Shown here one piece after another: positions 1 to 61,123 of a stretch of 61,123 bases of DNA. The DNA comes from Bacteroidales bacterium (GTDB lineage: Bacteria; Bacteroidota; Bacteroidia; Bacteroidales; WCHB1-69). The DNA lies in NCBI GenBank assembly GCA_031286285.1, contig JAITUN010000325.1, positions 1 to 61,123 of the forward strand, given 5' to 3'. Numbering within the stretch: position 1 is the first letter of the stretch; every line of letters begins with the position of its first letter. The position numbers and the translations under genes are program-made. Under the pieces are notes generated by a model. The model was not told the DNA's origin, searched no databases, and was given only the letters and a program-made list of their open reading frames with translations.

Positions 1-446
1 GGGGGTAGGGAGGTGGAACTTGGAATTTGAGACAATTTTCTACCATAAATGTCAAAAATCTCCACACTCTTCAATTCCCATTCTCCATTCTCAATCATCA
101 ATTCCCCATCTGTTGGGTTGGGATAGATTTTTACTGCATCAATTTCATTAGTTTCAATTCCAACATCAATGCCTACAATGTTAAAGTCTTTCCATACAGC
201 TGCATTTTTATAGGCTGCAACGGAACCTTTAGGAACTTTTAAAGTGCAATTCTTTTGATATATACCCTGAAATACATCGGAAGGTAAGCCAACAGGCGTA
301 GGGTTGAGATTAGTAAAAGAAGTAAGTGCGTAACAATTAGAAAAAGACATACTTCCATAATTAATCACATTACTACCCATAGAAACAGAAGTTAAACGTT
401 CACACATGGCAAAAGCGCATTGTTCAATATTAGTTAAACTATTAAG
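1..446 (-). pseudogene. 5'-truncated BspA-type leucine-rich-repeat protein with T9SS type A C-terminal domain (runs off the window start)
   Basis: Not in the ORF track. The minus frame is open from 446 (after TAA at 447-449): LNSLTNIEQCAFAMCERLTSVSMGSNVINYGSMSFSNCYALTSF...TLKVPKGSVAAYKNAAVWKDFNI...IYPNPTDGEL...VEIFDIYGRK. It has no signal peptide, and the first ATG (407) falls inside an LRR. Confidence 0.7.
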
Positions 447-462
447 TTAATTATTATCGCTG

Positions 463-470
463 CAAAAATA
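463..470 (-). promoter_or_regulatory. Bacteroidota sigma70 -7 box (TATTTTTG) upstream of the LRR fragment
   Basis: Matches the TAnnTTTG consensus. Confidence 0.55.
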
Positions 471-516
471 TATGAAATTTTAAATTCCAAAGCGTACAAA
501 CAAAGTTCCGTAGGAG

Positions 517-1584
517 TTATTTTATAATAGGTAACTGATATTGACCTTGTTGGTACAGAGGTATAGATACCCAGTCAAAGCTTTTATCAGAATAGATAGT
601 TAATAACCTTACTCCTAAAGGATAATTGTCATTCCATCCGGATGATTCCCCAACTAGAATATTAATAGTTCCATAAGGAAAAACTAAAGATTGCTGGTAA
701 GGTATATGCCAGTGTCCTGAAATCCAAAGGAAAGTGCCATTTTCTACAAATAATTTGAGAATATCCGGTTGTTGAAATGGTGCAATATGAGTCATAGTAA
801 TTACAGGCATATTTTTACTTTGTGCATATTTCAATGCTTCATTTACCCTGGCATAATGTTGATTGTATTCTTCTTTAGGAACATCATCAGGATATAATAA
901 CAAAGACGAATTTGCAGAAATGATAAAAAAATCTTTAATTTCCATCGTAATAAAATCATCGCCAAAAAAAGAGCGATAACGCTGTAATACTTCTGTTGTT
1001 ACCGAATCCGATAAATCATGATTTCCTGGAGTAAACAATATGGGTACCTTGACGTTAGCTACGATTTTCAAGAAATCATCAATTTTGTCATAGGTGTGGA
1101 TCATATCGCCTGCAAGCATTACGATGTCGGGATTAATTTCGTTGATGAGTTGAACTGCTCGAATAGCTGTTTCATCTTTAACATACCCCCATCCTAATTG
1201 AGGATCGCTCCAATGCACTATACGTAATCTTTTCAAAGAAACGACAACGGAACAGGTGTCCGATTTTTCACCCTCCTCTGTAGTAACTGTAATTATTGCA
1301 TTCCCTTTATTTATAGCAGTTACTAAACCCTCATCATTTACGGTAGCAGTTAAAGTGTCACTACTTGTCCAAATTACTCTTTTATTGATAACATTATCAG
1401 GATACAAGGTAGCAATTAACGTTTCCTTTTCGCCGATTTCAAGGATAAGTTCATTTTTATTAAGAATAAGGTTTGATACAAATATAGCTTCAGGATTAGG
1501 TTTTTGGCATGTAGAGAAAAGAAAAACACAAATCGTAAAGATTGTGAACCTTAAGAAAAATGAAAATAATAGAAGATTTTTCAT
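517..1584 (-). CDS. Lipoprotein with Ig-like (Big_2) domain and calcineurin-like metallophosphoesterase
   Basis: Signal peptide ending FSTC; Big_2 signature W-SSD...ATV...G-VTA...G-A-ITVTT; phosphoesterase motifs SDPQLG, GD, PGNHD, TH, GHWH; -7 box TATCTTTG at 1616-1623. Confidence 0.85.
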   Translation of the reverse strand: MKNLLLFSFFLRFTIFTICVFLFSTCQKPNPEAIFVSNLILNKNELILEIGEKETLIATLYPDNVINKRVIWTSSDTLTATVNDEGLVTAINKGNAIITVTTEEGEKSDTCSVVVSLKRLRIVHWSDPQLGWGYVKDETAIRAVQLINEINPDIVMLAGDMIHTYDKIDDFLKIVANVKVPILFTPGNHDLSDSVTTEVLQRYRSFFGDDFITMEIKDFFIISANSSLLLYPDDVPKEEYNQHYARVNEALKYAQSKNMPVITMTHIAPFQQPDILKLFVENGTFLWISGHWHIPYQQSLVFPYGTINILVGESSGWNDNYPLGVRLLTIYSDKSFDWVSIPLYQQGQYQLPIIK

Positions 1585-1715
1585 ATTCTAAAGATTTAAG
1601 TTTGTAAAATTTTGGCAAAGATAATAAAAACTAATCAGAGAAACATTATTGAAAAAGATAATTTCCAACCAACATGAGATTTTCTATTTTTGCAAACCCA
1701 AATTTTGCAAAACCA

Positions 1716-4340
1716 ATGCCCTCATTCCTTACCCACCTTGCAGAAAAAATTGCACAAAAAAGAGAAACCCCTTTAGAAAATACCGTGGTGGTAGTTCCTA
1801 ACAAAAGAGCTGGAAGAGAGTTGCTTCGGAAATTGGCACAGCATTTCACAAAACCTGTTTTTGCACCAAAAATCTTGTCGGTTTATGAATTTATTGAAAG
1901 TTTTTCCAACATAAAAAAAATAGATAACGACGTGCTTTTGTTGCGTCTTTTTGCAAATTACAAAGAAAAAAAGTCGGAAAAAAATGCTGATTTTGCCGCT
2001 TTTCTATCGTGGGCGCCACTCTTTTTAAGCGATATTAATGAGATTGACCTCCACTTGGCAGATGCAAATACCATTTTTTCAAATCTTTCGGAAATTAAAA
2101 CTTTAGAAACATCTTTCGGAAAAGAAAACCTTACCGAAACACAGAAAATTTATTTGAGCTTTTATAACCAACTTGCAGTTTTATATAAAGAGTTTACGGA
2201 AAGTTTGCGCGCTGAAAATGTTGGGTTTGAGGGGATGATTTATAAAGATGCGGTTTGTTTTATTAACCACAAAGGACACGAAGAAAACACAAAGGGTACA
2301 ATGCGTTACGTTTTTGCAGGAATTAATGCGGCTACACCTGCTGAATTGGAACTGTTGCACTATTTTTATTTGCATAAAAATGCTGAATTTTATTTTGATA
2401 TTGACCTCTTTTATGATGAAAAATATGGAAGTTTTATTAATGAAATAAGACAAAAACTGAGAATCTCGGAAATTCCGAAATCGAATTATTATAAAGATAT
2501 TCCCAAAAAAATCTGTGCTATAGGCGCCCCGAAACATACGGCACAAATTTATCAAGCCATTGAGATACTGAACAGTATTGAACAAAAACAGGGAAATCTG
2601 AATGATACGGTACTCGTACTCGCTGATGAATCTTTGCTCCTGCCATTCATTCATGCTTATGATACTGAAAAAACAAATATCACAATGGGATACCCGTTGA
2701 GCGCCACTTTCGCCGCCCAACAACTACTACAACTTATTGACTTTGAAAAACAAAACAACAGATTGCAAAAACCAATTTACCCATTGAAAACGCATGGATT
2801 TGAGTTCCTGAGAAATCTTTTGTTACATTTTCAAACACTTGAAAATAATATTGTTCAGTCTGATGAAAGAAACTATTATTCACTTATTGTTAATATTTTA
2901 GAGGATGTTTCTACATTACTGCGGAACTTTTTTGCTGAAAATTCAACATTGGATTTTGTGATTGTTGAGTTTTTTCTTAAAGAGAAACTGAATTCTACCT
3001 CCATTCCTTTTGCCGGAAATCTAAACGATGGTTTACAAATTATGGGATTGTTGGAAACACGGATGCTTGATTTTAAAAATGTTATCATACTATCCATGAA
3101 TGAAGGGGTTTTACCGAAAGGAAAAGCAACGCCCTCTATGTTGTTGTACGAAATTAAAAGACATTTTGGACTCCCTACCCACCAACAAAAAGATGACATT
3201 TTTGGATACCATTTTTTTAGATTGCTGCAACGTGCCGAAAATGTGTTTCTCATCTACGACAACGAATCTGTAAACACGTTAGCAGAAAAAAGCAGATTTA
3301 TCAACCAGCTGGAGTTTGAAATAAAAAAAATGAACTTTCAAAAAACAATTCAATTTGAAGAAAAAAAGTATGAACTTCGATTTTCATCTCCAAAAAACGA
3401 GACCAAAATCAGCATTGCAAAAACGGGATCTATTTATGAGAAACTAATCCGTTTTAAGTATTCTCCAACATCGTTAAATACTTATATTCAATGCCCTTTG
3501 CAATTTTATTTTAGATTTATTGAAGAGATTACAATTCCAAGAACTTTTGACCAAACCAATGAAAGCGCAGTTATCGGGACGGTGATTCATAAAGTTTTGG
3601 AGGAGATTTTTAAGGAGTTAAAGGAGAATCCTGCACAATTTACTGCCATTTTGTCGAAATATGAAAATAATATGGATGATGTGCTGCCGCTTGTATTTCG
3701 CGCCCAACCGGAAATTGGAAATGAAGATATTACGAAAGGTAAATTGTATTTAGCCTATAAAATTGCACAAAAAAGCATTATAGATTACATTAAAGTAGTT
3801 CAAAAAGAATGGGAAATTTCCCCTTTCCAAATTATCTCTACAGAAACTCCAATAGCTGCTGAAATAGAAGTTGATGAAAATAAATTACGCTTTAAAGGAA
3901 CAGCAGACCGCATTGAGATGCGCGATAATAAAGTTACCATTTTAGATTACAAAACAGGAAAAGTGGATGCGAAAAAACTGCAATGTATAACCGAAGATTT
4001 TGCAACTGTTTTTTCCGAACCGGAAAAATCTCAACTCTTTCAACTTTTGTGTTACACTTATCTATATCAACACAGCGATCTTTCTTCTTTGGTTTCAACC
4101 GATGAGATTCAATGTGGAATTATTGCATTTCAGGAACTGTACAAACAGAACGAAGCGTATATTTGCTACGCCCAAATAGATAAAAATCAAGTGTTAACCC
4201 ATGAGGTTTTACAGATGTTTGAAGAGCATCTAAAACAACTCTTTTCAGCTATTTTAGATAAAAAAACTCCATTTCTTCAATCCAAAGACCCTGAAAAAAC
4301 CTGTGTCTATTGTGATTATAAGGGGATTTGTAATTTGTAA
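1716..4340 (+). CDS. AddB/RexB-like protein: degenerate helicase plus C-terminal Fe-S PD-(D/E)XK nuclease
   Basis: VVPNKRAG, LQIMGLLETRMLDF, SPTSLNTYIQCP, GTADRIE...LDYKTG, FQL..Y, CVYCDYKGIC. Start moved to ATG 1716 because the -7 box TATTTTTG (1685-1692) lies inside the longer ORF. Confidence 0.85.
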   Translation: MPSFLTHLAEKIAQKRETPLENTVVVVPNKRAGRELLRKLAQHFTKPVFAPKILSVYEFIESFSNIKKIDNDVLLLRLFANYKEKKSEKNADFAAFLSWAPLFLSDINEIDLHLADANTIFSNLSEIKTLETSFGKENLTETQKIYLSFYNQLAVLYKEFTESLRAENVGFEGMIYKDAVCFINHKGHEENTKGTMRYVFAGINAATPAELELLHYFYLHKNAEFYFDIDLFYDEKYGSFINEIRQKLRISEIPKSNYYKDIPKKICAIGAPKHTAQIYQAIEILNSIEQKQGNLNDTVLVLADESLLLPFIHAYDTEKTNITMGYPLSATFAAQQLLQLIDFEKQNNRLQKPIYPLKTHGFEFLRNLLLHFQTLENNIVQSDERNYYSLIVNILEDVSTLLRNFFAENSTLDFVIVEFFLKEKLNSTSIPFAGNLNDGLQIMGLLETRMLDFKNVIILSMNEGVLPKGKATPSMLLYEIKRHFGLPTHQQKDDIFGYHFFRLLQRAENVFLIYDNESVNTLAEKSRFINQLEFEIKKMNFQKTIQFEEKKYELRFSSPKNETKISIAKTGSIYEKLIRFKYSPTSLNTYIQCPLQFYFRFIEEITIPRTFDQTNESAVIGTVIHKVLEEIFKELKENPAQFTAILSKYENNMDDVLPLVFRAQPEIGNEDITKGKLYLAYKIAQKSIIDYIKVVQKEWEISPFQIISTETPIAAEIEVDENKLRFKGTADRIEMRDNKVTILDYKTGKVDAKKLQCITEDFATVFSEPEKSQLFQLLCYTYLYQHSDLSSLVSTDEIQCGIIAFQELYKQNEAYICYAQIDKNQVLTHEVLQMFEEHLKQLFSAILDKKTPFLQSKDPEKTCVYCDYKGICNL
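2266..2301 (+). repeat. Solo arm of the CACAAAG-type (9-mer based) repeat element, in frame inside the AddB-like gene
   Basis: ACCACAAAGGACACGAAGAAAACACAAAGGGTACAA closely matches the reverse complement of the hydF element right arm (ACCACAAAGGACACAAAGTGTTTTCACAAAGGACACAAAG). Confidence 0.75.
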
Positions 4341-4412
4341 AATAGTATATCTTTGCGAAAAATTTCGTTGCGATTTTTTTCGCAATAGCAAGTATCTATA
4401 TTATAATCTTTT

Positions 4413-5504
4413 ATGACAAATCCATTCAAATTTGGCACCATCGTTTCCGAAGATTTTTTCACGAACCGGCAGGTAGAATGTCAAAAATTATCCCAAATTA
4501 TTGCAAGTAGCAATCATGTTATTATGATTGCACCGCGCAGATTTGGTAAAACAAGTTTGGTAAACAAAGTAGTAACTCAAACAAAAAGACCGGTATTGTG
4601 GTTAGATTTACAACTTATTACCAATGTTAGTGATTTTGCTATTCAACTCATGAAACAACTTTTCAAAAAATATCCTTTTGAAAGATTGAAATTTTTGATA
4701 AGCCATTTCAGAATTGTTCCTTCGTTATCAATACATCCCATAACCAACAATGTAGAAATTGCTTTTGAACCCCGTGTGGATAGTTTTGTACATTTGGAAG
4801 ATGTGCTCAATCTCATAGAAAAGTTAGGTGAAGAGCGGGCGCGTCCTATAGTGGTATTTGATGAATTTCAAGAATTAATATCATTGGAAAAATCGTTGGA
4901 TAAGCGTTTGCGTTCTGTGATTCAGTTTCATAAAAACATTAATTATCTTTTCCTTGGAAGCGCAGAATCTTTAATGAAACAAATTTTTGAAAATAAAAAA
5001 TCCCCTTTTTATCATTTTGGGCAATTATTCACTTTGGATAAAATCCCATATCATGATTTTTACAATTTCCTTATTACCCATTTTGAAGTTTTATCTGACA
5101 ATGCTAATGAAATAACAGAGAAAATCTTAGAGTTTTCGAACTGCCATCCCTATTATACACAACAATTGGCGTTTCATATCTGGTTGACATTAGAACATGG
5201 TAATTATTCGGATGATATTATAGAAACCATCGTAGATTACATTATTTTACTGCATAACAATGATTTTGAAAGGTTATGGAATACTTTTAACAATACTGAT
5301 AAAAGAGTATTGATTGAAATAGCATTTGAACAAACAAACCTGTTATCAACTTCAGTATCATACAAAAATGGAAGTTCTACAAGTACTATTTATAGCGCAT
5401 TAAAACGATTAACAGAAAAGGGTATTTTGATTAAAACAGACAAATACGAAATTGATGATCCTTTTTTTAAAAATTGGATTATTAAAAAACGTTCAACTTC
5501 TTAA
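4413..5504 (+). CDS. Archaeal-type AAA/P-loop ATPase with C-terminal winged helix
   Basis: NPFKFG N-terminus, F.NRQ.E, Walker A APRRFGKT, Walker B VVFDEFQ, FLGS, HPYYTQ, terminal Y-I-DPFF-W; -7 box at 4348-4355. Confidence 0.8.
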   Translation: MTNPFKFGTIVSEDFFTNRQVECQKLSQIIASSNHVIMIAPRRFGKTSLVNKVVTQTKRPVLWLDLQLITNVSDFAIQLMKQLFKKYPFERLKFLISHFRIVPSLSIHPITNNVEIAFEPRVDSFVHLEDVLNLIEKLGEERARPIVVFDEFQELISLEKSLDKRLRSVIQFHKNINYLFLGSAESLMKQIFENKKSPFYHFGQLFTLDKIPYHDFYNFLITHFEVLSDNANEITEKILEFSNCHPYYTQQLAFHIWLTLEHGNYSDDIIETIVDYIILLHNNDFERLWNTFNNTDKRVLIEIAFEQTNLLSTSVSYKNGSSTSTIYSALKRLTEKGILIKTDKYEIDDPFFKNWIIKKRSTS

Positions 5505-5507
5505 ACC

Positions 5508-5538
5508 TTAAATTATTAAATTATTAAATTTTTAAATA
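5508..5538. repeat. Octamer tandem (TTAAATTA/TTAAATTT) filling the ATPase-hydF gap
   Basis: ttaaatta ttaaatta ttaaattt ttaaata read directly from the sequence. Confidence 0.55.
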
Positions 5539-5539
5539 A

Positions 5540-6817
5540 ATGATAAACTCAAAACCCCACATCGGTATTTTCGGGCGGCGCAACAACGGGAAAAGCGCGC
5601 TCATCAATGCACTTACCGGACAAGAGATTGCTATCGTATCTGATGTTCCCGGCACTACCACCGACCCCGTAAAAAAAAGTATGGAGATCTTCGGCATCGG
5701 TCCTGTTGTCCTCATTGATACTGCCGGACTGGACGACGAAAACGAACTGGGGAAAAAACGAGTGGAAAAGACTGAAAACGTGCTGAAACAGATTGATTTG
5801 GCAATCCTTGTGCTTACCAACTACCAATTTGAGGAGATTGAAGAAAAACTGACAGGTAAACTTCGTACGTTGGATACGCCCTTTGTCATCGTTAATAATA
5901 AATCGGATATTACTGCTCCAAAAGATGTTATTATTGAAAACGAAACTGTTATTTCTTTAAGTGCAAAAACAGGAGATGGGCTTCCCGAATTGATAGAAAG
6001 TCTTAAACAAAAGATGCCCGTTTCTGCATATCAAACCCATTCATTATTGGAAGGGATTGTAAAAGAAAACGATACCGTGCTGCTCATTACCCCCATTGAC
6101 AGCGAAGCGCCGGAAGGGAGGCTGATTTTACCGCAAGTACAAACCATCCGCGCCATTTTAGACCAAAACGCGGTTGCAGTGGTTCTAAAGGAGGATAAGA
6201 TACGATCATTCTTTAAGTCAAAAAAAATAACCGCAAAGAGCGCAGAGAGTTTACGCAAAGAGCGCAAAGGGTTAACATTCTTTGTGTCCTTTGTGAAAAC
6301 ACTTTGTGTCCTTTGTGGTAAAAAAAAATCAAGTCAGATAGATTTAGTAATTACCGACAGCCAGGTGTTTAAAATGGTGGCACCGCTCGTTCCGCCGGAG
6401 ATCCCCCTTACCAGTTTCAGTATTTTATTGGCAAGATTCAAAGGTGATTATGAGAACTATCTAAAAGGCACTCCCCAAATAGAAAATCTAAAGGATGGCG
6501 ATTCGGTGCTCATCATGGAGTCGTGCACCCATCTTACCTCCTGCGAAGATATTGGACGCGTGAAGATTCCGAAATGGCTTACCGAATATACAGGGAAAAC
6601 CTTACATTTTGATTTTGTTTCAGGATTAACACCCATAGAAAACATGGAGAAATACGCATTGGTTGTGCAGTGTGGCGGCTGCATGATTACCAAAAAACAA
6701 CTCCTTAATCGGCTAAAACCGGCAGTAGATGCCGGCATTCCCATAACCAACTATGGAATGTTGATTGCATTCATTGAGGGGATTTTTGAACGAGCGACTG
6801 AAAAGATATATGAATAA
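5540..6817 (+). CDS. hydF: [FeFe]-hydrogenase H-cluster maturation GTPase HydF, carrying an in-frame insertion
   Basis: HIGIFGRRNNGKS, GTTTDPV, DTAG, NKSD, PID..AP.GRLILPQVQ, VITDSQ, ESCTH...EDIGRVKIP...QCGGCM, TNYG. Confidence 0.95.
   Translation: MINSKPHIGIFGRRNNGKSALINALTGQEIAIVSDVPGTTTDPVKKSMEIFGIGPVVLIDTAGLDDENELGKKRVEKTENVLKQIDLAILVLTNYQFEEIEEKLTGKLRTLDTPFVIVNNKSDITAPKDVIIENETVISLSAKTGDGLPELIESLKQKMPVSAYQTHSLLEGIVKENDTVLLITPIDSEAPEGRLILPQVQTIRAILDQNAVAVVLKEDKIRSFFKSKKITAKSAESLRKERKGLTFFVSFVKTLCVLCGKKKSSQIDLVITDSQVFKMVAPLVPPEIPLTSFSILLARFKGDYENYLKGTPQIENLKDGDSVLIMESCTHLTSCEDIGRVKIPKWLTEYTGKTLHFDFVSGLTPIENMEKYALVVQCGGCMITKKQLLNRLKPAVDAGIPITNYGMLIAFIEGIFERATEKIYE
6230..6319. repeat. 90-bp imperfect palindrome (40-bp arms, 10-nt loop) inside hydF
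   Basis: Arms 6230-6269 and 6280-6319: 29/40 Watson-Crick pairs plus 7 G-T pairs by manual alignment. Built from CGCAAAGAG/CACAAAGGA 9-mers and flanked by A-tracts. Confidence 0.9.
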
Positions 6818-6845
6818 CAAACTTCGGAATAGAACTTGCTTTCTA

Positions 6846-9473
6846 TTAATAGTTTTGGTTTGAACCACCTCCTCTTAATATCATCACAATTCCACTGAGA
6901 AATCTCTTTTTTATTCCTTCCAACGAAAATAAATAGACATCACAGCCATAATAATAAGTTCCTTCAGGGAGATCACGACCTGTTTTTTCATCTTTTCCAT
7001 CCCAGTTAATATCAGGGTTTTCTGTTTTAAAAACCCGCTTTCCCCATCGGTCATGAACCTCTAAATCAATTTTTTTCACATTAATATTTGTGCCATCAAA
7101 AGGTACCCATGTATCGTTTATGCCGTCGCCGTCAGGTGTAAACACATTGGGCAATGAATAAGTTCTACATTGGTCAATATCAATGCAATGTTTTGGCGTC
7201 ATTTCTGTACAATTGCCTGCTTCATCTTTGATAATCATCGCATAACAACCTATTGCCGAAGGGAGATTTTGAATAATATAATAACAAGGACAAGAAGATG
7301 GCCAACAACTATCTACATTAGAAAAAAGGAAAGAATCAATGCAAGAGAAAGGGGTTTGATAATTGGGTTGGTAATAGATATAATATTGATATGCATCTAA
7401 GTAGGAAACAGAATCGGGAAAAACCCACCAAAAAGTAACATTTTCACAATCGGTGGTTATATACGTTGTATCAGGCATATTAGGCGGAATATTGTCCACC
7501 GGTACTCCGCATCGTTTTTGGGAACGATTATAAAGTGGCATCACAGTGTCCGGAATCGTGTATTGCCCCACAGATTTTACATAATAACAATAATTTATGC
7601 CATTGTATACTTCAATATCATCATAAAAATTGTACTCGGTTGTATTAATGGAATCGAACTGTTGGGAGTTTTCGTCGCTACGATAAATAATATAGTCAAT
7701 ATTTTTCCAAGGGACATCCTCATTCCATGATAATTTCAATTTTTTGTCTGTTTCTTCAATTTTCAAGAAGATAGAAGAAGCAGGGTCTGAGTTTTCAATA
7801 TGTACTCTATCACCTGACTTATTTTCTCCCCAAAATTCTATCTGATAAAAATACTGAATCTCTTTAGTATTTAACGATTTATCAATAAATGAAGTGTCTC
7901 GCAATGAAAAAGTTGAAGCAACATATTTAAAATTATTTTTATCATTTGGAGATCGAAATATTTTATATTCAAAATTTGGTCCGGGGAAAATGGTAGTATC
8001 TATTTCCGGTGGAGGGATCCAGGCAACAGCAATTTCTCCGTTACTTTCAGAAGTTTGCATTACATCTACTTTGGAAATCATAGGGGCATCAGTAACAATA
8101 GCAGCACAAGTTTCGTTGGAGACAATACTTTCAGCTCCGTCACTAAAAACTGCAATAATTCGATAGCAGTATTCGCGGCCGTGCGTCAGTGGAGTTACAG
8201 ATCCGTTATCAACATACTCAGTATTTGAAGCATTTGTTTTTGCTAAAAGTTGAAATCTTTCCGAATAGGGGATACCGGTTTCACAAAAATCGGGTTCAAA
8301 ATGAGAAGAATCTGTTTTCCTATAGATATGTATTTCTGTTGCATTCAAACAACAATAATTATCCCATCGTAAAATAATAGAATTTAAAATAGGAAATGAG
8401 GTTAAATTCTGCGGAGCGGGAGCAATCACTTTAATATTAACTGTTTTAAAAGCCGTCAAGTTTACTTGGGGTCCATTATCTGTGGCTTTAAGCACTATTT
8501 GATAAGGAGATTTTTTGATATGTTCGCAAACTGTTTGCCAGATAAAATTGGTTTCTAATGTTGGTTTTCCGGACACATTCACAGGTATTGCGGGCGAAGT
8601 TGCGGTCATAAAAGGCGCACCGGTAGCCGTAAGCGTTACTTGTGTAGATATTGTATCTTTTACTGTAATATCTAATAAAATTAGATTTCCGGAGACAACA
8701 CAAGTGTCGTTGCATAAAATTTGAGGCGGTCTATTGTTACAAGCCGAAATAGTAATTTGTAAATCACGCACTATACTTCCTATAAACTGCCCTCTTCTAT
8801 ATTCGGAAATCAGAATTGCAACATTATACTCACCCTGAATAATTGGGGTTTCCCAAATTAAGTCGCCTGTAATTTCATCAATAGTAATATATTGTGAAGC
8901 TTGAGGGAGTCGGTACCCCGGAATAGGAAGCCCATCCATTCCGCGACAATCAACCAATTTGTAAGATAATGAATCGCCGTCAGGGTCATAAGCACCCACA
9001 TTGTGATAATATGTAACTCCCACACAGCCATTATCTAAAGGCGGATTTAATAATTGAACCGAATTATTGTATCCCAAAAAAGGATTAATAACCACTATAG
9101 TTTCAATAAAAAACGGAATATTTACTGAATTTGGGATGTTTATAATTCCGGCATTTCGGTTTGGATCTTCAAATGTAACGGAAAAGATGCCTGAGGAAGA
9201 AAAAGTGTGTGTGGCAACATAGGTGTTTTTAGAAATATCAGGTGCAACAGAGATTTTAGAAAGCCGTTGAATAGTGCTACTTGAATTGTCACCCCAAAAC
9301 ACTTCGATTTCAGGTCTATCTGCCGGACTTGGAGTGTATGTATAGGTAATAATTGTAAATTTGTATGTTAATCCGCTTTGATGTTCATATGTGATTTCGC
9401 CTGCCCGTTGATGTGTAGCGAAACCGGCATTCCAAAGTAAAATGAACCCCAAAAATAGTAATAGTTTACGCAT
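6846..9473 (-). CDS. T9SS cargo with gliding-motility-associated (type B, CHU_C-like) C-terminal domain and FN3-like repeats
   Basis: Signal peptide MRKLLLFLG...AGFA-THQRAGEITY; DPDGDSLSY; C-terminal LPNVFTPDGDGIND...DRWGK.VF...WDGK...GTYYY. Start at ATG 9473. Confidence 0.85.
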   Translation of the reverse strand: MRKLLLFLGFILLWNAGFATHQRAGEITYEHQSGLTYKFTIITYTYTPSPADRPEIEVFWGDNSSSTIQRLSKISVAPDISKNTYVATHTFSSSGIFSVTFEDPNRNAGIINIPNSVNIPFFIETIVVINPFLGYNNSVQLLNPPLDNGCVGVTYYHNVGAYDPDGDSLSYKLVDCRGMDGLPIPGYRLPQASQYITIDEITGDLIWETPIIQGEYNVAILISEYRRGQFIGSIVRDLQITISACNNRPPQILCNDTCVVSGNLILLDITVKDTISTQVTLTATGAPFMTATSPAIPVNVSGKPTLETNFIWQTVCEHIKKSPYQIVLKATDNGPQVNLTAFKTVNIKVIAPAPQNLTSFPILNSIILRWDNYCCLNATEIHIYRKTDSSHFEPDFCETGIPYSERFQLLAKTNASNTEYVDNGSVTPLTHGREYCYRIIAVFSDGAESIVSNETCAAIVTDAPMISKVDVMQTSESNGEIAVAWIPPPEIDTTIFPGPNFEYKIFRSPNDKNNFKYVASTFSLRDTSFIDKSLNTKEIQYFYQIEFWGENKSGDRVHIENSDPASSIFLKIEETDKKLKLSWNEDVPWKNIDYIIYRSDENSQQFDSINTTEYNFYDDIEVYNGINYCYYVKSVGQYTIPDTVMPLYNRSQKRCGVPVDNIPPNMPDTTYITTDCENVTFWWVFPDSVSYLDAYQYYIYYQPNYQTPFSCIDSFLFSNVDSCWPSSCPCYYIIQNLPSAIGCYAMIIKDEAGNCTEMTPKHCIDIDQCRTYSLPNVFTPDGDGINDTWVPFDGTNINVKKIDLEVHDRWGKRVFKTENPDINWDGKDEKTGRDLPEGTYYYGCDVYLFSLEGIKKRFLSGIVMILRGGGSNQNY

Positions 9474-10515
9474 GGTTTTGTTTGAGTAAAGAAAATAGTT
9501 TTTCATTAAAAGCAGATTCATTTTCTAAAAAAGCAATTTCAATAGGAATTGTATCATATTCAGGCATGTTTTCAAAAGTTTGTAATCGGGTAGCATCTTT
9601 TTCAGTGGTAATAACGGTACAATTTTCACCGCCCAATTTTTCTTTCAGAAGAATTATTTTTTCTATATCTTTTCTTGTAAACGAGTGGTGGTCAGGGAAA
9701 TGAAGTTTGTGAATAGTTTGGTATTGAGTTTCTAAATATTTCACTAAAGGTACAGGGTTTGCAATACCGGTAATGAGAAGGCATTGAGAATTTTGAATTT
9801 CATCTTTTCGGTATGGCTGAAATTCTGCCTCAGTCGAACTATAGTTCTTATACTCTATCCTTGTAAAAAACACCTCTTGATATGGTTTTGGCTTCAGTTT
9901 TCTCAAAAATTGTTCTTTTTCTTTTTCTGATAATTTTTCAGGACACTTGGTAACAATAATAATATCGGCATATTTTGATGCGCAACTAAACTCTCTCAAA
10001 CTTCCGGATGGTAATGGGAAATCATTAAAGTAAGGGCGTTCAAATTCTGTTAGAAGTATTCTTAAAGAATAGTTTACGGATAAATGTTGGTATGCGTCAT
10101 CTAAAATAACGAGTTCTAATTCAGGATTTTTTTGTAGTAGTTTTTGGATGCCGATTTTCCTTTTCTCGCATACAGCAACCTCAATATTTGGAAATTTGGT
10201 AACATATTGCATCGGTTCATCGCCAATGATTTTGTAACTGAGGTTTTGTGTTTCGTGGGCATTGATATAACCTTTTGTTTTTCTTTTGTACCCACGACTT
10301 AATATGGCAACATTGTGATTTCGAGACAAAAGTTTTGCTATATATTCCACATGAGGGGTTTTTCCGGTACCACCCACCCGCAGATTGCCCACGCAAATAG
10401 TTGGAATTGTAAATGTTTCAGGAGTTTTATAGGAATTTCTGAGGAAAGCAGTTGTCATTCCATACACGATGGAAAGAGGAGAAAGGAGAATGGAGAATGG
10501 AGATTTGTTTTTCAT
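9466..10515 (-). CDS. lpxK: Tetraacyldisaccharide (lipid A) 4'-kinase
   Basis: VGNL.VGGTGKTP, SRGYKR, GDEP, LDDAYQH, P.G.LRE, GIANP, FPDHH, TTEKDA. The -7 box TACCTTTG (10520-10527) lies just before ATG 10515, so the mRNA is probably leaderless. Confidence 0.95.
   Translation of the reverse strand: MKNKSPFSILLSPLSIVYGMTTAFLRNSYKTPETFTIPTICVGNLRVGGTGKTPHVEYIAKLLSRNHNVAILSRGYKRKTKGYINAHETQNLSYKIIGDEPMQYVTKFPNIEVAVCEKRKIGIQKLLQKNPELELVILDDAYQHLSVNYSLRILLTEFERPYFNDFPLPSGSLREFSCASKYADIIIVTKCPEKLSEKEKEQFLRKLKPKPYQEVFFTRIEYKNYSSTEAEFQPYRKDEIQNSQCLLITGIANPVPLVKYLETQYQTIHKLHFPDHHSFTRKDIEKIILLKEKLGGENCTVITTEKDATRLQTFENMPEYDTIPIEIAFLENESAFNEKLFSLLKQNHA
10476..10503 (-). repeat. Heptamer tandem (TCTCCAT x2, TCTCCTT, TCTCCTC) encoding the LpxK N-terminus
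   Basis: Plus strand GAGGAGA AAGGAGA ATGGAGA ATGGAGA. Confidence 0.65.
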
Positions 10516-10626
10516 GGCGCAAAGGTAGAAAAAAGTTTCAGAAAAATATTGAATAATATTTTCATTCACATCTTTACTTATTTTGTGAACAAAAAAAGAT
10601 ATTTTTGCAACCCTTTAAAAAAAAGT

Positions 10627-11982
10627 ATGAAACGTGCCTTTCTTTTTTGTATTTTACTAATTATCAGTTTTTCTACTGCAATGGCACAGGTTTCAATTGA
10701 TGCCATTATTGCTATTATTGGAAAGGAAATCATATTACAATCAGATTTAGAAAAAGCCTATGCTGAATATGCTTCACAATTTGCTGTAAAAGATGAAGAT
10801 GAAGATGAAAAATGTAGTGTTTTTGAACATTTAGTTTATACTAAGCTAATGTTACATCAAGCTGATATTGATAGTATTGTGATTACAGACAAGCAAGTAG
10901 AAGCTGCTCTTAATGCCCGTATTAACTATTATCTCCAATTGACAGGCGGGGACTCAAGAGTGATTGAAAAGCATTTTGGCAAAAACATCGCTGAAATAAA
11001 AAATGATTTACGTGGAATTGTTCGCGATCAAATGTATGTAGAAGAGATACAAGAAAAAATTACCTCTAATATTTCGGTAACCCCCTCTGAAGTAAAATCT
11101 TTTGTGAACAGATATGGAGTGGATAGTATGCGGATTATTCCGGCTACTTATGAATTTGGACATATCTTAAAAACACCTCTTGTAAGTTTGGATGAAATTT
11201 CCGGCATTAAAGATAGGTTAGAAAGTTATAGAGAAAGGGCGCTCCGTAGCGATAAAAAGGAGCAGGAATTTAAAGTACTTGCAAATTTGTATTCCGATGA
11301 CCCGGGTACAGCCTCTAAAGGAGGAAATTTAGGATTTGTTGAACGTGGTACGCTCTACCCTGAATTTGAAGCCGTTGCCTTTAACCTCAAATCGGGTGAA
11401 ATCTCGCATGTGGTGAAAACTAAAGCCGGATACCACATTATACAACTCATTGAACGTAGAGGAGAATCGGTTAATGTTTCCCATATTTTACTTCAACCAA
11501 AACCCTCTTCCGAAGAACAAGTAAAAACAATAGAATATTTAGACAGTATTAAAAAAGTAATTTTAGATAAGAAAATCGATTTTAGCGATGCGGCTTTATT
11601 GTTTTCCGATGACCCAAATAAAATTAGCGGCGGATGGGTTATAAATCCATATTCACTTTCTACAAAATTTGACCAAGAATCTTTAGAACCAACTACATTT
11701 GCGACTTTAAACAGACTTATCCCCGGAGAATACTCATCTCCTATTATCTATATTGATGAAGACGGAATAGTCTCCTATCGTTTATTGTACTTGAGAAGTA
11801 AAGTCGCACCCCATAAAGCAAATTTAGTTGAAGATTATGACGTTATTAAGAACGACGCTTTAGATGAAAAGAAAAGCAAAGCTATTGAAAAATGGATTAT
11901 TAATAAAGTTAAAACAACAAGTATTCAAATAAAAGAAAAATATAAAAATTGCGACTTTATGTCACGTTGGCAAATTAATTAA
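10627..11982 (+). CDS. surA: SurA-like periplasmic chaperone / parvulin PPIase
   Basis: Signal MKRAFLFC...AMA-Q; ID.IIA.IG..IIL.SD; rotamase motifs YSDDPGTASKGG.LG, PEFE..AF.L, GYHIIQ. -7 box at 10600-10607 supports ATG 10627. Confidence 0.85.
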   Translation: MKRAFLFCILLIISFSTAMAQVSIDAIIAIIGKEIILQSDLEKAYAEYASQFAVKDEDEDEKCSVFEHLVYTKLMLHQADIDSIVITDKQVEAALNARINYYLQLTGGDSRVIEKHFGKNIAEIKNDLRGIVRDQMYVEEIQEKITSNISVTPSEVKSFVNRYGVDSMRIIPATYEFGHILKTPLVSLDEISGIKDRLESYRERALRSDKKEQEFKVLANLYSDDPGTASKGGNLGFVERGTLYPEFEAVAFNLKSGEISHVVKTKAGYHIIQLIERRGESVNVSHILLQPKPSSEEQVKTIEYLDSIKKVILDKKIDFSDAALLFSDDPNKISGGWVINPYSLSTKFDQESLEPTTFATLNRLIPGEYSSPIIYIDEDGIVSYRLLYLRSKVAPHKANLVEDYDVIKNDALDEKKSKAIEKWIINKVKTTSIQIKEKYKNCDFMSRWQIN

Positions 11983-11993
11983 CTTAACTTACT

Positions 11994-12968
11994 ATGAATA
12001 TTCAATTTAAAAATGATGTAGAAGCCATTGAAGCTTTTGTGGAAAAATACGATGCGTTAAAAAAAGAGATTGCAAAAGTAATTGTTGGTCAGGATGACAC
12101 TGTAAAAAATGTACTTATGGTACTCTTTAGCCGAAGCCATGCCTTGCTAATTGGAGTGCCTGGATTAGCTAAAACGTTGATGATTACAACTATTGCAAAA
12201 ACAATCAACTTGACTTATAACCGTATCCAATTTACCCCAGACTTGATGCCATCGGATATTATGGGTACTGAAATTTTGGACGAAAATAGAAAATTTAAGT
12301 TTGTAAAAGGTCCCGTTTTTGCAAATATCGTTTTGGCAGATGAAATTAACCGTACTCCACCAAAAACCCAGTCCGCACTATTAGAAGCGATGCAGGAACG
12401 TTCCGTAAGTATGAATGCCATTACTTACACTCTGCCCGACCCTTTCTTTGTTCTGGCTACTCAAAACCCTATCGAACAAGAAGGAACTTACCCGCTCCCC
12501 GAAGCACAACAAGACCGATTCATGTTTAACATTTATTTAGATTATCCCTCTTTTCAAGAAGAAGTAGATATTGTGAAAACAACTATTCACGGGGATATGA
12601 ACGAACCAAAACAAATTTTATCTATTGAGGAGATTATTTTCTATCAAAAACTACTTCAAAAAGTGCCTATTGCAGAAAATGTGTATGAATATGCGGTCCG
12701 TTTGGCTACCTTAACTCGTCCTTTTACCGGTACAGGACATCAATGGGCAAAGGATTATTTAGCTTGGGGCTCAGGTCCTAGGGCTTCTCAATTTTTAATT
12801 ATCGGGGCGAGAACCCATGCCATCCTTTCCGGAAAACTATCCCCCGATATTGAAGATGTTAGAGCCGTAGCACACAATATTTTAAGACATCGTATCATCA
12901 AAAATTATAAAGCTGAGGCAGAAGGAATTACCGTAGATGATATTATCAACAAACTGTTGTATGAATAA
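11994..12968 (+). CDS. MoxR-family AAA+ ATPase
   Basis: GVPGLAKT, RIQFTPDLMPSDI, LADEINRTPPKTQSALLEAMQE, ATQNPIEQEGTYPLPEAQ.DRF. Confidence 0.95.
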   Translation: MNIQFKNDVEAIEAFVEKYDALKKEIAKVIVGQDDTVKNVLMVLFSRSHALLIGVPGLAKTLMITTIAKTINLTYNRIQFTPDLMPSDIMGTEILDENRKFKFVKGPVFANIVLADEINRTPPKTQSALLEAMQERSVSMNAITYTLPDPFFVLATQNPIEQEGTYPLPEAQQDRFMFNIYLDYPSFQEEVDIVKTTIHGDMNEPKQILSIEEIIFYQKLLQKVPIAENVYEYAVRLATLTRPFTGTGHQWAKDYLAWGSGPRASQFLIIGARTHAILSGKLSPDIEDVRAVAHNILRHRIIKNYKAEAEGITVDDIINKLLYE

Positions 12969-13737
12969 TACATATTATATTGATTCTCACGCCCATCTTT
13001 ATAGAGAATATTATCCCAACGACTTTCCGGAAGTGATTCAACGCGCCATTGACTATCGTGTTGAAAAAGTAATTTTACCCTGTGTTTCAGCCGAATCTAT
13101 TCCCGATATTTTTGAAGCAGTTCAACAATTTCCAAACCATCTTTTTCCACTCATCGGATTACACCCCACCGATGTTAACAGAAATTACAAAAATCAGTTA
13201 ACTGTGTTGGAAAAACATTTGGAAGACCAGTCTGTAGTAGGAATTGGGGAAACCGGAATTGATTTATATCATGATAAAACTTATTTCGCCGAACAGCTCA
13301 TCGCTTTTGAAACGCAATTACATTGGGCAAAAGAAACCCAACTACCGATCTCTGTTCATATTCGAGATGGTTTTAATGACGCATTATCTGTGTTAAAAAA
13401 GTTTAAAAGTGCATCTTTGCAAGGTGTTTTGCACTGTTTCTCGGGCGGCATTCAGGAAGCCAAATGGGCGATAGATAACGGGTTTTTACTGGGTATCAGC
13501 GGTGTAGTTACTTTCAAGAAAAATAGATTGCAAGATATTATAAAGGAAGTTGGAATTAATGCGTTGGCATTAGAAACCGACGCACCTTTTTTAGCTCCCG
13601 ATCCTTATCGCGGAAAACGCAACGAAAGCGCCTACATTCCGCTCATTGCAGAAAAAATTGCCGCTGTGTTGGAAATTTCCGTTAATGAAGTTATGACTAC
13701 CACTACAAAAAATGTAGAAGCAATATTTAAGTTGTAA
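12961..13737 (+). CDS. tatD: TatD-family hydrolase/DNase
   Basis: DSHAH, GLHP, IGETGID, H.R, HCFSG, LETDAPFLAP.P.RGKRNE. Start at ATG 12961 overlaps the moxR stop. Confidence 0.9.
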   Translation: MNNTYYIDSHAHLYREYYPNDFPEVIQRAIDYRVEKVILPCVSAESIPDIFEAVQQFPNHLFPLIGLHPTDVNRNYKNQLTVLEKHLEDQSVVGIGETGIDLYHDKTYFAEQLIAFETQLHWAKETQLPISVHIRDGFNDALSVLKKFKSASLQGVLHCFSGGIQEAKWAIDNGFLLGISGVVTFKKNRLQDIIKEVGINALALETDAPFLAPDPYRGKRNESAYIPLIAEKIAAVLEISVNEVMTTTTKNVEAIFKL

Positions 13738-13741
13738 CATT

Positions 13742-14386
13742 TTACTGCGTAAACACATACATCAAAATATTGGCGCCCATTTGCAGCGCTTTAGTTCGTG
13801 TAGCTTCCGAGTCTTTATGCACAGAATAGTCTTCCCAACCATCTCCGAGATCGCATTCATAAGAATAAAAGCAAATCAGGCGTCCTTCCCAAAACAAACC
13901 GAACCCTTGCGGAGGTTTATTATCGTGTTCATGAATTTTGGGCAACCCGTTAGGAAAGTTGTATTTTTGGTGAAAAATTGGGTGATTATAAGGAAGTTCA
14001 ACAAAATCAAATTCGGGGAAAACCTGCTTCATCGCTATACGAATATATTTATCCAACCCATAGTTATCGTCAATATGTAGAAACCCTCCTGCAATCAAGT
14101 AGTTGCGTAAATTTTGGGCTTCGGAATCGCTAAACACTACATTTCCATGTCCGGTAAGATGCACAAAAGGATAACGATACAGATCCGGACTGCCCACCTC
14201 TACCACTTCATATTTAGGGTTCAACGTCATTCCCAAATTTTGATTGCAGAAAGCAATTAGATTTTTGAGCGAAGTGGGGTTGGCGTACCAGTCGCCACCA
14301 CCGCGATATTGAATTAATGCGATTTGCTGCGCACTAAGCAGGTTTACAAAAAGTAAGGTTGTCAATATTAAAAATGTCTTTTTCAA
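13742..14386 (-). CDS. Exported DUF4159-family protein
   Basis: Signal peptide; Y.GGGDWYANPTSL.NL, TGHGNV, GGFLHIDDNYG, LPKIHEHD, DLGDGWED. Confidence 0.8.
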   Translation of the reverse strand: MKKTFLILTTLLFVNLLSAQQIALIQYRGGGDWYANPTSLKNLIAFCNQNLGMTLNPKYEVVEVGSPDLYRYPFVHLTGHGNVVFSDSEAQNLRNYLIAGGFLHIDDNYGLDKYIRIAMKQVFPEFDFVELPYNHPIFHQKYNFPNGLPKIHEHDNKPPQGFGLFWEGRLICFYSYECDLGDGWEDYSVHKDSEATRTKALQMGANILMYVFTQ

Positions 14387-14589
14387 TGCTTTTACGATTT
14401 AGAATAAAATAGATAACAAATAAACTTTTTTTTAAACGAAAAACATAATAATTATTGCATTCTTTAATTTTATATAATACAAATTACACACTATTTATTT
14501 AAAATGAGTAACAAAAATATTAAACAATTATTTTCTTATTCTGTGCGAAAACTTTTTTTCTTATTTTTACGCGCTCAAAAGAAAGAGAG

Positions 14590-14677
14590 GGAGAGATGGC
14601 CGAGTGGTTGAAGGCGCACGCCTGGAAAGTGTGTAAACGCCGAAAGCGTTTCAAGGGTTCGAATCCCTTTCTCTCCG
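14590..14677 (+). tRNA. tRNA-Ser(GGA)
   Basis: Acceptor stem GGAGAGA/TCTCTCC, D-arm GGCCGAGTGGTTGAAGGC, anticodon arm CACGC-CTGGAAA-GTGTG, long variable arm AAACGC-CGAAA-GCGTTT, T-loop GTTCGAATC, G discriminator; CCA not encoded. Confidence 0.97.
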
Positions 14678-14754
14678 CACTATAAATGACGTTAAATAAA
14701 CAAATTATAAACTTAAATAAACAATTAATCATTAATTTAAAACGTACAGTTATT

Positions 14755-15555
14755 ATGAAAAAACTAATCGCTTTATTAACCATTACCGGAATTTTAGTTT
14801 TCGGTATGATGCACTTTTCTTTTGCAGAAAATGACAAAAATGCGGCTGATTCCGCAAAAATTGAACAAACAGATGCTACTAATGTGAGCCAAGGTTCTAC
14901 TATTGAAGATAGCGATGACCAACTCCAACAGAGTTTGCACTATGTCCTAAAAAACAAATTTATTGAAGGTGGCGCTATTTGGATGACCCCAATCCTTTTG
15001 TGTATGATCTTCGGATTGGCTTTCGTAATTGAAAGAATTTTTTACTTAAACTTAGCTTCTGTTAATTCGAAAAAATTATTGAGCAAATTAGACGCTGCAT
15101 TGAAATCGGGTGGTATTGAAAAAGCAAAACAAGTATGCAGAGACACTAAAGGACCTTTGGCGGGTGTTTTTTATCAAGGACTAGACCGCGCCGATGAGGG
15201 TATTGAATCCATTGAAAAAGCAGTAGTTGCTTACGGTGGTGTGCAAATGGGAAAATTGGAAAGCAACTTGAGTTGGATCTCCCTCTGTTTGTCATTAGCC
15301 CCCATGTTAGGATTCTTGGGTACGGTTGTTGGAATGGTTTTTGCTTTCGACGATATTGAAAGAGCAGGAGATATCTCCCCAACTATTGTCGCAGGAGGTA
15401 TGAAAGTAGCGCTTTTAACAACGGTATTTGGTTTGATTACTGCAATTATCCTTCAATTCTTCTATAACTATATTTTATCCAAAATTGATACTATTGTTGG
15501 CGATATGGAAGATGCCACTATCTCTTTTATGGATATTATGATTAAAAATAAATAA
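14755..15555 (+). CDS. exbB: MotA/TolQ/ExbB proton channel protein
   Basis: FIEGG..WM.PIL, APMLGFLGTV.GM..AF, GDISP..VAGG..VALLTT..GL. Start at ATG 14755. Confidence 0.9.
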   Translation: MKKLIALLTITGILVFGMMHFSFAENDKNAADSAKIEQTDATNVSQGSTIEDSDDQLQQSLHYVLKNKFIEGGAIWMTPILLCMIFGLAFVIERIFYLNLASVNSKKLLSKLDAALKSGGIEKAKQVCRDTKGPLAGVFYQGLDRADEGIESIEKAVVAYGGVQMGKLESNLSWISLCLSLAPMLGFLGTVVGMVFAFDDIERAGDISPTIVAGGMKVALLTTVFGLITAIILQFFYNYILSKIDTIVGDMEDATISFMDIMIKNK

Positions 15556-15587
15556 TTAATTCTCTCACATAATAAATATAGTGTAAT

Positions 15588-16529
15588 ATGAGAAAAATTA
15601 TAAACATTACCATATTTTCTATCGCTGGGTTGGCAGCACTCTTGGCGGTGTTATTCGGTTTTGGATTCAATCAAGATGCACAAGACCAATTTTTTAACAC
15701 CGTTAGTGTGAAAACAAACAACCCCCAAATGCTCACTGATTTGCAGAACGCAACCGCTGAGACCCTCCCCGCTTTTGTTTCTAACTATCAAGAAATCATT
15801 AGTACAAGTAACGCCGAACTGAAAAAACAAAAAAATCAAATTGACATTTTCTATACTTTTGTATATAAATTAAGAGATATTATTGATAAAGAAACTTTTG
15901 ATAGTTTTAAGGCAAAATTTCCTGAGTATGCCAAATCTTTGTTCGCTTCAGCCGACAATAAAGACGATTTGATCAATGGCTTTAATAAAGTAAACGATTT
16001 TTCCGAATTTCAATCTTATTATAGTAAACTAAAAACCGAATACACAATAGTTCGTCAAAATTATTTAATAAAGTCAAGTAATATTAAATCTGAAACAAAT
16101 CTATTAAAACAAATTAACGATATTGCTTCGTTAGTTAATTCTGATAAAAAACAAAATGAATTGAGTGGGTTTCAGAAAAGTATTAAATCTTTTCAAACAG
16201 AATCCATGGAGTTTAATATTACCATGAATATTTTCTATTTTCTATTTTTTGTAACAGTAATCGTAATGTTATTTTTCTTGTTGTGGAATATATTTGTAAA
16301 TATTAAAAGTAATGTTTCTTTATTAGCTGGAGTAGGTGTATTATTGTTATTAGTAATTATCGGTTATTTGATTTCAACTTCAGAGCTTCCTCCTGTCGCT
16401 AAGCAGTTAGATGTAAGTACCGTGAAATGGATTAACGCAGGATTATTTACTTTCTACTGCATGTTTTTTGGAACTATAACAGCCATTGTTGTTACATTAA
16501 TTCTTGGTGTAATTAAAAAAATAAGATAA
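15588..16529 (+). CDS. Membrane protein in the exbB-exbD operon with a large helical extracytoplasmic loop
   Basis: N-terminal TM, about 180-aa amphipathic helical segment, then three TMs ending KW...GL..FY. Confidence 0.75.
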   Translation: MRKIINITIFSIAGLAALLAVLFGFGFNQDAQDQFFNTVSVKTNNPQMLTDLQNATAETLPAFVSNYQEIISTSNAELKKQKNQIDIFYTFVYKLRDIIDKETFDSFKAKFPEYAKSLFASADNKDDLINGFNKVNDFSEFQSYYSKLKTEYTIVRQNYLIKSSNIKSETNLLKQINDIASLVNSDKKQNELSGFQKSIKSFQTESMEFNITMNIFYFLFFVTVIVMLFFLLWNIFVNIKSNVSLLAGVGVLLLLVIIGYLISTSELPPVAKQLDVSTVKWINAGLFTFYCMFFGTITAIVVTLILGVIKKIR

Positions 16530-16530
16530 T

Positions 16531-17103
16531 ATGGCAAAACGCAAAACCCCAGGAATTAATACCGGTTCAATGGCAGATATCTCTTTTTTGCTGTTGACGT
16601 TCTTCTTATTGACTTCTTCGATAAACACAGAACAGGGAATTCCAAGACGTTTGCCGCCTCCAAGCGAGGAAAAAACAAAAGTTGATATTAATAAAAGGAA
16701 TGTGTTTTCTGTTACTGTTAATTTTAATGATGAAATTTTTGCAGGTGGCGAAATCATTCCACTTAATCAACTTACTAATAGAGCAAAAGAGTTTTTGGAA
16801 AACCCATTAAATGCTTCACACCTGCCTGAAAAGGAAATTAAACTTATTGAAAATATGGGCGAATACCCTATTTCTAAAGGTGTACTCTCTCTTACTAACG
16901 ACCAAAGTACGTCGTATAATATGTATGTTCAGGTGCAAAACGAGTTGCAAAGAGCGGTAAACGAACTTCGCGATAAAGTTTCAGTACAGTATTTCGGAAG
17001 AGTATATGAAAAATTGGATACCTCTTTGCAAAAATCTATCCAAAAAGCTGTACCTATGAATATTTCAGAAGCGCCACCCAATACTTATGGTAAAACAGAA
17101 TAA
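16531..17103 (+). CDS. exbD: ExbD/TolR family protein
   Basis: INTGSMADISFLLLTFFL, GI.RRLPP, Y..Y..VQNEL, ISEA. Confidence 0.9.
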   Translation: MAKRKTPGINTGSMADISFLLLTFFLLTSSINTEQGIPRRLPPPSEEKTKVDINKRNVFSVTVNFNDEIFAGGEIIPLNQLTNRAKEFLENPLNASHLPEKEIKLIENMGEYPISKGVLSLTNDQSTSYNMYVQVQNELQRAVNELRDKVSVQYFGRVYEKLDTSLQKSIQKAVPMNISEAPPNTYGKTE

Positions 17104-17121
17104 TTAAGAAAGGAAAAAATT

Positions 17122-17616
17122 ATGGCACGTTTTATAAAAGAAGGAAAAAAAAGTGTACCGGAAATCAATACCGGTTCTATGTCTGACATTATTTTTATGT
17201 TCTTATTCTTTTTTATGGTAATCACCAATATGAGAGAATCTGATATTAAAGTAAAGTTTTCAACTCCAAACGCCTCTGAAATTCAAAAATTAGAAAAAAA
17301 ATCATTAGTAGCTACCATATATATTGGTACGCCTAAAAGTAAAAACGAAAATACACTTCCTCCCGGGAAAGTGTCCATACAATTAAATGACCAAACCGTA
17401 AAACAGGAAAATTTGGTTAATGATGTGCGCGACTTTATCGCTACTGAAAAGGAATCTCGTAATGAAGAAGACAAACAAAAACTTACATTTTCTATTAAAG
17501 CCGATAAAGATATTCAAATGCGGTATATCAATTTAATAAAAGGAGAACTCCGTGCAAATAATGCATTAAAAATTAATTATGCTACAGGAAAGAAAATCAA
17601 TATGAATGAAGAGTAG
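17122..17616 (+). CDS. exbD: ExbD/TolR family protein (second paralogue)
   Basis: SMSDIIFMFLFFFMV, IKADK...M..I..IK.ELR..NALKINY. Confidence 0.9.
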   Translation: MARFIKEGKKSVPEINTGSMSDIIFMFLFFFMVITNMRESDIKVKFSTPNASEIQKLEKKSLVATIYIGTPKSKNENTLPPGKVSIQLNDQTVKQENLVNDVRDFIATEKESRNEEDKQKLTFSIKADKDIQMRYINLIKGELRANNALKINYATGKKINMNEE

Positions 17617-17640
17617 ATTTAAGCTAGAACCCTAAGTTAT

Positions 17641-17669
17641 AGGCGGAAATTGAAATTCCGCCTTTTTTT
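17641..17669 (+). terminator. Rho-independent terminator after exbD
   Basis: AGGCGGAA-attgaaa-TTCCGCCT followed by a T-tract. Confidence 0.85.
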
Positions 17670-18027
17670 ATTTCATTGATTTTAACGCTTTTGCCAACTG
17701 GTCCGGACAGGAAGTCGTTTTGTCTCCGCAGATAATCCCTTCCAATTTTGCAATCGCAGAATCTATCTGCATCCCTTCAGCTAATCTTGACACTCCTTGC
17801 GTATTACCCGCACACCCCTTGGTGATTTTTATGCTTCGAATTGTATCATTTACCACAGAAATATCAAACTGCTTGCTGCAAACTCCTTCCGGAATATAGG
17901 TAATATTTTTTGTTATCATCTCTTTTTGATTTAATTTGGTTTGATTATTACAATTTAATATGCAGAATGCGAAAACTGCTAATATTATTAATTTTGAATT
18001 TTGAATTTTGAGTTTTGAATTATTCAT
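17668..18027 (-). CDS. TIGR03905-like TSCPD-domain protein with possible lipoprotein-like N-terminal extension (alternative start 17919)
   Basis: Y.P.GVCS..., GC.GN.QG...L.EGM, L.GI.CG.K.TSCPDQLAKAL. Confidence 0.85.
   Translation of the reverse strand: MNNSKLKIQNSKLIILAVFAFCILNCNNQTKLNQKEMITKNITYIPEGVCSKQFDISVVNDTIRSIKITKGCAGNTQGVSRLAEGMQIDSAIAKLEGIICGDKTTSCPDQLAKALKSMK
17954..18019. repeat. Heptamer tandem TTTTGAA x4 (17992-18019) with a degenerate inverted arm (17954-17974)
   Basis: TTTTGAA TTTTGAA TTTTGAG TTTTGAA; opposite arm TTTAATA TGCAGAA TGCGAAA. Confidence 0.7.
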
Positions 18028-18040
18028 ATTTATTTTTTAA

Positions 18041-18075
18041 GCACAGAGACACAAAGAACACAAAGTTTCACAGAG
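18041..18075 (+). repeat. Intergenic copy of the CACAAAG/CACAGAG repeat family
   Basis: GCACAGAGACACAAAGAACACAAAGTTTCACAGAG; same units as the hydF and addB-like copies. Confidence 0.75.
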
Positions 18076-18091
18076 ATTTTTATACTTAATC

Positions 18092-18117
18092 GTCATTTCG
18101 AGCGAAGCGAGAAGTCT
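18092..18117 (+). repeat. REP-like mini-palindrome GTCATTTCGAGCGAAGCGAGAAGTCT
   Basis: GC-rich GTCATT-led stem-loop with a GAA loop in an AT-rich spacer; resembles GTCATT-type palindromic elements seen in many bacteria (recognition from memory). Confidence 0.55.
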
Positions 18118-18135
18118 TGACCCAAACCGTAATTT

Positions 18136-20379
18136 TTAATTTCTATGCGGGCGATGGTTATGTCCTCCTCTATGCTCTCCTCTATTTTCTCCTCTATACT
18201 CTCCTCTTTGAGGGCGTTCTCCTCTTTGAGGTCTTTCTCTTGGGGGCGCGTCAACCCAGCCTTCCGGTTTAGGCAACAAGGCTTTATGCGAGAGTTTATA
18301 TTTTCCTTTATCATCAATAGCCACGAGTTTAACTTTAATCTCATCTCCTTCTTTCAATACATCTGTTACATTTTCAATGCGTTTATATGCAATTTCAGAA
18401 ACGTGCAGCAATCCGTCTGTATTGGGCAAAAATTCAACAAAAGCTCCAAAAGCCTGAATATTTTTTACTACGCCGTCATACACTTCGCCCACTTCGGGAA
18501 CTGTAGTGATTAACTTAATTTTTGCGATAGCGCGTTTAATGTCCTCCAAATTAGCAGCTGCTACATCCACATAACCCATACCATCTTTCTCTTCAATGTT
18601 GATCACAGTGTTGGTTTCTCGTTGCATCTCCTGAATAATTTTTCCGGCAGGTCCTATCACAGCGCCGATAAAATCTTTCGGTATTATTATTTGCACGATA
18701 CGCGGCACAAATGGTTTGTAATCTTCTCGTGATTCCGGCATCGCTTCGTTGATTTTATCCAAAATATGCAACCTGCCTTTTCTTGCCTGTTCCAACGCTT
18801 CCGCCATAATTTCAGAAGATAATCCGTTTATTTTAATATCCATTTGGCAAGCGGTAATACCGTCTTTAGTTCCGCACACCTTAAAGTCCATATCTCCTAA
18901 GTGGTCTTCATCGCCCAAAATATCTGACAGGATGGCGTATTTTCCGGTTTTTTCATCTGTAATTAACCCCATGGCAATTCCTGACACCGGTTTTAGGATC
19001 TTAACACCACAATCTAACAATGCTAATGTTCCTGCACAAACAGTTGCCATTGAGGAGCTTCCGTTTGATTCTAAAATGTCGGAAACAATTCGTACAGTAT
19101 AAGGAAAATCGGGGCTGTCAAACGGAATCATCGGTTTTAATGCTCGGTGTGCCAAGTTTCCGTGTCCAATTTCGCGGCGTCCGGCGCTTCCTACTCTTTT
19201 CACTTCGCCTACCGAAAACGGCGGGAAGTTGTAGTGCAGAATAAAACGGCTGGATCCTTCAATTACGGCGCCATCAATCGTCTGTTCATCCAATTTTGTT
19301 CCTAACGTGCAAGTAGTTAGCGATTGAGTTTCGCCTCTTGTGAAAATGGCAGAGCCGTGCGCGGAGGGTAGATAATCGGTTTCAATCCAAATAGGGCGAA
19401 TCTGATCTAAATCACGACCATCCAAACGGGTTCTGTCGTTCAAAATCATATTTCGCATGGCGTCATATTCAACGTCATGGTAATAACGTTTTACCAATGG
19501 TGTTTTCTCTTCGCGCTCCTCTTCAGGGATTGTTTCCAAAAACTCATTCAAAATCGCTTCAAACGCATCACTTCTTTCATTTTTTGTGGTTTGTGCTTTC
19601 GCAATAGCATATACTTTGTTGTAAGTGGTTTTGTGTACCAACTCGCGCAGCTCTTCGTCATTATTTTCGTGACAATATATTCGTTTTGGGTTTGCTTTCT
19701 CTACCATCGCCGCTAAGTCTAACTGTGCCTGGCACTGAATCTTAATAGCCTCGTGGGCAAAGTTAAGCGCTTCCACCATATCGGCTTCAGAAATCTCTTT
19801 CATTTCTCCTTCTACCATCATGATATTTTCCAATGAGGCTGCCACAATCATATCAATATCACTGTTTTCCATCTCTTGCACCGTGGGGTTAATCACAAGT
19901 CGACCTTCGATTCTACCCACACGTACTTCCGAAATCGGTCCTAAGAAAGGGATGTCGGAAACGGATAATGCGGAGGATGCAGCCAAACAAGCCAGTGCAT
20001 CTGGGAGGTTGTTTTTGTCGCCGGAAATCAGTGTAACCAACACTTGTGTTTCTGCGTGAAAGTCATTTGGGAAAAGGGGTCTGAGCGCTCTGTCCACCAA
20101 CCGAGCAATTAAAATCTCGTATTCTGAAGGTCTGCTTTCTCGTTTAAAGAATCCGCCGGGAAATCGTCCCACCGCAGCGTATTTTTCTTGATATTCTACT
20201 TGTAGCGGCATAAAGTCGGTATTTTCTGCCGCCTCTTTTTTGCAACATACTGTAGCGAGCACCATTGTGTCGCCCATTCTAACTACGGCTGAGCCGTCGG
20301 CTTGTTTTGCCAATTTTCCAGTTTCAATGGTAACTTCTCTTCCGTCACCCAGTTCAAATTTTTTTGTAATTCCAATCAT
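18136..20379 (-). CDS. pnp: Polyribonucleotide nucleotidyltransferase (PNPase)
   Basis: [65 protein letters not shown]; KH and S1 domains. Confidence 0.98.
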
Positions 20380-20445
20380 CGTTTGTAATTTGTTAAATCA
20401 GTTGAATTTATTTCTTCGTTGTTCTTAAATAGTAATTATTAATGC

Positions 20446-20481
20446 AAAAAAAGGCACTTTCAAAATGAAATGCCTTTTTTT
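20446..20481. terminator. Rho-independent terminator between rpsO and pnp
   Basis: AAAAAAAGGCA-ctttcaaaatgaaa-TGCCTTTTTTT. Confidence 0.8.
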
Positions 20482-20500
20482 GATAATTTTATTGTTTTCA

Positions 20501-20770
20501 TTATTTTCTAATTCCTAACTTCTTGACTATCGCTCTGTAACGTTCAATATCTTGTTGTTTAAGATAGTCTAACATTCTTCTGCGTTTTCCCACCAAATTA
20601 ATAAGTGAACGTTTAGTGGACAGATCTTTTTTATTTTGTTTCAAATGTTCCGTAAGATGCTTTATTCTGTGTGTGAAAAGCGCAACCTGGCTTTCTGCTG
20701 AGCCGGTATCTGCTGCGCCGTTTCCATAATCGGTAAAAATTTGTTGTTTAACTTCAGGTGTCAAATACAT
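20501..20770 (-). CDS. rpsO: 30S ribosomal protein S15
   Basis: DTGSAESQVALFT.RI.HLT.HL, LVGKRRRMLDYL, LGIRK; -7 box at 20817-20824. Confidence 0.98.
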   Translation of the reverse strand: MYLTPEVKQQIFTDYGNGAADTGSAESQVALFTHRIKHLTEHLKQNKKDLSTKRSLINLVGKRRRMLDYLKQQDIERYRAIVKKLGIRK

Positions 20771-21005
20771 GATATTCTTCTTCTTTTGATATTAATACTC
20801 TTTTTTTAACAGTCGGCAAAAATATAAAAAAATCAATATGTTAAAAAATATTATAACAATTTTGATTTTAAATATTTTCTATTTTTGCGAAAATTTTTTG
20901 AACTATGGATTTAGTATTTCTCAAAAGAAAAATATATAAAATTGGAGAGATAAAAGCCATAGTAGAAATTAACAGAAAAGGTGCTACTAATCAATAACCA
21001 CAATT

Positions 21006-21755
21006 GTGATTTTCCGTTTTCTTGAACTTCTTGGCAACTATTTCCTTTTTCTTTGGCGTATCTTTTCAAAGCCGGAAAAATGGAGCGAGTTTTTCAAGAA
21101 ACTCTTAGAAGAGATGTATTCAATGGGGATTGGCTCATTGGTTATTGTGATGATAGTCTCTGTATGTATGGGTAGCGTAATTACACTCCAAACTGCCCTG
21201 CAACAAGCAGGAAGCAGTTGGATTCCCGCTTGGACTATCGGTTATACAGTGAGAACATCCGTAATCTTAGAGTTGTGTCCCACTATTATCAGTTTGTTGT
21301 TGGTTGGTAATCTTGGTTCTCGAATTACAGCAGAAATTGGGAGTATGCGCGTTACAGAACAAATTGATGCTTTAGAAGTTATGGGGATCAACCCTGCTTC
21401 CTATTTAGTACTCCCCAAAATTTCTGCCTCTCTTTTTGTAAATCCGGCATTGATTATTATCAGTATTTGTTTTGCATTGCTAGGAGGATATGTTACGGTG
21501 CTTGCCACGGGATTTATTTCCACTTATGATTATTATGATGGAATAACATACTATTTTTTGATGTCAGATGTAAGGTATGCTTTGACTAAAACCATTATTT
21601 TCGGGTTTGTAATAACTTCAGTGGCAGCATTTTATGGTTATAAGATTGAAGGTGGAGCGCTGGAATTAGGCAGAGCAAGCACTCAAGGTGTTGTAGTTGC
21701 CAGTTTTATTATTTTAATTCTTAATTTATTGATTACTAATATTATGCTAAATTAG
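21006..21755 (+). CDS. mlaE: MlaE-family ABC permease
   Basis: GS.ITAEIGSMRVTEQIDALEVMGINP..YLV.PK, GGA..LG.AST..VV. Confidence 0.92.
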   Translation: MIFRFLELLGNYFLFLWRIFSKPEKWSEFFKKLLEEMYSMGIGSLVIVMIVSVCMGSVITLQTALQQAGSSWIPAWTIGYTVRTSVILELCPTIISLLLVGNLGSRITAEIGSMRVTEQIDALEVMGINPASYLVLPKISASLFVNPALIIISICFALLGGYVTVLATGFISTYDYYDGITYYFLMSDVRYALTKTIIFGFVITSVAAFYGYKIEGGALELGRASTQGVVVASFIILILNLLITNIMLN

Positions 21756-21756
21756 A

Positions 21757-22509
21757 ATGATTATAGTTGAAAAGGTAAACAAGTCTTTCGGGGAAAAACA
21801 GGTATTGCACAATATCAACCTCTCTTTTGAAAAAGGAAAGGTAAATTTGGTCATTGGAAGGTCGGGTTCAGGAAAAACAGTATTAATGAAATGTTTAATC
21901 GGTTTGTTGACCCCTACAGAAGGAGCTATCTACTACAGCAATAAAGATTTTCATCATTTATCTTTTAAAGACCAAAAAATGTTACGCATGGATATGGGGG
22001 TTGTATTTCAAGGATCAGCCTTATTTGATTCATTGTCCATTGAAGAAAATGTGATGTTTCCACTGAATATGCTTACCCATCAAACTTTTCAGGAAAAATT
22101 AGAACGAGTGAATTATTGTCTGCATCGAGTAGATTTATTCAATGTAAATAACTTATATCCATCGGAATTGAGTGGTGGAATGAAAAAGCGTGCTGCTATT
22201 GCGCGCGCTATTGCCATAAACCCTAAATATCTCTTTTGTGATGAGCCTAATTCCGGTTTAGACCCCAAAACATCTCTCATTATTGATGAATTGATTTCAG
22301 GGATTACACACGAATTTGGGATGACTACAGTGGTTAATACACACGACTTAAACTCAGTAATTACTATAGGAGAAACTATATCTTTTATACGTGATGGGTT
22401 ATTAGAATGGCATGGAAATAAAGAAGAAGTGCTTATTTCTAACAATGATAGTCTTAATGATTTTATTTATGCCCAGCCAATTACACAGATGATTAGGAAG
22501 TTTGTTTAA
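21757..22509 (+). CDS. mlaF: MlaF-family ABC ATP-binding protein
   Basis: GRSGSGKT, FQGSALFDS, LSGGMKKR, CDEPNSGLDP. Confidence 0.92.
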   Translation: MIIVEKVNKSFGEKQVLHNINLSFEKGKVNLVIGRSGSGKTVLMKCLIGLLTPTEGAIYYSNKDFHHLSFKDQKMLRMDMGVVFQGSALFDSLSIEENVMFPLNMLTHQTFQEKLERVNYCLHRVDLFNVNNLYPSELSGGMKKRAAIARAIAINPKYLFCDEPNSGLDPKTSLIIDELISGITHEFGMTTVVNTHDLNSVITIGETISFIRDGLLEWHGNKEEVLISNNDSLNDFIYAQPITQMIRKFV

Positions 22510-23242
22510 AAATGACAAAACTTCCCAAACCCCATTTTTGAAGTCTATACTGCATTGAAGTTTTAATTACACCAAGCCCATATTTGATACTTCTATAAAA
22601 ATTAATTGATGAGGCTTCTATAAAATATTTAGTTGGACAAGTTATCTCAGCTATTTCGTAATTCGCATAGAAAATTTGTGCCAACATTTGGTTATCGAAC
22701 ACAAAATCATTAGAGTTTGACAAGAAGTTAACTTTTCGTAACACTTCCGAAGAAAAAGCACGATATCCTGTGTGGTATTCAGCTAACTTTTGATTCATGA
22801 GGATGTTTTGGAACAGTGTCAAAAATCTGTTTGATATGTATTTATATAAAGGCATTCCTCCTTTTTTCGCGCCTTTTCCTAAAATGCGCGAACCTAAAAC
22901 AACAGGATATACACCATTTACAATAATGTATGACATAGCTTCAATTAATTTTGGTGTATATTGATAGTCAGGATGGAGCATTATTACCACATCTGCTTTT
23001 AGTTCTAATGCTTTTTTATAACAACTTTTTTGATTTCCGCCATAACCCAAATTTTTGTTGTGTTCTATAATATGTTTAATACCCAGTTTTTTTGCCACCT
23101 CAATAGTTTCATCTGTCGAATTGTCATCTACCAAAACTACCTCATCTACAATTTCAAAAGGGATTTCATGAAAAGTATTTTCTAATGTTAATGCTGCGTT
23201 GAAAGCAGGCAAAACGACACAAATTTTATTGTTTTTTAGCAT
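22493..23242 (-). CDS. GT2 glycosyltransferase (DPM1/polyprenol-phosphate sugar synthase-like)
   Basis: VVLPAFNA, VDDNSTD, N.GYGGNQK, HPDYQY, GSR, EYHTGYRAF, FVFDNQ. Confidence 0.88.
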   Translation of the reverse strand: MLKNNKICVVLPAFNAALTLENTFHEIPFEIVDEVVLVDDNSTDETIEVAKKLGIKHIIEHNKNLGYGGNQKSCYKKALELKADVVIMLHPDYQYTPKLIEAMSYIIVNGVYPVVLGSRILGKGAKKGGMPLYKYISNRFLTLFQNILMNQKLAEYHTGYRAFSSEVLRKVNFLSNSNDFVFDNQMLAQIFYANYEIAEITCPTKYFIEASSINFYRSIKYGLGVIKTSMQYRLQKWGLGSFVIFKQTS

Positions 23243-23387
23243 ATAATGAAATGAAGTGCAAATTAAGAAATATTATTGATTCATAGCAAAATAAAATAAA
23301 GATTGCTAATTAAATGATTTAATTACTTAAAAAAGAAAAATCATGTATTTTCGCAAATATTTTTTATTTATAAAAATGTGTTATTAT

Positions 23388-24797
23388 ATGATAAGAGGAG
23401 AACATATCATTTATGAATTTTTTGAAAAAAAAGCTACAAAACGTGACAAATGGAGACGCCGTAATCGTTTTTACCATAAAGTTATTGAGAAACAATACTC
23501 ATTTATAATACCCAAAGGTTCAATAGTATTGGAATTAGGATGTTCTACCGGTGATTTGCTCAATGCTGTAAAACCTTCTAAAGGAATTGGAGTCGATTTC
23601 TCACAAAATGCACTTGATATAGCTCAAAAAAAGTATCCCCACCTCCAATTTGTTCATGCTAATGTACTTGATTTTGTTCTCGAAGAATCTGTTGATTATG
23701 TTATTGTTTCCGACTTACTTACTTCCTTGTGGGACGTACAGTCTTTCTTTAAACGACTAAAAGAATATGTTACTCCCAATACAAAAATTATTATCTCTAG
23801 TTACAATTTTATTTGGGAACCCATTTTAAGGTTTGGAGAGTTTTTGAGACTAAAAGATAGACAACCACTTCAAAACTGGTTATCAACACAAGATATTAAG
23901 AATTTACTTTATCTTAATGATTTTGAAATTGTTAAAAATGAAAAAAAACTTCTTTTCCCAAAATTTATACCCATTTTTAATGCTATTGTAAACAAGTTTT
24001 TTGCAAACCTACCCTTAATAAACCGACTAAACCTAATTCAGTTTATCACAGCTCGTCCAATTGCCCCAAGTTCAAAAGAATACTCTGTTTCTATTGTAGT
24101 TCCTGCCCGAAATGAAAAAGGAAATATTGAAAATGCAATAATACGCACACCGAAATTTGGCTCTCATCAGGAGTATATTTTTATTGAAGGTAACTCTTCA
24201 GATGGAACTTATGAAGAGATACTTCGTGTGCAAAAAGCATATCCTGAAATAGATATAAAAGCCATGAAACAAACAGGAAAAGGAAAAGGAAATGCAGTTC
24301 GTGAAGCCTTTAATGAAGCTCACGGTGAAATATTAATGATTTTAGATGCTGACTTGACAACTCCGCCAGAAGATATGCCCAAATTTTACGAAGCATTAAA
24401 AGAAAATAAAGGTGAGTTTATTAATGGCTGTCGATTGGTTTACCCTATGGAAAAAGAAGCCATGCGATTTCTTAATTTGTTGGGAAATAAATTCTTCGGG
24501 TGGTTTTTTTCATTTCTTTTAGGACAAAAACTAAAAGATACTTTGTGCGGAACAAAAGTATTGTTCAAAAAAGATTATGAAAAGATTCTGGCAAACAGAA
24601 GTTATTTTGGTGATTTTGACCCTTTTGGTGATTTCGACCTGTTGTTTGGCGCTGCAAAATTAAACTTAAAAATAACAGAAATCATTGTGAGATACAAGGA
24701 TAGAGAGTATGGATCAACACAGATTAGTCGCTTTGCTCATGGATGGCTGCTTATTAAAATGAGTCTGTTTGCTGCAAGAAAAATTAAATTCAAATAA
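23388..24797 (+). CDS. Class I SAM methyltransferase-like domain fused to GT2
   Basis: VLELGCSTG, GVDFS; then VVPARNE.GNI, GKG.AVR, ILDADLT, DTLCGTK, DPFGDFDLLFGA. Start uncertain (23343/23376/23388). Confidence 0.85.
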   Translation: MIRGEHIIYEFFEKKATKRDKWRRRNRFYHKVIEKQYSFIIPKGSIVLELGCSTGDLLNAVKPSKGIGVDFSQNALDIAQKKYPHLQFVHANVLDFVLEESVDYVIVSDLLTSLWDVQSFFKRLKEYVTPNTKIIISSYNFIWEPILRFGEFLRLKDRQPLQNWLSTQDIKNLLYLNDFEIVKNEKKLLFPKFIPIFNAIVNKFFANLPLINRLNLIQFITARPIAPSSKEYSVSIVVPARNEKGNIENAIIRTPKFGSHQEYIFIEGNSSDGTYEEILRVQKAYPEIDIKAMKQTGKGKGNAVREAFNEAHGEILMILDADLTTPPEDMPKFYEALKENKGEFINGCRLVYPMEKEAMRFLNLLGNKFFGWFFSFLLGQKLKDTLCGTKVLFKKDYEKILANRSYFGDFDPFGDFDLLFGAAKLNLKITEIIVRYKDREYGSTQISRFAHGWLLIKMSLFAARKIKFK

Positions 24798-24806
24798 TAT
24801 TTTTAT

Positions 24807-26582
24807 ATGAAAAAAAATAGATTTTATCCAATTCTTCTGCTCATTCCTCTCTTTATTATTGTTTGGGGAATCTTTTATTTCAACTTATATGACACTTTTT
24901 ACTCACGAAACGTTGATCCGGAATATCCTTATCTTATTAATGGTTTAAACGTTGCATTACTGGAGTTTAATCGTATCGGACATTTTGACCACCCCGGAAC
25001 TCCCTTTCAGGTGTATTGTGGGCTCATTATTCGTATTACTCATCTTTTTACAGGAAAAGATTCAATTGCTCAAGATGTATTCAACCGCCCCGATTATTAT
25101 TTAACCGCAATTAATTATTCATTAGTTATTCTGCAATCTTTATTATGTTTTTTTATTGCGTTTGTAGGACGAAAACGTGAAATAAAAATATGGCAGATCA
25201 TCTTATTGCAATCCGGCGTTTTGTTTAATGTACTGATGTTGACACTATTTAATAGAGTAATTCCCGAAAGATGGTTTATGGTAATCGCTCTTCTTTTTAT
25301 AATTGCTTATTTATTATATGGTTACAAAGACAAACACCCTTTAAAATTTGCTATAGCAAGCGGCGTCATTATGGGAATGGGGTTGGCAACAAAATTCAAT
25401 TTCTTACCTATTTTATTTTTGCCTTTTCTCCTCATTAATTCAAATAAAAACCGTCTTGTTTATGCAGCTACAGGAATAGCTTCATTTTTCCTGTTTCTGT
25501 TGCCTATTATTAAAAAATTTGGTGATTACCGAGATTTTATTAAATCAATTGCTACTCATGACGGAATTTACGGGCAGGGTGCAGAAAGAATGTTTGACCT
25601 CGAGAGACTGAGAACAGGATTTATTCAAGTATTTGAAAGTGCACCCGAACTGATATTTGTTATTTTTGCAATTATAGCAGCTCTTTTTTTTGCAATACTT
25701 TATAGAAAAAAGGAAAAAACTAACAGAGAAATTCTATTTTTTTCAGGATTCCTTTTTATTGTATTATTCCAAATTTTAATGGTTTCAAAACATTTTAAAA
25801 ACACTTATCTGATCCCTTTAATTACATTTTACCCCATATTTTTGTTTCTATTCGACAATTTTATGCATAAAATAGGCACCGGAAAAAAATGGAGCCTTTT
25901 GCCCGCAATTTTGCTATTCATCATTTGTATTGGTTATACCTCAACTCGTTTGATAGAAAATGAAAAATATCGGGAATACTGGATAACTCAAAGGGAATCA
26001 TTAAGAACCTATGTTTCTGAAAATTTACCCAAAAACGCATTATGGTTTGTTGAACCCACATGGGAAAGTGCGCCTTATGTTGAAAATGGAATTGTTTACG
26101 GATTATGTTATTCACATTGCAACAAGAAATATATTTATGAATTAATTCATAAAAATCCAAATATTCTTTCATACAAAGATTCTAAAGTATTAATTTGGCA
26201 AAGATATGAGGTTCTCATTGACAGTCTCGTTGTAACGAATACTCCAATCCATCTCTATTCCTCTCCTGGTCGTAATGCGGAAACGCTTATGGAAATTTTG
26301 GAAAGCGCTGCACAAAGAAATGGTGTCACTTTTACTACAGACACGTTGTTTTCAAACAGTGAGCTAAGATCACACATTATTGTGATGCAGAATAAACAAT
26401 CGGAACAGAATTGGAAAACAGAAAATTACGCTTCTCGCGAAGCCGAAATTCAATATTTCATTAAATCTATTTATGGTACACCCGAATGGTTAGAAGTTGT
26501 AAAGGAGAAAGCCTTGGATCAAAATATTCCCTTAGATTCAATGGTTTTGCTTGATGCAATTTATATGACCGATAATCAATAA
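24807..26582 (+). CDS. Multi-pass membrane glycosyltransferase (GT-C/ArnT-PMT-like) with C-terminal soluble domain
   Basis: About 10 TM segments; luminal DPEYPY...DHPGTP motif; G.GLATK.NF. Confidence 0.65.
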   Translation: MKKNRFYPILLLIPLFIIVWGIFYFNLYDTFYSRNVDPEYPYLINGLNVALLEFNRIGHFDHPGTPFQVYCGLIIRITHLFTGKDSIAQDVFNRPDYYLTAINYSLVILQSLLCFFIAFVGRKREIKIWQIILLQSGVLFNVLMLTLFNRVIPERWFMVIALLFIIAYLLYGYKDKHPLKFAIASGVIMGMGLATKFNFLPILFLPFLLINSNKNRLVYAATGIASFFLFLLPIIKKFGDYRDFIKSIATHDGIYGQGAERMFDLERLRTGFIQVFESAPELIFVIFAIIAALFFAILYRKKEKTNREILFFSGFLFIVLFQILMVSKHFKNTYLIPLITFYPIFLFLFDNFMHKIGTGKKWSLLPAILLFIICIGYTSTRLIENEKYREYWITQRESLRTYVSENLPKNALWFVEPTWESAPYVENGIVYGLCYSHCNKKYIYELIHKNPNILSYKDSKVLIWQRYEVLIDSLVVTNTPIHLYSSPGRNAETLMEILESAAQRNGVTFTTDTLFSNSELRSHIIVMQNKQSEQNWKTENYASREAEIQYFIKSIYGTPEWLEVVKEKALDQNIPLDSMVLLDAIYMTDNQ

Positions 26583-26598
26583 ATTTAATAAATGAGTT

Positions 26599-27657
26599 AT
26601 GAATAATACTAAAGTAGCGCTTATTACCGGCATAAACGGACAAGATGGTTCCTATCTTGCCGAATTTTTATTGGAGAAAGGATACAGAGTTCATGGGATG
26701 TTGCGGCGTGCCTCCTATTTCAATACCGGAAGAATAGAACATCTATACTTTGATGAATGGATTGAAGATATGAAACAGAAACGGAGCTTAGAACTTCACT
26801 ATGGCGATATGACAGATTCCTCATCTATTTTAAGAATCATTCAAACAATTCAACCTGATGAGATCTACAATTTGGCAGCACAATCGCATGTGAAAGTATC
26901 TTTCGATGTTCCTGAATATACGGCAGAAACTGATGCTGTGGGTACTTTACGCATTTTGGAAGCCGTAAGAATTTTGAGTTTGGAAAAGAAAACCCGTATT
27001 TATCAAGCATCTACATCTGAACTTTATGGAAAGGTTTTAGAAACGCCTCAAACGGAAAATACACCGTTTTATCCCCGCTCTCCTTATGGTGTTGCAAAAA
27101 TGTATGCTTTTTGGATTACCAAAAATTACAGAGAGGCTTACAATATTTTTGCAGCAAACGGCATCTTGTTTAATCATGAAAGCGAACGCCGCGGAGAAAC
27201 GTTTGTTACCCGAAAAATCACGCTCGCCGTTGCCCGTATTAAGTATGGCAAACAAAAAAAACTGTATCTCGGAAACCTCAATGCCTTGCGTGATTGGGGC
27301 TATGCAAAAGATTATGTAGAATGTATGTGGCGGATTTTGCAGCATGATACTCCCGAAGATTTTGTGATTGCAACCGGCAAAATGCACTCCGTAAGAGAGT
27401 TCTGCACACTTGCCTTTGCCGAAGCAGGAATTAATTTGCGCTGGGAAGGTAAAAATGAAAAGGAAAAAGGGATTAACATAGATACCAACGAAATTTTGGT
27501 TGAAGTTGATCCCAAATATTATCGCCCTACTGAGGTTGACCAATTGTTGGGTGATCCCTCTAAAGCAAAGAAAATACTGGGTTGGAACCCTACTAAAACC
27601 CCATTTGAAAAATTGGTAAAACTTATGATTCAACATGATTTAAAAAACATTCAATAA
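26599..27657 (+). CDS. gmd: GDP-mannose 4,6-dehydratase
   Basis: [61 protein letters not shown]. Confidence 0.97.
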
Positions 27658-27659
27658 AG

Positions 27660-28589
27660 ATGGAAAAACATTCAAAAATATATGTAGCAGGGCACACCGG
27701 TTTGGTAGGCTCGGCAATTGTGCGCTATTTGCAAAAAAATGGATATAAAAATCTGATTTGCAAAGATATTAAAGATTTAGATTTAAGAAGACAACAACCT
27801 GTTGAAGAGTTTTTTGCCCGCGAACAACCGGATTATGTCTTTCTATCTGCCGCTAAAGTGGGCGGAATCTTGGCAAATAATACCTATCCTGCACAGTTTC
27901 TCTATGATAACTTGATGATAACCACAAACATCATTCATTCTGCATATCTTTATAGTGTAAAAAAACTGTTATTTCTCGGCAGTTCTTGTATCTACCCAAA
28001 AATGGCTACACAACCTATAAAGGAAGGATCACTTTTAACCGGAAGTTTGGAACCTACCAATGAAGCTTACGCTATCGCCAAAATTTCAGGATTGGAGTTG
28101 TGCAAATTTTACCGCAGAGAATACGGCTGTAACTTTATTTCGGCAATGCCTACCAACTTGTATGGAATTAACGACAACTTCGATTTGGAGAACTCTCACG
28201 TTTTGCCGGCAATGATTAGAAAATTTCACGAAGCGAAATTAGCAGGAAAAGAGGAAGTTGTACTATGGGGAACAGGAACACCCATGCGCGAATTTTTATA
28301 TGTGGATGACCTTGCCGATGCCCTGCTGTTTCTCATGCAAAACTATGCAGAAGAGGAACCGATAAATATCGGACCGGGAGTAGATATTACCATTAGTGAA
28401 TTAGCCGACATAGTAAAAGAGATTACAGGATATACCGGAAAAATAGTTTACGATACCACCAAACCTGACGGAACACCGCGAAAATGGTTAGACATTTCCA
28501 AAATATATGATTTGGGTTGGAAATACAAAACAGAATTGGAAGAAGGAATTGGAAAAGTGTATGAATGGTATAAACTTTTTGAAAAATAA
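27660..28589 (+). CDS. fcl: GDP-L-fucose synthase
   Basis: [63 protein letters not shown]. Confidence 0.97.
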
Positions 28590-28605
28590 TAGAATATCAT
28601 TCTCT

Positions 28606-30120
28606 TTATTTATCCAATATCAATACTTCTGTCCGTCTGTTTTTTGCTCGGTTTTCTTCTGTATCATTTGGAACAATAGGCTTTTCTTTGCCGTAGCCGT
28701 TGTAAGACAAACGATTGAAATCAATACCATTGTCAATTAAATAGTGATAGACTGTTTTGGCACGCTCAATAGAAAGATTATGATTGTATGATTCCGATCC
28801 TTGATTATCAGTGTGTCCAATGACCTCAATTCTAATCGTTTCAAATTTATGAAGATAGTCTAATAAACGTTGTAATTCTGAAAAGGAATCGGGCAATAAA
28901 TTCGATTGGGCAAATTCAAAATAAATGTTGGGAAGAATAAAAGTTTCACCGACTACTAAAGTTTCTAATAGGTCCACAGAAAACGTATCAATGGAGTTGT
29001 AATTTGAAATATATTCATTTTCAACACTATACAATACTGATTCGGGTCGTAGTGTTTCATCTAGTTCAAAACAATAGATATCTAAACCTCCAAATCCTCC
29101 GGATCTGTCAGAAGCAAAATAGGCCACATTGCCTTGTGCATTTATAAAAATCCCAGATTCATCTTTATACGAATTAATAGGATAACCTAAATTAACAGGC
29201 TTACTCCATGTACTATCGGATTGTAACTTAGAATAGAACAGGTCTTTTCCGCCCATTCCCAAATGTCCATCTGATGAAAAGTAGAGTGTTTTTTGATCAA
29301 AATGAATAAAAGGAGAAAGCTCATCATATTGAGTATTGATGACGTTACCAAGATTTTCGGGTTTAGAAAAAACACCTTCTGAGATCATTTCTGTTTTCCA
29401 AATATCCATGCCTCCATAACCACCGGGACGGTTTGATGTAAAGTAAATGGTTTTGTTGTCTGCTGACATAGAAGGTTGTGATTCCCAATATTTTGTGTTT
29501 ACATTAGGCCCACAGTTTTTTGGTTTTGACCAACCATTTTTTTCCCGCTTCGACCAGTAAATATCACAACTGCCGTATCCTGTTGATAAATTACAAATTG
29601 TAAAAAACAGATATTTTCCATCCGGTGAGATAGATTGTGCACCCTCATTATTTCCTGTATTAATAGGTTTATTCAAACTTGACCTTGGCTGCCACACTCC
29701 AAATTGTTGGAAACTGCTGTAAATATCCTCTTCATGTGTACAATTTTTGCATACTGTTTTTTCATCACGTGGTCGGCGCACAGTAAACAACATCTCTTTA
29801 CTATCACCGGTCAGAGAGGGGTGATACTCATCCCAATTCGAATTAACATTTTCCCCTAAATTAATAGGAATTATGTTCCCTGCATTTTGCATCGCATCAA
29901 TCCCAAACTTACATTGTTCAATTTTCCATTGTAAAAAAGAATGGTATTTTAAATCAACTTTAGCTATACATTTTTCAAAAATGGGCAATGCACTTGCATA
30001 TTTATGTTGTGCCATTTCTTTTTCTGCTTTAGCTACAATTTTTTGAATTTTTTTTGGTAGTTGGGCAAAAAGTAATCCTTGTAAAATGAACAAGAAAAAA
30101 AACAGACTAAACAATTTCAT
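28606..30120 (-). CDS. TPR/PD40 beta-propeller/OmpA-like peptidoglycan-binding protein (PorE-like)
   Basis: Repeated N-G..INT...E..P...DG..LYF.S.R.GG.GG.DI units; C-terminal NIYF...GHTD..G...N..LS..RA..V...GYG...P...N...RA.NRR.E. Confidence 0.85.
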   Translation of the reverse strand: MKLFSLFFFLFILQGLLFAQLPKKIQKIVAKAEKEMAQHKYASALPIFEKCIAKVDLKYHSFLQWKIEQCKFGIDAMQNAGNIIPINLGENVNSNWDEYHPSLTGDSKEMLFTVRRPRDEKTVCKNCTHEEDIYSSFQQFGVWQPRSSLNKPINTGNNEGAQSISPDGKYLFFTICNLSTGYGSCDIYWSKREKNGWSKPKNCGPNVNTKYWESQPSMSADNKTIYFTSNRPGGYGGMDIWKTEMISEGVFSKPENLGNVINTQYDELSPFIHFDQKTLYFSSDGHLGMGGKDLFYSKLQSDSTWSKPVNLGYPINSYKDESGIFINAQGNVAYFASDRSGGFGGLDIYCFELDETLRPESVLYSVENEYISNYNSIDTFSVDLLETLVVGETFILPNIYFEFAQSNLLPDSFSELQRLLDYLHKFETIRIEVIGHTDNQGSESYNHNLSIERAKTVYHYLIDNGIDFNRLSYNGYGKEKPIVPNDTEENRAKNRRTEVLILDK

Positions 30121-30680
30121 GATAAAATAGTATTAATCACCTTTGGATACAATTCATATTCAATGGCATGTATTTTCTGTTCTATTTCTGCCAAGGTTTC
30201 TTTTCCTTCCACTTTAAAACACTCCTGTGCAATAATTGTTCCTGTATCCACTCCTTCATCCACAAAGTGGACAGTTACCCCAAATACTTTTACGCCATAT
30301 TGAAAGGCTTGTTGAATGGCGTTTTTTCCTGGGAATGCAGGCAATAAAGCAGGATGGATATTAATAATACGGTTGCGAAATTGATTGAGCAAAACATCAC
30401 CAATTAAACGCATGTAACCTGCCAACACCAAAAGAGAAACATTTTTTTCAATCAAAACAGAGGCAATCTCTTTTTCGTACTCTTCTTTAGAGGCATAATT
30501 TTTTGGAACAAATGAAAAGACGGGGATATTGTGGTTTTTAGCACGTTTGGTTGCAAAACAGTCAGGTTTGTCAGTAACCAATATCTCAATTTCCACATTC
30601 AGTTTTCCTTGTTCTGTTTCATCAATAATTGCTTGGAAATTAGAGCCGTTACCAGAAGCAAAAATAGCTATTTTATTCAT
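30117..30680 (-). CDS. purN: Phosphoribosylglycinamide formyltransferase
   Basis: FASGNGSNFQA, LAGYMR, INIHPALLP.FPG, GVTVHFVD.GVDTG.II.Q. Confidence 0.97.
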   Translation of the reverse strand: MNKIAIFASGNGSNFQAIIDETEQGKLNVEIEILVTDKPDCFATKRAKNHNIPVFSFVPKNYASKEEYEKEIASVLIEKNVSLLVLAGYMRLIGDVLLNQFRNRIINIHPALLPAFPGKNAIQQAFQYGVKVFGVTVHFVDEGVDTGTIIAQECFKVEGKETLAEIEQKIHAIEYELYPKVINTILS

Positions 30681-30718
30681 TATTAATTTTTTCTAGTGAC
30701 AGATGTTTTTTAACATTA

Positions 30719-31750
30719 TTATTCAATAATTACATTAACGTCACTTTTTTCAATTATTTTTCCAATCTCAAACACTTTTTCTCCACAATTATTTAAAATA
30801 TTAATAGTTTCAACAGCATCATTAGGTTTAACAACAACGATCATTCCAATTCCCATATTAAAAATGTTAAACATTTCCCTATGAGGAATCTTTCCCCATT
30901 TTTCAAGGAAGTTGAAGATAGGTTTTTTTTCCCAACTATTCTCCACAATTTTTACACTTTGATTTTCTTTTAAGATACGCGGAATATTTTCATCAAATCC
31001 GCCTCCGGTAATGTGGCAAATTGCATGAACATCAATAGTATTCAATAGTTCAAGCACAGGTTTTACATAAATTTTTGTAGGAGTAAGTAACACTTCACCT
31101 AACTTTCCACTAAGTTCTTCAAAATGCTGATACAAGTTAAAGTTATGGTCTTTCATAACAATTTTTCGTACTAAAGAGAATCCGTTTGAGTGTACACCTG
31201 AAGACTGTATTCCAATAAGTTTATCTCCAACATTTACTTTTGAGCCATCAATCAATTTTGATTTTTCTACTGCCCCTACAGCGAATCCTGCAATATCATA
31301 TTCATCCTCCTTATACATATCCGGCATTTCAGCTGTTTCTCCTCCAATAAGAGCGCAATTTGCCATTACGCATCCATCAGCAACACCTTTAACAATTTGT
31401 TCTATTTGAGCCGGATTGTTTTTACCTACTGCTACATAATCTAGAAAAAATAGGGGTTGAGCTCCATGTGCAAGAATATCGTTCACGCACATAGCAACCA
31501 CATCTTGTCCAATAGTGTCATGTTTATTAAGCCAAAATGCCAATTTCAGTTTTGTACCCACTCCGTCTGTACCACTAACCAACACAGGTTCTTTCATAGC
31601 AAGCAAGGATAGGTCAAACATACCTCCAAAACTGCCAATACTACCCATCATGCCGAGACGTTTCGTTTTTGCAATATGTTTCTTTATTCTGCGAACAGAT
31701 TCATAGCCCGCTTCCAATGAAACCCCGGATTGTTCGTAGCTCAAAGCCAT
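30719..31750 (-). CDS. purM: Phosphoribosylformylglycinamidine cyclo-ligase (AIR synthase)
   Basis: [51 protein letters not shown]. Confidence 0.97.
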
Positions 31751-31761
31751 AAAAAATTAGA

Positions 31762-34365
31762 TTATTCTTTTACTAATTTCTTATAAATATTTCCTTTGTA
31801 GGTTTGAATAGTCATTATATAGATTCCAGCTTCTAAGTTCGAAATATCAATGCTCATTTTTTCATCCTGATTATTGCTTATAAGTACATAACTCTGTTTT
31901 TTTCCATAAACATCAAAAATCTCAATATTACTAATTTTAACCTCGTCACTCATCACTTGGAATTTTCCTGTAGTTGGATTGGGAAATATCGTTATATTTT
32001 TATTATTATCAATTTCGTCAATTCCCAAAACGGTTCCATGAACATCTATTTCATTATAAGCTTCTGTGGCTTTAAAAGTAATTTTTCCATCAACAGGCAT
32101 CCAACTTCCCAAAGGTGGATTAAATCGGGCGTAGATTGTTGCAGGAAGTTGAGATTTGCTTAAAGAAAATGCTTGATACCAATTCTTTCCATTAAGAGAA
32201 ATCTCAATTTTAGTAGGAGCAGCGATAGCAATATTAGAAGGTACATCTGAAGAAGAAACTAAAATTTCAACAATATCTGAGGAGGTTCCTCCGAAGGCTT
32301 CAAAGAATATCTCATAAGGAGAAAGGTCAATATTGAACTGTCCACCTATTTTGAAAGAGGCATCAATAGTATGAGGTTCTAAAACATTTTTAAAAGTATA
32401 AGACTTAATTATTCCCAAATCATCTCCATCTACATTAACATTAACAATACTACATCCATTGTCTGCATTTATATCAAATGTTTGAATCCCTCCATGAATT
32501 ACATTTACATTATCATCGGGTGTTATTCTTCCATTTTCACCTGCAGTAACCTTAATTGGGAAAGTATTAAATTCTATGCCCTCAATTCTAACAATTTGGT
32601 CGGCTTGAATATTATTTATGGTATAGGTGTTTTCTGAAGGAGTAATGGGAATATTATTGGCAGTAACTACGAAATTTGATTTGTCATGAGACGGAAGCAA
32701 ATCTACTTTGAACGAAAAACTACCTCCTGTATTAACGGGCGATGTTGATTCTGAAGTAACTAAACATCCGTAATATGCGGGGAGGAATACATGATAGTTT
32801 GATTTAGAGCCACCACCCATAAAATCAAAAGTAATATAATCTCCCTGAACAGAAATATTTGAAATAGGTTTATTGGTAGGCACTCCGCCCCAAGAGATCA
32901 TAGCAGGAATGCTTGTGTTCTTGAAAGATGTATTATTTCCGTTTCCGGGCCAAGGGCAAGAGCCAGAATTAATATTTCCGTATTGTTTTTGTTTATCAAC
33001 ACCAGCTTCAGGAACAGCCACCGGCGCATTAGCGGAGACAGGATAAAAACGCTGCCAACTGGTAGTATTTCCACTAGAGTTATAATTTTCAGTACAGCGA
33101 TAGATTAAAAGATTTTGTCCAGGAATGTAAGCATCAAATCCTGCTTTAGTTCTATTTTCTAGTATAAAATATTGTTCTGAACAACCCGGGTCAGAATGAG
33201 GAACATTGATTCTATAAAATGCATTTTTGTAAATTCTTGAAAGAGGAACGGTTACTGTTTGCGGAGTATTTAATTCTATTACAGTAGCCCAATCATAAGT
33301 ATATACTTTAGAACGTGGATTGGGGTGGGCGGGAGTTGATCCTCCATCATTATGAGCACCGCTGGCTTGCAAATCCCAATATCCCGTTCCTTCATATTGA
33401 CCACCAATTGCATAATTAGTATCATAGTAATCTGGAGCACCTAATGCATGGCCAAATTCATGGCAAGGTGTTCCGATACCACTAATTAAATTTCCGTTTG
33501 TACCTTTAAGTTCTGATGAGCATGAATATTTTTGAACAATATATCCACCATAAGGAAAATTAAAGTTGGATTGATTATGCGCCCAAATACAATTATTACA
33601 TCCATTTGATTGATCATATCCAGCGTAAATAGCATAAAAACTAGGTATGATATTTCCGTTTGCAAATGGAGCCAAATCAACACCGGCATCAACAACTGCC
33701 TCGAACGCTTCCCTTGCAAAAAGTGTCCATCTTGCATCCGGAGTATAGTAGGAAGCATTGTTTTTGGTAAAATAAGGACCTGTTATTGTGGATGTAATAG
33801 TTAATGTATTGTAGGATGCTTCCAAAAAGTAATCTTTTAAACTTCCATTAAATCCGGTTTCATAATAATGAACTTGGTTAAAAAGCATTTCAAAATCTTC
33901 AACCGATCTTTTGTAAGTTCTGTCCGGAAATTCCATAAGTATAACTAATAATTTTCGTTCTCCTTTTGTTTCAACAACCCCTTTTGAAGATTCAATTTCG
34001 TATATTTCACGGAGTTGCATATATTGGTAAACTTGCTTGTCGCTATAAAACAAATTAATGTTTACATTTTGTAACCATGCATTAACTTCGGTGGAACGGT
34101 TAGAAATTTCTGTAGCAAAATAATCTGATGGTTCCATATCTCCTGATTCGTTAAGTTGTGCATAGCAAAAATAGCGATCGGAATTAAGAAGTAATGTGTA
34201 TCCGTCTAATGTAACAGCCCAATTGATAAATTCGTCTCCTTTCATAATGAGCGTGAGTTCCTCACCATTAGGCTGCGTAACTGTTACAGGATATGGATAA
34301 GCAGGAACGGCAAAAGTTTGTAAACAAACCGTTGAAATAAATAATAAAAATAAAAGTTTTTTCAT
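31762..34365 (-). CDS. M6 (immune inhibitor A-like) metalloprotease with T9SS type A CTD
   Basis: Signal + AVPAYP...QPNG...GDE prodomain; IWAH; CHEFGHALGAPDYYD; W-LQASG; CTD IFPNPT...IFD.YGK...GIY...KKLVKE. Confidence 0.9.
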   Translation of the reverse strand: MKKLLFLLFISTVCLQTFAVPAYPYPVTVTQPNGEELTLIMKGDEFINWAVTLDGYTLLLNSDRYFCYAQLNESGDMEPSDYFATEISNRSTEVNAWLQNVNINLFYSDKQVYQYMQLREIYEIESSKGVVETKGERKLLVILMEFPDRTYKRSVEDFEMLFNQVHYYETGFNGSLKDYFLEASYNTLTITSTITGPYFTKNNASYYTPDARWTLFAREAFEAVVDAGVDLAPFANGNIIPSFYAIYAGYDQSNGCNNCIWAHNQSNFNFPYGGYIVQKYSCSSELKGTNGNLISGIGTPCHEFGHALGAPDYYDTNYAIGGQYEGTGYWDLQASGAHNDGGSTPAHPNPRSKVYTYDWATVIELNTPQTVTVPLSRIYKNAFYRINVPHSDPGCSEQYFILENRTKAGFDAYIPGQNLLIYRCTENYNSSGNTTSWQRFYPVSANAPVAVPEAGVDKQKQYGNINSGSCPWPGNGNNTSFKNTSIPAMISWGGVPTNKPISNISVQGDYITFDFMGGGSKSNYHVFLPAYYGCLVTSESTSPVNTGGSFSFKVDLLPSHDKSNFVVTANNIPITPSENTYTINNIQADQIVRIEGIEFNTFPIKVTAGENGRITPDDNVNVIHGGIQTFDINADNGCSIVNVNVDGDDLGIIKSYTFKNVLEPHTIDASFKIGGQFNIDLSPYEIFFEAFGGTSSDIVEILVSSSDVPSNIAIAAPTKIEISLNGKNWYQAFSLSKSQLPATIYARFNPPLGSWMPVDGKITFKATEAYNEIDVHGTVLGIDEIDNNKNITIFPNPTTGKFQVMSDEVKISNIEIFDVYGKKQSYVLISNNQDEKMSIDISNLEAGIYIMTIQTYKGNIYKKLVKE

Positions 34366-34389
34366 TTTTGTAAATTTTAATTGTGAATA

Positions 34390-37002
34390 TTAAGATTTGA
34401 TAATTTTTTTATATACTATTCCCGAAGATGTTTGAATTACTAAGATATATATCCCTGTTGATAATTTCGAAATATCAATAACCGTTTGTGGTGATCCGCA
34501 AGGTAAATCAGATATCACTTTTCTACCGTAGATGTCAAAAATATTCATATTACTAATTTTCAATTGTCCACTGGTTTCTGAACATGCCGAATCATAAATT
34601 GTCAATTTTCCTGTTGTAGGATTAGGATAAACATCAATGGCAGAAGTTCTGTTTTCATCTATTTGTAGAATAATATTTCCAATTAAGACAATTTCTGCGT
34701 AAGCATCAGTGGCGCAAAGGGTAATTTTTCCTAACTCATTTTCAAGTTCATCTTCACCCGGACAATATCTAATATACAATTTGTAAGGAAGTTGCGCTTT
34801 ACTTATAATAAAGGATTTATACCATTTAGTTCCATTATTAGATATTTCAAATTTATTGGGTGCTGTAACATGAATATTACTTTCTATTTTAGTTGAAGAG
34901 ATCGTAGTTAATTGCTCTTTTGAATTAACTCCCGGGGGAGAATTAAATTCCAATATGTGAGGTGAAACAGAAATAGAATATTTGTCTCCATATTTAAAAC
35001 GAGCAGAAATAGCGTGAGGTTCGGAAACATTTTTAAAAACATAATGACTCATTGGGCCAACAGGAATTCCATCTACAAAAACATTTTCAATACTAAAACC
35101 TATATTGGGAGTAACATCAAAATGCTGAATATTTCCTACAGGTACAGCCACTGTTCCACTTGGAGAAATTATTCCGTTTGGTCCTGCATTAGTAGTGATA
35201 TTTATTGTATTATACTGCAACCCTTCAATGGTTATGATTATATCTGATTGTATATTAGAAATTGTATAAATATTGTTAGAAGGAGAAATAATTTCACCAT
35301 TTGATTTTACGATTAGGTTTGATTGGTTGTGAGAAGGAAGTAGGGAGATACTAAATTCAAAATTTTCACCGGAAGCTACCGGAGAAACCGAGTTAGATTC
35401 AGGAATAATTTTACATCCATAGTAGTTAGGAATGAAAACGAAATAATTATCTTTTGGACCTCCTCCAAGAATATCAAAAGAGATAAAACCTTGATTAACG
35501 ATAATATTTGTGATGGGTAATTCCGTAGGTTGTCTGTTCCAGGATATCATTGCGGGAATTGTATTATCTGTAAAATCAATTTTACCAGTATAACCGGGCC
35601 AGCTACACAGAGGGGAATTAATGGAACCGTAATCTGTCTGGCAATTTGTCCCTGAATTCGGAAGATCAACGGGTGAATTAGCGGCAACAGGGTAAAATTT
35701 CTGCGGGCTTGTTGTGTTCATACCACTCATGTTAGCGGCACAATGATAAATGAGCATGTTTACACTCGGAATATAATCATCAAATCCGCCTCTAATTTTA
35801 TTTTCGAGAATATAATACTCGTTAGGTGTTTTTGTATTAATTCTATAATAAGCATTATCGTAAATACGGGCTGACGGAATTGTAACTGTTTGGGCGCTAT
35901 TTAATTCCAATGCTTCTGCCCATCCGTAAGTATATACTTTTGAGCGTGGGTTTGGGGGCGCCGGTGTTCTTCCGTTATCATTCCAGCTACCACTTGCTTG
36001 CAAATCCCAATACCCTGTTCCTGAATATGAGCCGTTTTCTCCGTAGTCAGTATCATAATAATCTGGCGCACCTAAGGAATGGCCAAATTCATGACAAATC
36101 ACACCAATCCAAGTGATATTGGTACCACTGCCACCTTGCAACTCCGGAGAACAAGCATAAGAGGATACCTTCACTCCATCAAAATAAAGAGGGTCAATAT
36201 TCCAGGCGTGAGACCAAATACAATTGGCACCTCCTCCGGCTTCTTCACCATAGCCAGCAAAAATCATATAAAAACTGGGAACTTCTCCATTATCAGTAAA
36301 ATCTGAAAAATTGACTCCGCTGTTATGAGCCGCATAAACCGCTTCGGTAGCAAGTTCCCTTGCAGGCAAAAAACCATTCCCATAATATGCCCACTTGTTC
36401 TTTGCAGTGAATGGACCTACTACTGTAGTTTGAACATCCAATTTGTTATATGAAGACTCAAGAAAAAAATCTTTCACACTCCCATTAGCTCCATACTCTG
36501 TATATTTAACCTGATTAAACATATTATTAAAATCCTCCTGAGTTTTAATAAAAGGCTTGTCGGGAAATTGCATTAAAATGGTTAATAATTTTCTTTCGCC
36601 GATGGTATTACCTCTACTTCCTTTGCTTTCATTTTCTACCATACTGCGAATTTGTTGATAAACAGACATTTGACAGCTGCTATATCGCAGATTTTTCGAG
36701 GTTTGTGATAACAGGTTGTTAGCTTCTGCACTTCTATTTGATATCTCTTCTGCATAAAAAATAGAAGGTTCAAGGTTTCCTTCTAAATTCTTTTGAGCAT
36801 AACAAAAATACCCTTCTGCATTATACAAAAGAGTATATCCATCTAACGTAAGTGCGAATTTAACAAATTCATCGCCTTGCATAATTATCGTAACTTGCTC
36901 ACCATTAGGTTGTGTAAAAACTATGGGATAGGGATATGCAGGAACTGAAAATGACTTGATAAAAAAGATAACTGAAAAAAAGATAAAGAAAGTTTGTTTC
37001 AT
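34390..37002 (-). CDS. M6 metalloprotease paralogue with T9SS type A CTD
   Basis: Same architecture: IWSH, ICHEFGHSLGAPDYYD, WDLQASGSWN, CTD VYPNPT...KKIIK; -7 box at 37022-37029. Confidence 0.9.
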   Translation of the reverse strand: MKQTFFIFFSVIFFIKSFSVPAYPYPIVFTQPNGEQVTIIMQGDEFVKFALTLDGYTLLYNAEGYFCYAQKNLEGNLEPSIFYAEEISNRSAEANNLLSQTSKNLRYSSCQMSVYQQIRSMVENESKGSRGNTIGERKLLTILMQFPDKPFIKTQEDFNNMFNQVKYTEYGANGSVKDFFLESSYNKLDVQTTVVGPFTAKNKWAYYGNGFLPARELATEAVYAAHNSGVNFSDFTDNGEVPSFYMIFAGYGEEAGGGANCIWSHAWNIDPLYFDGVKVSSYACSPELQGGSGTNITWIGVICHEFGHSLGAPDYYDTDYGENGSYSGTGYWDLQASGSWNDNGRTPAPPNPRSKVYTYGWAEALELNSAQTVTIPSARIYDNAYYRINTKTPNEYYILENKIRGGFDDYIPSVNMLIYHCAANMSGMNTTSPQKFYPVAANSPVDLPNSGTNCQTDYGSINSPLCSWPGYTGKIDFTDNTIPAMISWNRQPTELPITNIIVNQGFISFDILGGGPKDNYFVFIPNYYGCKIIPESNSVSPVASGENFEFSISLLPSHNQSNLIVKSNGEIISPSNNIYTISNIQSDIIITIEGLQYNTINITTNAGPNGIISPSGTVAVPVGNIQHFDVTPNIGFSIENVFVDGIPVGPMSHYVFKNVSEPHAISARFKYGDKYSISVSPHILEFNSPPGVNSKEQLTTISSTKIESNIHVTAPNKFEISNNGTKWYKSFIISKAQLPYKLYIRYCPGEDELENELGKITLCATDAYAEIVLIGNIILQIDENRTSAIDVYPNPTTGKLTIYDSACSETSGQLKISNMNIFDIYGRKVISDLPCGSPQTVIDISKLSTGIYILVIQTSSGIVYKKIIKS

Positions 37003-37202
37003 AAAGTGAGTTATAAGTTGGCAAAAATATTTTTTTTTTTAATATAGAACATTTTTTTCTACAATAAGCTCACAAATAGCATACTATAGCTTTCAGTTCT
37101 CCGCTTGTAAAGATGATAGTAAAAAGAAAGCGGCTATTTTTATGACAAAAAAAAATGATTGTAAGAAAATTCTGCACAAAAAAACTATTTTTGCTGATTC
37201 TT

Positions 37203-39596
37203 ATGAAAAAACTCATTGCTGTATTTTTTACTCTCTTGATAATCTCATCATTAATTGCCCAAAAGGTTACCCTTTCGGGTATTGTAAAAGATGCAACAAA
37301 CGGGGAAACAATTGCAGGTGCTTATATTATTTTAAAAGATACACTTTCTAAAACTGCACCAACCGGCTCCGTCACAAATAGTTCAGGCTTTTATTCTATC
37401 ACTGTTGAGAAAGGAACTTATCTTTTAAATATTAACTATTTGGGATATAAACAAATTTCCGAATCTATTTCAATTATTTCAAATCAAAAGAAAAATATTG
37501 AAATTGAACCTACTGCAATAGTTACCGATGAAGTAGTAGTAACAGGACAAGCTGCAGATAGAAACGTTACTGCTGTGGAGGTTGGTAAAATGGAGATGAA
37601 AATTGAAACTATTAAAACAATGCCTGCTTTTATGGGCGAGGTAGACGTACTCAAATCTATTCAATTACTCCCCGGAATACAATCAGGTTCTGAAGGAAAC
37701 AGTGGATTCTATGTACGTGGCGGAAATGCCGACCAAAACCTTATCTTGTTAGACGAAACACCTATATATAATCCCGGACATCTCTTCGGTTTTTTCTCCA
37801 TTTTTAATGCCGACGCACTGAAAGGAATTGAAGTCATTAAATCTGGAATGCCTGCAAATTACGGAGGTAGATTAGCATCCATTATTGATGTGTATCAAAA
37901 GGAGGGAAATATGAAAAATTATGAATTTGATGGAGGAATCGGTGTTATTTTTGCACGTTTTACTGTTCAAGGTCCGATAATAAAAAATAAAGCTTCTTTT
38001 ATTGTCTCAGGTAGAAGAACTTATATTGATTGGTTAGTTCAACCTTTTCTTAAAAAAGATTCTCCTTTAAAAGGTGCTAAATTTTATTTCTTTGATTTGA
38101 ATGCTAAATTTAATATTATTATAAATGAAAAACACAGAATCTATATAGGAGGTTATTATGGAAATGATGTTTATGGCTTTAAATCAAAAAATGGAAACAT
38201 TAATTCTGTATTTAAATGGGGAAATGGAGCTGCTTCTGTACGTTGGAATTATATTGTTTCTCCTAAACTGTTTTTGAATACTTCCGGTACTTTTAGTGAC
38301 TATCAATTTGTAACGGAAATGAAACAGGGAGTTTATAATTTTGGAATCTCTTCAGGAGTTAGAGATTATGCATTAAAATCTGAACTTACTTTTTTACCCA
38401 ACCCAAACCATATTACAAAATTTGGAATACACTATATTTTTCACACTTTTTTCCCTTCTGATTATGATATTGAAGCAGGCCAAAACAACAATCTTTCCAT
38501 TCCTAAGTCAAAACCTTTTTATGCCAATGAATTGGCAATTTATGGTAATGATGAATGGAATATTGTAAAATGGCTTAAGATTAGCTACGGGCTCCGTTAT
38601 TCGCACTTTTCACATATTGGAAAATTTAACCGTTTTATCTTGGATGACGATTTGAAAATTATTGATTCTATTGTATATAAATCCGGACAAATTGCCAAAC
38701 AATATAATTACATAGAACCTAGACTATCAGCACGTTTTTTGATTGACACTAATACTTCTATTAAAATTTCTTACACTTTAAACAACCAATATTTACATCA
38801 AATTTCAATGGCAACAGTCTCTTTACCCACTGACGTTTGGATGCCAAGTACTTCTTTTATTAAACCTCAAATTGGCCATCAGGTATCTTTAGGATTATTT
38901 AGAAACTTTTTTAAAAATATGTTTGAAGCCTATATAGATGCCTATTATAAACAAATGAAAAGTTTATCTGAATATCAGGACGGATTAGATTTTTCATTTT
39001 TACAAGTCAACCCTGATCAAATACTTACACAAGGAAAAGGCTATTCTTGGGGAATAGAATTTTTCTTCCAAAAAAATACGGGCTGGTTTACCGGATTTAT
39101 TGGCTATACCCTCTCGTTTACTAAAAGAAATTTCCAAGACCTTAACGGAAAAAATTGGTTTTGGGCAAAATATGACCGCAGACATGATATTTCAGTCAGT
39201 TTGAACTTTGAAGTAATCCGTAACAAACTATCTATTTCGGCAGTATGGGTTTTTGCAAGTGGAAATACTATGACAATACCTATTGGATACTACTTTTTTA
39301 ACGGAAACTTAATTACAGAATATAGTGATAGAAACGCATACCGGATGCCACCCTATCATCGTTTAGATATTTCAATAAATTGGAATATCATTAAACGAAA
39401 ACACTTTGAAACAGGTCTTAATTTCTCAATTTATAATATCTATAACCGTAAAAATCCTTTTTTTCTTTTTTATGAAACAACAACAAATTTCGATATTGAA
39501 GCGCAACCTCCAATATTTGATATGACAACAAAAGCTTACAAAATGAGCTTGTTCCCCATCATTCCTTCAATTAACTGGAACTTTAAAATTAAATAA
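37203..39596 (+). CDS. TonB-dependent receptor (CarboxypepD_reg-like N-terminus, plug, barrel)
   Basis: LSG.VKD..NGE.I.GA, DVLK.IQLLPG, VRGG..DQNL.LLD, HLFGFFS.FN, YHRLD, YN.YNR.N, terminal PSI.WNFK. Start at ATG 37203. Confidence 0.9.
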   Translation: MKKLIAVFFTLLIISSLIAQKVTLSGIVKDATNGETIAGAYIILKDTLSKTAPTGSVTNSSGFYSITVEKGTYLLNINYLGYKQISESISIISNQKKNIEIEPTAIVTDEVVVTGQAADRNVTAVEVGKMEMKIETIKTMPAFMGEVDVLKSIQLLPGIQSGSEGNSGFYVRGGNADQNLILLDETPIYNPGHLFGFFSIFNADALKGIEVIKSGMPANYGGRLASIIDVYQKEGNMKNYEFDGGIGVIFARFTVQGPIIKNKASFIVSGRRTYIDWLVQPFLKKDSPLKGAKFYFFDLNAKFNIIINEKHRIYIGGYYGNDVYGFKSKNGNINSVFKWGNGAASVRWNYIVSPKLFLNTSGTFSDYQFVTEMKQGVYNFGISSGVRDYALKSELTFLPNPNHITKFGIHYIFHTFFPSDYDIEAGQNNNLSIPKSKPFYANELAIYGNDEWNIVKWLKISYGLRYSHFSHIGKFNRFILDDDLKIIDSIVYKSGQIAKQYNYIEPRLSARFLIDTNTSIKISYTLNNQYLHQISMATVSLPTDVWMPSTSFIKPQIGHQVSLGLFRNFFKNMFEAYIDAYYKQMKSLSEYQDGLDFSFLQVNPDQILTQGKGYSWGIEFFFQKNTGWFTGFIGYTLSFTKRNFQDLNGKNWFWAKYDRRHDISVSLNFEVIRNKLSISAVWVFASGNTMTIPIGYYFFNGNLITEYSDRNAYRMPPYHRLDISINWNIIKRKHFETGLNFSIYNIYNRKNPFFLFYETTTNFDIEAQPPIFDMTTKAYKMSLFPIIPSINWNFKIK

Positions 39597-39608
39597 ATAC
39601 TGCAAATT

Positions 39609-41780
39609 ATGTCCCAATCTTTTTTTATTAAAATCTCTTGCCTTTTTGCCGCACTCTTTGGATTTGTGTTTAGTTCAACTTCTCTTCAAGCACAACATCT
39701 TTTTGCGGTAAACCAAAACAATTTATCACAGGAAAATAGAATACAATTATTGAATCAAATTTCAAATTGTGAGATATCTACTTTACAAATGGTTAAAAAT
39801 AATGAAAATAAAAATGTTTTCCCTGTTGTTTTTTCATCAACACAAAATACGCAAATCATTATTTTAAATGAACTTACTGGAAATAGCGTGGTGATAACGC
39901 CTGTTAATGAAGCTATTACAGAATTTCAGTTGACACCTTTTTTTATTGAGGAATTAAAACAAGCTACACTGGGAGAAGCAGACCGCTATTTGGTTGTGGA
40001 AACGACATCCGATTTTTCTGTGAAAAAAGTTTTCTCTGTATATGTTTCAAGCGACGAACCCTATATTCCTCGCTATTTTTATGGAAAAAAAGAGAATGTA
40101 AAAGAAGCTTTACCGAAAGACCGCCAAATTATTCATATTTTCAAAGAGAAACCACAAATTATTTCTGCTTTTCCGAATGATCCTGCGCAACAAAGCTATA
40201 TTGCACAAATAGAAGAAGAGATGAGTTACTATGTGTATATGTATAAACTTCCTGATGGTACTTTATGTATTTATGATGAACATTTTAATCCGGATAATAC
40301 AAAAAGTTCCGGTAGCGTTGGAAATTACTTAGAATTTGAGCTTACAGGTACTTTGAATGACTTGCAAAGATCTGCTACTGAATTTGGTTTAGAACTCTGG
40401 AGCAATGAGTTGGCAGGAACAGTACCCGTTTCTATCAATGTTGATTTTTATCCCTTAGGTGCCGGAATTATTGGTATGTCTTTCAGAACCCAAAACTTCC
40501 TTGATACTGAAACTAATACTTGGTATTGTTCAGCTTTGTGGAATCAATTGGTGGGTTATAATGCCACTTCGATGAATGATATTTCAATATTAATGAGCTC
40601 TAACTTCAACTTCTATTTTGGCTATGATGGTGTTACAAGCAAAATTGATTACGTTACGATTGTGATACACGAAGTAACCCATGGACTTGGTTTTTATTCC
40701 ATGTGTGACAACTATGGTACTTATTCATACACTACTGAAGAAGGATATTGGGAAAATACTGATTTTCCTGGTATTTACGACCGTATGTTGTATAAAGGAA
40801 TAAGTGGACCTTGTTTAACAGAATTAAATCAAAACGAACGTGCCGAATTAATGACAAGCAACAATATGTATGCAGCGGGACCTAACCTTTTGGTAGCCAA
40901 TGAGGGCGACAGAGTGAAAATTTTTGCCCCTTCAACTTATATGTCAGGTTCTAGTTCGCATCACTGGGATAACAGTGTTACTTTTCCTACTTTTATGAAA
41001 TTTGCTTATGACTATCCTTTGCATACGTTCAATAATAGAAAAATTGGCATATTTATGGATTTAGGTTGGAAGATACCTGATATTAACCCTGAAGCAATTT
41101 GGGTATATTTTTTTGCTAACGGAGGAGAAGGATACAGACCTCCACAGACTTTTATGCCGGGAATTGCTCAGAAATTAAAAATTAATCCTTTCACTAATGC
41201 AGGATATTCTTTTTCTAATTGGAACACTTCTTCTGATGGAACGGGAGACTCCTTTTATGATAGAGAAACTATTACCATTTATGAAGATATGAATCTTTTT
41301 GTTAAATGGAAACCTAACGAATATACGCTTAAATTTTACGCAGATATGGGTATTGTATCCCCAAAATCAAAACAGGTAACTTATGGAGAGCCTATCGGAG
41401 AGCTACCAATACCTGAAAAAGAAGGATATACTTTCAAAGAATGGAAAATTGGGCCCGTAGTAATTGATGAAAGAACAACTTGGAAATATATTTCCGACAT
41501 GACTGCTATGGCAACATGGGGAAAAATACAGAGAGTGTTTGAAAATCAAAATTTTGTGTCTGTTCAAGTGACGCCAAATCCTACAAACAATTATATAGAA
41601 GTATCGATCTTGAATGAAGAATTAAAAATTAATATAGTTGAGTTTTACAACATTGTCGGACAATTGGTAAAAACCGCGCCTATTAAAGAGAAACTTTCTA
41701 GAATTGATATTTCCGATCTGAAAGCCGGAGTTTATATGGTTAAAGTTGACAAAAAAATAGTTAAATTAGTAGTAAATTAG
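39609..41780 (+). CDS. T9SS-secreted HExxH zinc metalloprotease with InlB-B/Flg_new repeats
   Basis: Signal peptide; HEVTHGLGF...GSSSHHWD...FM...MDLGW; F.ANGGEG/GY.F..WNT..DG repeats; CTD PNPT...GVYMVK. Confidence 0.8.
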   Translation: MSQSFFIKISCLFAALFGFVFSSTSLQAQHLFAVNQNNLSQENRIQLLNQISNCEISTLQMVKNNENKNVFPVVFSSTQNTQIIILNELTGNSVVITPVNEAITEFQLTPFFIEELKQATLGEADRYLVVETTSDFSVKKVFSVYVSSDEPYIPRYFYGKKENVKEALPKDRQIIHIFKEKPQIISAFPNDPAQQSYIAQIEEEMSYYVYMYKLPDGTLCIYDEHFNPDNTKSSGSVGNYLEFELTGTLNDLQRSATEFGLELWSNELAGTVPVSINVDFYPLGAGIIGMSFRTQNFLDTETNTWYCSALWNQLVGYNATSMNDISILMSSNFNFYFGYDGVTSKIDYVTIVIHEVTHGLGFYSMCDNYGTYSYTTEEGYWENTDFPGIYDRMLYKGISGPCLTELNQNERAELMTSNNMYAAGPNLLVANEGDRVKIFAPSTYMSGSSSHHWDNSVTFPTFMKFAYDYPLHTFNNRKIGIFMDLGWKIPDINPEAIWVYFFANGGEGYRPPQTFMPGIAQKLKINPFTNAGYSFSNWNTSSDGTGDSFYDRETITIYEDMNLFVKWKPNEYTLKFYADMGIVSPKSKQVTYGEPIGELPIPEKEGYTFKEWKIGPVVIDERTTWKYISDMTAMATWGKIQRVFENQNFVSVQVTPNPTNNYIEVSILNEELKINIVEFYNIVGQLVKTAPIKEKLSRIDISDLKAGVYMVKVDKKIVKLVVN

Positions 41781-41813
41781 TAAAAAAAATATTTATCAAT
41801 TAACAATAATAAT

Positions 41814-44222
41814 ATGAAAAAATCAAACTTATTAAAATTATTTTTGCTTTGTATTGCAATCAGTGGATTTGCTGTGAAAATCAATTTTATTCATGCTCAA
41901 CACCTTTTCTCGGTAAATCAAAACTATGTACCACAAGATAAAAAAGTACAGCTAATGAATCAAATTACAAATTCAGAAATCACAGCTTTGAATCTTGTAA
42001 AAAACAATGAGAATAAAGATCTATTTCCTGTTGCTTTTTCAGATGTACAAAATACGCAAATCATTATTTTGAACGAAGAAACCGGAAATAATGTAGTGAT
42101 AACCCCTTCGGATGAATCACTTACGGAATTTCTATTAGCGCCATTTTTTACTGAAGAATTAAAACAAGCTACGCTTGGAGAGGCAACTCATTATTTAGTA
42201 TTGGTAACAACTGTCGATTTCTCAGTGAAAAGCGTTAATTCCATTTCTTTAACTGCAATCGAAAATAATTTTCTTCCTCAATTTTTTTATGGAAAAAAAG
42301 AAAATGTGAAAGAAGCTTTGCCAAAAGACCGCCAAATTATTAATATTTTCAGAGAAAAACCCAGGCTTATTTCCGCTTTTCCGGATGATCCCGAACATCA
42401 GAGTTATATTGAACAATTAGAGGAGGATATGAGTTATTATGTGTATATGTATAAACTGCCCGATGAAACTTTGATTATTTATGATGAACATTTTAACTCT
42501 GATAATGATAAAAGCGAAAGCAAAGTAGGTGAGTTCTTAGAATTTATATTAAGTGGTACATTAAATGCTACACAGCGCACCGCTACCGAATATGCTTTAT
42601 CGCTTTGGGGAGAGCAATTATTCGGCTCTGTTCCTGTAGATATTAGTGTGTCTTTTTTATCATTAGGTTACGGAGTTCTTGGACAATCTTACCGGCAGCC
42701 AAACTATCTTGATACTGAAACAAATACATGGTATTGTTCTGCTCTTGGAAATCAAATGGCAGGGTATAATGTGGTGCCAAATATGAGAGATATCCGGTTA
42801 GAGATGAGTACAAACTTCAGTTTTTACTTTGGATTGGATGGGAATACATCAGGATACGATTATGTTACCATAATGCTGCACGAAGTAACCCATGGATTAG
42901 GGTTCTATCCCCTGTGCGGAAGTAATGGAGCTTACAGTTATACAACACAGAGCGGAAACTCGCAAAATACTTCTTTTCCCGGGATCTTCGACCGCCAGTT
43001 GTTTCAAGGTTTAGAGGGTGAGTGTATTACAGAGTTAAATCAAAGCCAACGCGCTTCTTTAATGATAAGCAATAATTTGTATGCCGGAGCGCCAAATTCT
43101 GCTTTGTTAGAAGCTAATGGCGGCGTGCGTGTAAAAATGTATGCTCCAGGCTCTTATCAAAGTGGATCAAGTACTTCACATTGGGACCAATCTGTAAATA
43201 ACTTTCAAACTTTTATGAAATATGCCTATGCCTATCCTTTACACACTTTTAATACAAGAAAAATTGGGATAATGCTAGATATGGGCTGGACACTGCCAAC
43301 TACCGAATCAGTATTTGTAAATTATTATGCAAACGGCGGGGAAGGAACTATGTACCCGCAACAATTCACTCCCGATGTTCCAAAACCTTTAATACAAAAT
43401 ATTTTTCAGAAAACAGGATATCTCTTTACACATTGGAACACTTCTCCCGATGGAACCCATGATGAGTCATACGAAGATGGTGAAACCATTTCAATTACTG
43501 AAGATATAGACCTCTATGCCCAATGGAAAGCAGGTGAATATACTCTCAGTTTTAATGCTAATGGAGGAACAGTGGATTCTGCTTCAAAACAAGTAACTTT
43601 TGATGAACTTATTGGAGAACTCCCTTTGCCCGAAAGAAGCGGCTACACTTTTTTAGAATGGAGAATAGGACCCGCGATTATTACGGATAGTACAATTTGG
43701 AACTATCCGCAAAATATGACTACTACAGCATTTTGGAAAATAAGTACTCACATCATTACTGCAACTGCCGGCGAGGGAGGAAAAATATCTCCCTCAGGAG
43801 AAAATACTGTTAATGAGGGAAGTAACCTGTCTTTTACCATCACTCCTGATGAAGAATTTATTGTATCAAATGTTTTGATTGATGGGGATAGTATCGGACC
43901 CATTGAAAAGTATATGTTTGAAAATATTATTGCTTCTCATACCATTCATGCAGAATTTAAAAGCACAATTGGAATAGCTGAAATTCATAAGAATCTGTCC
44001 ATACAGATCATTCCTAATCCTGCAAAAAATTGTATTGAACTACGAATTACAAATAAAGATTTAAAAATAAATCAGATTGAGTTTTATAATATTTTCGGAC
44101 AGTTGGTAAAAACTGTACTTATTCAAGATTATCTCTCAAATATGATTGATATCTCGGATCTTAAAGCGGGAATTTATATGGTAAAAGTAGGCGAAAAAAC
44201 AGTAAAGTTAGTGGTAAATTAG
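41814..44222 (+). CDS. Paralogous T9SS HExxH metalloprotease with Flg_new repeats and an extra Ig-like repeat
   Basis: Shares long stretches with the upstream gene (FYGKKENVKEALPKDRQII, MSYYVYMYKLPD); HEVTHGLGF...GSSTSHWD; CTD. Confidence 0.8.
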   Translation: MKKSNLLKLFLLCIAISGFAVKINFIHAQHLFSVNQNYVPQDKKVQLMNQITNSEITALNLVKNNENKDLFPVAFSDVQNTQIIILNEETGNNVVITPSDESLTEFLLAPFFTEELKQATLGEATHYLVLVTTVDFSVKSVNSISLTAIENNFLPQFFYGKKENVKEALPKDRQIINIFREKPRLISAFPDDPEHQSYIEQLEEDMSYYVYMYKLPDETLIIYDEHFNSDNDKSESKVGEFLEFILSGTLNATQRTATEYALSLWGEQLFGSVPVDISVSFLSLGYGVLGQSYRQPNYLDTETNTWYCSALGNQMAGYNVVPNMRDIRLEMSTNFSFYFGLDGNTSGYDYVTIMLHEVTHGLGFYPLCGSNGAYSYTTQSGNSQNTSFPGIFDRQLFQGLEGECITELNQSQRASLMISNNLYAGAPNSALLEANGGVRVKMYAPGSYQSGSSTSHWDQSVNNFQTFMKYAYAYPLHTFNTRKIGIMLDMGWTLPTTESVFVNYYANGGEGTMYPQQFTPDVPKPLIQNIFQKTGYLFTHWNTSPDGTHDESYEDGETISITEDIDLYAQWKAGEYTLSFNANGGTVDSASKQVTFDELIGELPLPERSGYTFLEWRIGPAIITDSTIWNYPQNMTTTAFWKISTHIITATAGEGGKISPSGENTVNEGSNLSFTITPDEEFIVSNVLIDGDSIGPIEKYMFENIIASHTIHAEFKSTIGIAEIHKNLSIQIIPNPAKNCIELRITNKDLKINQIEFYNIFGQLVKTVLIQDYLSNMIDISDLKAGIYMVKVGEKTVKLVVN

Positions 44223-44248
44223 ATGATGAGTTGATATATAATCTCTTC

Positions 44249-46708
44249 TTACAACTCTACTATCGTAATCCCTGCGCCACCTCTTTCCACTGCATCATCA
44301 TAGTATTTTGCCACCTCTTTGCTCTTAGAGAGAAATTGTCTTATGACGTGGCGAAGGATTCCGTTTCCTTTGCCGTGCAAAATGGAAACCCTGTGAATGC
44401 TAAGCAAAACCGCTTCGTCAATATAAGATTCTAAGGTTTTGAGCGCTTCCTCCGCGCGCATTCCACGCACATCAATTTTTGAGGAGAATTTTGCCACTTT
44501 CTCGTTCAAAATGGCGCCAATGCACGTACCATCCAATTTTGCCGAACCACGCTTCACGCTTCGCGCATCATTTTTGCTAATCTTAGTAACCTTAGCTAAT
44601 TGTGTTTTAAAGGAAATAGAGTTGAATGAAACAGTAACATCATCGTCTTGAAGTTGCGTAACCTCCCCAACGGTCTGAATTTCATTGATAAATACGGCAT
44701 CGCCTACGCGAATTTTGGGATCTATGGTTTCAATATTCTGCGCTGCCAAGGGCGCCGGTTTTATAGGAACTATGGGCGTTATTTCCTCTATCTGTTCCAT
44801 TTGTTCAATTATTTTTTCAATTTTTTCTTTGTTATGATGAACCTCTTTACGAAGCGCTTTAGTTTTTTCTGCATCCGCTTTGGCTTCTTTAATCTCGCGA
44901 ATGACTTTTTCTATCGCCTGATTGGCGCCTTCGATAACAGAGAGCGCCTGATTTTTTGCTTTTTGTAAAATCTCTTTTCGTTGTTTCTCAAACTCAGAGA
45001 ATTTTGTGCTGTAGTTGGCAATCATCTCTGCCAATTTGTCGTCGGTTTGGGTAAGCCGCTTCAACATATTATCAATCTCAAGTTTTTCTATTTCAATTTC
45101 ATCCAGTTTCCGTTCATAATCAATTTGAGCAGTACCTGATTTAGAGATTGCATTGTCAATAATTTTTTCCTGCAGTCCAATCTGTCGGGCTATTTCGTAA
45201 GTGAAAGAGCTCCCCGGTTTCCCCTGTTTCAACTTAAATAGTGGCTTCATCTGCATAGTATCGAACAACATAGCGCCGTTTTCAGCTTCAGGATGAGCGT
45301 CGCAAAAAAGTTTCAAATTTCCATAATGGGTGGTAATAATTCCAAATGATTTTTTTGGATAAAGTTCTTCCAACATCGCCTCTGCCATCGCACCACCCAA
45401 GGTTGGCTCTGTCCCTGAACCAAATTCATCAATCAAAAATAGAGATGAGTTATCCAAATATTCCAACATTACTGATAAATGTTTTAAATGCGAACTGTAT
45501 GTACTCAAATCATTTTCAATAGATTGTTCGTCACCCAAGGCTATAAAGAAAGAGGTAAAGATTCCCATGCCGGAGGTGCTGTCTAAGGGTACTAACAACC
45601 CGCATTGCAGCATATATTGCAGTAGTCCTATTGTTTTCAAGCATACCGATTTTCCGCCTGCGTTAGGACCGGAAATAATTAAGATCCTTTTTTCTTTATT
45701 CAAATGAATATCTAGAGGCACCACTTTTTTATTTCCGGCATGCTCTTTTTGAAAGGTTAGAAACAGAATGGGGTGGACAGCGTTATTCCACTCCATTATT
45801 TGAGTATCAAACAGATGGGGTAATGTGGCATTTATTTCGATAGCAAACATAGCTTTTGCTCGAATAAAGTCTATGGTTCCAAGAAAATCAACTCCTATTA
45901 AAAGATTAGGAATAGAGATTCTAATCTGGTTAGCAATTTCTGTCAAAATGCGAATAATCTCTCTTCGTTCGGCGTTGAGCAGATCTTTCAGTTCGTTGTT
46001 AGCGTCAAAAACTTCTGTAGGCTCAATAAATACGGTTTGTCCGGTTGCTGATTCATCGTGGATAAATCCTTTTAAACGTCTCTTGAACTGCGCTTGCACG
46101 GGAATGCAGAGCCGTCCGTTTCTGATAGTCATCTCTGCATCCTCCTTAACAATTCCATCCTGTTTAGCTACTGACAACAGTTTATTGATTTTCCGATCTG
46201 CCTCTCCGGAGATCTTGATAATCTCTCGCTTGATGCGACGCAACTCTTCCGATGCACCATCTCTGAGTTGTCCTTTTGGGTCTATGATTTTGTTTATTGA
46301 TTCTAATAAATTCTTTTCTAATAGAATATCTTTACACAAATCCCACAAATGTGGATATTTTTCTTCTTCATTTTTAATTCTAAAAAAGACTACTGTTTCC
46401 ACAATTGCTTGCAAAAATCCGCGTATTTGTGCCAACTCATCAATCTCTAAGAAACTGCCTTCCAAACGAATGGCTTTAATCAGCGGACGCACATCGTTAA
46501 AATCCTGTGCTGAAAATGCCGAATCGAATTGTAATAATTGATGAAATTGAAAAGTGACTTCTAACGCCACTGTGAGTTCTTCAAAATTCGTGGAATATTG
46601 AATATTGTTCACATATTCTCTCCCCATATTACTCACACACAAATTTTTAATTTGTTCGCGAATAATGTCAAACCCAATTTTTACTTCAAAATTATTCGGA
46701 TAGATCAT
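44249..46708 (-). CDS. mutS2: MutS2 (Smr-domain) endonuclease / ribosome-collision factor
   Basis: HDESATGQTVFIEP, ISGPNAGGKS, GDEQSIENDLSTYSSHL, DEFGSGTEP, TTHY; C-terminal Smr D.RG...HGKG.G.LR. Confidence 0.95.
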   Translation of the reverse strand: MIYPNNFEVKIGFDIIREQIKNLCVSNMGREYVNNIQYSTNFEELTVALEVTFQFHQLLQFDSAFSAQDFNDVRPLIKAIRLEGSFLEIDELAQIRGFLQAIVETVVFFRIKNEEEKYPHLWDLCKDILLEKNLLESINKIIDPKGQLRDGASEELRRIKREIIKISGEADRKINKLLSVAKQDGIVKEDAEMTIRNGRLCIPVQAQFKRRLKGFIHDESATGQTVFIEPTEVFDANNELKDLLNAERREIIRILTEIANQIRISIPNLLIGVDFLGTIDFIRAKAMFAIEINATLPHLFDTQIMEWNNAVHPILFLTFQKEHAGNKKVVPLDIHLNKEKRILIISGPNAGGKSVCLKTIGLLQYMLQCGLLVPLDSTSGMGIFTSFFIALGDEQSIENDLSTYSSHLKHLSVMLEYLDNSSLFLIDEFGSGTEPTLGGAMAEAMLEELYPKKSFGIITTHYGNLKLFCDAHPEAENGAMLFDTMQMKPLFKLKQGKPGSSFTYEIARQIGLQEKIIDNAISKSGTAQIDYERKLDEIEIEKLEIDNMLKRLTQTDDKLAEMIANYSTKFSEFEKQRKEILQKAKNQALSVIEGANQAIEKVIREIKEAKADAEKTKALRKEVHHNKEKIEKIIEQMEQIEEITPIVPIKPAPLAAQNIETIDPKIRVGDAVFINEIQTVGEVTQLQDDDVTVSFNSISFKTQLAKVTKISKNDARSVKRGSAKLDGTCIGAILNEKVAKFSSKIDVRGMRAEEALKTLESYIDEAVLLSIHRVSILHGKGNGILRHVIRQFLSKSKEVAKYYDDAVERGGAGITIVEL

Positions 46709-46797
46709 GAGGACAAAAATAATCTTTTCTATGGAGTTTCAATATATCTTTTAAACCTTTTCTAAATAATTTTATGTTTCTTTGCTTTAACTATTAA

Positions 46798-48858
<2,061 letters not shown>

Positions 48859-48925
48859 CAAAAACTAATTTTGTTCTGTCGCCGTTAAAAACTTTGATTA
48901 ATAAAACGAAAAAATATCTATAATA

Positions 48926-50488
48926 ATGAAACCCTTTATGAAATCCGGAAAATTAGGAATTGATTTTAAAAAAGTTAATGAAGCAAAAGCGATAGCAGCT
49001 TCTATTGCACAAGAAGTGCAGCAATTTGTAAACCGATATACTACGGTTACAGTAGAGCGCACACTATGTCGTTTATTTGGTATTGATGGCGTGGATGCCC
49101 ATGAAGTTCCGCTTCCCAACGTAGTTGTTGATCAGTTACACCAATCAGGATTATTGGGACAAGGTACCCTCTTCTTCTTAGGTAATGCTATATTGGAAAC
49201 CCGACTCACTACTCAGCAAATTGCTGAAAAAATAGCAGAAAACAAGTTGGATATTACTCAACTTCCTATTCATTCGGATGAAGAGATCCAAAATGCTGTG
49301 GCTCCTTATATTGAAGCTACACTACAAAAAATTTTACAAAATGTGGAAAAACGGCGTAGCTTTATAGAAAAATTGGGCGAAGGCACTCAACCTTATATTT
49401 ATGTAATTGTGGCTACAGGAAATATATATGAAGATGTCGTTCAGGCGCAAGCGGCTGCACGTCAAGGAGCAGACATTATTGCGGTGATCAGAACTACCGG
49501 ACAAAGCCTATTGGATTATGTACCCTACGGAGCTACAACAGAAGGTTTTGGAGGTACTTTCGCCACGCAGGAAAATTTCCGGATTATGCGTAAAGCATTA
49601 GATGATGTGGGAGAAGAAGTGGGACGCTACATCCGTTTGTGTAACTATTGTTCCGGATTGTGTATGCCCGAAATTGCAGCCATGGGAGCTTTAGAACGAT
49701 TGGACGTAATGCTCAACGATGCCTTGTATGGAATTCTGTTTAGAGATATTAATCCGCAAAGAACCTTAGTTGACCAATATTTTTCAAGAATCATAAACGG
49801 ATTTGCAGGAGTAATTATAAATACCGGAGAAGACAACTATTTAACTACCGCTGATGCCATTGAAGAAGCACATACAGTATTGGCTTCAGATTTGATTAAT
49901 GAACAGCTGGCTTTATTGGCGGGAATCCCAGAAGAACAAATGGGATTAGGACACGCTTTTGAAATGGACCCCGAATTGAAAAACGGATTTCTTTATGAAC
50001 TCGCACAAGCTCAAATGACTCGCGAAATATTCCCAAAAGCACCACTGAAATATATGCCCCCTACTAAATTTATGACCGGAAATATTTTTAAAGGACACCT
50101 TCAAGATGCACTGTTTAATATGATTGGAATTTGGACAAAACAAGGAATCCAATTGCTGGGGATGCCTACCGAGGCAATTCATACACCATTTATGTCGGAT
50201 AGATTTTTAGCGATTGAAAATGCAAAATATATATTCAATAATATGGCTAACATTGGTGATGAAATAGAATTTGTAGAGGATGGTGTAATTCGAAAACGCG
50301 CGCAATTTATATTGGATGAAGCGATAAAACTATTGAAAGTGATTGAAAAAGAAGGGCTTTTCACAACATTGGAGAAAGGTAATTTTGGCAATGTAAAACG
50401 TCCAAAAACGGGAGGAAAAGGACTTCAAGGTGTTGCTGAAAAAGCAACACACTACTTCAACCCATTTATTGAAAAGATGAAATCGTAA
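48926..50488 (+). CDS. kamD: D-lysine/beta-lysine 5,6-aminomutase alpha subunit
   Basis: TTVTVERT.CRL.GIDGV, YVIVATGNIYEDV.QA, RTTGQSLLDYVPYGAT.EGFGGT.ATQENFR, NYCSGLCMPEIA, KYMPPTK. Confidence 0.93.
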   Translation: MKPFMKSGKLGIDFKKVNEAKAIAASIAQEVQQFVNRYTTVTVERTLCRLFGIDGVDAHEVPLPNVVVDQLHQSGLLGQGTLFFLGNAILETRLTTQQIAEKIAENKLDITQLPIHSDEEIQNAVAPYIEATLQKILQNVEKRRSFIEKLGEGTQPYIYVIVATGNIYEDVVQAQAAARQGADIIAVIRTTGQSLLDYVPYGATTEGFGGTFATQENFRIMRKALDDVGEEVGRYIRLCNYCSGLCMPEIAAMGALERLDVMLNDALYGILFRDINPQRTLVDQYFSRIINGFAGVIINTGEDNYLTTADAIEEAHTVLASDLINEQLALLAGIPEEQMGLGHAFEMDPELKNGFLYELAQAQMTREIFPKAPLKYMPPTKFMTGNIFKGHLQDALFNMIGIWTKQGIQLLGMPTEAIHTPFMSDRFLAIENAKYIFNNMANIGDEIEFVEDGVIRKRAQFILDEAIKLLKVIEKEGLFTTLEKGNFGNVKRPKTGGKGLQGVAEKATHYFNPFIEKMKS

Positions 50489-50489
50489 G

Positions 50490-51161
50490 TTAGTTCCTAT
50501 CATCATCTTCCTCTTCATCTTCAAAATAAACTTTTTTTGCCGGTCCTTCATTTTTATAAAAAAAAGCTAAAACAACTCCTGTGATAGAGCCCGCCAAATG
50601 TCCTTCCCAGGAAATGTTTTTTTCGGGAAACAATTGCGGAAAAAATCCCCACACAATACTCCCATATAAAAAAATGATAATGAGAGAAAAAGCCATTAAT
50701 TTGGGTTCCTGCTTTAAGATAGATATCGTTATTAAAAAAAATGCCAACGCATAAACAATACCACTAGCGCCAATATGAACTCCATTAGTGCCAATAATCC
50801 AAGTGAAAATTCCTGCCAGTAAGTAGGTCATCATTAAGAGTAATACCGACTTTTTGTGGAAAAAATAGAAAATGGAAAACAACAAAACTAACAAAGGAAT
50901 AGAATTGGAACACAGATGCGGCAAATCACCATGCAAAAAAGGCATGGTGAAAATTCCTGACAACCCTGCAATATCTCTTGGCAATAACCCGTAATCATTC
51001 CAATGAAACCTAAAAATATCGTTAATGAGAAAAACAACCCATAAAACGGAAACTATTATTACAGATTTTAAGATGGCGTGAAGAAAAAGTTCTCGCTCAA
51101 ACTCTTTGGTAGTCTCTTGTGGTTTAATAGGAATGGGTTCTTTTTCGGGGGTGGTTTCCAT
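50490..51161 (-). CDS. Rhomboid-family intramembrane serine protease
   Basis: PFLHG...HL.SN, HIGASG, SWEGHL.G. Start at ATG 51161, downstream of the -7 box at 51177-51184. Confidence 0.9.
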   Translation of the reverse strand: METTPEKEPIPIKPQETTKEFERELFLHAILKSVIIVSVLWVVFLINDIFRFHWNDYGLLPRDIAGLSGIFTMPFLHGDLPHLCSNSIPLLVLLFSIFYFFHKKSVLLLMMTYLLAGIFTWIIGTNGVHIGASGIVYALAFFLITISILKQEPKLMAFSLIIIFLYGSIVWGFFPQLFPEKNISWEGHLAGSITGVVLAFFYKNEGPAKKVYFEDEEEDDDRN

Positions 51162-51243
51162 TAAAAAAAATTTGTGCAAAAATAGAATAATATCAAGTAA
51201 TAAAAAATAATATCTTTGCCCAAATTTTTATAAATATTATTAA

Positions 51244-52266
<1,023 letters not shown>

Positions 52267-52341
52267 CGGTTAATTATTTCAATAACCCGTTTTGTACAAT
52301 TGATGTAATTGATAAATTCATGAAACATTGTTTATGTAAGT

Positions 52342-53100
52342 ATGACAAACAAAATTTCAGCTGTCATTATTACTTTTAACGAAGAGCGCAATATTGCCAC
52401 GTGTATCCAATCATTACAAGAGGTGGCAGATGAAATCATTGTAGTTGACAGTGGTTCTACAGATAAAACGGAAGAGATTTGCAAACATCTTGGAGCAAAA
52501 TTTATTGTGCGTCAGTGGGATAATTTTAGTTCTCAGAAGAATTATGCCAATAGTTTAGCCTCTTTCGATTATATCTTGTCAATTGATGCTGATGAATTAT
52601 TATCTACTAAATTGAGAAATTCAATTTTGATAGAAAAACAACATCTTAATTATGAGGCATATCATTTCAATCGGTTGACATATTTTTTAGGCAAACCCAT
52701 TAAACATTGTGGTTGGTATCCTGACAAAAAAGTTCGATTATTCAATAAGAACACCTCCTATTGGAAAGGTGATGTTCATGAAACTTTGGTTCTTTCTCAG
52801 ACACCTGTATTTTTATCCGGTGATTTACTGCATTACACTACTGATAATTTGTTTTCACAAATTGAGAAAGTTAATAAATATTCTGAAACTTATGCCCTTG
52901 AAGCAGTTGCAAAAGGAAAGAAGGTCTTTTTATTGAAATTAATTTTTAAACCACTATTCAAATTCTGTAGCGTTTATTTTTTGAAACTTGGTTTTATTGA
53001 TGGTTGGAATGGTTTTTTGATTAGTTGCCTGACCTCATTTGATACATTTCTGCGTTTGTGTAAAATGAGAATTTTGACTAAAAAAAAACAGACTATTTAA
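52342..53100 (+). CDS. GT2 glycosyltransferase (WaaE/LgtF-like)
   Basis: IITFNEE.NI..C, VVDSGSTD.T, IDADE, GWYPD..VRLF, VHE, L.HY. Confidence 0.88.
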   Translation: MTNKISAVIITFNEERNIATCIQSLQEVADEIIVVDSGSTDKTEEICKHLGAKFIVRQWDNFSSQKNYANSLASFDYILSIDADELLSTKLRNSILIEKQHLNYEAYHFNRLTYFLGKPIKHCGWYPDKKVRLFNKNTSYWKGDVHETLVLSQTPVFLSGDLLHYTTDNLFSQIEKVNKYSETYALEAVAKGKKVFLLKLIFKPLFKFCSVYFLKLGFIDGWNGFLISCLTSFDTFLRLCKMRILTKKKQTI

Positions 53101-55585
53101 AAAGACAAAGAAAACGCTCAAAGTAAAATGCAATACTTTTGGGCGTTTTTAATGTTTGTGGATTTTTTTTACCCATTTGCAAATAATATCGGTAAAATAT
53201 TCTTGCTGTAATCCCCCATCTCTTTAAAAACAGTTTTCGTCCATCGCGAATACTTTTTTTATTAATTTTTGTGGTTGAAATTTCCAAGAAATGATAAACA
53301 CGGCTCTCTGCAACGCCAATAAACCGCCTCACACCTGCCTGCCACAGTTTCATGGAGAAATCGGGGTCGGAATAGAACCCCGGAAAAAACTCTAGACTAT
53401 ACCCACCGACTTTTTCCCATAAACTTCGATGAAGCAAGTTGGGAGGCCACGAAGCGCCACTCCAGTCATCAAATGGAAGATCCTTATATTGTTGAAGTAA
53501 TTCGGATTCTTTAAAATTTTCCACAGATCTGCCAAAATCATAAGGTGCAATCGCTGTTTTTTTATTCACATCGCGTGGTTCAATAGAGGTGGCGGATAAA
53601 AAAAAGTTGTTATTTGGCTGTTTTTCAATAGCTTTCCATAAATAATAATCCCAATCGGGGCACACATACATATCATCATTCAAATAAACGATGTAATCTG
53701 TGCAAGCTAATGAAGCTGCTTTGTTCATGGCAAGAGAAACCCCCACATTAATTAACGAATAAGTATGACATAATCTATTTTGCTCCGCCCATTCACGACT
53801 GCCATCTGTTCCTTCATTGATGTGCAAAATAATTTGATGGGTAAAATGGCTGTTTGTTAAAATGCTGTTTACGCATAATTGCAACATTGCTAAATTGTTC
53901 CACGTAGGAATAATGATACTGAATTTACAAGAGGATTCTGTTGGATAGGTTTGTGAAATTATTTCTACTCTATTTTTTTCTTCCTCCTTAATATCCCGCC
54001 GACAAGGGAAAGGTACGGGCACGGTCCACATCAAAAAACAAATAAAAAAACAAAAAAAGTTTATACCAACAAAAGTCTCCCAATTAGCATCTCCTATATT
54101 TGCTACCATCATGCTTAAAAAAAATATCGTAATCAAAAATGGATTGTTTTTTCTTCCTTTAAAAAACACCCAAAATAAAACTCCTAGAATATATAATGCG
54201 CCGAATACTCCAAAGCGAATCAAATAATTAAGATATTGGTTATGTGAAGATTTAATATTTGATGGCTCTAATTTTGAATCTGTCTCTACAATTATCTCAT
54301 TATAAACTTTAGTATTATTTCCAAGCCCAATGCCGACCCAAACATTTTTGTTGATAATTTTAAAAGCTAAAAATGCTAACTCAATTCGTTGCGCTAAAGT
54401 TTTCCCATTAGGATTATGATCAATTTTATATCTATCCATCTCCCATATAGTTTCATAAATACGAGGATAAATTCCTAACTTATTTTCTGCATAAATATAA
54501 TTAGGAATCTCCTTTTCAATATTTTCAATATCGGTTTCAGAAAGTTTAGCAAAACCCTCAGCATCTTTTGTCAAGCCCTTACTAGTCATATATCTTATTA
54601 TCACACTGCTAAGTGGATATCCTTGAGATGTTCTACTTTTGTATAATTTACTACTATGAGCATTCCACAAAGGAATTAATTCTTTTTCACAAAGAAACAA
54701 TCCTATATAATTTCCATTTTCTTTGGTTTTATCTTTAAAATTATGATAATATTTATTCCCATTTGCAGTGTATCGCTCAATTTCGTCATAGCTATATTCA
54801 GTAACATTATAAAATTTCTTAACACAATGATATATATAATAGATGGGGAAAATTGATATAAAAAGAAATATTCCTAAAAAAACAAACTTTCGTATTCTAT
54901 TTTTTGTTTTGCTTAACAACATAAGCAAAGCAGTAAAAGTCATAACGCCAAAATAAAGATACCCGTTGAATGATTTAAGTGAAAATAAAGTAATGAATAA
55001 GAATATAATAAGGAATAACAAAAAAAATCTTTGAAATTTTGAGAATTTTCCATAGAAAATAAAATAGAAAACGATCCAAATTACAAAAGCAATTTGATAT
55101 GAAAAAGGAATGTGATCGACCCATGTGACCTTCCTAAAATCAAAAAAAAGAATCGTATCAATAAAAAACAATTTTATTAAAGCTACCCCTGCAGCAATAG
55201 AAACAACTAAAATATAAACCCAAAATAAACGATAAGTATTCTTGCTTGAAATGGGTGGTGAAGAACCTAATACAAAAGCAAAAATGAACCAGTAGAAACT
55301 TTTATTTAGTTCTTGCATCCCCATTGAAAAATTATGTGTAAAACAAAGTCCTATCAAATATAAAAAAGGAATGCTCATTAATAACAGGGCGCTTTTGTTG
55401 TTTATCAATCTTTTCCATTTTGTTCTATAATCTCCTGTAAGAATCCATCCAACAAGTAATGCAACAGCGGTAATACTTATTAAAGCAACAGAAGTAGGCA
55501 AAGCAACTAAAAATGCGCCCAATAAAAAAAGATTTAGATTTTCTTTCCAGTTAGCTATTAATGAATTACAATAATTTTTAACCAT
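53093..55585 (-). CDS. O-antigen ligase-like membrane domain fused to a C-terminal GT2 domain
   Basis: Multi-TM N-terminal part with R...W, G.G.G and SHNQYL...G..G; then FSIIIPTWNN, NEG.DG, YLNDDMY, G.YSDPDF..KLW. Confidence 0.8.
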   Translation of the reverse strand: MVKNYCNSLIANWKENLNLFLLGAFLVALPTSVALISITAVALLVGWILTGDYRTKWKRLINNKSALLLMSIPFLYLIGLCFTHNFSMGMQELNKSFYWFIFAFVLGSSPPISSKNTYRLFWVYILVVSIAAGVALIKLFFIDTILFFDFRKVTWVDHIPFSYQIAFVIWIVFYFIFYGKFSKFQRFFLLFLIIFLFITLFSLKSFNGYLYFGVMTFTALLMLLSKTKNRIRKFVFLGIFLFISIFPIYYIYHCVKKFYNVTEYSYDEIERYTANGNKYYHNFKDKTKENGNYIGLFLCEKELIPLWNAHSSKLYKSRTSQGYPLSSVIIRYMTSKGLTKDAEGFAKLSETDIENIEKEIPNYIYAENKLGIYPRIYETIWEMDRYKIDHNPNGKTLAQRIELAFLAFKIINKNVWVGIGLGNNTKVYNEIIVETDSKLEPSNIKSSHNQYLNYLIRFGVFGALYILGVLFWVFFKGRKNNPFLITIFFLSMMVANIGDANWETFVGINFFCFFICFLMWTVPVPFPCRRDIKEEEKNRVEIISQTYPTESSCKFSIIIPTWNNLAMLQLCVNSILTNSHFTHQIILHINEGTDGSREWAEQNRLCHTYSLINVGVSLAMNKAASLACTDYIVYLNDDMYVCPDWDYYLWKAIEKQPNNNFFLSATSIEPRDVNKKTAIAPYDFGRSVENFKESELLQQYKDLPFDDWSGASWPPNLLHRSLWEKVGGYSLEFFPGFYSDPDFSMKLWQAGVRRFIGVAESRVYHFLEISTTKINKKSIRDGRKLFLKRWGITARIFYRYYLQMGKKNPQTLKTPKSIAFYFERFLCLFK

Positions 55586-55618
55586 CAGTAGGATTTATAT
55601 CAATAGCGTAAAATAGTG

Positions 55619-56908
55619 TTAATTATTGTACAGATTTTTTAAATCGTACAGGGCTTTTAGGTATTGCGTTTCATGCACAATTTTTTGCGCTTTTGCAGCG
55701 TGCTCCATATTAAGGTCGCGCATAAGATCTGTCATGCTCATCGTGCCATTTTCAGTTTTTGTTTCCGATGCTTTGTAAATAGATTCACGCATACGAATAA
55801 TCTCGTCATCGGAACTTAAAATCTTTCTATACTGCTCTGCAATTGCATTTTGTTGTTTAGCTTGAATGGTTTGGTTTAACAAAAACAGTTTTCTGCTGAT
55901 CTCTATGCTACTGATATTATTTTCAATTATCTTTTTTTCATTTTTTATAGTGTAAAGATTTCCGAAACCCCAGTTGAGTTGTACGCCTCCTATAGCATAA
56001 AATTTCCCATTAGTATCAAACATATTTAAACCGGGTCGTGCAAACCCACCTTGCACAAAAAGTCCAATTTTCGGCATATTTTTCGATAAAATCTGCATAT
56101 TTTGAATTTTTTGAGCAGAGATTGAGGCATCAAAAAGTTTCAACTCAAAACGGTTATTAGTTTCTTGAGTTGTAACAACTTCGGGTTTTTGCAGCACAAT
56201 ATCGGGCGCTAAATTCTCTCCCATAAAAGCGCTTAGCATTGCCACAAAAGCCTCTCGCATGGTTGTAAGTTGTATAATACCCTGTTCGGCTGTGATCTGT
56301 TCCACTTTCACTGCATCTATATCCGATTCATTGGCAAACCCCAATTCTGCAAAACTGGTAACCTTATCCAAATTGCGCTGCAACTCTTTTAAATTTACTT
56401 TAAGCTGTTCTAATTGGCTGTCGTACAAGATAATGCCAAAAAAAAGGTCATTTACCCGTCCTCTGACAGCGTAAATATCCACTTCGTATTGTTTTCGTTG
56501 AACTTCGGTAGCCGCCTGAATTGTTTTCTTTGTTGAGCGTATTTGTCCGCCATCCCAAATAATCTGATTTAGTTGCAGATATGTTTGGTACTGGTCTTTA
56601 GGAACATCAATTTTCAAGTTGAGAGGAGGACCAACTTCAAATTTTGGCACATCGGTTTGCAAAGTGGCTTTCCCATACAGTTGCAACTGTGGAATCCATG
56701 CACGGGATATGTTTTGCAGATTGTATTTCTCGCTCAACTCAATCAACTCTAATTGTTGAATAAGCGGGTAGTTTTTTTCGGTTTTTTCGTAACATTCCGA
56801 TAGGGTTAAAGGTTGGGCGGAGAGCAAGAGGGGGAGAAAGGAGAAAGCGGAAAGCACGAAAACGCGAAAGCGCGAAAAAGGATTTGTTTTTAATGGGTAC
56901 ATGATCAA
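55619..56908 (-). CDS. TolC-family outer membrane efflux protein
   Basis: L..CY....NYPL, Q.IWDGG, PKIGLFVQGG..RPGLNM, C-terminal NGT...DL; -7 box at 56984-56991. Confidence 0.88.
   Translation of the reverse strand: MIMYPLKTNPFSRFRVFVLSAFSFLPLLLSAQPLTLSECYEKTEKNYPLIQQLELIELSEKYNLQNISRAWIPQLQLYGKATLQTDVPKFEVGPPLNLKIDVPKDQYQTYLQLNQIIWDGGQIRSTKKTIQAATEVQRKQYEVDIYAVRGRVNDLFFGIILYDSQLEQLKVNLKELQRNLDKVTSFAELGFANESDIDAVKVEQITAEQGIIQLTTMREAFVAMLSAFMGENLAPDIVLQKPEVVTTQETNNRFELKLFDASISAQKIQNMQILSKNMPKIGLFVQGGFARPGLNMFDTNGKFYAIGGVQLNWGFGNLYTIKNEKKIIENNISSIEISRKLFLLNQTIQAKQQNAIAEQYRKILSSDDEIIRMRESIYKASETKTENGTMSMTDLMRDLNMEHAAKAQKIVHETQYLKALYDLKNLYNN
56833..56877 (-). repeat. Three octamers plus three heptamers encoding most of the TolC signal peptide
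   Basis: Coding strand TTTCGCGC TTTCGCGT TTTCGTGC TTTCCGC TTTCTCC TTTCTCC. Confidence 0.7.
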
Positions 56909-57242
56909 AATTAATTAAAATAATCTCCACTCTATAAATTCTTTAACCTTGGATCTATACATTTTTTACCATGAATTTATTGGCAAAAATACATTTTTTA
57001 CCATAACGGTAATCTAATCTGCCGACTTAAACATATTCCTGAAATACTCTACCGGATTTTCGCTCTTGAGCCCTACTCTTTCACCATTATATATTATTAA
57101 TTCTCTTCTTAGTGAATTATTGTAAATATTTATTAATAACTTTCTCCAATGGCGACTCTTTGAAGAGTTCGCCTGAAAAGTAAAGATAAACGGCTATCCC
57201 AATAAAAACCACCAAACAAGCGATGATTAAAATCCAAAAAAA

Positions 57243-57380
57243 AACCTACACTTTAGATGGTTAACAATGACAATTAACACATTGTAGTCAGCAGAAAATC
57301 ATCTTAACAACAAAATTAACTTTGTTGAAATTGTTAATTAAGAACATTCATTCATTTATTCATTTGATAAAGTGTAGGTT
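57243..57380. repeat. 138-bp element bounded by a perfect 13-bp inverted repeat, with nested internal inverted repeats
   Basis: AACCTACACTTTA (57243-57255) / TAAAGTGTAGGTT (57368-57380); TTAACAAT (57261-68) / ATTGTTAA (57330-37); CAACAAA (57308-14) / TTTGTTG (57321-27). Confidence 0.75.
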
Positions 57381-57466
57381 CTAAATCTCAATAATTAAAC
57401 TCAAATTCTCAAATGAAATCAAACTCAAATTTTTTAAGAAACTTCCCACCATTTGAACAATTTATA

Positions 57467-58255
57467 TTACATATTTGCTGCTGCATTAGCCAACTTGGTT
57501 TGTAATTTTACAAACTTTGCTGCTTGTGCCGAAGAGAGATCGCCTCCTGCATTTCCTAATTTGTCTGCTAAAACCATTGCTTTTTCCATATATTCGGGAT
57601 ATTCTTCTAATGCGGACATATCGCCATTACTGGCTTTTTTCATCAGTGAAATATATTTATCTATGAAAGCTTCATAACTTTTGAGAATAGCATCCCAATC
57701 ATCGTCATTACTTGAAATACTTGAATCGTTTGTATCATCATCGTAAGAAGCATAACTTGAACTATTGCTTTTAGTACCTGTAAAATCTGCACGAACAATC
57801 TCAAAATTTGAGGTTCCTTTCATAATTTTCGCCTGAATATCTTTTTTTCTAAAATAATTCCATTCAAAAGAGACAATAACCGTTTTACCTACTTCGCTCT
57901 TTAAAAGACTTTTGATTTTATCCCAATCTCCCATAGTCGCTGGACTAAAATTAAGTCCTATATCTGGTATTGCCACTCCTGAATTGTCCAATGGAACTAA
58001 GTTCATATCTCCAATATGATCTCCTTTACTACCATTGTACTGTTTTATAAGTTCAAATTTTACAGCAATTGTAACTGTGCCGTCACCTGGCTTTAAGATA
58101 TAATCGCCATCTACTACTTTAATGTAGTTATCTGCTTCTCCTGAAATAGAGACATCAGATACGGTGATTGTTTTTTCTTTCAAACCGCCACAAGCGGTCA
58201 TCATCAAACAGATTGTCAATAAAACAAATGATAATCTTAAAATTTTATTCATCAT
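57467..58255 (-). CDS. Lipoprotein with C-terminal DUF6591-like helical domain
   Basis: Lipobox MTAC-GG; Ser/Asp linker; DWD..L.SYE.F.DKYI.L.KKA..GD.SAL..Y...M.KA...LS.AQ. Confidence 0.7.
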   Translation of the reverse strand: MMNKILRLSFVLLTICLMMTACGGLKEKTITVSDVSISGEADNYIKVVDGDYILKPGDGTVTIAVKFELIKQYNGSKGDHIGDMNLVPLDNSGVAIPDIGLNFSPATMGDWDKIKSLLKSEVGKTVIVSFEWNYFRKKDIQAKIMKGTSNFEIVRADFTGTKSNSSSYASYDDDTNDSSISSNDDDWDAILKSYEAFIDKYISLMKKASNGDMSALEEYPEYMEKAMVLADKLGNAGGDLSSAQAAKFVKLQTKLANAAANM

Positions 58256-58266
58256 ACTATTTTTGT

Positions 58267-58848
58267 TTAATAATTTAAACCTTCTGTTAATACTTGAAAA
58301 CCTGCAATTTTTTTGGCCGCTTCAATAGTTTTTTCTTTATCTACTTCAAAACTACCCTCTTCTGAAACACTCCCTGTAAATGTGAATTTTGCCGTTGAAC
58401 CGGGTTCACCCCTTAAAAAGTCAGCAAACCGAGAGCCATCGCTATCTCCCTCAGGTCTCATTGCTCCTTTGGAAGTGGAAATTAATTTTATACTATTTCC
58501 GTCTTCATCTAATGCAAGCAATTCAACAAAGGCTTGTTCTGTTGAATACTGTCCCAATTTTTTCGTAAAAGTTTTAACAATTTCAAATTCGGCTGTTATG
58601 TTAAGATAGTCACAATCGCCAAGTTTGATTTCTGTACTTCCACCATCAACCATTTTAAAATAGGCTTTATCTCTATTTCCTATTTTAAATTCAGAATAGT
58701 TAATTGTACCTAAAGAAGTGTTTTCAATCTTTGCTTCTTTTTTTATTTCTTCTTTAACATCTGTTTTTGAAGAATTTGAGCTACCACCACAAGCGGCCAT
58801 CAAACAGATTGTCAATAAAACAATTGATAGTTTAAATATTTTATTCAT
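58267..58848 (-). CDS. Lipoprotein, paralogue of the N-terminal domain of the downstream gene
   Basis: Lipobox MAAC-GG; shared motifs Y.K.VDG, LD..G..I, L..E.G. Confidence 0.75.
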   Translation of the reverse strand: MNKIFKLSIVLLTICLMAACGGSSNSSKTDVKEEIKKEAKIENTSLGTINYSEFKIGNRDKAYFKMVDGGSTEIKLGDCDYLNITAEFEIVKTFTKKLGQYSTEQAFVELLALDEDGNSIKLISTSKGAMRPEGDSDGSRFADFLRGEPGSTAKFTFTGSVSEEGSFEVDKEKTIEAAKKIAGFQVLTEGLNY

Positions 58849-59067
58849 TTTAAAAATTTAGTTTAACGTCTCGCTTCCTTTAAGCAGACAAAAATTAATA
58901 ATCCCGTTCTGATACGGCTTCACAGGTCTTGCCCGTTTTTGTATAAGGTTATCTTCTCCTTTCCGCATTTTTTTGGTAACAGTTACGATTCTGTCTTATT
59001 ATTTTGTGGCGGTTTTTTCCGTCGTCGAATTTTCAGAATGTGGTAAAAAAATAGTGTAGAGTCCTAC

Positions 59068-60096
59068 TTATAATTTTAATTTTATTTCTTCATCAAACAT
59101 ATCGGCTAATTCATAATATGCTCTAAAAGTTTGGTTTTTTTCAGGGCGTGGGTAAGGTTCTTGAAACTTAATTACCCTATCAGACAGAATAAACACTAAT
59201 TTTTCATCGGCAGGAAACCCTTTTGTTTCCCAATCAGCCAACTCTACATATTTTTTTACTTTAGCTTTGACAGATTCATCATATTGATCACTCATTATGA
59301 ATTCATAATAATTTTCTTTGAAGTTAAATCCAAAAAGTTCATCAATAGTAAACAAACATTCCATTTCACCACCACCACCTTTTCTAAGAGCAAGAAATAA
59401 AGGTTTTTGAAAATTTTTATACTCGTTAGGACATTCATAAACATGAGAGTTCATAACTAAGTTATAACTGTTACCTGCAGGTACTGAAAAGACTTCTTTT
59501 TCGTAAAATTTCATGATATCTTTTATATTAGTTAAAAAATTATAATAGTCTGTCATCAATTCATTGTCTAATGAATTATCTTTCTTGGTTTTAACAGAGT
59601 GTTGAAAAGCATTAATAATTTCATTCCAAGTAATTGAAATTGTTTTACTATCCGTTGTAAAACTCTTGTGTTTTGTCAAGGTAATTAAAACAACATGTTC
59701 ACCAAATTCTTTTAATTCTTCAAAAGCATTTTTATCTTGATAATTGTCAACTTGCTTACCTGCTTTTTCTGACGATGTTCCTTTATTTATACTTTTTGCT
59801 TCAATTAGAAATGCTTTATACGGTCCTTCATTCGAATATAATCTCAAAACAATGTCTGCTCTATATTTTGGCTCTCCAATTGATGTCAATTCGCAATTTA
59901 CTATTGTCCTGACTATCTTATCAAAATCAATTTTGATCCCTTTTTCAGATAATAGTTTGAAAAATAATTTTAATGATGTATCCGATTTTGACAGCAAAAG
60001 TCCTAAACCTTTAGTTTGCTGCGGTTCTAAGTTTCCTGAAATTAAATCAAAAAAATTAGATTGAAATTTATTGTATAAACGAAATTCTTTTTTCAT
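59068..60096 (-). CDS. PD-(D/E)XK nuclease-like protein with uncharacterised C-terminal domain
   Basis: E...T..L..LL, RADIV...LIEAK...Q...Y and ITW..I in the N-terminal ~195 aa. Confidence 0.65.
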   Translation of the reverse strand: MKKEFRLYNKFQSNFFDLISGNLEPQQTKGLGLLLSKSDTSLKLFFKLLSEKGIKIDFDKIVRTIVNCELTSIGEPKYRADIVLRLYSNEGPYKAFLIEAKSINKGTSSEKAGKQVDNYQDKNAFEELKEFGEHVVLITLTKHKSFTTDSKTISITWNEIINAFQHSVKTKKDNSLDNELMTDYYNFLTNIKDIMKFYEKEVFSVPAGNSYNLVMNSHVYECPNEYKNFQKPLFLALRKGGGGEMECLFTIDELFGFNFKENYYEFIMSDQYDESVKAKVKKYVELADWETKGFPADEKLVFILSDRVIKFQEPYPRPEKNQTFRAYYELADMFDEEIKLKL

Positions 60097-60191
60097 GACC
60101 TGTTTTAAAACAACCTAAAATAGTTTTTTGGTTAATAATATAATGACGTTGCAAATAAACAATAAAAACAATTTAAAATCAATGTTTTATA

Positions 60192-60228
60192 GGGGAAATG
60201 TTGCCCACTTTCGGGGGAGAAGTTGCCC
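60192..60228. promoter_or_regulatory. Paired 15-bp direct repeats (22-bp period), putative operator upstream of the nuclease gene
   Basis: GGGGAAATGTTGCCC (60192-60206) and GGGGAGAAGTTGCCC (60214-60228): GC-rich, pseudo-palindromic, in an AT-rich spacer. Confidence 0.5.
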
Positions 60229-60232
60229 TGTT

Positions 60233-60305
60233 TTTTTAAATTTTTAAATCTACTAAGGTTATAATGTATTAAATAAGGTTTTTTAAATTTTTAAATTTTT
60301 AAATC
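60233..60305. repeat. Two blocks of the octamer tandem TTTTTAAA
   Basis: (TTTTTAAA)2TCT near 60233-60251 and (TTTTTAAA)3TC near 60280-60305. Confidence 0.55.
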
Positions 60306-60309
60306 TGGG

Positions 60310-60519
60310 TTATAGTAACTTCGAATAACAAGAAAAGAAATCAAATTTCATCGCTTTAGAGATATCCAACAGGAGTTTGGTATCTATAGAGGGTTTCTTC
60401 AAGAGTTTACACAGGCTGCTTCGGTCGTGGTACACCTTGCCTGCCAACCACGTAATAGATCGTTTATCTTTTGCCAACTCTTCACGAATAATATCACCAA
60501 TATGAATTACACGGTTCAT
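60310..60519 (-). CDS. Small XRE/Cro-like HTH protein
   Basis: IHIG..I.EEL....RS..WLA.K......L..L.K.SIDT.LL..IS..M..DFF..YS, the pattern of a Bacteroidales XRE family. Confidence 0.8.
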   Translation of the reverse strand: MNRVIHIGDIIREELAKDKRSITWLAGKVYHDRSSLCKLLKKPSIDTKLLLDISKAMKFDFFSCYSKLL

Positions 60520-60536
60520 TTTTTTCAAACTTTTCG

Positions 60537-60609
60537 CAAAAATATTTCGTTTTCTTTTTTTAGGGCAAAAACTGCACGAACGGTAGAATTTTTGTCATGA
60601 ATGGTAAAA
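60537..60609 (-). promoter_or_regulatory. Consensus Bacteroidota promoter (TTTG-N21-TATTTTTG) with upstream LytTR-like direct repeats
   Basis: -7 box 60537-60544, -33 TTTG 60566-60569; minus-strand ACCATTCAT and ACCGTTCGT with a 21-bp period (60575-60609). Confidence 0.6.
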
Positions 60610-60784
60610 AGGGATTAAATTGCAAATTTTACCCCAAATTGTACAAAATCTCAAAAAAACTGCGCTAATTTGTGAAAAACTGCAGAAAAAACAGATAAAT
60701 TGCATTTTTTAACACGTTGATTATTAGAAAAATAATTTCAAAAAAAAAGGGGGCATATCGAAATAATTTTATTTTTGCCGCACG

Positions 60785-60808
60785 TTACGAATTACGAATT
60801 ACGAATTA
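60785..60808 (+). repeat. Heptamer tandem (TTACGAA)x3 in a 5' UTR
   Basis: TTACGAATTACGAATTACGAATTA directly after the -7 box TATTTTTG (60770-60777). Confidence 0.8.
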
Positions 60809-60839
60809 AACTCTAAACCTTAATAAAACAAGAAATAAT

Positions 60840-61123
60840 ATGAAAAAAGAAAAAGAACTTTCGTGGGCAGAAATCAAAGCGATGTTTGCCGAAACCGACA
60901 AACAGTTTAAAGAAACTGACAGACGGTTTAAAGAAACCGACAAAAAAGTTGATAAGATGTGCGAAAGAATAGACCGACTTGGAGAGCATCTGGGCGGAAT
61001 ATCTAACAGCAACGGGGATATGGCTGAAGAGTATTTTTTCAACACCCTAAATAGAGACAAAAAATTTGCGAATGAAACTTTTGATAGAATGAAACGAAAT
61101 GTTTCCTACGATGAAAATGACGA
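60840..61123 (+). CDS. Coiled-coil (heptad-repeat) protein of the DUF3782-like/PD-(D/E)XK-associated type, partial
   Basis: Not in the ORF track because it is open at the window end: MKKEKELSWAEIKAMFAETDKQFKETDRRFKETDKK...LGGISNSNGDMAEEYFFNTL; contains 21-bp tandem repeats. Confidence 0.75.
   Translation, partial: MKKEKELSWAEIKAMFAETDKQFKETDRRFKETDKKVDKMCERIDRLGEHLGGISNSNGDMAEEYFFNTLNRDKKFANETFDRMKRNVSYDEND

Follow-up and report, generated by a model that had tools for sequence, protein, structure and literature searches.

Repeat tracts of the window

The window, i.e. the whole 61,123-nt stretch of DNA analyzed here (1..61123), is unremarkable chromosomal DNA from the genome of an anaerobic member of the Bacteroidota that possesses a T9SS. 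The nearest named relatives of this genome are Lentimicrobiaceae MAGs. The window sequence was found, as contigs, in one run (X1), a termite-gut metagenome. An Rfam scan of the window returned one tRNA only, and none of the repeats matched a curated RNA family.

A sequence-only reading of this DNA had listed 16 tracts of short repeats. Based on TRF, reading of the sequence and mapping of ORFs and Pfam matches, 12 of them are genuine repeats where they had been placed, while the other four (9784, 31942, 41612 and 44037) gave no TRF row at a score of at least 30. The tract at 9784 is without support from TRF on the window; the remaining three fall at a position in T9SS sorting domains (CTDs) at which paralogues bear clear arrays. 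The window contains the following repeat features:

74..92, minus strand: heptamer array (coding-strand unit GGAGAAT, peptide ENGEWEL) in the first hairpin of the T9SS CTD (Por_Secre_tail) of ORF 3-407
2266..2300, plus strand: CACAAAG-family half element of three units (peptide NHKGHEENTKG), in frame in an AddB-like PD-(D/E)XK nuclease gene (1674-4340)
5508..5537, no strand assigned: octamer array TTAAATTA, 3.8 copies, filling the 35-nt spacer between the stop of an ATPase gene (5504) and the start of hydF (5540)
6221..6328 (shared core 6228-6323), plus strand: CRCAAAG-family palindromic element, in frame in the HydF_dimer region of ORF 5540-6817 (HydF-like GTPase)
10477..10503, minus strand: heptamer array TCTCCAT, 3.9 copies (peptide SPFSILLSP), at the N-terminus of LpxK (ATG at 10515)
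17990..18021, minus strand: heptamer array AAAATTC, 4.6 copies (peptide NSKLKIQNSKL), in the Lys-rich n-region of the lipoprotein signal peptide of a TSCPD-domain gene (17668-18027)
18028..18135, no strand assigned: lineage-specific 108-nt insert between PNPase stop and TSCPD start, comprising a CACAAAG half element (18041-18080) and a CGTC-started GTCATT element (18090-18116)
18165..18239, minus strand: 12- and 18-nt tandem repeats in the Arg/Gly/Glu-rich C-terminal tail of PNPase
31942..31962, minus strand: degenerate heptamer-like stretch (FQVMSDE), below the TRF threshold, at CTD position 1 of an M6-like peptidase
41612..41640, plus strand: degenerate heptamer-like stretch (LNEELKINIVE), below the TRF threshold, at CTD position 1
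44037..44062, plus strand: degenerate heptamer-like stretch (ELRITNKDL), below the TRF threshold, at CTD position 1
56833..56877, minus strand: 7/8-mer array (GGAGAAA, GAAAGCGC; peptide FSRFRVFVLSAFSFLP) in the signal peptide of a TolC-like OEP gene (ATG 56902), of which it supplies the hydrophobic core
60233-60249 (2.1 copies) and 60280-60304 (3.1 copies), no strand assigned: two intergenic octamer arrays TTTTTAAA, identified by TRF and sequence reading
60785..60808, plus strand: intergenic heptamer array TTACGAA (AATTACG family), 3.4 copies, 32 nt ahead of the start codon (ATG) of ORF 60840-61121

The array at 74..92 reached a TRF score of just 31, and its paralogues have clear arrays at the equivalent position. 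The octamer array upstream of hydF is also present in an independent contig covering 4654-5730, and the orthologous spacer of congener G005 holds other heptamer arrays. Units of the AATTACG family recur in congeners and in one named Lentimicrobiaceae MAG. The repeats in the PNPase tail are ordinary in-frame low complexity, with no 7/8/9-mer tract; in congeners, this tail carries different repeats (e.g. four copies of GDR).

Independently assembled Logan contigs of run X1 showed no differences from the window over 6052-12020 and five differences over 17884-18577; because these contigs match, the tracts are not artefacts of the genome assembly. No length variants were seen at the window arrays in these contigs, which drop rare variants. 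One contig joins 18008 to 18092 via 28 other letters; as repeat families flank both sides, it represents another locus and not an allele.

Excess, placement and orientation of the arrays

We compared the 3.16-Mb genome by TRF with eight codon-shuffled and eight dinucleotide-block-shuffled versions of itself. At a score of at least 50, 175 period-7 arrays were found genome-wide and none in the 16 shuffled genomes; at a score of at least 40, 248 faced shuffle means of 0.6 and 1.1. Excesses were likewise seen for periods 8 (37 versus 0), 14 (70 versus 1.0 and 1.8) and 21 (73 versus 8.1 and 5.2), while period 9 yielded just 10 arrays versus 0.1. The window by itself, set against 100 shuffles, gave four period-7 and three period-8 arrays at a score of at least 40 (means of 0.00 and 0.04, respectively), and nine period-7 arrays at a score of at least 30 (mean 1.97), a number that none of the 100 shuffles attained.

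Chance low complexity in an AT-rich genome, or faulty assembly, could explain the four listed tracts that lie below the TRF threshold, and it accounts for about a quarter of the period-7 rows at score 30 (463 observed, 92-130 expected). However, the complete absence of high-scoring period-7 arrays from shuffled genomes, the exact matches in independent Logan contigs and the occurrence of like repeats in six separately assembled congeners already refute this explanation for the phenomenon overall, and we give it practically no credence.

The 248 period-7 arrays fall into 48 canonical units, of which the top eight make up 166 arrays. Scattered lineages with an excess of heptanucleotide repeats have been noted at least since a 2007 survey, without an established mechanism in the accounts drawn on here (PMC4679880, PMC4692102). 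One of them (MacGregor 2015, PMC4679880) describes direct repeats of the heptamer TAACTGA from five Bacteroidetes, from marine Beggiatoaceae and from some Cyanobacteria. They share with the present arrays tandem 7-nt units, a mostly intergenic location just before starts or after stops, a fixed gene-relative orientation, a patchy phylogenetic spread and the lack of an established mechanism; many units in our genome also have the form TAAC-NNN. Unlike the TAACTGA system as portrayed there, our genome has 48 unit families instead of one and a large translated fraction, and it does not belong to the TAACTGA family, as a single one of the 248 arrays has that unit (canonical AACTGAT). This sole case is an AGTTATC array in a CTD (peptide FSVISCQ). 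In Gramella and Aequorivita, other heptamers are described as adjoining the TAACTGA repeats, and the one coding case reported is a pair of repeats close to where a putative purC ends (PMC4679880; its supplementary tables may list more).

Cyanobacterial STRRs, or long simple sequence repeats (LSSRs), are the second close counterpart. The heptamer excess there (Mrazek 2007 and Calothrix repeats, as cited in PMC4679880 and PMC4692102) includes GGGAATC and GGGGAYT repeats (Rehm 2015, PMC4692102), for which polymerase slippage has been proposed. According to that paper, the cyanobacterial repeats, like ours, show a genome-wide heptamer excess, lie within about 50 bp of ORF ends, prefer one strand, and share intergenic sites among related species while varying highly in length and sequence. 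They are, however, described as under-represented in coding regions, whereas we find at least 65 arrays in CTDs and dozens in signal peptides and enzymes; and unlike the cyanobacterial repeats, the units here are AT-rich and do not form G-quadruplexes. Our genome carries head-to-tail heptanucleotide arrays of the STRR/LSSR type far above chance.

As with STRR/LSSR arrays, placement is predominantly intergenic, near ORF ends and strand-preferring. Of 351 heptamer-type arrays, at least 165 can be called non-coding with certainty (93 have all six frames closed and 72 lack a long ORF; classes based on a crude ORF map), and these lie mainly at gene boundaries with a strong strand bias. AACTTCT arrays near stops are oriented 1 same-strand versus 17 opposite, AAAATTC arrays near starts 15 versus 1, and a further orientation ratio is 10:2. 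Arrays of the TAACCAT family abut start codons, 0-10 nt upstream.

These biases bear on the idea that the arrays are selected cis-elements (acting in translation initiation, insulation/termination or mRNA stability) or secretion switches operated by 7-nt slips, with coding copies being functional and not merely tolerated. The AACTTCT bias is seen even though that unit is closed in all six frames, and the position of TAACCAT arrays resembles that of TAACTGA repeats as described in PMC4679880. An asymmetry of replication or transcription in the generating process could, however, produce the same orientation bias. Taken together with the evidence from coding arrays and congeners below, we hold such a function to be quite unlikely as a general explanation.

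Arrays and palindromes within genes

The sequence-only reading had several repeat families lying in frame at signal peptides, linkers and CTDs, which is borne out genome-wide. Arrays are present in 34 of 71 in-frame T9SS CTDs. The array-coded segments align gap-free to ordinary CTDs, and in the commonest CTD type the arrays substitute native strands at equal length, adding no residues. In an AlphaFold2 model of an array-bearing CTD with seven strands (mean pLDDT 90.6), the arrays form strands β2-β3 and β4-β5. Pfam PF18962 (Por_Secre_tail) matches the window ORFs as well as the array-bearing CTD L141 (E 7.2e-16), and by their C-terminal PF18962 match and predicted β-sandwich fold array-bearing CTDs are classed as Por_Secre_tail domains. 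The descriptions "always at tolerant sites" and "colonising genes" were, therefore, too strong: the commonest CTD type is a strand replacement, and the non-coding arrays are numerous.

Near-identical CTD cassettes (QSKSAQSVSSEFEKSITI.PNPTTGEL...KKVVKQ) terminate different proteins on six contigs, and the CTDs are mosaics that combine a small number of variants at position 1, at position 2 and in the final strands. On this view, a single array-bearing cassette, either a CTD or a signal peptide, could have been duplicated and shuffled between paralogues, so that coding copies are inherited and no new insertions are involved. Yet arrays and palindromes also reside in single-copy housekeeping genes, they are absent from or different in orthologues, and at least 165 of the 351 arrays are non-coding. 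The housekeeping cases refute shuffling as the sole explanation, which we consider very improbable, while for CTDs it is a real contributor.

Among 72 CTDs, 71 are in frame and one (C151) is frameshifted exactly past its array. This frameshift speaks for a slip-operated switch, but it is the only one. Phase-variable contingency loci resemble the present arrays in a unit length that is not a multiple of three, in genes for secreted or surface proteins and in this one out-of-frame CTD; they differ in that nearly all CTDs here are in frame, that the contigs lack length polymorphism and that arrays also occupy essential enzymes, in which on/off switching would be lethal.

Forty-six of 2049 ATG-initiated ORFs of at least 150 aa have an array within the first 35 codons, and in 41 of these a hydrophobic, signal-peptide-like core is present. 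The n-region array of the TSCPD gene exemplifies an arrangement found at a dozen other genes; it is missing in five of five congeners. In LpxK, congeners possess a native LLSPFS, and comparison of the sequences suggests that the N-terminal array may have arisen by amplification of this segment in situ. Of 41 distinct non-CTD ORFs with internal arrays, we sampled 20 with Pfam, and in 14 of the 20 the array lies inside or between matches of housekeeping enzymes. Hosts include four Mur ligases, LeuRS, PurD, HemN, FtsK and a UvrA-like protein.

As had been predicted from 7-mers cycling through the three frames, translated arrays give 7-residue periodic peptides (KIQNSKF, THYSLLT, TSYELRV, EVRSQKL): seven not being a multiple of three, three units encode a 7-residue peptide, and each unit family gives its own. 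Translated arrays are a natural source of new peptide sequence. Searches of the openly accessible literature brought up no paper on heptamer arrays that are translated as part of T9SS CTDs or of signal peptides.

The palindromes constitute another kind of repeat. The HydF element consists of four copies of CGCAAAG, a loop and four copies of CTTTGTG, with flanking A-runs. It contributes about 36 extra in-frame residues and splits the Pfam HydF_dimer match; in an AF2 model, the insert is a low-pLDDT excursion. The insert is missing in six of six other genera aligned, a result that supports the sequence-only reading, and independent contigs have loose ends at 6228 and 6323, the borders of the shared core. 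The RNA folds to -48.1 kcal/mol in the sense orientation (z -9.0) versus -25.9 kcal/mol for the other strand, a difference that would suit a selected role in mRNA. Genome-wide, a pattern with spacings of 2-5, which misses the HydF element itself, matches the CRCAAAG family 38 times versus none in shuffled sequence, and a two-unit pattern defines 31 loci. Only two of about 35 CRCAAAG loci lie in genes, both within the window. In counts of single heptamers, CACAAAG is not over-represented; the spaced arrays alone are enriched.

As a multi-copy palindrome that sits in frame and has orthologues without it, the HydF element appears to be of the RPE-like or REP-in-gene type. According to Di Nocera 2013 (PMC3733652), Rickettsia palindromic elements and REPs in conserved genes are in frame, add 20-40 residues and often occur in replication and repair genes, and G-T pairs in stems are taken to suggest an RNA role. 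Different REPs at about one recB site in two Xanthomonas species, as reported there, parallel the AddB-like loop in our window. While the RPEs and REPs described are simple hairpins, the CRCAAAG element is composed of inverted arrays in which a 7-nt core is spaced at 9-11 nt.

Small REP-like hairpins form a third kind. The GTCATT element (18092-18112) has 20 genomic copies at up to three mismatches versus none for a reversed control; neither strand of 18036-18125 folds significantly as RNA (z -1.1 and +0.2). The genome has eight Y1 transposase (Y1_Tnp, RAYT-like) matches above cut-off. The C326 Y1_Tnp ORF is preceded by repeated GTAG-started hairpins, and the other seven copies have other flanks or contig ends. 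These hairpins and the CGTC start of the GTCATT element are reminiscent of REP/RAYT systems (REPtrons). No tie of the transposases to the heptamer arrays or the CRCAAAG elements emerged, and Y1 counts do not track array density.

Turnover at orthologous sites and possible mechanisms

We compared eight sites in seven genes (HydF, AddB-like, LpxK with two sites, LeuRS, PurD, HemN and a Mur ligase) across congeners, and by eye a recognisable repeat was tallied in 32 of 40 site-by-genome cells. Except for the CRCAAAG elements, the congeners' loops bear different repeat units at these sites; at the AddB-like loop (2266..2300), for instance, four congeners have other repeats. The PNPase-TSCPD spacer, 108 nt here, measures 3-6 nt in five of five congeners. 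At the same time, one unit can recur in unrelated genes of one genome, such as AAAGCAG in LeuRS and PurD of our genome or CAYACCG in LeuRS, a Mur ligase and LpxK of G004, the arrays of which are often inverted pairs. Within one family, array density per 100 kb ranges from 24 (G011) through 1.2 (G008) to 0 (G009), in a survey of 16 genomes at 12-80 kb each that are kin and hence non-independent. These comparisons support a lineage-specific process behind the repeats that would be ongoing. Moreover, the free variation of units and lengths among congeners at one and the same site argues against a sequence-specific function there.

We think it somewhat probable that rapid turnover of STRR-like arrays and REP-like palindromes by slippage and recombination, filtered by selection, is the best explanation. 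The genome and its congeners are saturated with tandem arrays of the STRR/TAACTGA/LSSR kind, mostly of heptanucleotides and less often of octanucleotides, next to palindromes that pair two short arrays in inverted orientation (the CRCAAAG family) and small REP-like hairpins, some GTAG- or CGTC-started. Arrays would grow and shrink by slipped-strand mispairing, and units may spread among loci via recombination, gene conversion or template switching between arrays. By analogy, REP-type hairpins could be moved by the genome's Y1 (RAYT-like) transposases. Selection would then retain only those coding copies that keep the frame, contain no stops and lie at sites open to sequence variation: the n- and h-regions of signal peptides, a pair of hairpins in the cleavable T9SS sorting domain, linkers between domains, and surface loops.

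The dominance of a few unit families is not what slippage acting only locally would produce; some copying from locus to locus, or a process specific to certain units, would be required. Furthermore, the ACTACTC unit also occurs in distant phyla and in 7 of 401 Bacteroidota sampled, a recurrence that hints at an intrinsic or transferable cause, for which the turnover explanation does not account.

A different proposal is a dedicated trans-acting, genome-specific process in this genus, templated and, for example, RT-like or HUH-nuclease-like, that continually rewrites repeat-occupied sites at many loci with the current 7-nt units, leading to concerted evolution. Units common to unrelated loci of one genome yet different at orthologous sites of congeners, few dominant unit families, patchy density among genera of one family, the inverted pairs of G004 and the presence of two reverse transcriptases beside the eight Y1 transposase genes would all fit. 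However, none of the enzymes examined (Y1_Tnp, RT) could be tied to arrays. Across the 16 related genomes, the number of Y1_Tnp genes shows no correspondence with array density (Y1_Tnp genes versus arrays per 100 kb, 0 versus 24 in G011 and 6 versus 0 in G025), and we rejected Y1 transposases as drivers of the heptamer arrays. Neither of the two reverse transcriptase loci was seen beside arrays. One of them bears an FGE-sulfatase-like C-terminal part, a combination reminiscent of diversity-generating retroelement targets. We regard a dedicated writer as unlikely. If it were true, exported proteins would have secretion signals at either end that, like the permissive loops of essential enzymes, are a moving target set by repeat DNA, and the genus would own a built-in generator of peptide novelty and a candidate enzyme behind prokaryotic heptamer arrays.

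Loss of mismatch repair was also rejected as the cause. MutS_I, the one mismatch-repair gene searched for, was found in 39 of 41 genomes, and the carriers include our genome and the array-rich G003, G004, G006 and G011; with MutS_I present, such a loss is unnecessary. Of the active mechanism postulated for this lineage, the ongoing turnover is supported by congener differences and by recurrence of units within genomes, while no dedicated writing enzyme emerged among the enzymes examined (Y1_Tnp, RT).

Genomes of this kind call for caution in annotation, as start codons, "hypothetical" ORFs and low-complexity filters mishandle them. Comparisons within the genus are dense enough for gains, losses and replacements at orthologous sites to be dated, and a dedicated enzyme, if it exists, would write DNA by an activity of a new kind. 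Repeat DNA is able to supply functional parts of proteins besides loops, including the charged and hydrophobic regions of signal peptides and four strands of a T9SS sorting domain, and signals encoded by arrays set a lower bound on the sequence information that such signals require.

Repeat tracts of the window and the genome

The window is a complete contig (C132) of a 3.16-Mb genome (327 contigs, 36.6% G+C). Pfam analysis of 46 of its ORFs showed housekeeping and envelope genes of ordinary type. Among them are T9SS cargo genes, carrying a Por_Secre_tail or CHU_C domain, and genes for a HydF-like GTPase and D-lysine 5,6-aminomutase, a content that points towards an anaerobe within the Bacteroidota. 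Words sampled from 10 kb of the window were 96% present in a termite gut metagenome run (X1). With a T9SS C-terminal sorting domain (CTD) as query, the nearest named matches were two "Lentimicrobiaceae bacterium" MAG contigs (55% and 53% identity), the sole basis for a tentative Lentimicrobiaceae placement. Paralogous T9SS cargo genes stand in tandem pairs at 31762-37002 and 39609-44222 (M6-like peptidases; Listeria-Bacteroides-repeat proteins).

Among 16 repeat tracts that the sequence-only reading had listed in the window, 12 proved to be real repeats by TRF and direct reading of the sequence; TRF reported none at 9784, 31942, 41612 and 44037. The latter three share a CTD position at which paralogues bear clear arrays (tandem tracts reported by TRF), and may be decayed array copies. 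The claim that repeats lie in frame inside ORFs was upheld by ORF and Pfam mapping for six tracts.

Repeat tracts of the window
74-92, in frame: ENGEWEL in a CTD
2266-2300, in frame: NHKGHEENTKG in an AddB-like PD-(D/E)XK protein
6221-6328, in frame: about 36 residues, splitting HydF_dimer
10477-10503, in frame: SPFSILLSP at the N-terminus of LpxK
17990-18021, in frame: NSKLKIQNSKL, n-region of a lipoprotein signal peptide
56833-56877, in frame: FSRFRVFVLSAFSFLP, hydrophobic core of a TolC-like signal peptide
5508-5537, intergenic
18041-18080, intergenic
18090-18116, intergenic: GTCATT palindromic element
60233-60304, intergenic
60785-60808, intergenic

At scores of at least 40, the window holds four period-7 and three period-8 arrays, against 0.00 and 0.04 in 100 window shuffles. 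Logan contigs of X1, an independent assembly, reproduced 6052-12020 with no difference and 17884-18577 with five. One X1 contig (depth 12) joins 18008 to 18092 via 28 other letters; as both sides belong to repeat families, it probably represents another locus, a co-existing allele being also conceivable. A 21-nt tandem repeat at 60891-60944 (2.6 copies, no 7-nt sub-period), absent from the earlier list, encodes ETDKQFK-like heptads in a 3'-open ORF (60840-61121).

The expected excess over shuffled controls was found across the genome.

Genome-wide arrays and controls (8 codon-shuffled and 8 dinucleotide-block-shuffled whole genomes)
Period 7, score at least 50: 175 observed; shuffles 0
Period 7, score at least 40: 248 observed; shuffles 0.6 / 1.1
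Period 8, score at least 50: 37 observed; shuffles 0
Period 9, score at least 50: 10 observed; shuffles 0.1
Period 14, score at least 50: 70 observed; shuffles 1.0 / 1.8
Period 21, score at least 50: 73 observed; shuffles 8.1 / 5.2

The 248 period-7 arrays comprise 48 canonical units, headed by ACTACTC (47 arrays), AAAATTC (25), AACTTCT (24) and AACTCGT (21), and followed by AACCATT (14), AACTTGT (13), AACCACT (11) and AAAGCAG (11). The CRCAAAG (CACAAAG/CGCAAAG) family gave 46 two-unit matches at 31 loci and 38 matches of at least three units (0 in five shuffles), many of the copies lying where contigs end. Allowing up to three mismatches, 20 copies of the GTCATT element were counted (reversed control, 0). 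A 21-nt unit, GCGTCTTGCTTCGTTCCGTAG, in runs of up to 20 copies, occurs in the same genome at G000:C249:7407-7815, C105:1141-1246 and C83:34-76; it shares a CCTACGGAAC core with GTAG-type hairpins upstream of a Y1 transposase gene on C326.

Heptamer-type arrays of score at least 40 (periods 7, 14, and 21 with heptamer sub-structure) number 351.

Placement of 351 arrays, classed from a crude ORF map
Closed in all six frames: 93
No ORF of at least 100 codons: 72
Within 40 codons of an ORF start: 57
Within 40 codons of a stop: 21
T9SS CTDs: 65
Elsewhere within long ORFs: 43

Orientation relative to the neighboring gene is strongly biased, including for units closed in every frame: 1 versus 17 for AACTTCT by stops, 15 versus 1 for AAAATTC by starts and 10 versus 2 for AACCATT by starts. 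TAACCAT-type arrays end 0-10 nt upstream of ATG. That the arrays are selected cis-elements or switches, a reading compatible with others, we hold to be quite improbable.

Translated arrays

CTDs were recognized by a PNP...GIYF motif pair (n=72), and arrays within them counted at scores of at least 30. The frame is kept in 71 of the 72, and 34 of these 71 bear at least one array. The single exception (G000:C151:5157-5337) shifts frame directly after an ACTACTC array, which could reflect an off-state, a pseudogene or an assembly slip. The commonest type reads ...PNPTTGEL[RVTSYELQVTS]IEVFDIYGRAV[ STHYSLLTTHYS ]INISHL..., the bracketed parts being encoded by ACGAGTT/ACAAGTT and ACTACTC units. In other CTDs the first position is encoded by AATTGAC (IDNGQLT), AATTACG (ITNYELR), AGTTATC (VISCQFS) or GAGTAGT (VSSEYRV) units, and some CTDs carry palindrome-encoded inserts at the second, such as ...EISRFARNDAGNS..., the GTCATT element read on the reverse strand, or ...NSPPFMEGWQPQADGVV.... 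In a 29-CTD alignment, array-encoded parts have the same or nearly the same length as the corresponding parts of ordinary CTDs; palindrome-encoded parts add 10-17 residues. AlphaFold2 on this alignment (pLDDT 90.6) placed strands at residues 14-18, 24-30, 36-41 and 47-51; the arrays are therefore predicted to encode four strands of the CTD sandwich, not loops.

An array lies within the first 35 codons in 46 of 2049 ATG-started ORFs of at least 150 codons, 41 of the 46 having a hydrophobic core. About a dozen signal peptides consist of MNNSKFKIQNSKF followed by LLSAFCFLL..., with AAAATTC units encoding the n-region and CTTTCTG units the h-region.

After obvious spurious ORFs and CTD proteins had been dropped, 20 of 41 distinct other internal ORFs were scanned, 19 of which matched Pfam families. 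By our own reading, the array lies inside the matched domain in ten (HemN radical-SAM, NTP transferase, three Mur-ligase domains, methyltransferase, LeuRS editing domain, GARS_C, TcdB_toxin_midN and DUF2229), between two matched domains in four (Mur ligase, UvrA-like protein, NtrC-type regulator and FtsK) and beside a match on a single side in five; one ORF lacked a family. The TcdB_toxin_midN case (G000:C237:2268-3983, L140) also carries FG-GAP, and its CTTTCTG-family array encodes SGKQKAEGRKA.

Turnover at orthologous sites

HydF occurs in all 40 relatives searched. Among ten aligned, the presence/absence pattern agrees with insertion into genes as proposed from sequence: in all six members of other genera a short linker stands in place of the insert, and the site is occupied in all four congeners. 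The sites in HydF and LeuRS hold the following repeats.

Repeats at two orthologous sites (own genome and congeners)
Own genome: LeuRS, AAAGCAG and ACTACTC
G001: HydF, three heptamers CCCAAYY; LeuRS, units of ACACTTG type
G002: LeuRS, decayed version of the G006 array
G004: HydF, perfect palindrome of 20 nt; LeuRS, inverted CAYACCG arrays
G005: HydF, further full CRCAAAG palindrome; LeuRS, AATTCTC x5
G006: HydF, half element with four CRCAGAG units; LeuRS, AAAATTG x4

PurD, HemN and one Mur ligase show the same pattern as LeuRS, of differing repeats among congeners. The AddB-like loop holds, in four congeners, a half element, a TAACCAC x4 array, two GC-rich palindromes and a full palindrome; LpxK has an N-terminal CCGCAAA array in G004 and internal inserts in G004 and G006. 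A recognizable repeat was tallied by eye in 32 of 40 site-by-genome cells. Units also recur across genes within a genome: CAYACCG in LeuRS, Mur ligase and LpxK of G004, AATTCTC and GGAGAAT in G005, and AAAGCAG in LeuRS and PurD of the own genome. The PNPase-TSCPD spacer measures 3-6 nt in five of five congeners; the own genome has a 108-nt insert there plus an array-encoded signal-peptide extension. The PNPase C-terminal tail (window 18136-18260; L031-L035) is Arg/Gly-rich in all six congeners and is built in each from different in-frame tandem repeats, for example GDR x4 in two. In G004, halves of a HemN-like gene end contigs C91 and C71, broken exactly at the repeat-bearing loop, where repeats seem to have interrupted assembly.

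CRCAAAG elements persist in several congeners at the sites in HydF and the AddB-like gene, which suggests that the insertion is ancestral. In the remaining lineages other repeats would have overwritten it, so that occupied sites may attract further change. As sense RNA, the HydF element forms a nearly perfect long hairpin (-48.1 kcal/mol, z -9.0, 0 of 200 shuffles as good), versus -25.9 kcal/mol (z -2.8) for the antisense; its arms differ systematically (CGCAAAG versus CTTTGTG), so that G-U pairs arise in the sense strand alone. A shared core at 6228-6323 is delimited by the extent of the matches to contigs from other loci or organisms. When the protein was modelled with AlphaFold2 (19-sequence alignment, mean pLDDT 80), confidence was lowest in the insert (55, 44 and 36 in 10-residue blocks), between well-modelled flanks, which fits a surface excursion.

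Distribution and origin of the arrays

Densities of period-7 arrays (score at least 40, per 100 kb; samples of 12-80 kb from non-independent kin) were 7.9 in the own genome, 31, 11, 9, 8, 4 and 0 in congeners G003, G004, G006, G005, G002 and G001, 24, 6, 2.5, 1.3, 1.2 and 0 in other genera of the family (G011, G023, G019, G018, G008, G009), and 0, 0, 0 and 1.2 in other families of the order, with about 0.03 expected by chance. Units vary from genome to genome; array-encoded signal peptides and CTDs also occur in congeners, and 17 of 20 G011 arrays are non-coding. Four exact ACTACTC units were found in 7 of 401 sampled Bacteroidota. The own genome has 26 overlapping matches, and the matches listed for the other genomes fall at one or two places each. 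Entries whose titles name Schlesneria, Mesorhizobium, Rhizobium, Thermoguttaceae, Gemmatimonadales, Parcubacteria, Cyanobacteria and Aliikangiella contain the ACTACTC unit as well.

A dedicated templated writer could install the units, a reading that is compatible with the others and that we consider unlikely. No candidate driver for heptamer arrays emerged. MutS_I is present in 39 of 41 genomes. Y1_Tnp has eight matches above cut-off in the own genome, one gene following repeated GTAG-started hairpins, and its counts across sampled relatives do not track array density; no link to arrays was found for the two reverse transcriptases of the own genome. One of these (498 aa; G000:C300, L121:799-2295, minus strand) has an FGE-sulfatase-like C-terminal part, and the other, truncated, adjoins two ORF6N-domain genes on C177. 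At G000:C228:29492-29833 and downstream, a Y1 transposase gene is followed by a hairpin and short AATGAAG-type tandem units, the only spot seen with a transposase adjacent to a heptamer-like array.

We lean towards turnover combined with a filter, which may overlap with the other readings. Units would be copied between loci, as few families dominate and recur at unrelated loci; local slippage alone appears insufficient, since it would yield as many units as loci. Replacement at orthologous sites would be rapid, because these hold different units. Frame, stop-codon content and structural tolerance would decide which copies survive in genes, which would explain why AACCATT, AACCACT and AACTTCT, closed in all frames, are almost never found within ORFs.

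Earlier reports already describe strand-biased heptamer arrays by ORF ends with patchy spread (PMC4679880, PMC4692102) and conserved genes that carry palindromes in frame, among them recB, where different REPs occupy one site (PMC3733652). Our literature searches found no account of heptamer-array translation at such scale, of such arrays as T9SS sorting-domain strands or as both signal-peptide parts, or of systematic same-site turnover among congeners.

What the first reader, a model, noticed from the sequence alone, without database searches (positions are those of the whole stretch)
6221..6330. 90-bp hairpin element inserted in frame in hydF
Seen: 40-bp arms (36/40 paired counting G-T) with A-rich flanks add about 33 aa (KKITAKSAESLRKERKGLTFFVSFVKTLCVLCGKKK) just before DLVITDSQ, and the ORF stays intact. 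Seven of the 11 arm differences still allow G-T pairing, as expected if ssDNA or RNA structure matters. Established: in typical HydF only a few residues separate this helix from P/IDLVITDSQ. Inference: an RPE/MITE-like element tolerated in the dimerisation domain, adding a CxxC to an Fe-S scaffold protein; it might also affect mRNA processing.
Basis: partly seen in the sequence, partly recalled or inferred. Interest (0 to 1): 0.75.

Follow-up and report, generated by a model that had tools for sequence, protein, structure and literature searches.

The report
Hairpin repeat inserted in-frame in hydF
A 108-base hairpin-forming repeat, one of dozens scattered through this termite-gut bacterium's genome, sits in frame inside the hydrogenase-maturation gene hydF and adds a 36-residue loop, much as the palindromic elements of Rickettsia do.

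Summary
Bases 6221-6328 add 36 codons to an otherwise intact HydF (5540-6817, TIGR03918 481 bits). They fold into a 39-pair hairpin (RNA -48.1 kcal/mol, z -8.6). An independent contig of a termite-gut run spans it without a difference.

It is one copy of a dispersed family whose arms are arrays of CGCAAAG/CACAAAG heptamers. The draft genome holds about 45 loci, against 0 in a shuffled genome. Other copies or remnants lie in frame in a PurL-like, a CcsA-like, a CoA-enzyme-activase and a SpoU-methylase gene.

The insert is not unique to this genome. Among 71 close HydF homologues only 15 keep the canonical linker. The rest carry full, half or decayed elements at this linker, in different frames and subfamilies, which suggests repeated insertion and decay. 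All 47 more distant homologues are canonical.

The same arms bracket GxxExxY (PD-(D/E)XK) genes in this genome and its order, and similar arms occur in many phyla.

The G-T excess is peculiar to this copy; sense RNA is the more stable strand in 2 of 5 in-gene copies. The CxxC follows from translating the repeat.

Best reading: a tolerated, translated, RPE-like selfish element. I found no published description of this family.

The parts
5540..6817 (+). hydF, [FeFe]-hydrogenase maturation GTPase, 425 aa, intact
   Evidence: ORF. TIGR03918 481 bits, above the cut-off. Pfam MMR_HSR1, HydF_dimer and HydF_tetramer. The AF2 model matches 5KH0, 3QQ5 and 5LAD. C329, H331, C378 and C381 are invariant across 60 homologues; that these are the cluster ligands is recalled.
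6221..6328 (+). 36-codon in-frame insert (residues 228-263), absent from canonical HydF
   Evidence: LPQVQ to TDSQ is 237 nt here and 129 nt in 7 of 11 loci. The linker length is 37 in 62 of 118 homologues and 73 here. The insert has pLDDT of about 50 between well-folded flanks.
6230..6272 (+). left arm: four CGCA(A/G)AG heptamers in two 22-nt units
   Evidence: It is 90-93% identical to arms on C174 and C101.
6273..6276 (+). 4-nt loop
6277..6319 (+). right arm: four CTTTGTG heptamers. It pairs with the left arm through 9 G-T wobbles.
6215..6220 (+). AAGTCA, repeated at 6331-6336. Not a clean target-site duplication: the spacing is 116 nt.
   Evidence: Read from the sequence.
6331..6336 (+). 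second AAGTCA
   Evidence: Read from the sequence.
18035..18080 (+). another family member in the window: a solitary arm (T-run, then CACAGAG/CACAAAG heptamers). It lies between the end of pnp and the start of a TSCPD-domain gene.

Best explanation
Bases 6221-6328 are a cargo-less copy of a dispersed palindromic repeat. Its two arms are arrays of CGCAAAG/CACAAAG heptamers, normally framed by a T-run and an A-run. It landed in the short surface linker of the HydF dimerisation domain, between the helix at residues 218-228 and the strand at 269-272.

The copy has no stop codon in the gene's frame and its length is a multiple of three. It is therefore transcribed and translated with hydF and adds a poorly ordered 36-residue Lys/Arg-rich and hydrophobic loop that the protein tolerates.

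It is selfish DNA that survives in the gene because this linker is permissive. It is not a functional module. The same linker has been hit repeatedly in related bacteria, and the inserts then decay by deletion into short remnants. This is the proliferation-and-deterioration pattern described for Rickettsia palindromic elements.

- Shown: family membership, the in-frame position, absence from canonical HydF, recurrence and decay at this site, and support from a second assembly.
- Inferred: translation of the insert, its neutrality, and the way it moves. The movement may depend on the GxxExxY PD-(D/E)XK nuclease genes that the same arms bracket elsewhere.
For: - Family: 45 clusters of the arm motif in the genome (17 two-armed), against 0 hits in a shuffled genome. 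There are 68 matches to CRCAAAGN{1,4}CRCAAAG against 0 for the reversed control. BLAST shows arms 87-93% identical on C174, C231, C206 and C101.
- Other in-frame copies in the same genome: a PurL-like gene (C87, full element), a CcsA-like gene (C146, full), a CoA-enzyme activase (C35, half), a SpoU methylase (C207, remnant) and C225.
- The PurL-like and CcsA-like inserts are missing or different in congeners.
- Canonical HydF lacks the insert.
- The gene looks functional. The P-loop and the C329/H331/C378/C381 positions are kept. The genome also has HydE, a HydG fragment cut by a contig end, and HydA.
- The insert is modelled at low confidence between confident flanks.
- Homologues from other metagenomes carry full elements at the same linker and in frame: P0002, P0071, P0009, P0023 and P0035. 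Halves (P0004, P0014) and 7-aa remnants also occur.
- A second assembly spans the insert.
Against: - No RNA run or proteome was available, so translation of the insert is inferred only from the preserved frame. That inference is partly circular, because broken genes would not have been retrieved as full-length homologues.
- This copy has an unusual 9 G-U pairs, all with G on the left arm and T on the right. Its sense RNA is 22 kcal/mol more stable than the antisense RNA, which could point to a role at the RNA level.
- No clean target-site duplication was found, and the left flank has an A-run where family members have a T-run. A transposition mechanism is therefore not shown.
- Open frames are only mildly enriched in the family: 27 of 78 frames, against 25% of frames in random 110-nt genome segments.
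- The tree of homologues is poorly resolved (29 of 69 inner branches open; star-like trees). The number of independent insertions is uncertain.
Confidence: 0.8

Rival explanations
1. The hairpin acts at the RNA level. A 39-bp duplex inside the hydF mRNA would be cut by RNase III or would stall ribosomes, tuning or silencing HydF production. The G-U pairs are kept because only the sense strand has to fold.
For: - The sense fold is -48.1 and the antisense fold -25.9 kcal/mol, with 9 G-U pairs in the sense strand against 2 in the antisense fold.
- Wobbles outnumber transition mismatches 9 to 2. By my own arithmetic the one-sided binomial p is about 0.03.
- The genome encodes RNase III.
- RNase III cleavage of transcripts that carry Correia elements is documented (review PMC10969869, passages read).
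Against: - The strand bias is not general. Of 5 in-gene full hairpins, the sense strand is more stable in 2 (hydF and PurL-like here). The antisense strand is more stable in 3: CcsA-like by 1.2, L196 by 11 and L218 by 2.3 kcal/mol.
- The four C-to-T differences in the right arm turn CGC/GCG heptamers into the existing CAC/GTG subfamily form. They could stem from a single conversion event or from CpG deamination.
- Cleavage would destroy the message of a gene that is otherwise conserved.
- The strict preservation of the frame is unexplained if only the RNA matters.
Confidence: 0.12
2. The insert has been co-opted as a protein feature. The extra loop, with its CxxC and Lys/Arg patch, changes HydF dimerisation, cluster handling or partner binding.
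For: - Three independent full inserts keep the LC(V/A)LCGKK ending in frame (P0001, P0002, P0071).
- The insert lies in the dimerisation domain.
Against: - That ending is what CTTTGYG..CTTTGYGGTAAAAAA encodes in this frame, so keeping it needs no selection.
- Other lineages carry the element in other frames, with unrelated peptides (NRKVRKE..., HKVHKV...), or have lost half or nearly all of it.
- pLDDT is about 50.
- All 47 more distant homologues lack the insert.
Confidence: 0.04
3. The insert is an assembly artefact, or hydF is a decaying pseudogene in this genome.
For: - Repeats of this family sit at several contig ends (C319, C312, C212, C280), so they do disturb assembly.
- The genome is a draft of 327 contigs with 6% contamination.
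Against: - A second assembler's 5969-nt contig spans the site with 0 differences at even depth.
- A protein 86% identical, held under a separate source (jgi), carries the homologous insert (P0002).
- The ORF is intact and its conserved residues are kept.
Confidence: 0.03

Closest known systems
Rickettsia palindromic elements (RPEs; Ogata et al. 2000, cited from the review PMC10969869, passages read)
   Same: - A short palindromic multi-copy repeat.
- Inserted in frame in unrelated housekeeping genes at sites compatible with the fold.
- Translated as an extra peptide segment.
- Copies at various stages of decay in related genomes.
   Different: - Different phylum (a termite-gut Bacteroidota draft genome, not an obligate intracellular alphaproteobacterium).
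- Different sequence: the arms are arrays of CGCAAAG/CACAAAG heptamers.
- About 90-110 bp rather than about 150 bp.
- Only about 6 of 45 loci are in genes.
- The same arms also bracket small nuclease genes and occur in many phyla.
- Sequence likeness to RPEs was not tested, because no RPE sequence was at hand.
Bacterial MITEs with intragenic copies (ERIC, Correia/NEMIS, BOX, Anabaena MITEs; review PMC10969869)
   Same: Small, non-coding, with terminal inverted repeats, many copies and occasional in-frame fusions. Some of their hairpin transcripts are cut by RNase III.
   Different: No clear target-site duplication and no cognate transposase were found. The whole element is one long hairpin built of heptamer arrays.
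REP/BIME elements and their RAYT (Y1) transposases (PMC3733652, abstract seen in the listing; PMC12306157, passages read)
   Same: Palindromic and repetitive.
   Different: - REPs are 14-40 nt and seldom overlap protein-coding regions (PMC12306157); most carry a GTAG or CGTC tag at one end (title and abstract of PMC3733652).
- These elements are 90-110 nt with no such head.
- The 8 Y1_Tnp loci of the genome that pass the cut-off are not next to the arms (one search compared).
Heptamer direct-repeat arrays shared across phyla (TAACTGA repeats of Beggiatoaceae, Cyanobacteria and Bacteroidetes; PMC4679880, passages read)
   Same: Arrays of one heptamer, patchy across distant phyla, often just upstream of start codons. 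No known way of spreading.
   Different: A different heptamer. Direct arrays rather than inverted arms forming hairpins. TAACTGA carries stop codons and cannot be read through.
ORF-bearing intervening sequences of 23S rRNA (recalled, not read here)
   Same: A small gene bracketed by inverted arms that form a long stem. In this genome, genes of the TIGR02436 family, which I recall as the IVS-protein family, are flanked by heptamer arrays.
   Different: Those sit in rRNA and are cut out by RNase III without rejoining. Here the hairpin is inside a protein-coding frame that stays open.

Membership tests
HydF (TIGR03918) | Whole-protein score above the curated cut-off, with a G domain, a dimerisation domain and a tetramerisation domain | tested here: met
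   481.1 bits against 325.55. PF01926, PF18128 and PF18133. The fold matches 5KH0, 3QQ5 and 5LAD.
HydF (TIGR03918) | Cys/His ligands of the [4Fe-4S] site in the C-terminal domain | tested here: met
   C329, H331, C378 and C381 are invariant in 60 homologues and present here. Their role as ligands is recalled, not tested.
MITE | Small, non-coding, many copies in one genome | tested here: met
   About 90-135 nt; 45 clusters against 0 hits in a shuffled genome; 68 pattern matches against 0 for the control.
MITE | Terminal inverted repeats | tested here: met
   The arms pair over 39 bp here. 17 clusters have both arms.
MITE | Target-site duplication flanking the element | tested here: inconclusive
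   Only an AAGTCA pair at unequal distances and A-runs on both sides. The canonical linker is wholly replaced, so the filled and empty sites cannot be aligned base by base.
MITE | An autonomous partner with the same ends that encodes a transposase | tested here: inconclusive
   - The same arms bracket GxxExxY PD-(D/E)XK genes: 3 of 5 such loci in this genome.
- Of 40 such genes in other genomes of the order, 10 have arm heptamers on both flanks and 5 on one flank.
- No transposase activity is known for that family; it is listed with function unknown in PMC3424549.
Rickettsia palindromic elements | Sequence membership in one of the RPE families of Rickettsia | not testable with these tools
   No RPE sequence or model was at hand. 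Rfam gave no match above threshold. The likeness is one of behaviour only.
REP/RAYT (REPtron) | Palindromes of 14-40 nt with a conserved end tag, flanking a Y1 transposase gene | tested here: not met
   The elements are 90-110 nt and start with (A)ACCGCAAAG. Of the 8 Y1_Tnp loci over the cut-off, only those on C87 and C212 share a contig with arms, at more than 9 kb distance.
Any Rfam RNA family | Score at or above the gathering threshold | tested here: not met
   The best match is P14 sRNA at 24.5 bits against 45, on the minus strand.

The most novel reading that the evidence does not exclude
The CGCAAAG/CACAAAG heptamer-array hairpins may be the cargo-less derivatives of an unrecognised class of selfish cassettes spread across phyla. 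In these cassettes a small gene sits in the loop of a long inverted repeat built of heptamer arrays. The gene is a GxxExxY PD-(D/E)XK nuclease, or in sister versions a four-helix-bundle protein of the family I recall as 'IVS protein'. On this reading the nuclease moves both the full and the empty forms, and the elements home repeatedly into the same permissive protein linkers. That would make them a steady source of new loop sequence in housekeeping proteins of Bacteroidota and other phyla.
Probability: 0.25. Interest if true: 0.8.

Novelty: new variant of a known kind. Interest (0 to 1): 0.62.

Why it matters
In-frame palindromic selfish DNA is a textbook oddity of Rickettsia. A 2024 review still calls its occurrence in other prokaryotes only 'conceivable' (PMC10969869).

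Here the same behaviour appears in a gut-symbiont Bacteroidota lineage. It affects several housekeeping genes, and the record is unusually rich: full, half and decayed inserts at one linker across dozens of homologues. That record lets one watch how a protein loop is created and worn down.

The arms are shared with cassettes that carry PD-(D/E)XK genes of unknown function, and they occur in many phyla. This offers a concrete lead on what those widespread small genes do and on how such hairpins spread.

There is also a practical side. These repeats break assemblies and produce spurious small 'hypothetical proteins', so recognising them improves annotation.

Tried and rejected
- Rfam scan of 5900-6700: nothing above threshold.
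- Literature: seven searches found no description of these heptamer hairpins. Hits for the heptamer itself were primers and shRNAs. 'GxxExxY' occurs in 3 papers; the one I read mentions it only in passing. Supplements were not consulted.
- RNA evidence: no RNA holder was listed. The three runs laid were all DNA contigs, so nothing can be said about expression or processing.
- Trees to count insertion events: the protein and DNA trees of the six congeners were star-like. The 74-row FastTree had 29 of 69 inner branches open. The number of events is therefore an inference from frames and subfamilies, not from the tree.
- 'ORF-friendly element' idea: only 27 of 78 frames are open in 13 of the 17 two-armed copies (the 13 I picked by eye), against 25% in random segments. 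Rejected as a strong property.
- Sense-strand G-U bias as a family rule: rejected, 2 of 5.
- GxxExxY next to arms across phyla: a home-made HMM from 3 sequences found it in only 2 of the 119 loci from the collection scan, which have only 200-nt flanks. The link is clear within this order but not shown more widely. A four-helix-bundle HMM found 0.
I made the PurL-like and CcsA-like comparisons by reference instead.
- Complex prediction was not used. A HydF dimer would pass by likeness to solved structures and would not change the reading.

Full report
**1. The observation**

The ORF at 5540-6817 (+) is open for 425 aa. It is HydF by NCBIfam: TIGR03918 scores 481 bits against a cut-off of 325.55. 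The match breaks into two stretches after residue 227, and the Pfam HydF_dimer match is likewise split at residue 229.

Folding 6215-6335 as RNA gives a single hairpin. The left arm is 6230-6272, the loop is 4 nt, and the right arm is 6277-6319. There are 39 pairs (14 G-C, 16 A-U, 9 G-U) and four single mismatches. The energy is -48.1 kcal/mol, z -8.6, and none of 200 shuffles does as well. With DNA parameters the energy is only -19.1, z -3.0. Each arm consists of two 22-nt units, each holding two heptamers: CGCA(A/G)AG on the left and CTTTGTG on the right.

A 5969-nt Logan contig from run X1, a termite-gut metagenome that may be the source sample, covers 6052-6700 with no difference and no alternative joint. 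The insert is therefore not a quirk of one assembler.

**2. It is an insert relative to canonical HydF**

I searched 41 genomes (this one and 40 relatives) and fetched 12 hydF loci; 11 were measured.

| Locus or loci | Genome | LPQVQ to TDSQ (nt) |
|---|---|---|
| 7 of the 11 | G002, G004, five other genera | 129 |
| L006 | G001 | 138 |
| window | G000 | 237 |
| L002 | G005 | 234 |
| L004 | G006 | 153 |

The extra 108 nt here are residues 228-263, bases 6221-6328.

Of the best 120 homologues from the protein search, 118 could be measured. All 47 of the more distant ones measured (56-60% identity) have the canonical spacing of 37 residues.

The AlphaFold model has mean pLDDT 83 and matches the solved HydF structures 5KH0, 3QQ5 and 5LAD. 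It places the insert between a confident helix (218-228) and a confident strand (269-272). The insert itself scores about 50 and is drawn as two weak helices.

**3. It belongs to a repeat family**

- BLAST of the 110 nt against the laid genome finds arms 87-93% identical on many contigs.
- A motif scan finds 45 clusters, 17 with both arms, and 0 hits in a shuffled genome.
- A second pattern gives 68 matches against 0 for its reversed control.
- Canonical copies read T-run, (A)ACCGCAAAG..CGCAAAG, 6 nt, CGCAAAG..CGCAAAG, loop, the inverse, A-run.
- There are CGC/GCG, CAC/GTG and CACAGAG flavours.
- Several copies sit at contig ends, so the family breaks assemblies.
- The window holds a second, one-armed member at 18035-18080, between pnp and a TSCPD-domain gene.
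- Rfam has no matching family.

**4. Other genes carry it in frame**

Five further clusters lie inside long ORFs.

| Contig | Gene (Pfam) | State |
|---|---|---|
| C87 | FGAM-synthase-like (AIRS_C, FGAR-AT linker) | full element |
| C146 | cytochrome c assembly protein | full element |
| C35 | CoA-enzyme activase | half element |
| C207 | SpoU methylase | remnant |
| C225 | no family found | short piece |

Alignments by reference show that the PurL-like and CcsA-like inserts lie in linkers that are short in some congeners. In other congeners those linkers hold different versions of the repeat, sometimes in another frame. For C35, C207 and C225 I did not compare homologues. The evidence there is the repeat sequence and, for C35 and C207, a Pfam envelope that is stretched relative to the profile.

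Six of 45 clusters in genes is far below what I would expect for a bacterial genome that is mostly coding (coding density was not measured here). This fits selection removing most intragenic hits.

**5. The hydF linker is a recurrent landing site**

Among the 71 measurable close homologues (67-100% identity), only 15 have the canonical spacing.

- Full elements occur in P0001 (this gene), P0002 (86% identical, same frame), P0071, P0009 (the G005 type) and P0023/P0035 (CAC type, read as HKVHKV...).
- P0004 and P0014 keep only the left arm.
- Thirteen proteins have a spacing of 44, most with a recognisable remnant of the type FFxAKxAKDxQRxQ.
- Other proteins carry unrelated small palindromes in the same linker.

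On a tree built with the linker removed, these states are scattered, and linkers of ancestral type are interspersed among them. The tree is weakly resolved. However, three different reading frames and two heptamer subfamilies occur at one linker. Precise restoration of an ancestral linker is also implausible. From this I infer at least three independent insertions followed by deletional decay. DNA of three full copies aligns with the same left and right boundaries.

**6. The G-T excess**

All nine wobbles have G on the left arm and T on the right. The sense RNA is 22 kcal/mol more stable than the antisense RNA. Nine wobbles against two transition-type mismatches is only weakly unusual, and the events need not be independent. 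The right arm simply has the CTTTGTG form that defines an existing subfamily. The change is CpG to TpG. The relative P0002 encodes Ala where this copy encodes Val at the two inner heptamers, so at least two of the changes are recent.

Across five in-gene full hairpins the sense strand is the more stable in two and the antisense in three. I therefore do not read the wobbles as evidence for a conserved mRNA structure. For this one copy an RNA-level effect remains possible, and the genome does encode RNase III.

**7. Where the arms come from**

Between two pairs of inverted arms on C101 and C206 lie truncated genes of the GxxExxY family (TIGR04256, Pfam PDDEXK_3). A full-length one on C259 is bracketed the same way. 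That makes 3 of the 5 GxxExxY loci in this genome. The other two loci, and the genes of the four-helix-bundle family TIGR02436, are flanked by other inverted or tandem heptamer-like arrays.

I examined 40 GxxExxY genes from other genomes of the order.

- 10 have at least two arm heptamers on both flanks, and 5 more on one flank.
- 13 show an exact inverted match of 12 nt or more between their flanks. When flanks of different loci are paired as a control, the mean is 1.0 and the maximum 4.

Across 41 genomes the arm count and the GxxExxY count correlate (Spearman 0.67). Of 18 arm-rich genomes, 16 have the gene, against 5 of 23 arm-poor ones. Related genomes are not independent, so these figures overstate the support. 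There are also exceptions: G006 has 60 arm matches and no GxxExxY gene.

By their record titles these come from Acidobacteriota, Bacteroidota (including Flavobacterium isolates), Chloroflexota, Planctomycetota, Cyanobacteria and others. By my own arithmetic about 4 would be expected by chance with equal base frequencies. Of the 119, 53 have at least one inverted heptamer within 140 nt downstream. Only 2 showed a GxxExxY gene within their 200-nt flanks.

That the hairpin in hydF is the empty form of such cassettes is an inference. That the nuclease moves them is a hypothesis.

**8. Comparison with what is known**

The behaviour is that of Rickettsia palindromic elements and of intragenic MITEs (review PMC10969869, passages read). 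Membership in the RPE families could not be tested. The REP/RAYT features are not met: the size and end sequence differ, and none of the 8 Y1_Tnp loci over the cut-off lies next to an arm. MITE criteria are met for size, copy number and inverted ends. They are not settled for target duplication or for an autonomous partner.

Heptamer arrays shared between distant phyla have been described for a different heptamer, TAACTGA (PMC4679880). Seven literature searches found no description of the present family.

**9. Verdict**

It is best seen as a new variant of a known kind: RPE-like in-frame selfish DNA in a termite-gut Bacteroidota lineage. Its arm architecture differs from the RPE and MITE families compared above, and it recurs at the same protein linkers. 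The link to GxxExxY nuclease cassettes is suggestive but untested. Whether the insert is translated, neutral or processed at the RNA level remains to be shown experimentally.

Noticed in passing
G000 contigs C259:3400-4100 (L137), C101:2560-3000 (L138), C206:4220-4700 (L139): GxxExxY (PD-(D/E)XK, TIGR04256) genes or remnants sit exactly between inverted CGCAAAG/CACAAAG arms. These look like a cargo-carrying version of the hairpin.
   Followed up: partly
G000 C319:40144-40467, C187:12551-12874 (not in the window): Four-helix-bundle genes (TIGR02436) are flanked by long tandem heptamer arrays: GTTACGA on both sides of one gene, GATTTAC and its inverse around the other.
   Followed up: no
L005 (G004 hydF linker) and homologues P0026, P0061, P0062, P0064, P0020, P0027, P0034, P0038, P0041: The same HydF linker holds a different, very short element in some lineages. 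In G004 it is a perfect 20-nt palindrome read as ...VENFRP... Related peptides RRALSL and GAENLLPLP occur in other homologues. So more than one palindrome family uses this site.
   Followed up: no
window 17990-18080: A run of about four ATTTTGA-like heptamers lies directly before the start of the TSCPD-domain gene (17671-18027, minus strand). Next to it is a solitary CACAGAG/CACAAAG arm just past the end of pnp (18139-20379, minus strand).
   Followed up: partly
G002 contigs C109 and C291 (L152): In congener G002 the CcsA-like gene is split over two contigs exactly at the linker that holds the element in G000. This suggests the repeat broke that assembly.
   Followed up: no
G000 C143:7380-8029: One GxxExxY gene is flanked on each side by its own hairpin built of CACAGAT/ATCTGTG units. 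This is a further flavour of heptamer arm.
   Followed up: no
window 4413-5504 and 6846-9521: hydF stands alone here. Upstream is an ATPase_2/AAA-type gene. Downstream, on the opposite strand, is an 891-aa protein with a CHU_C type IX secretion signal. hydE is on another contig (C47), and hydG is cut by a contig end (C271).
   Followed up: partly
runs X1-X3 laid on window 6224-6331: Summed contig depth over the arms rises about tenfold. Many short contigs of three termite-gut runs match only the arms and run on into unrelated sequence. The repeat family is therefore abundant in that habitat, beyond this organism.
   Followed up: no
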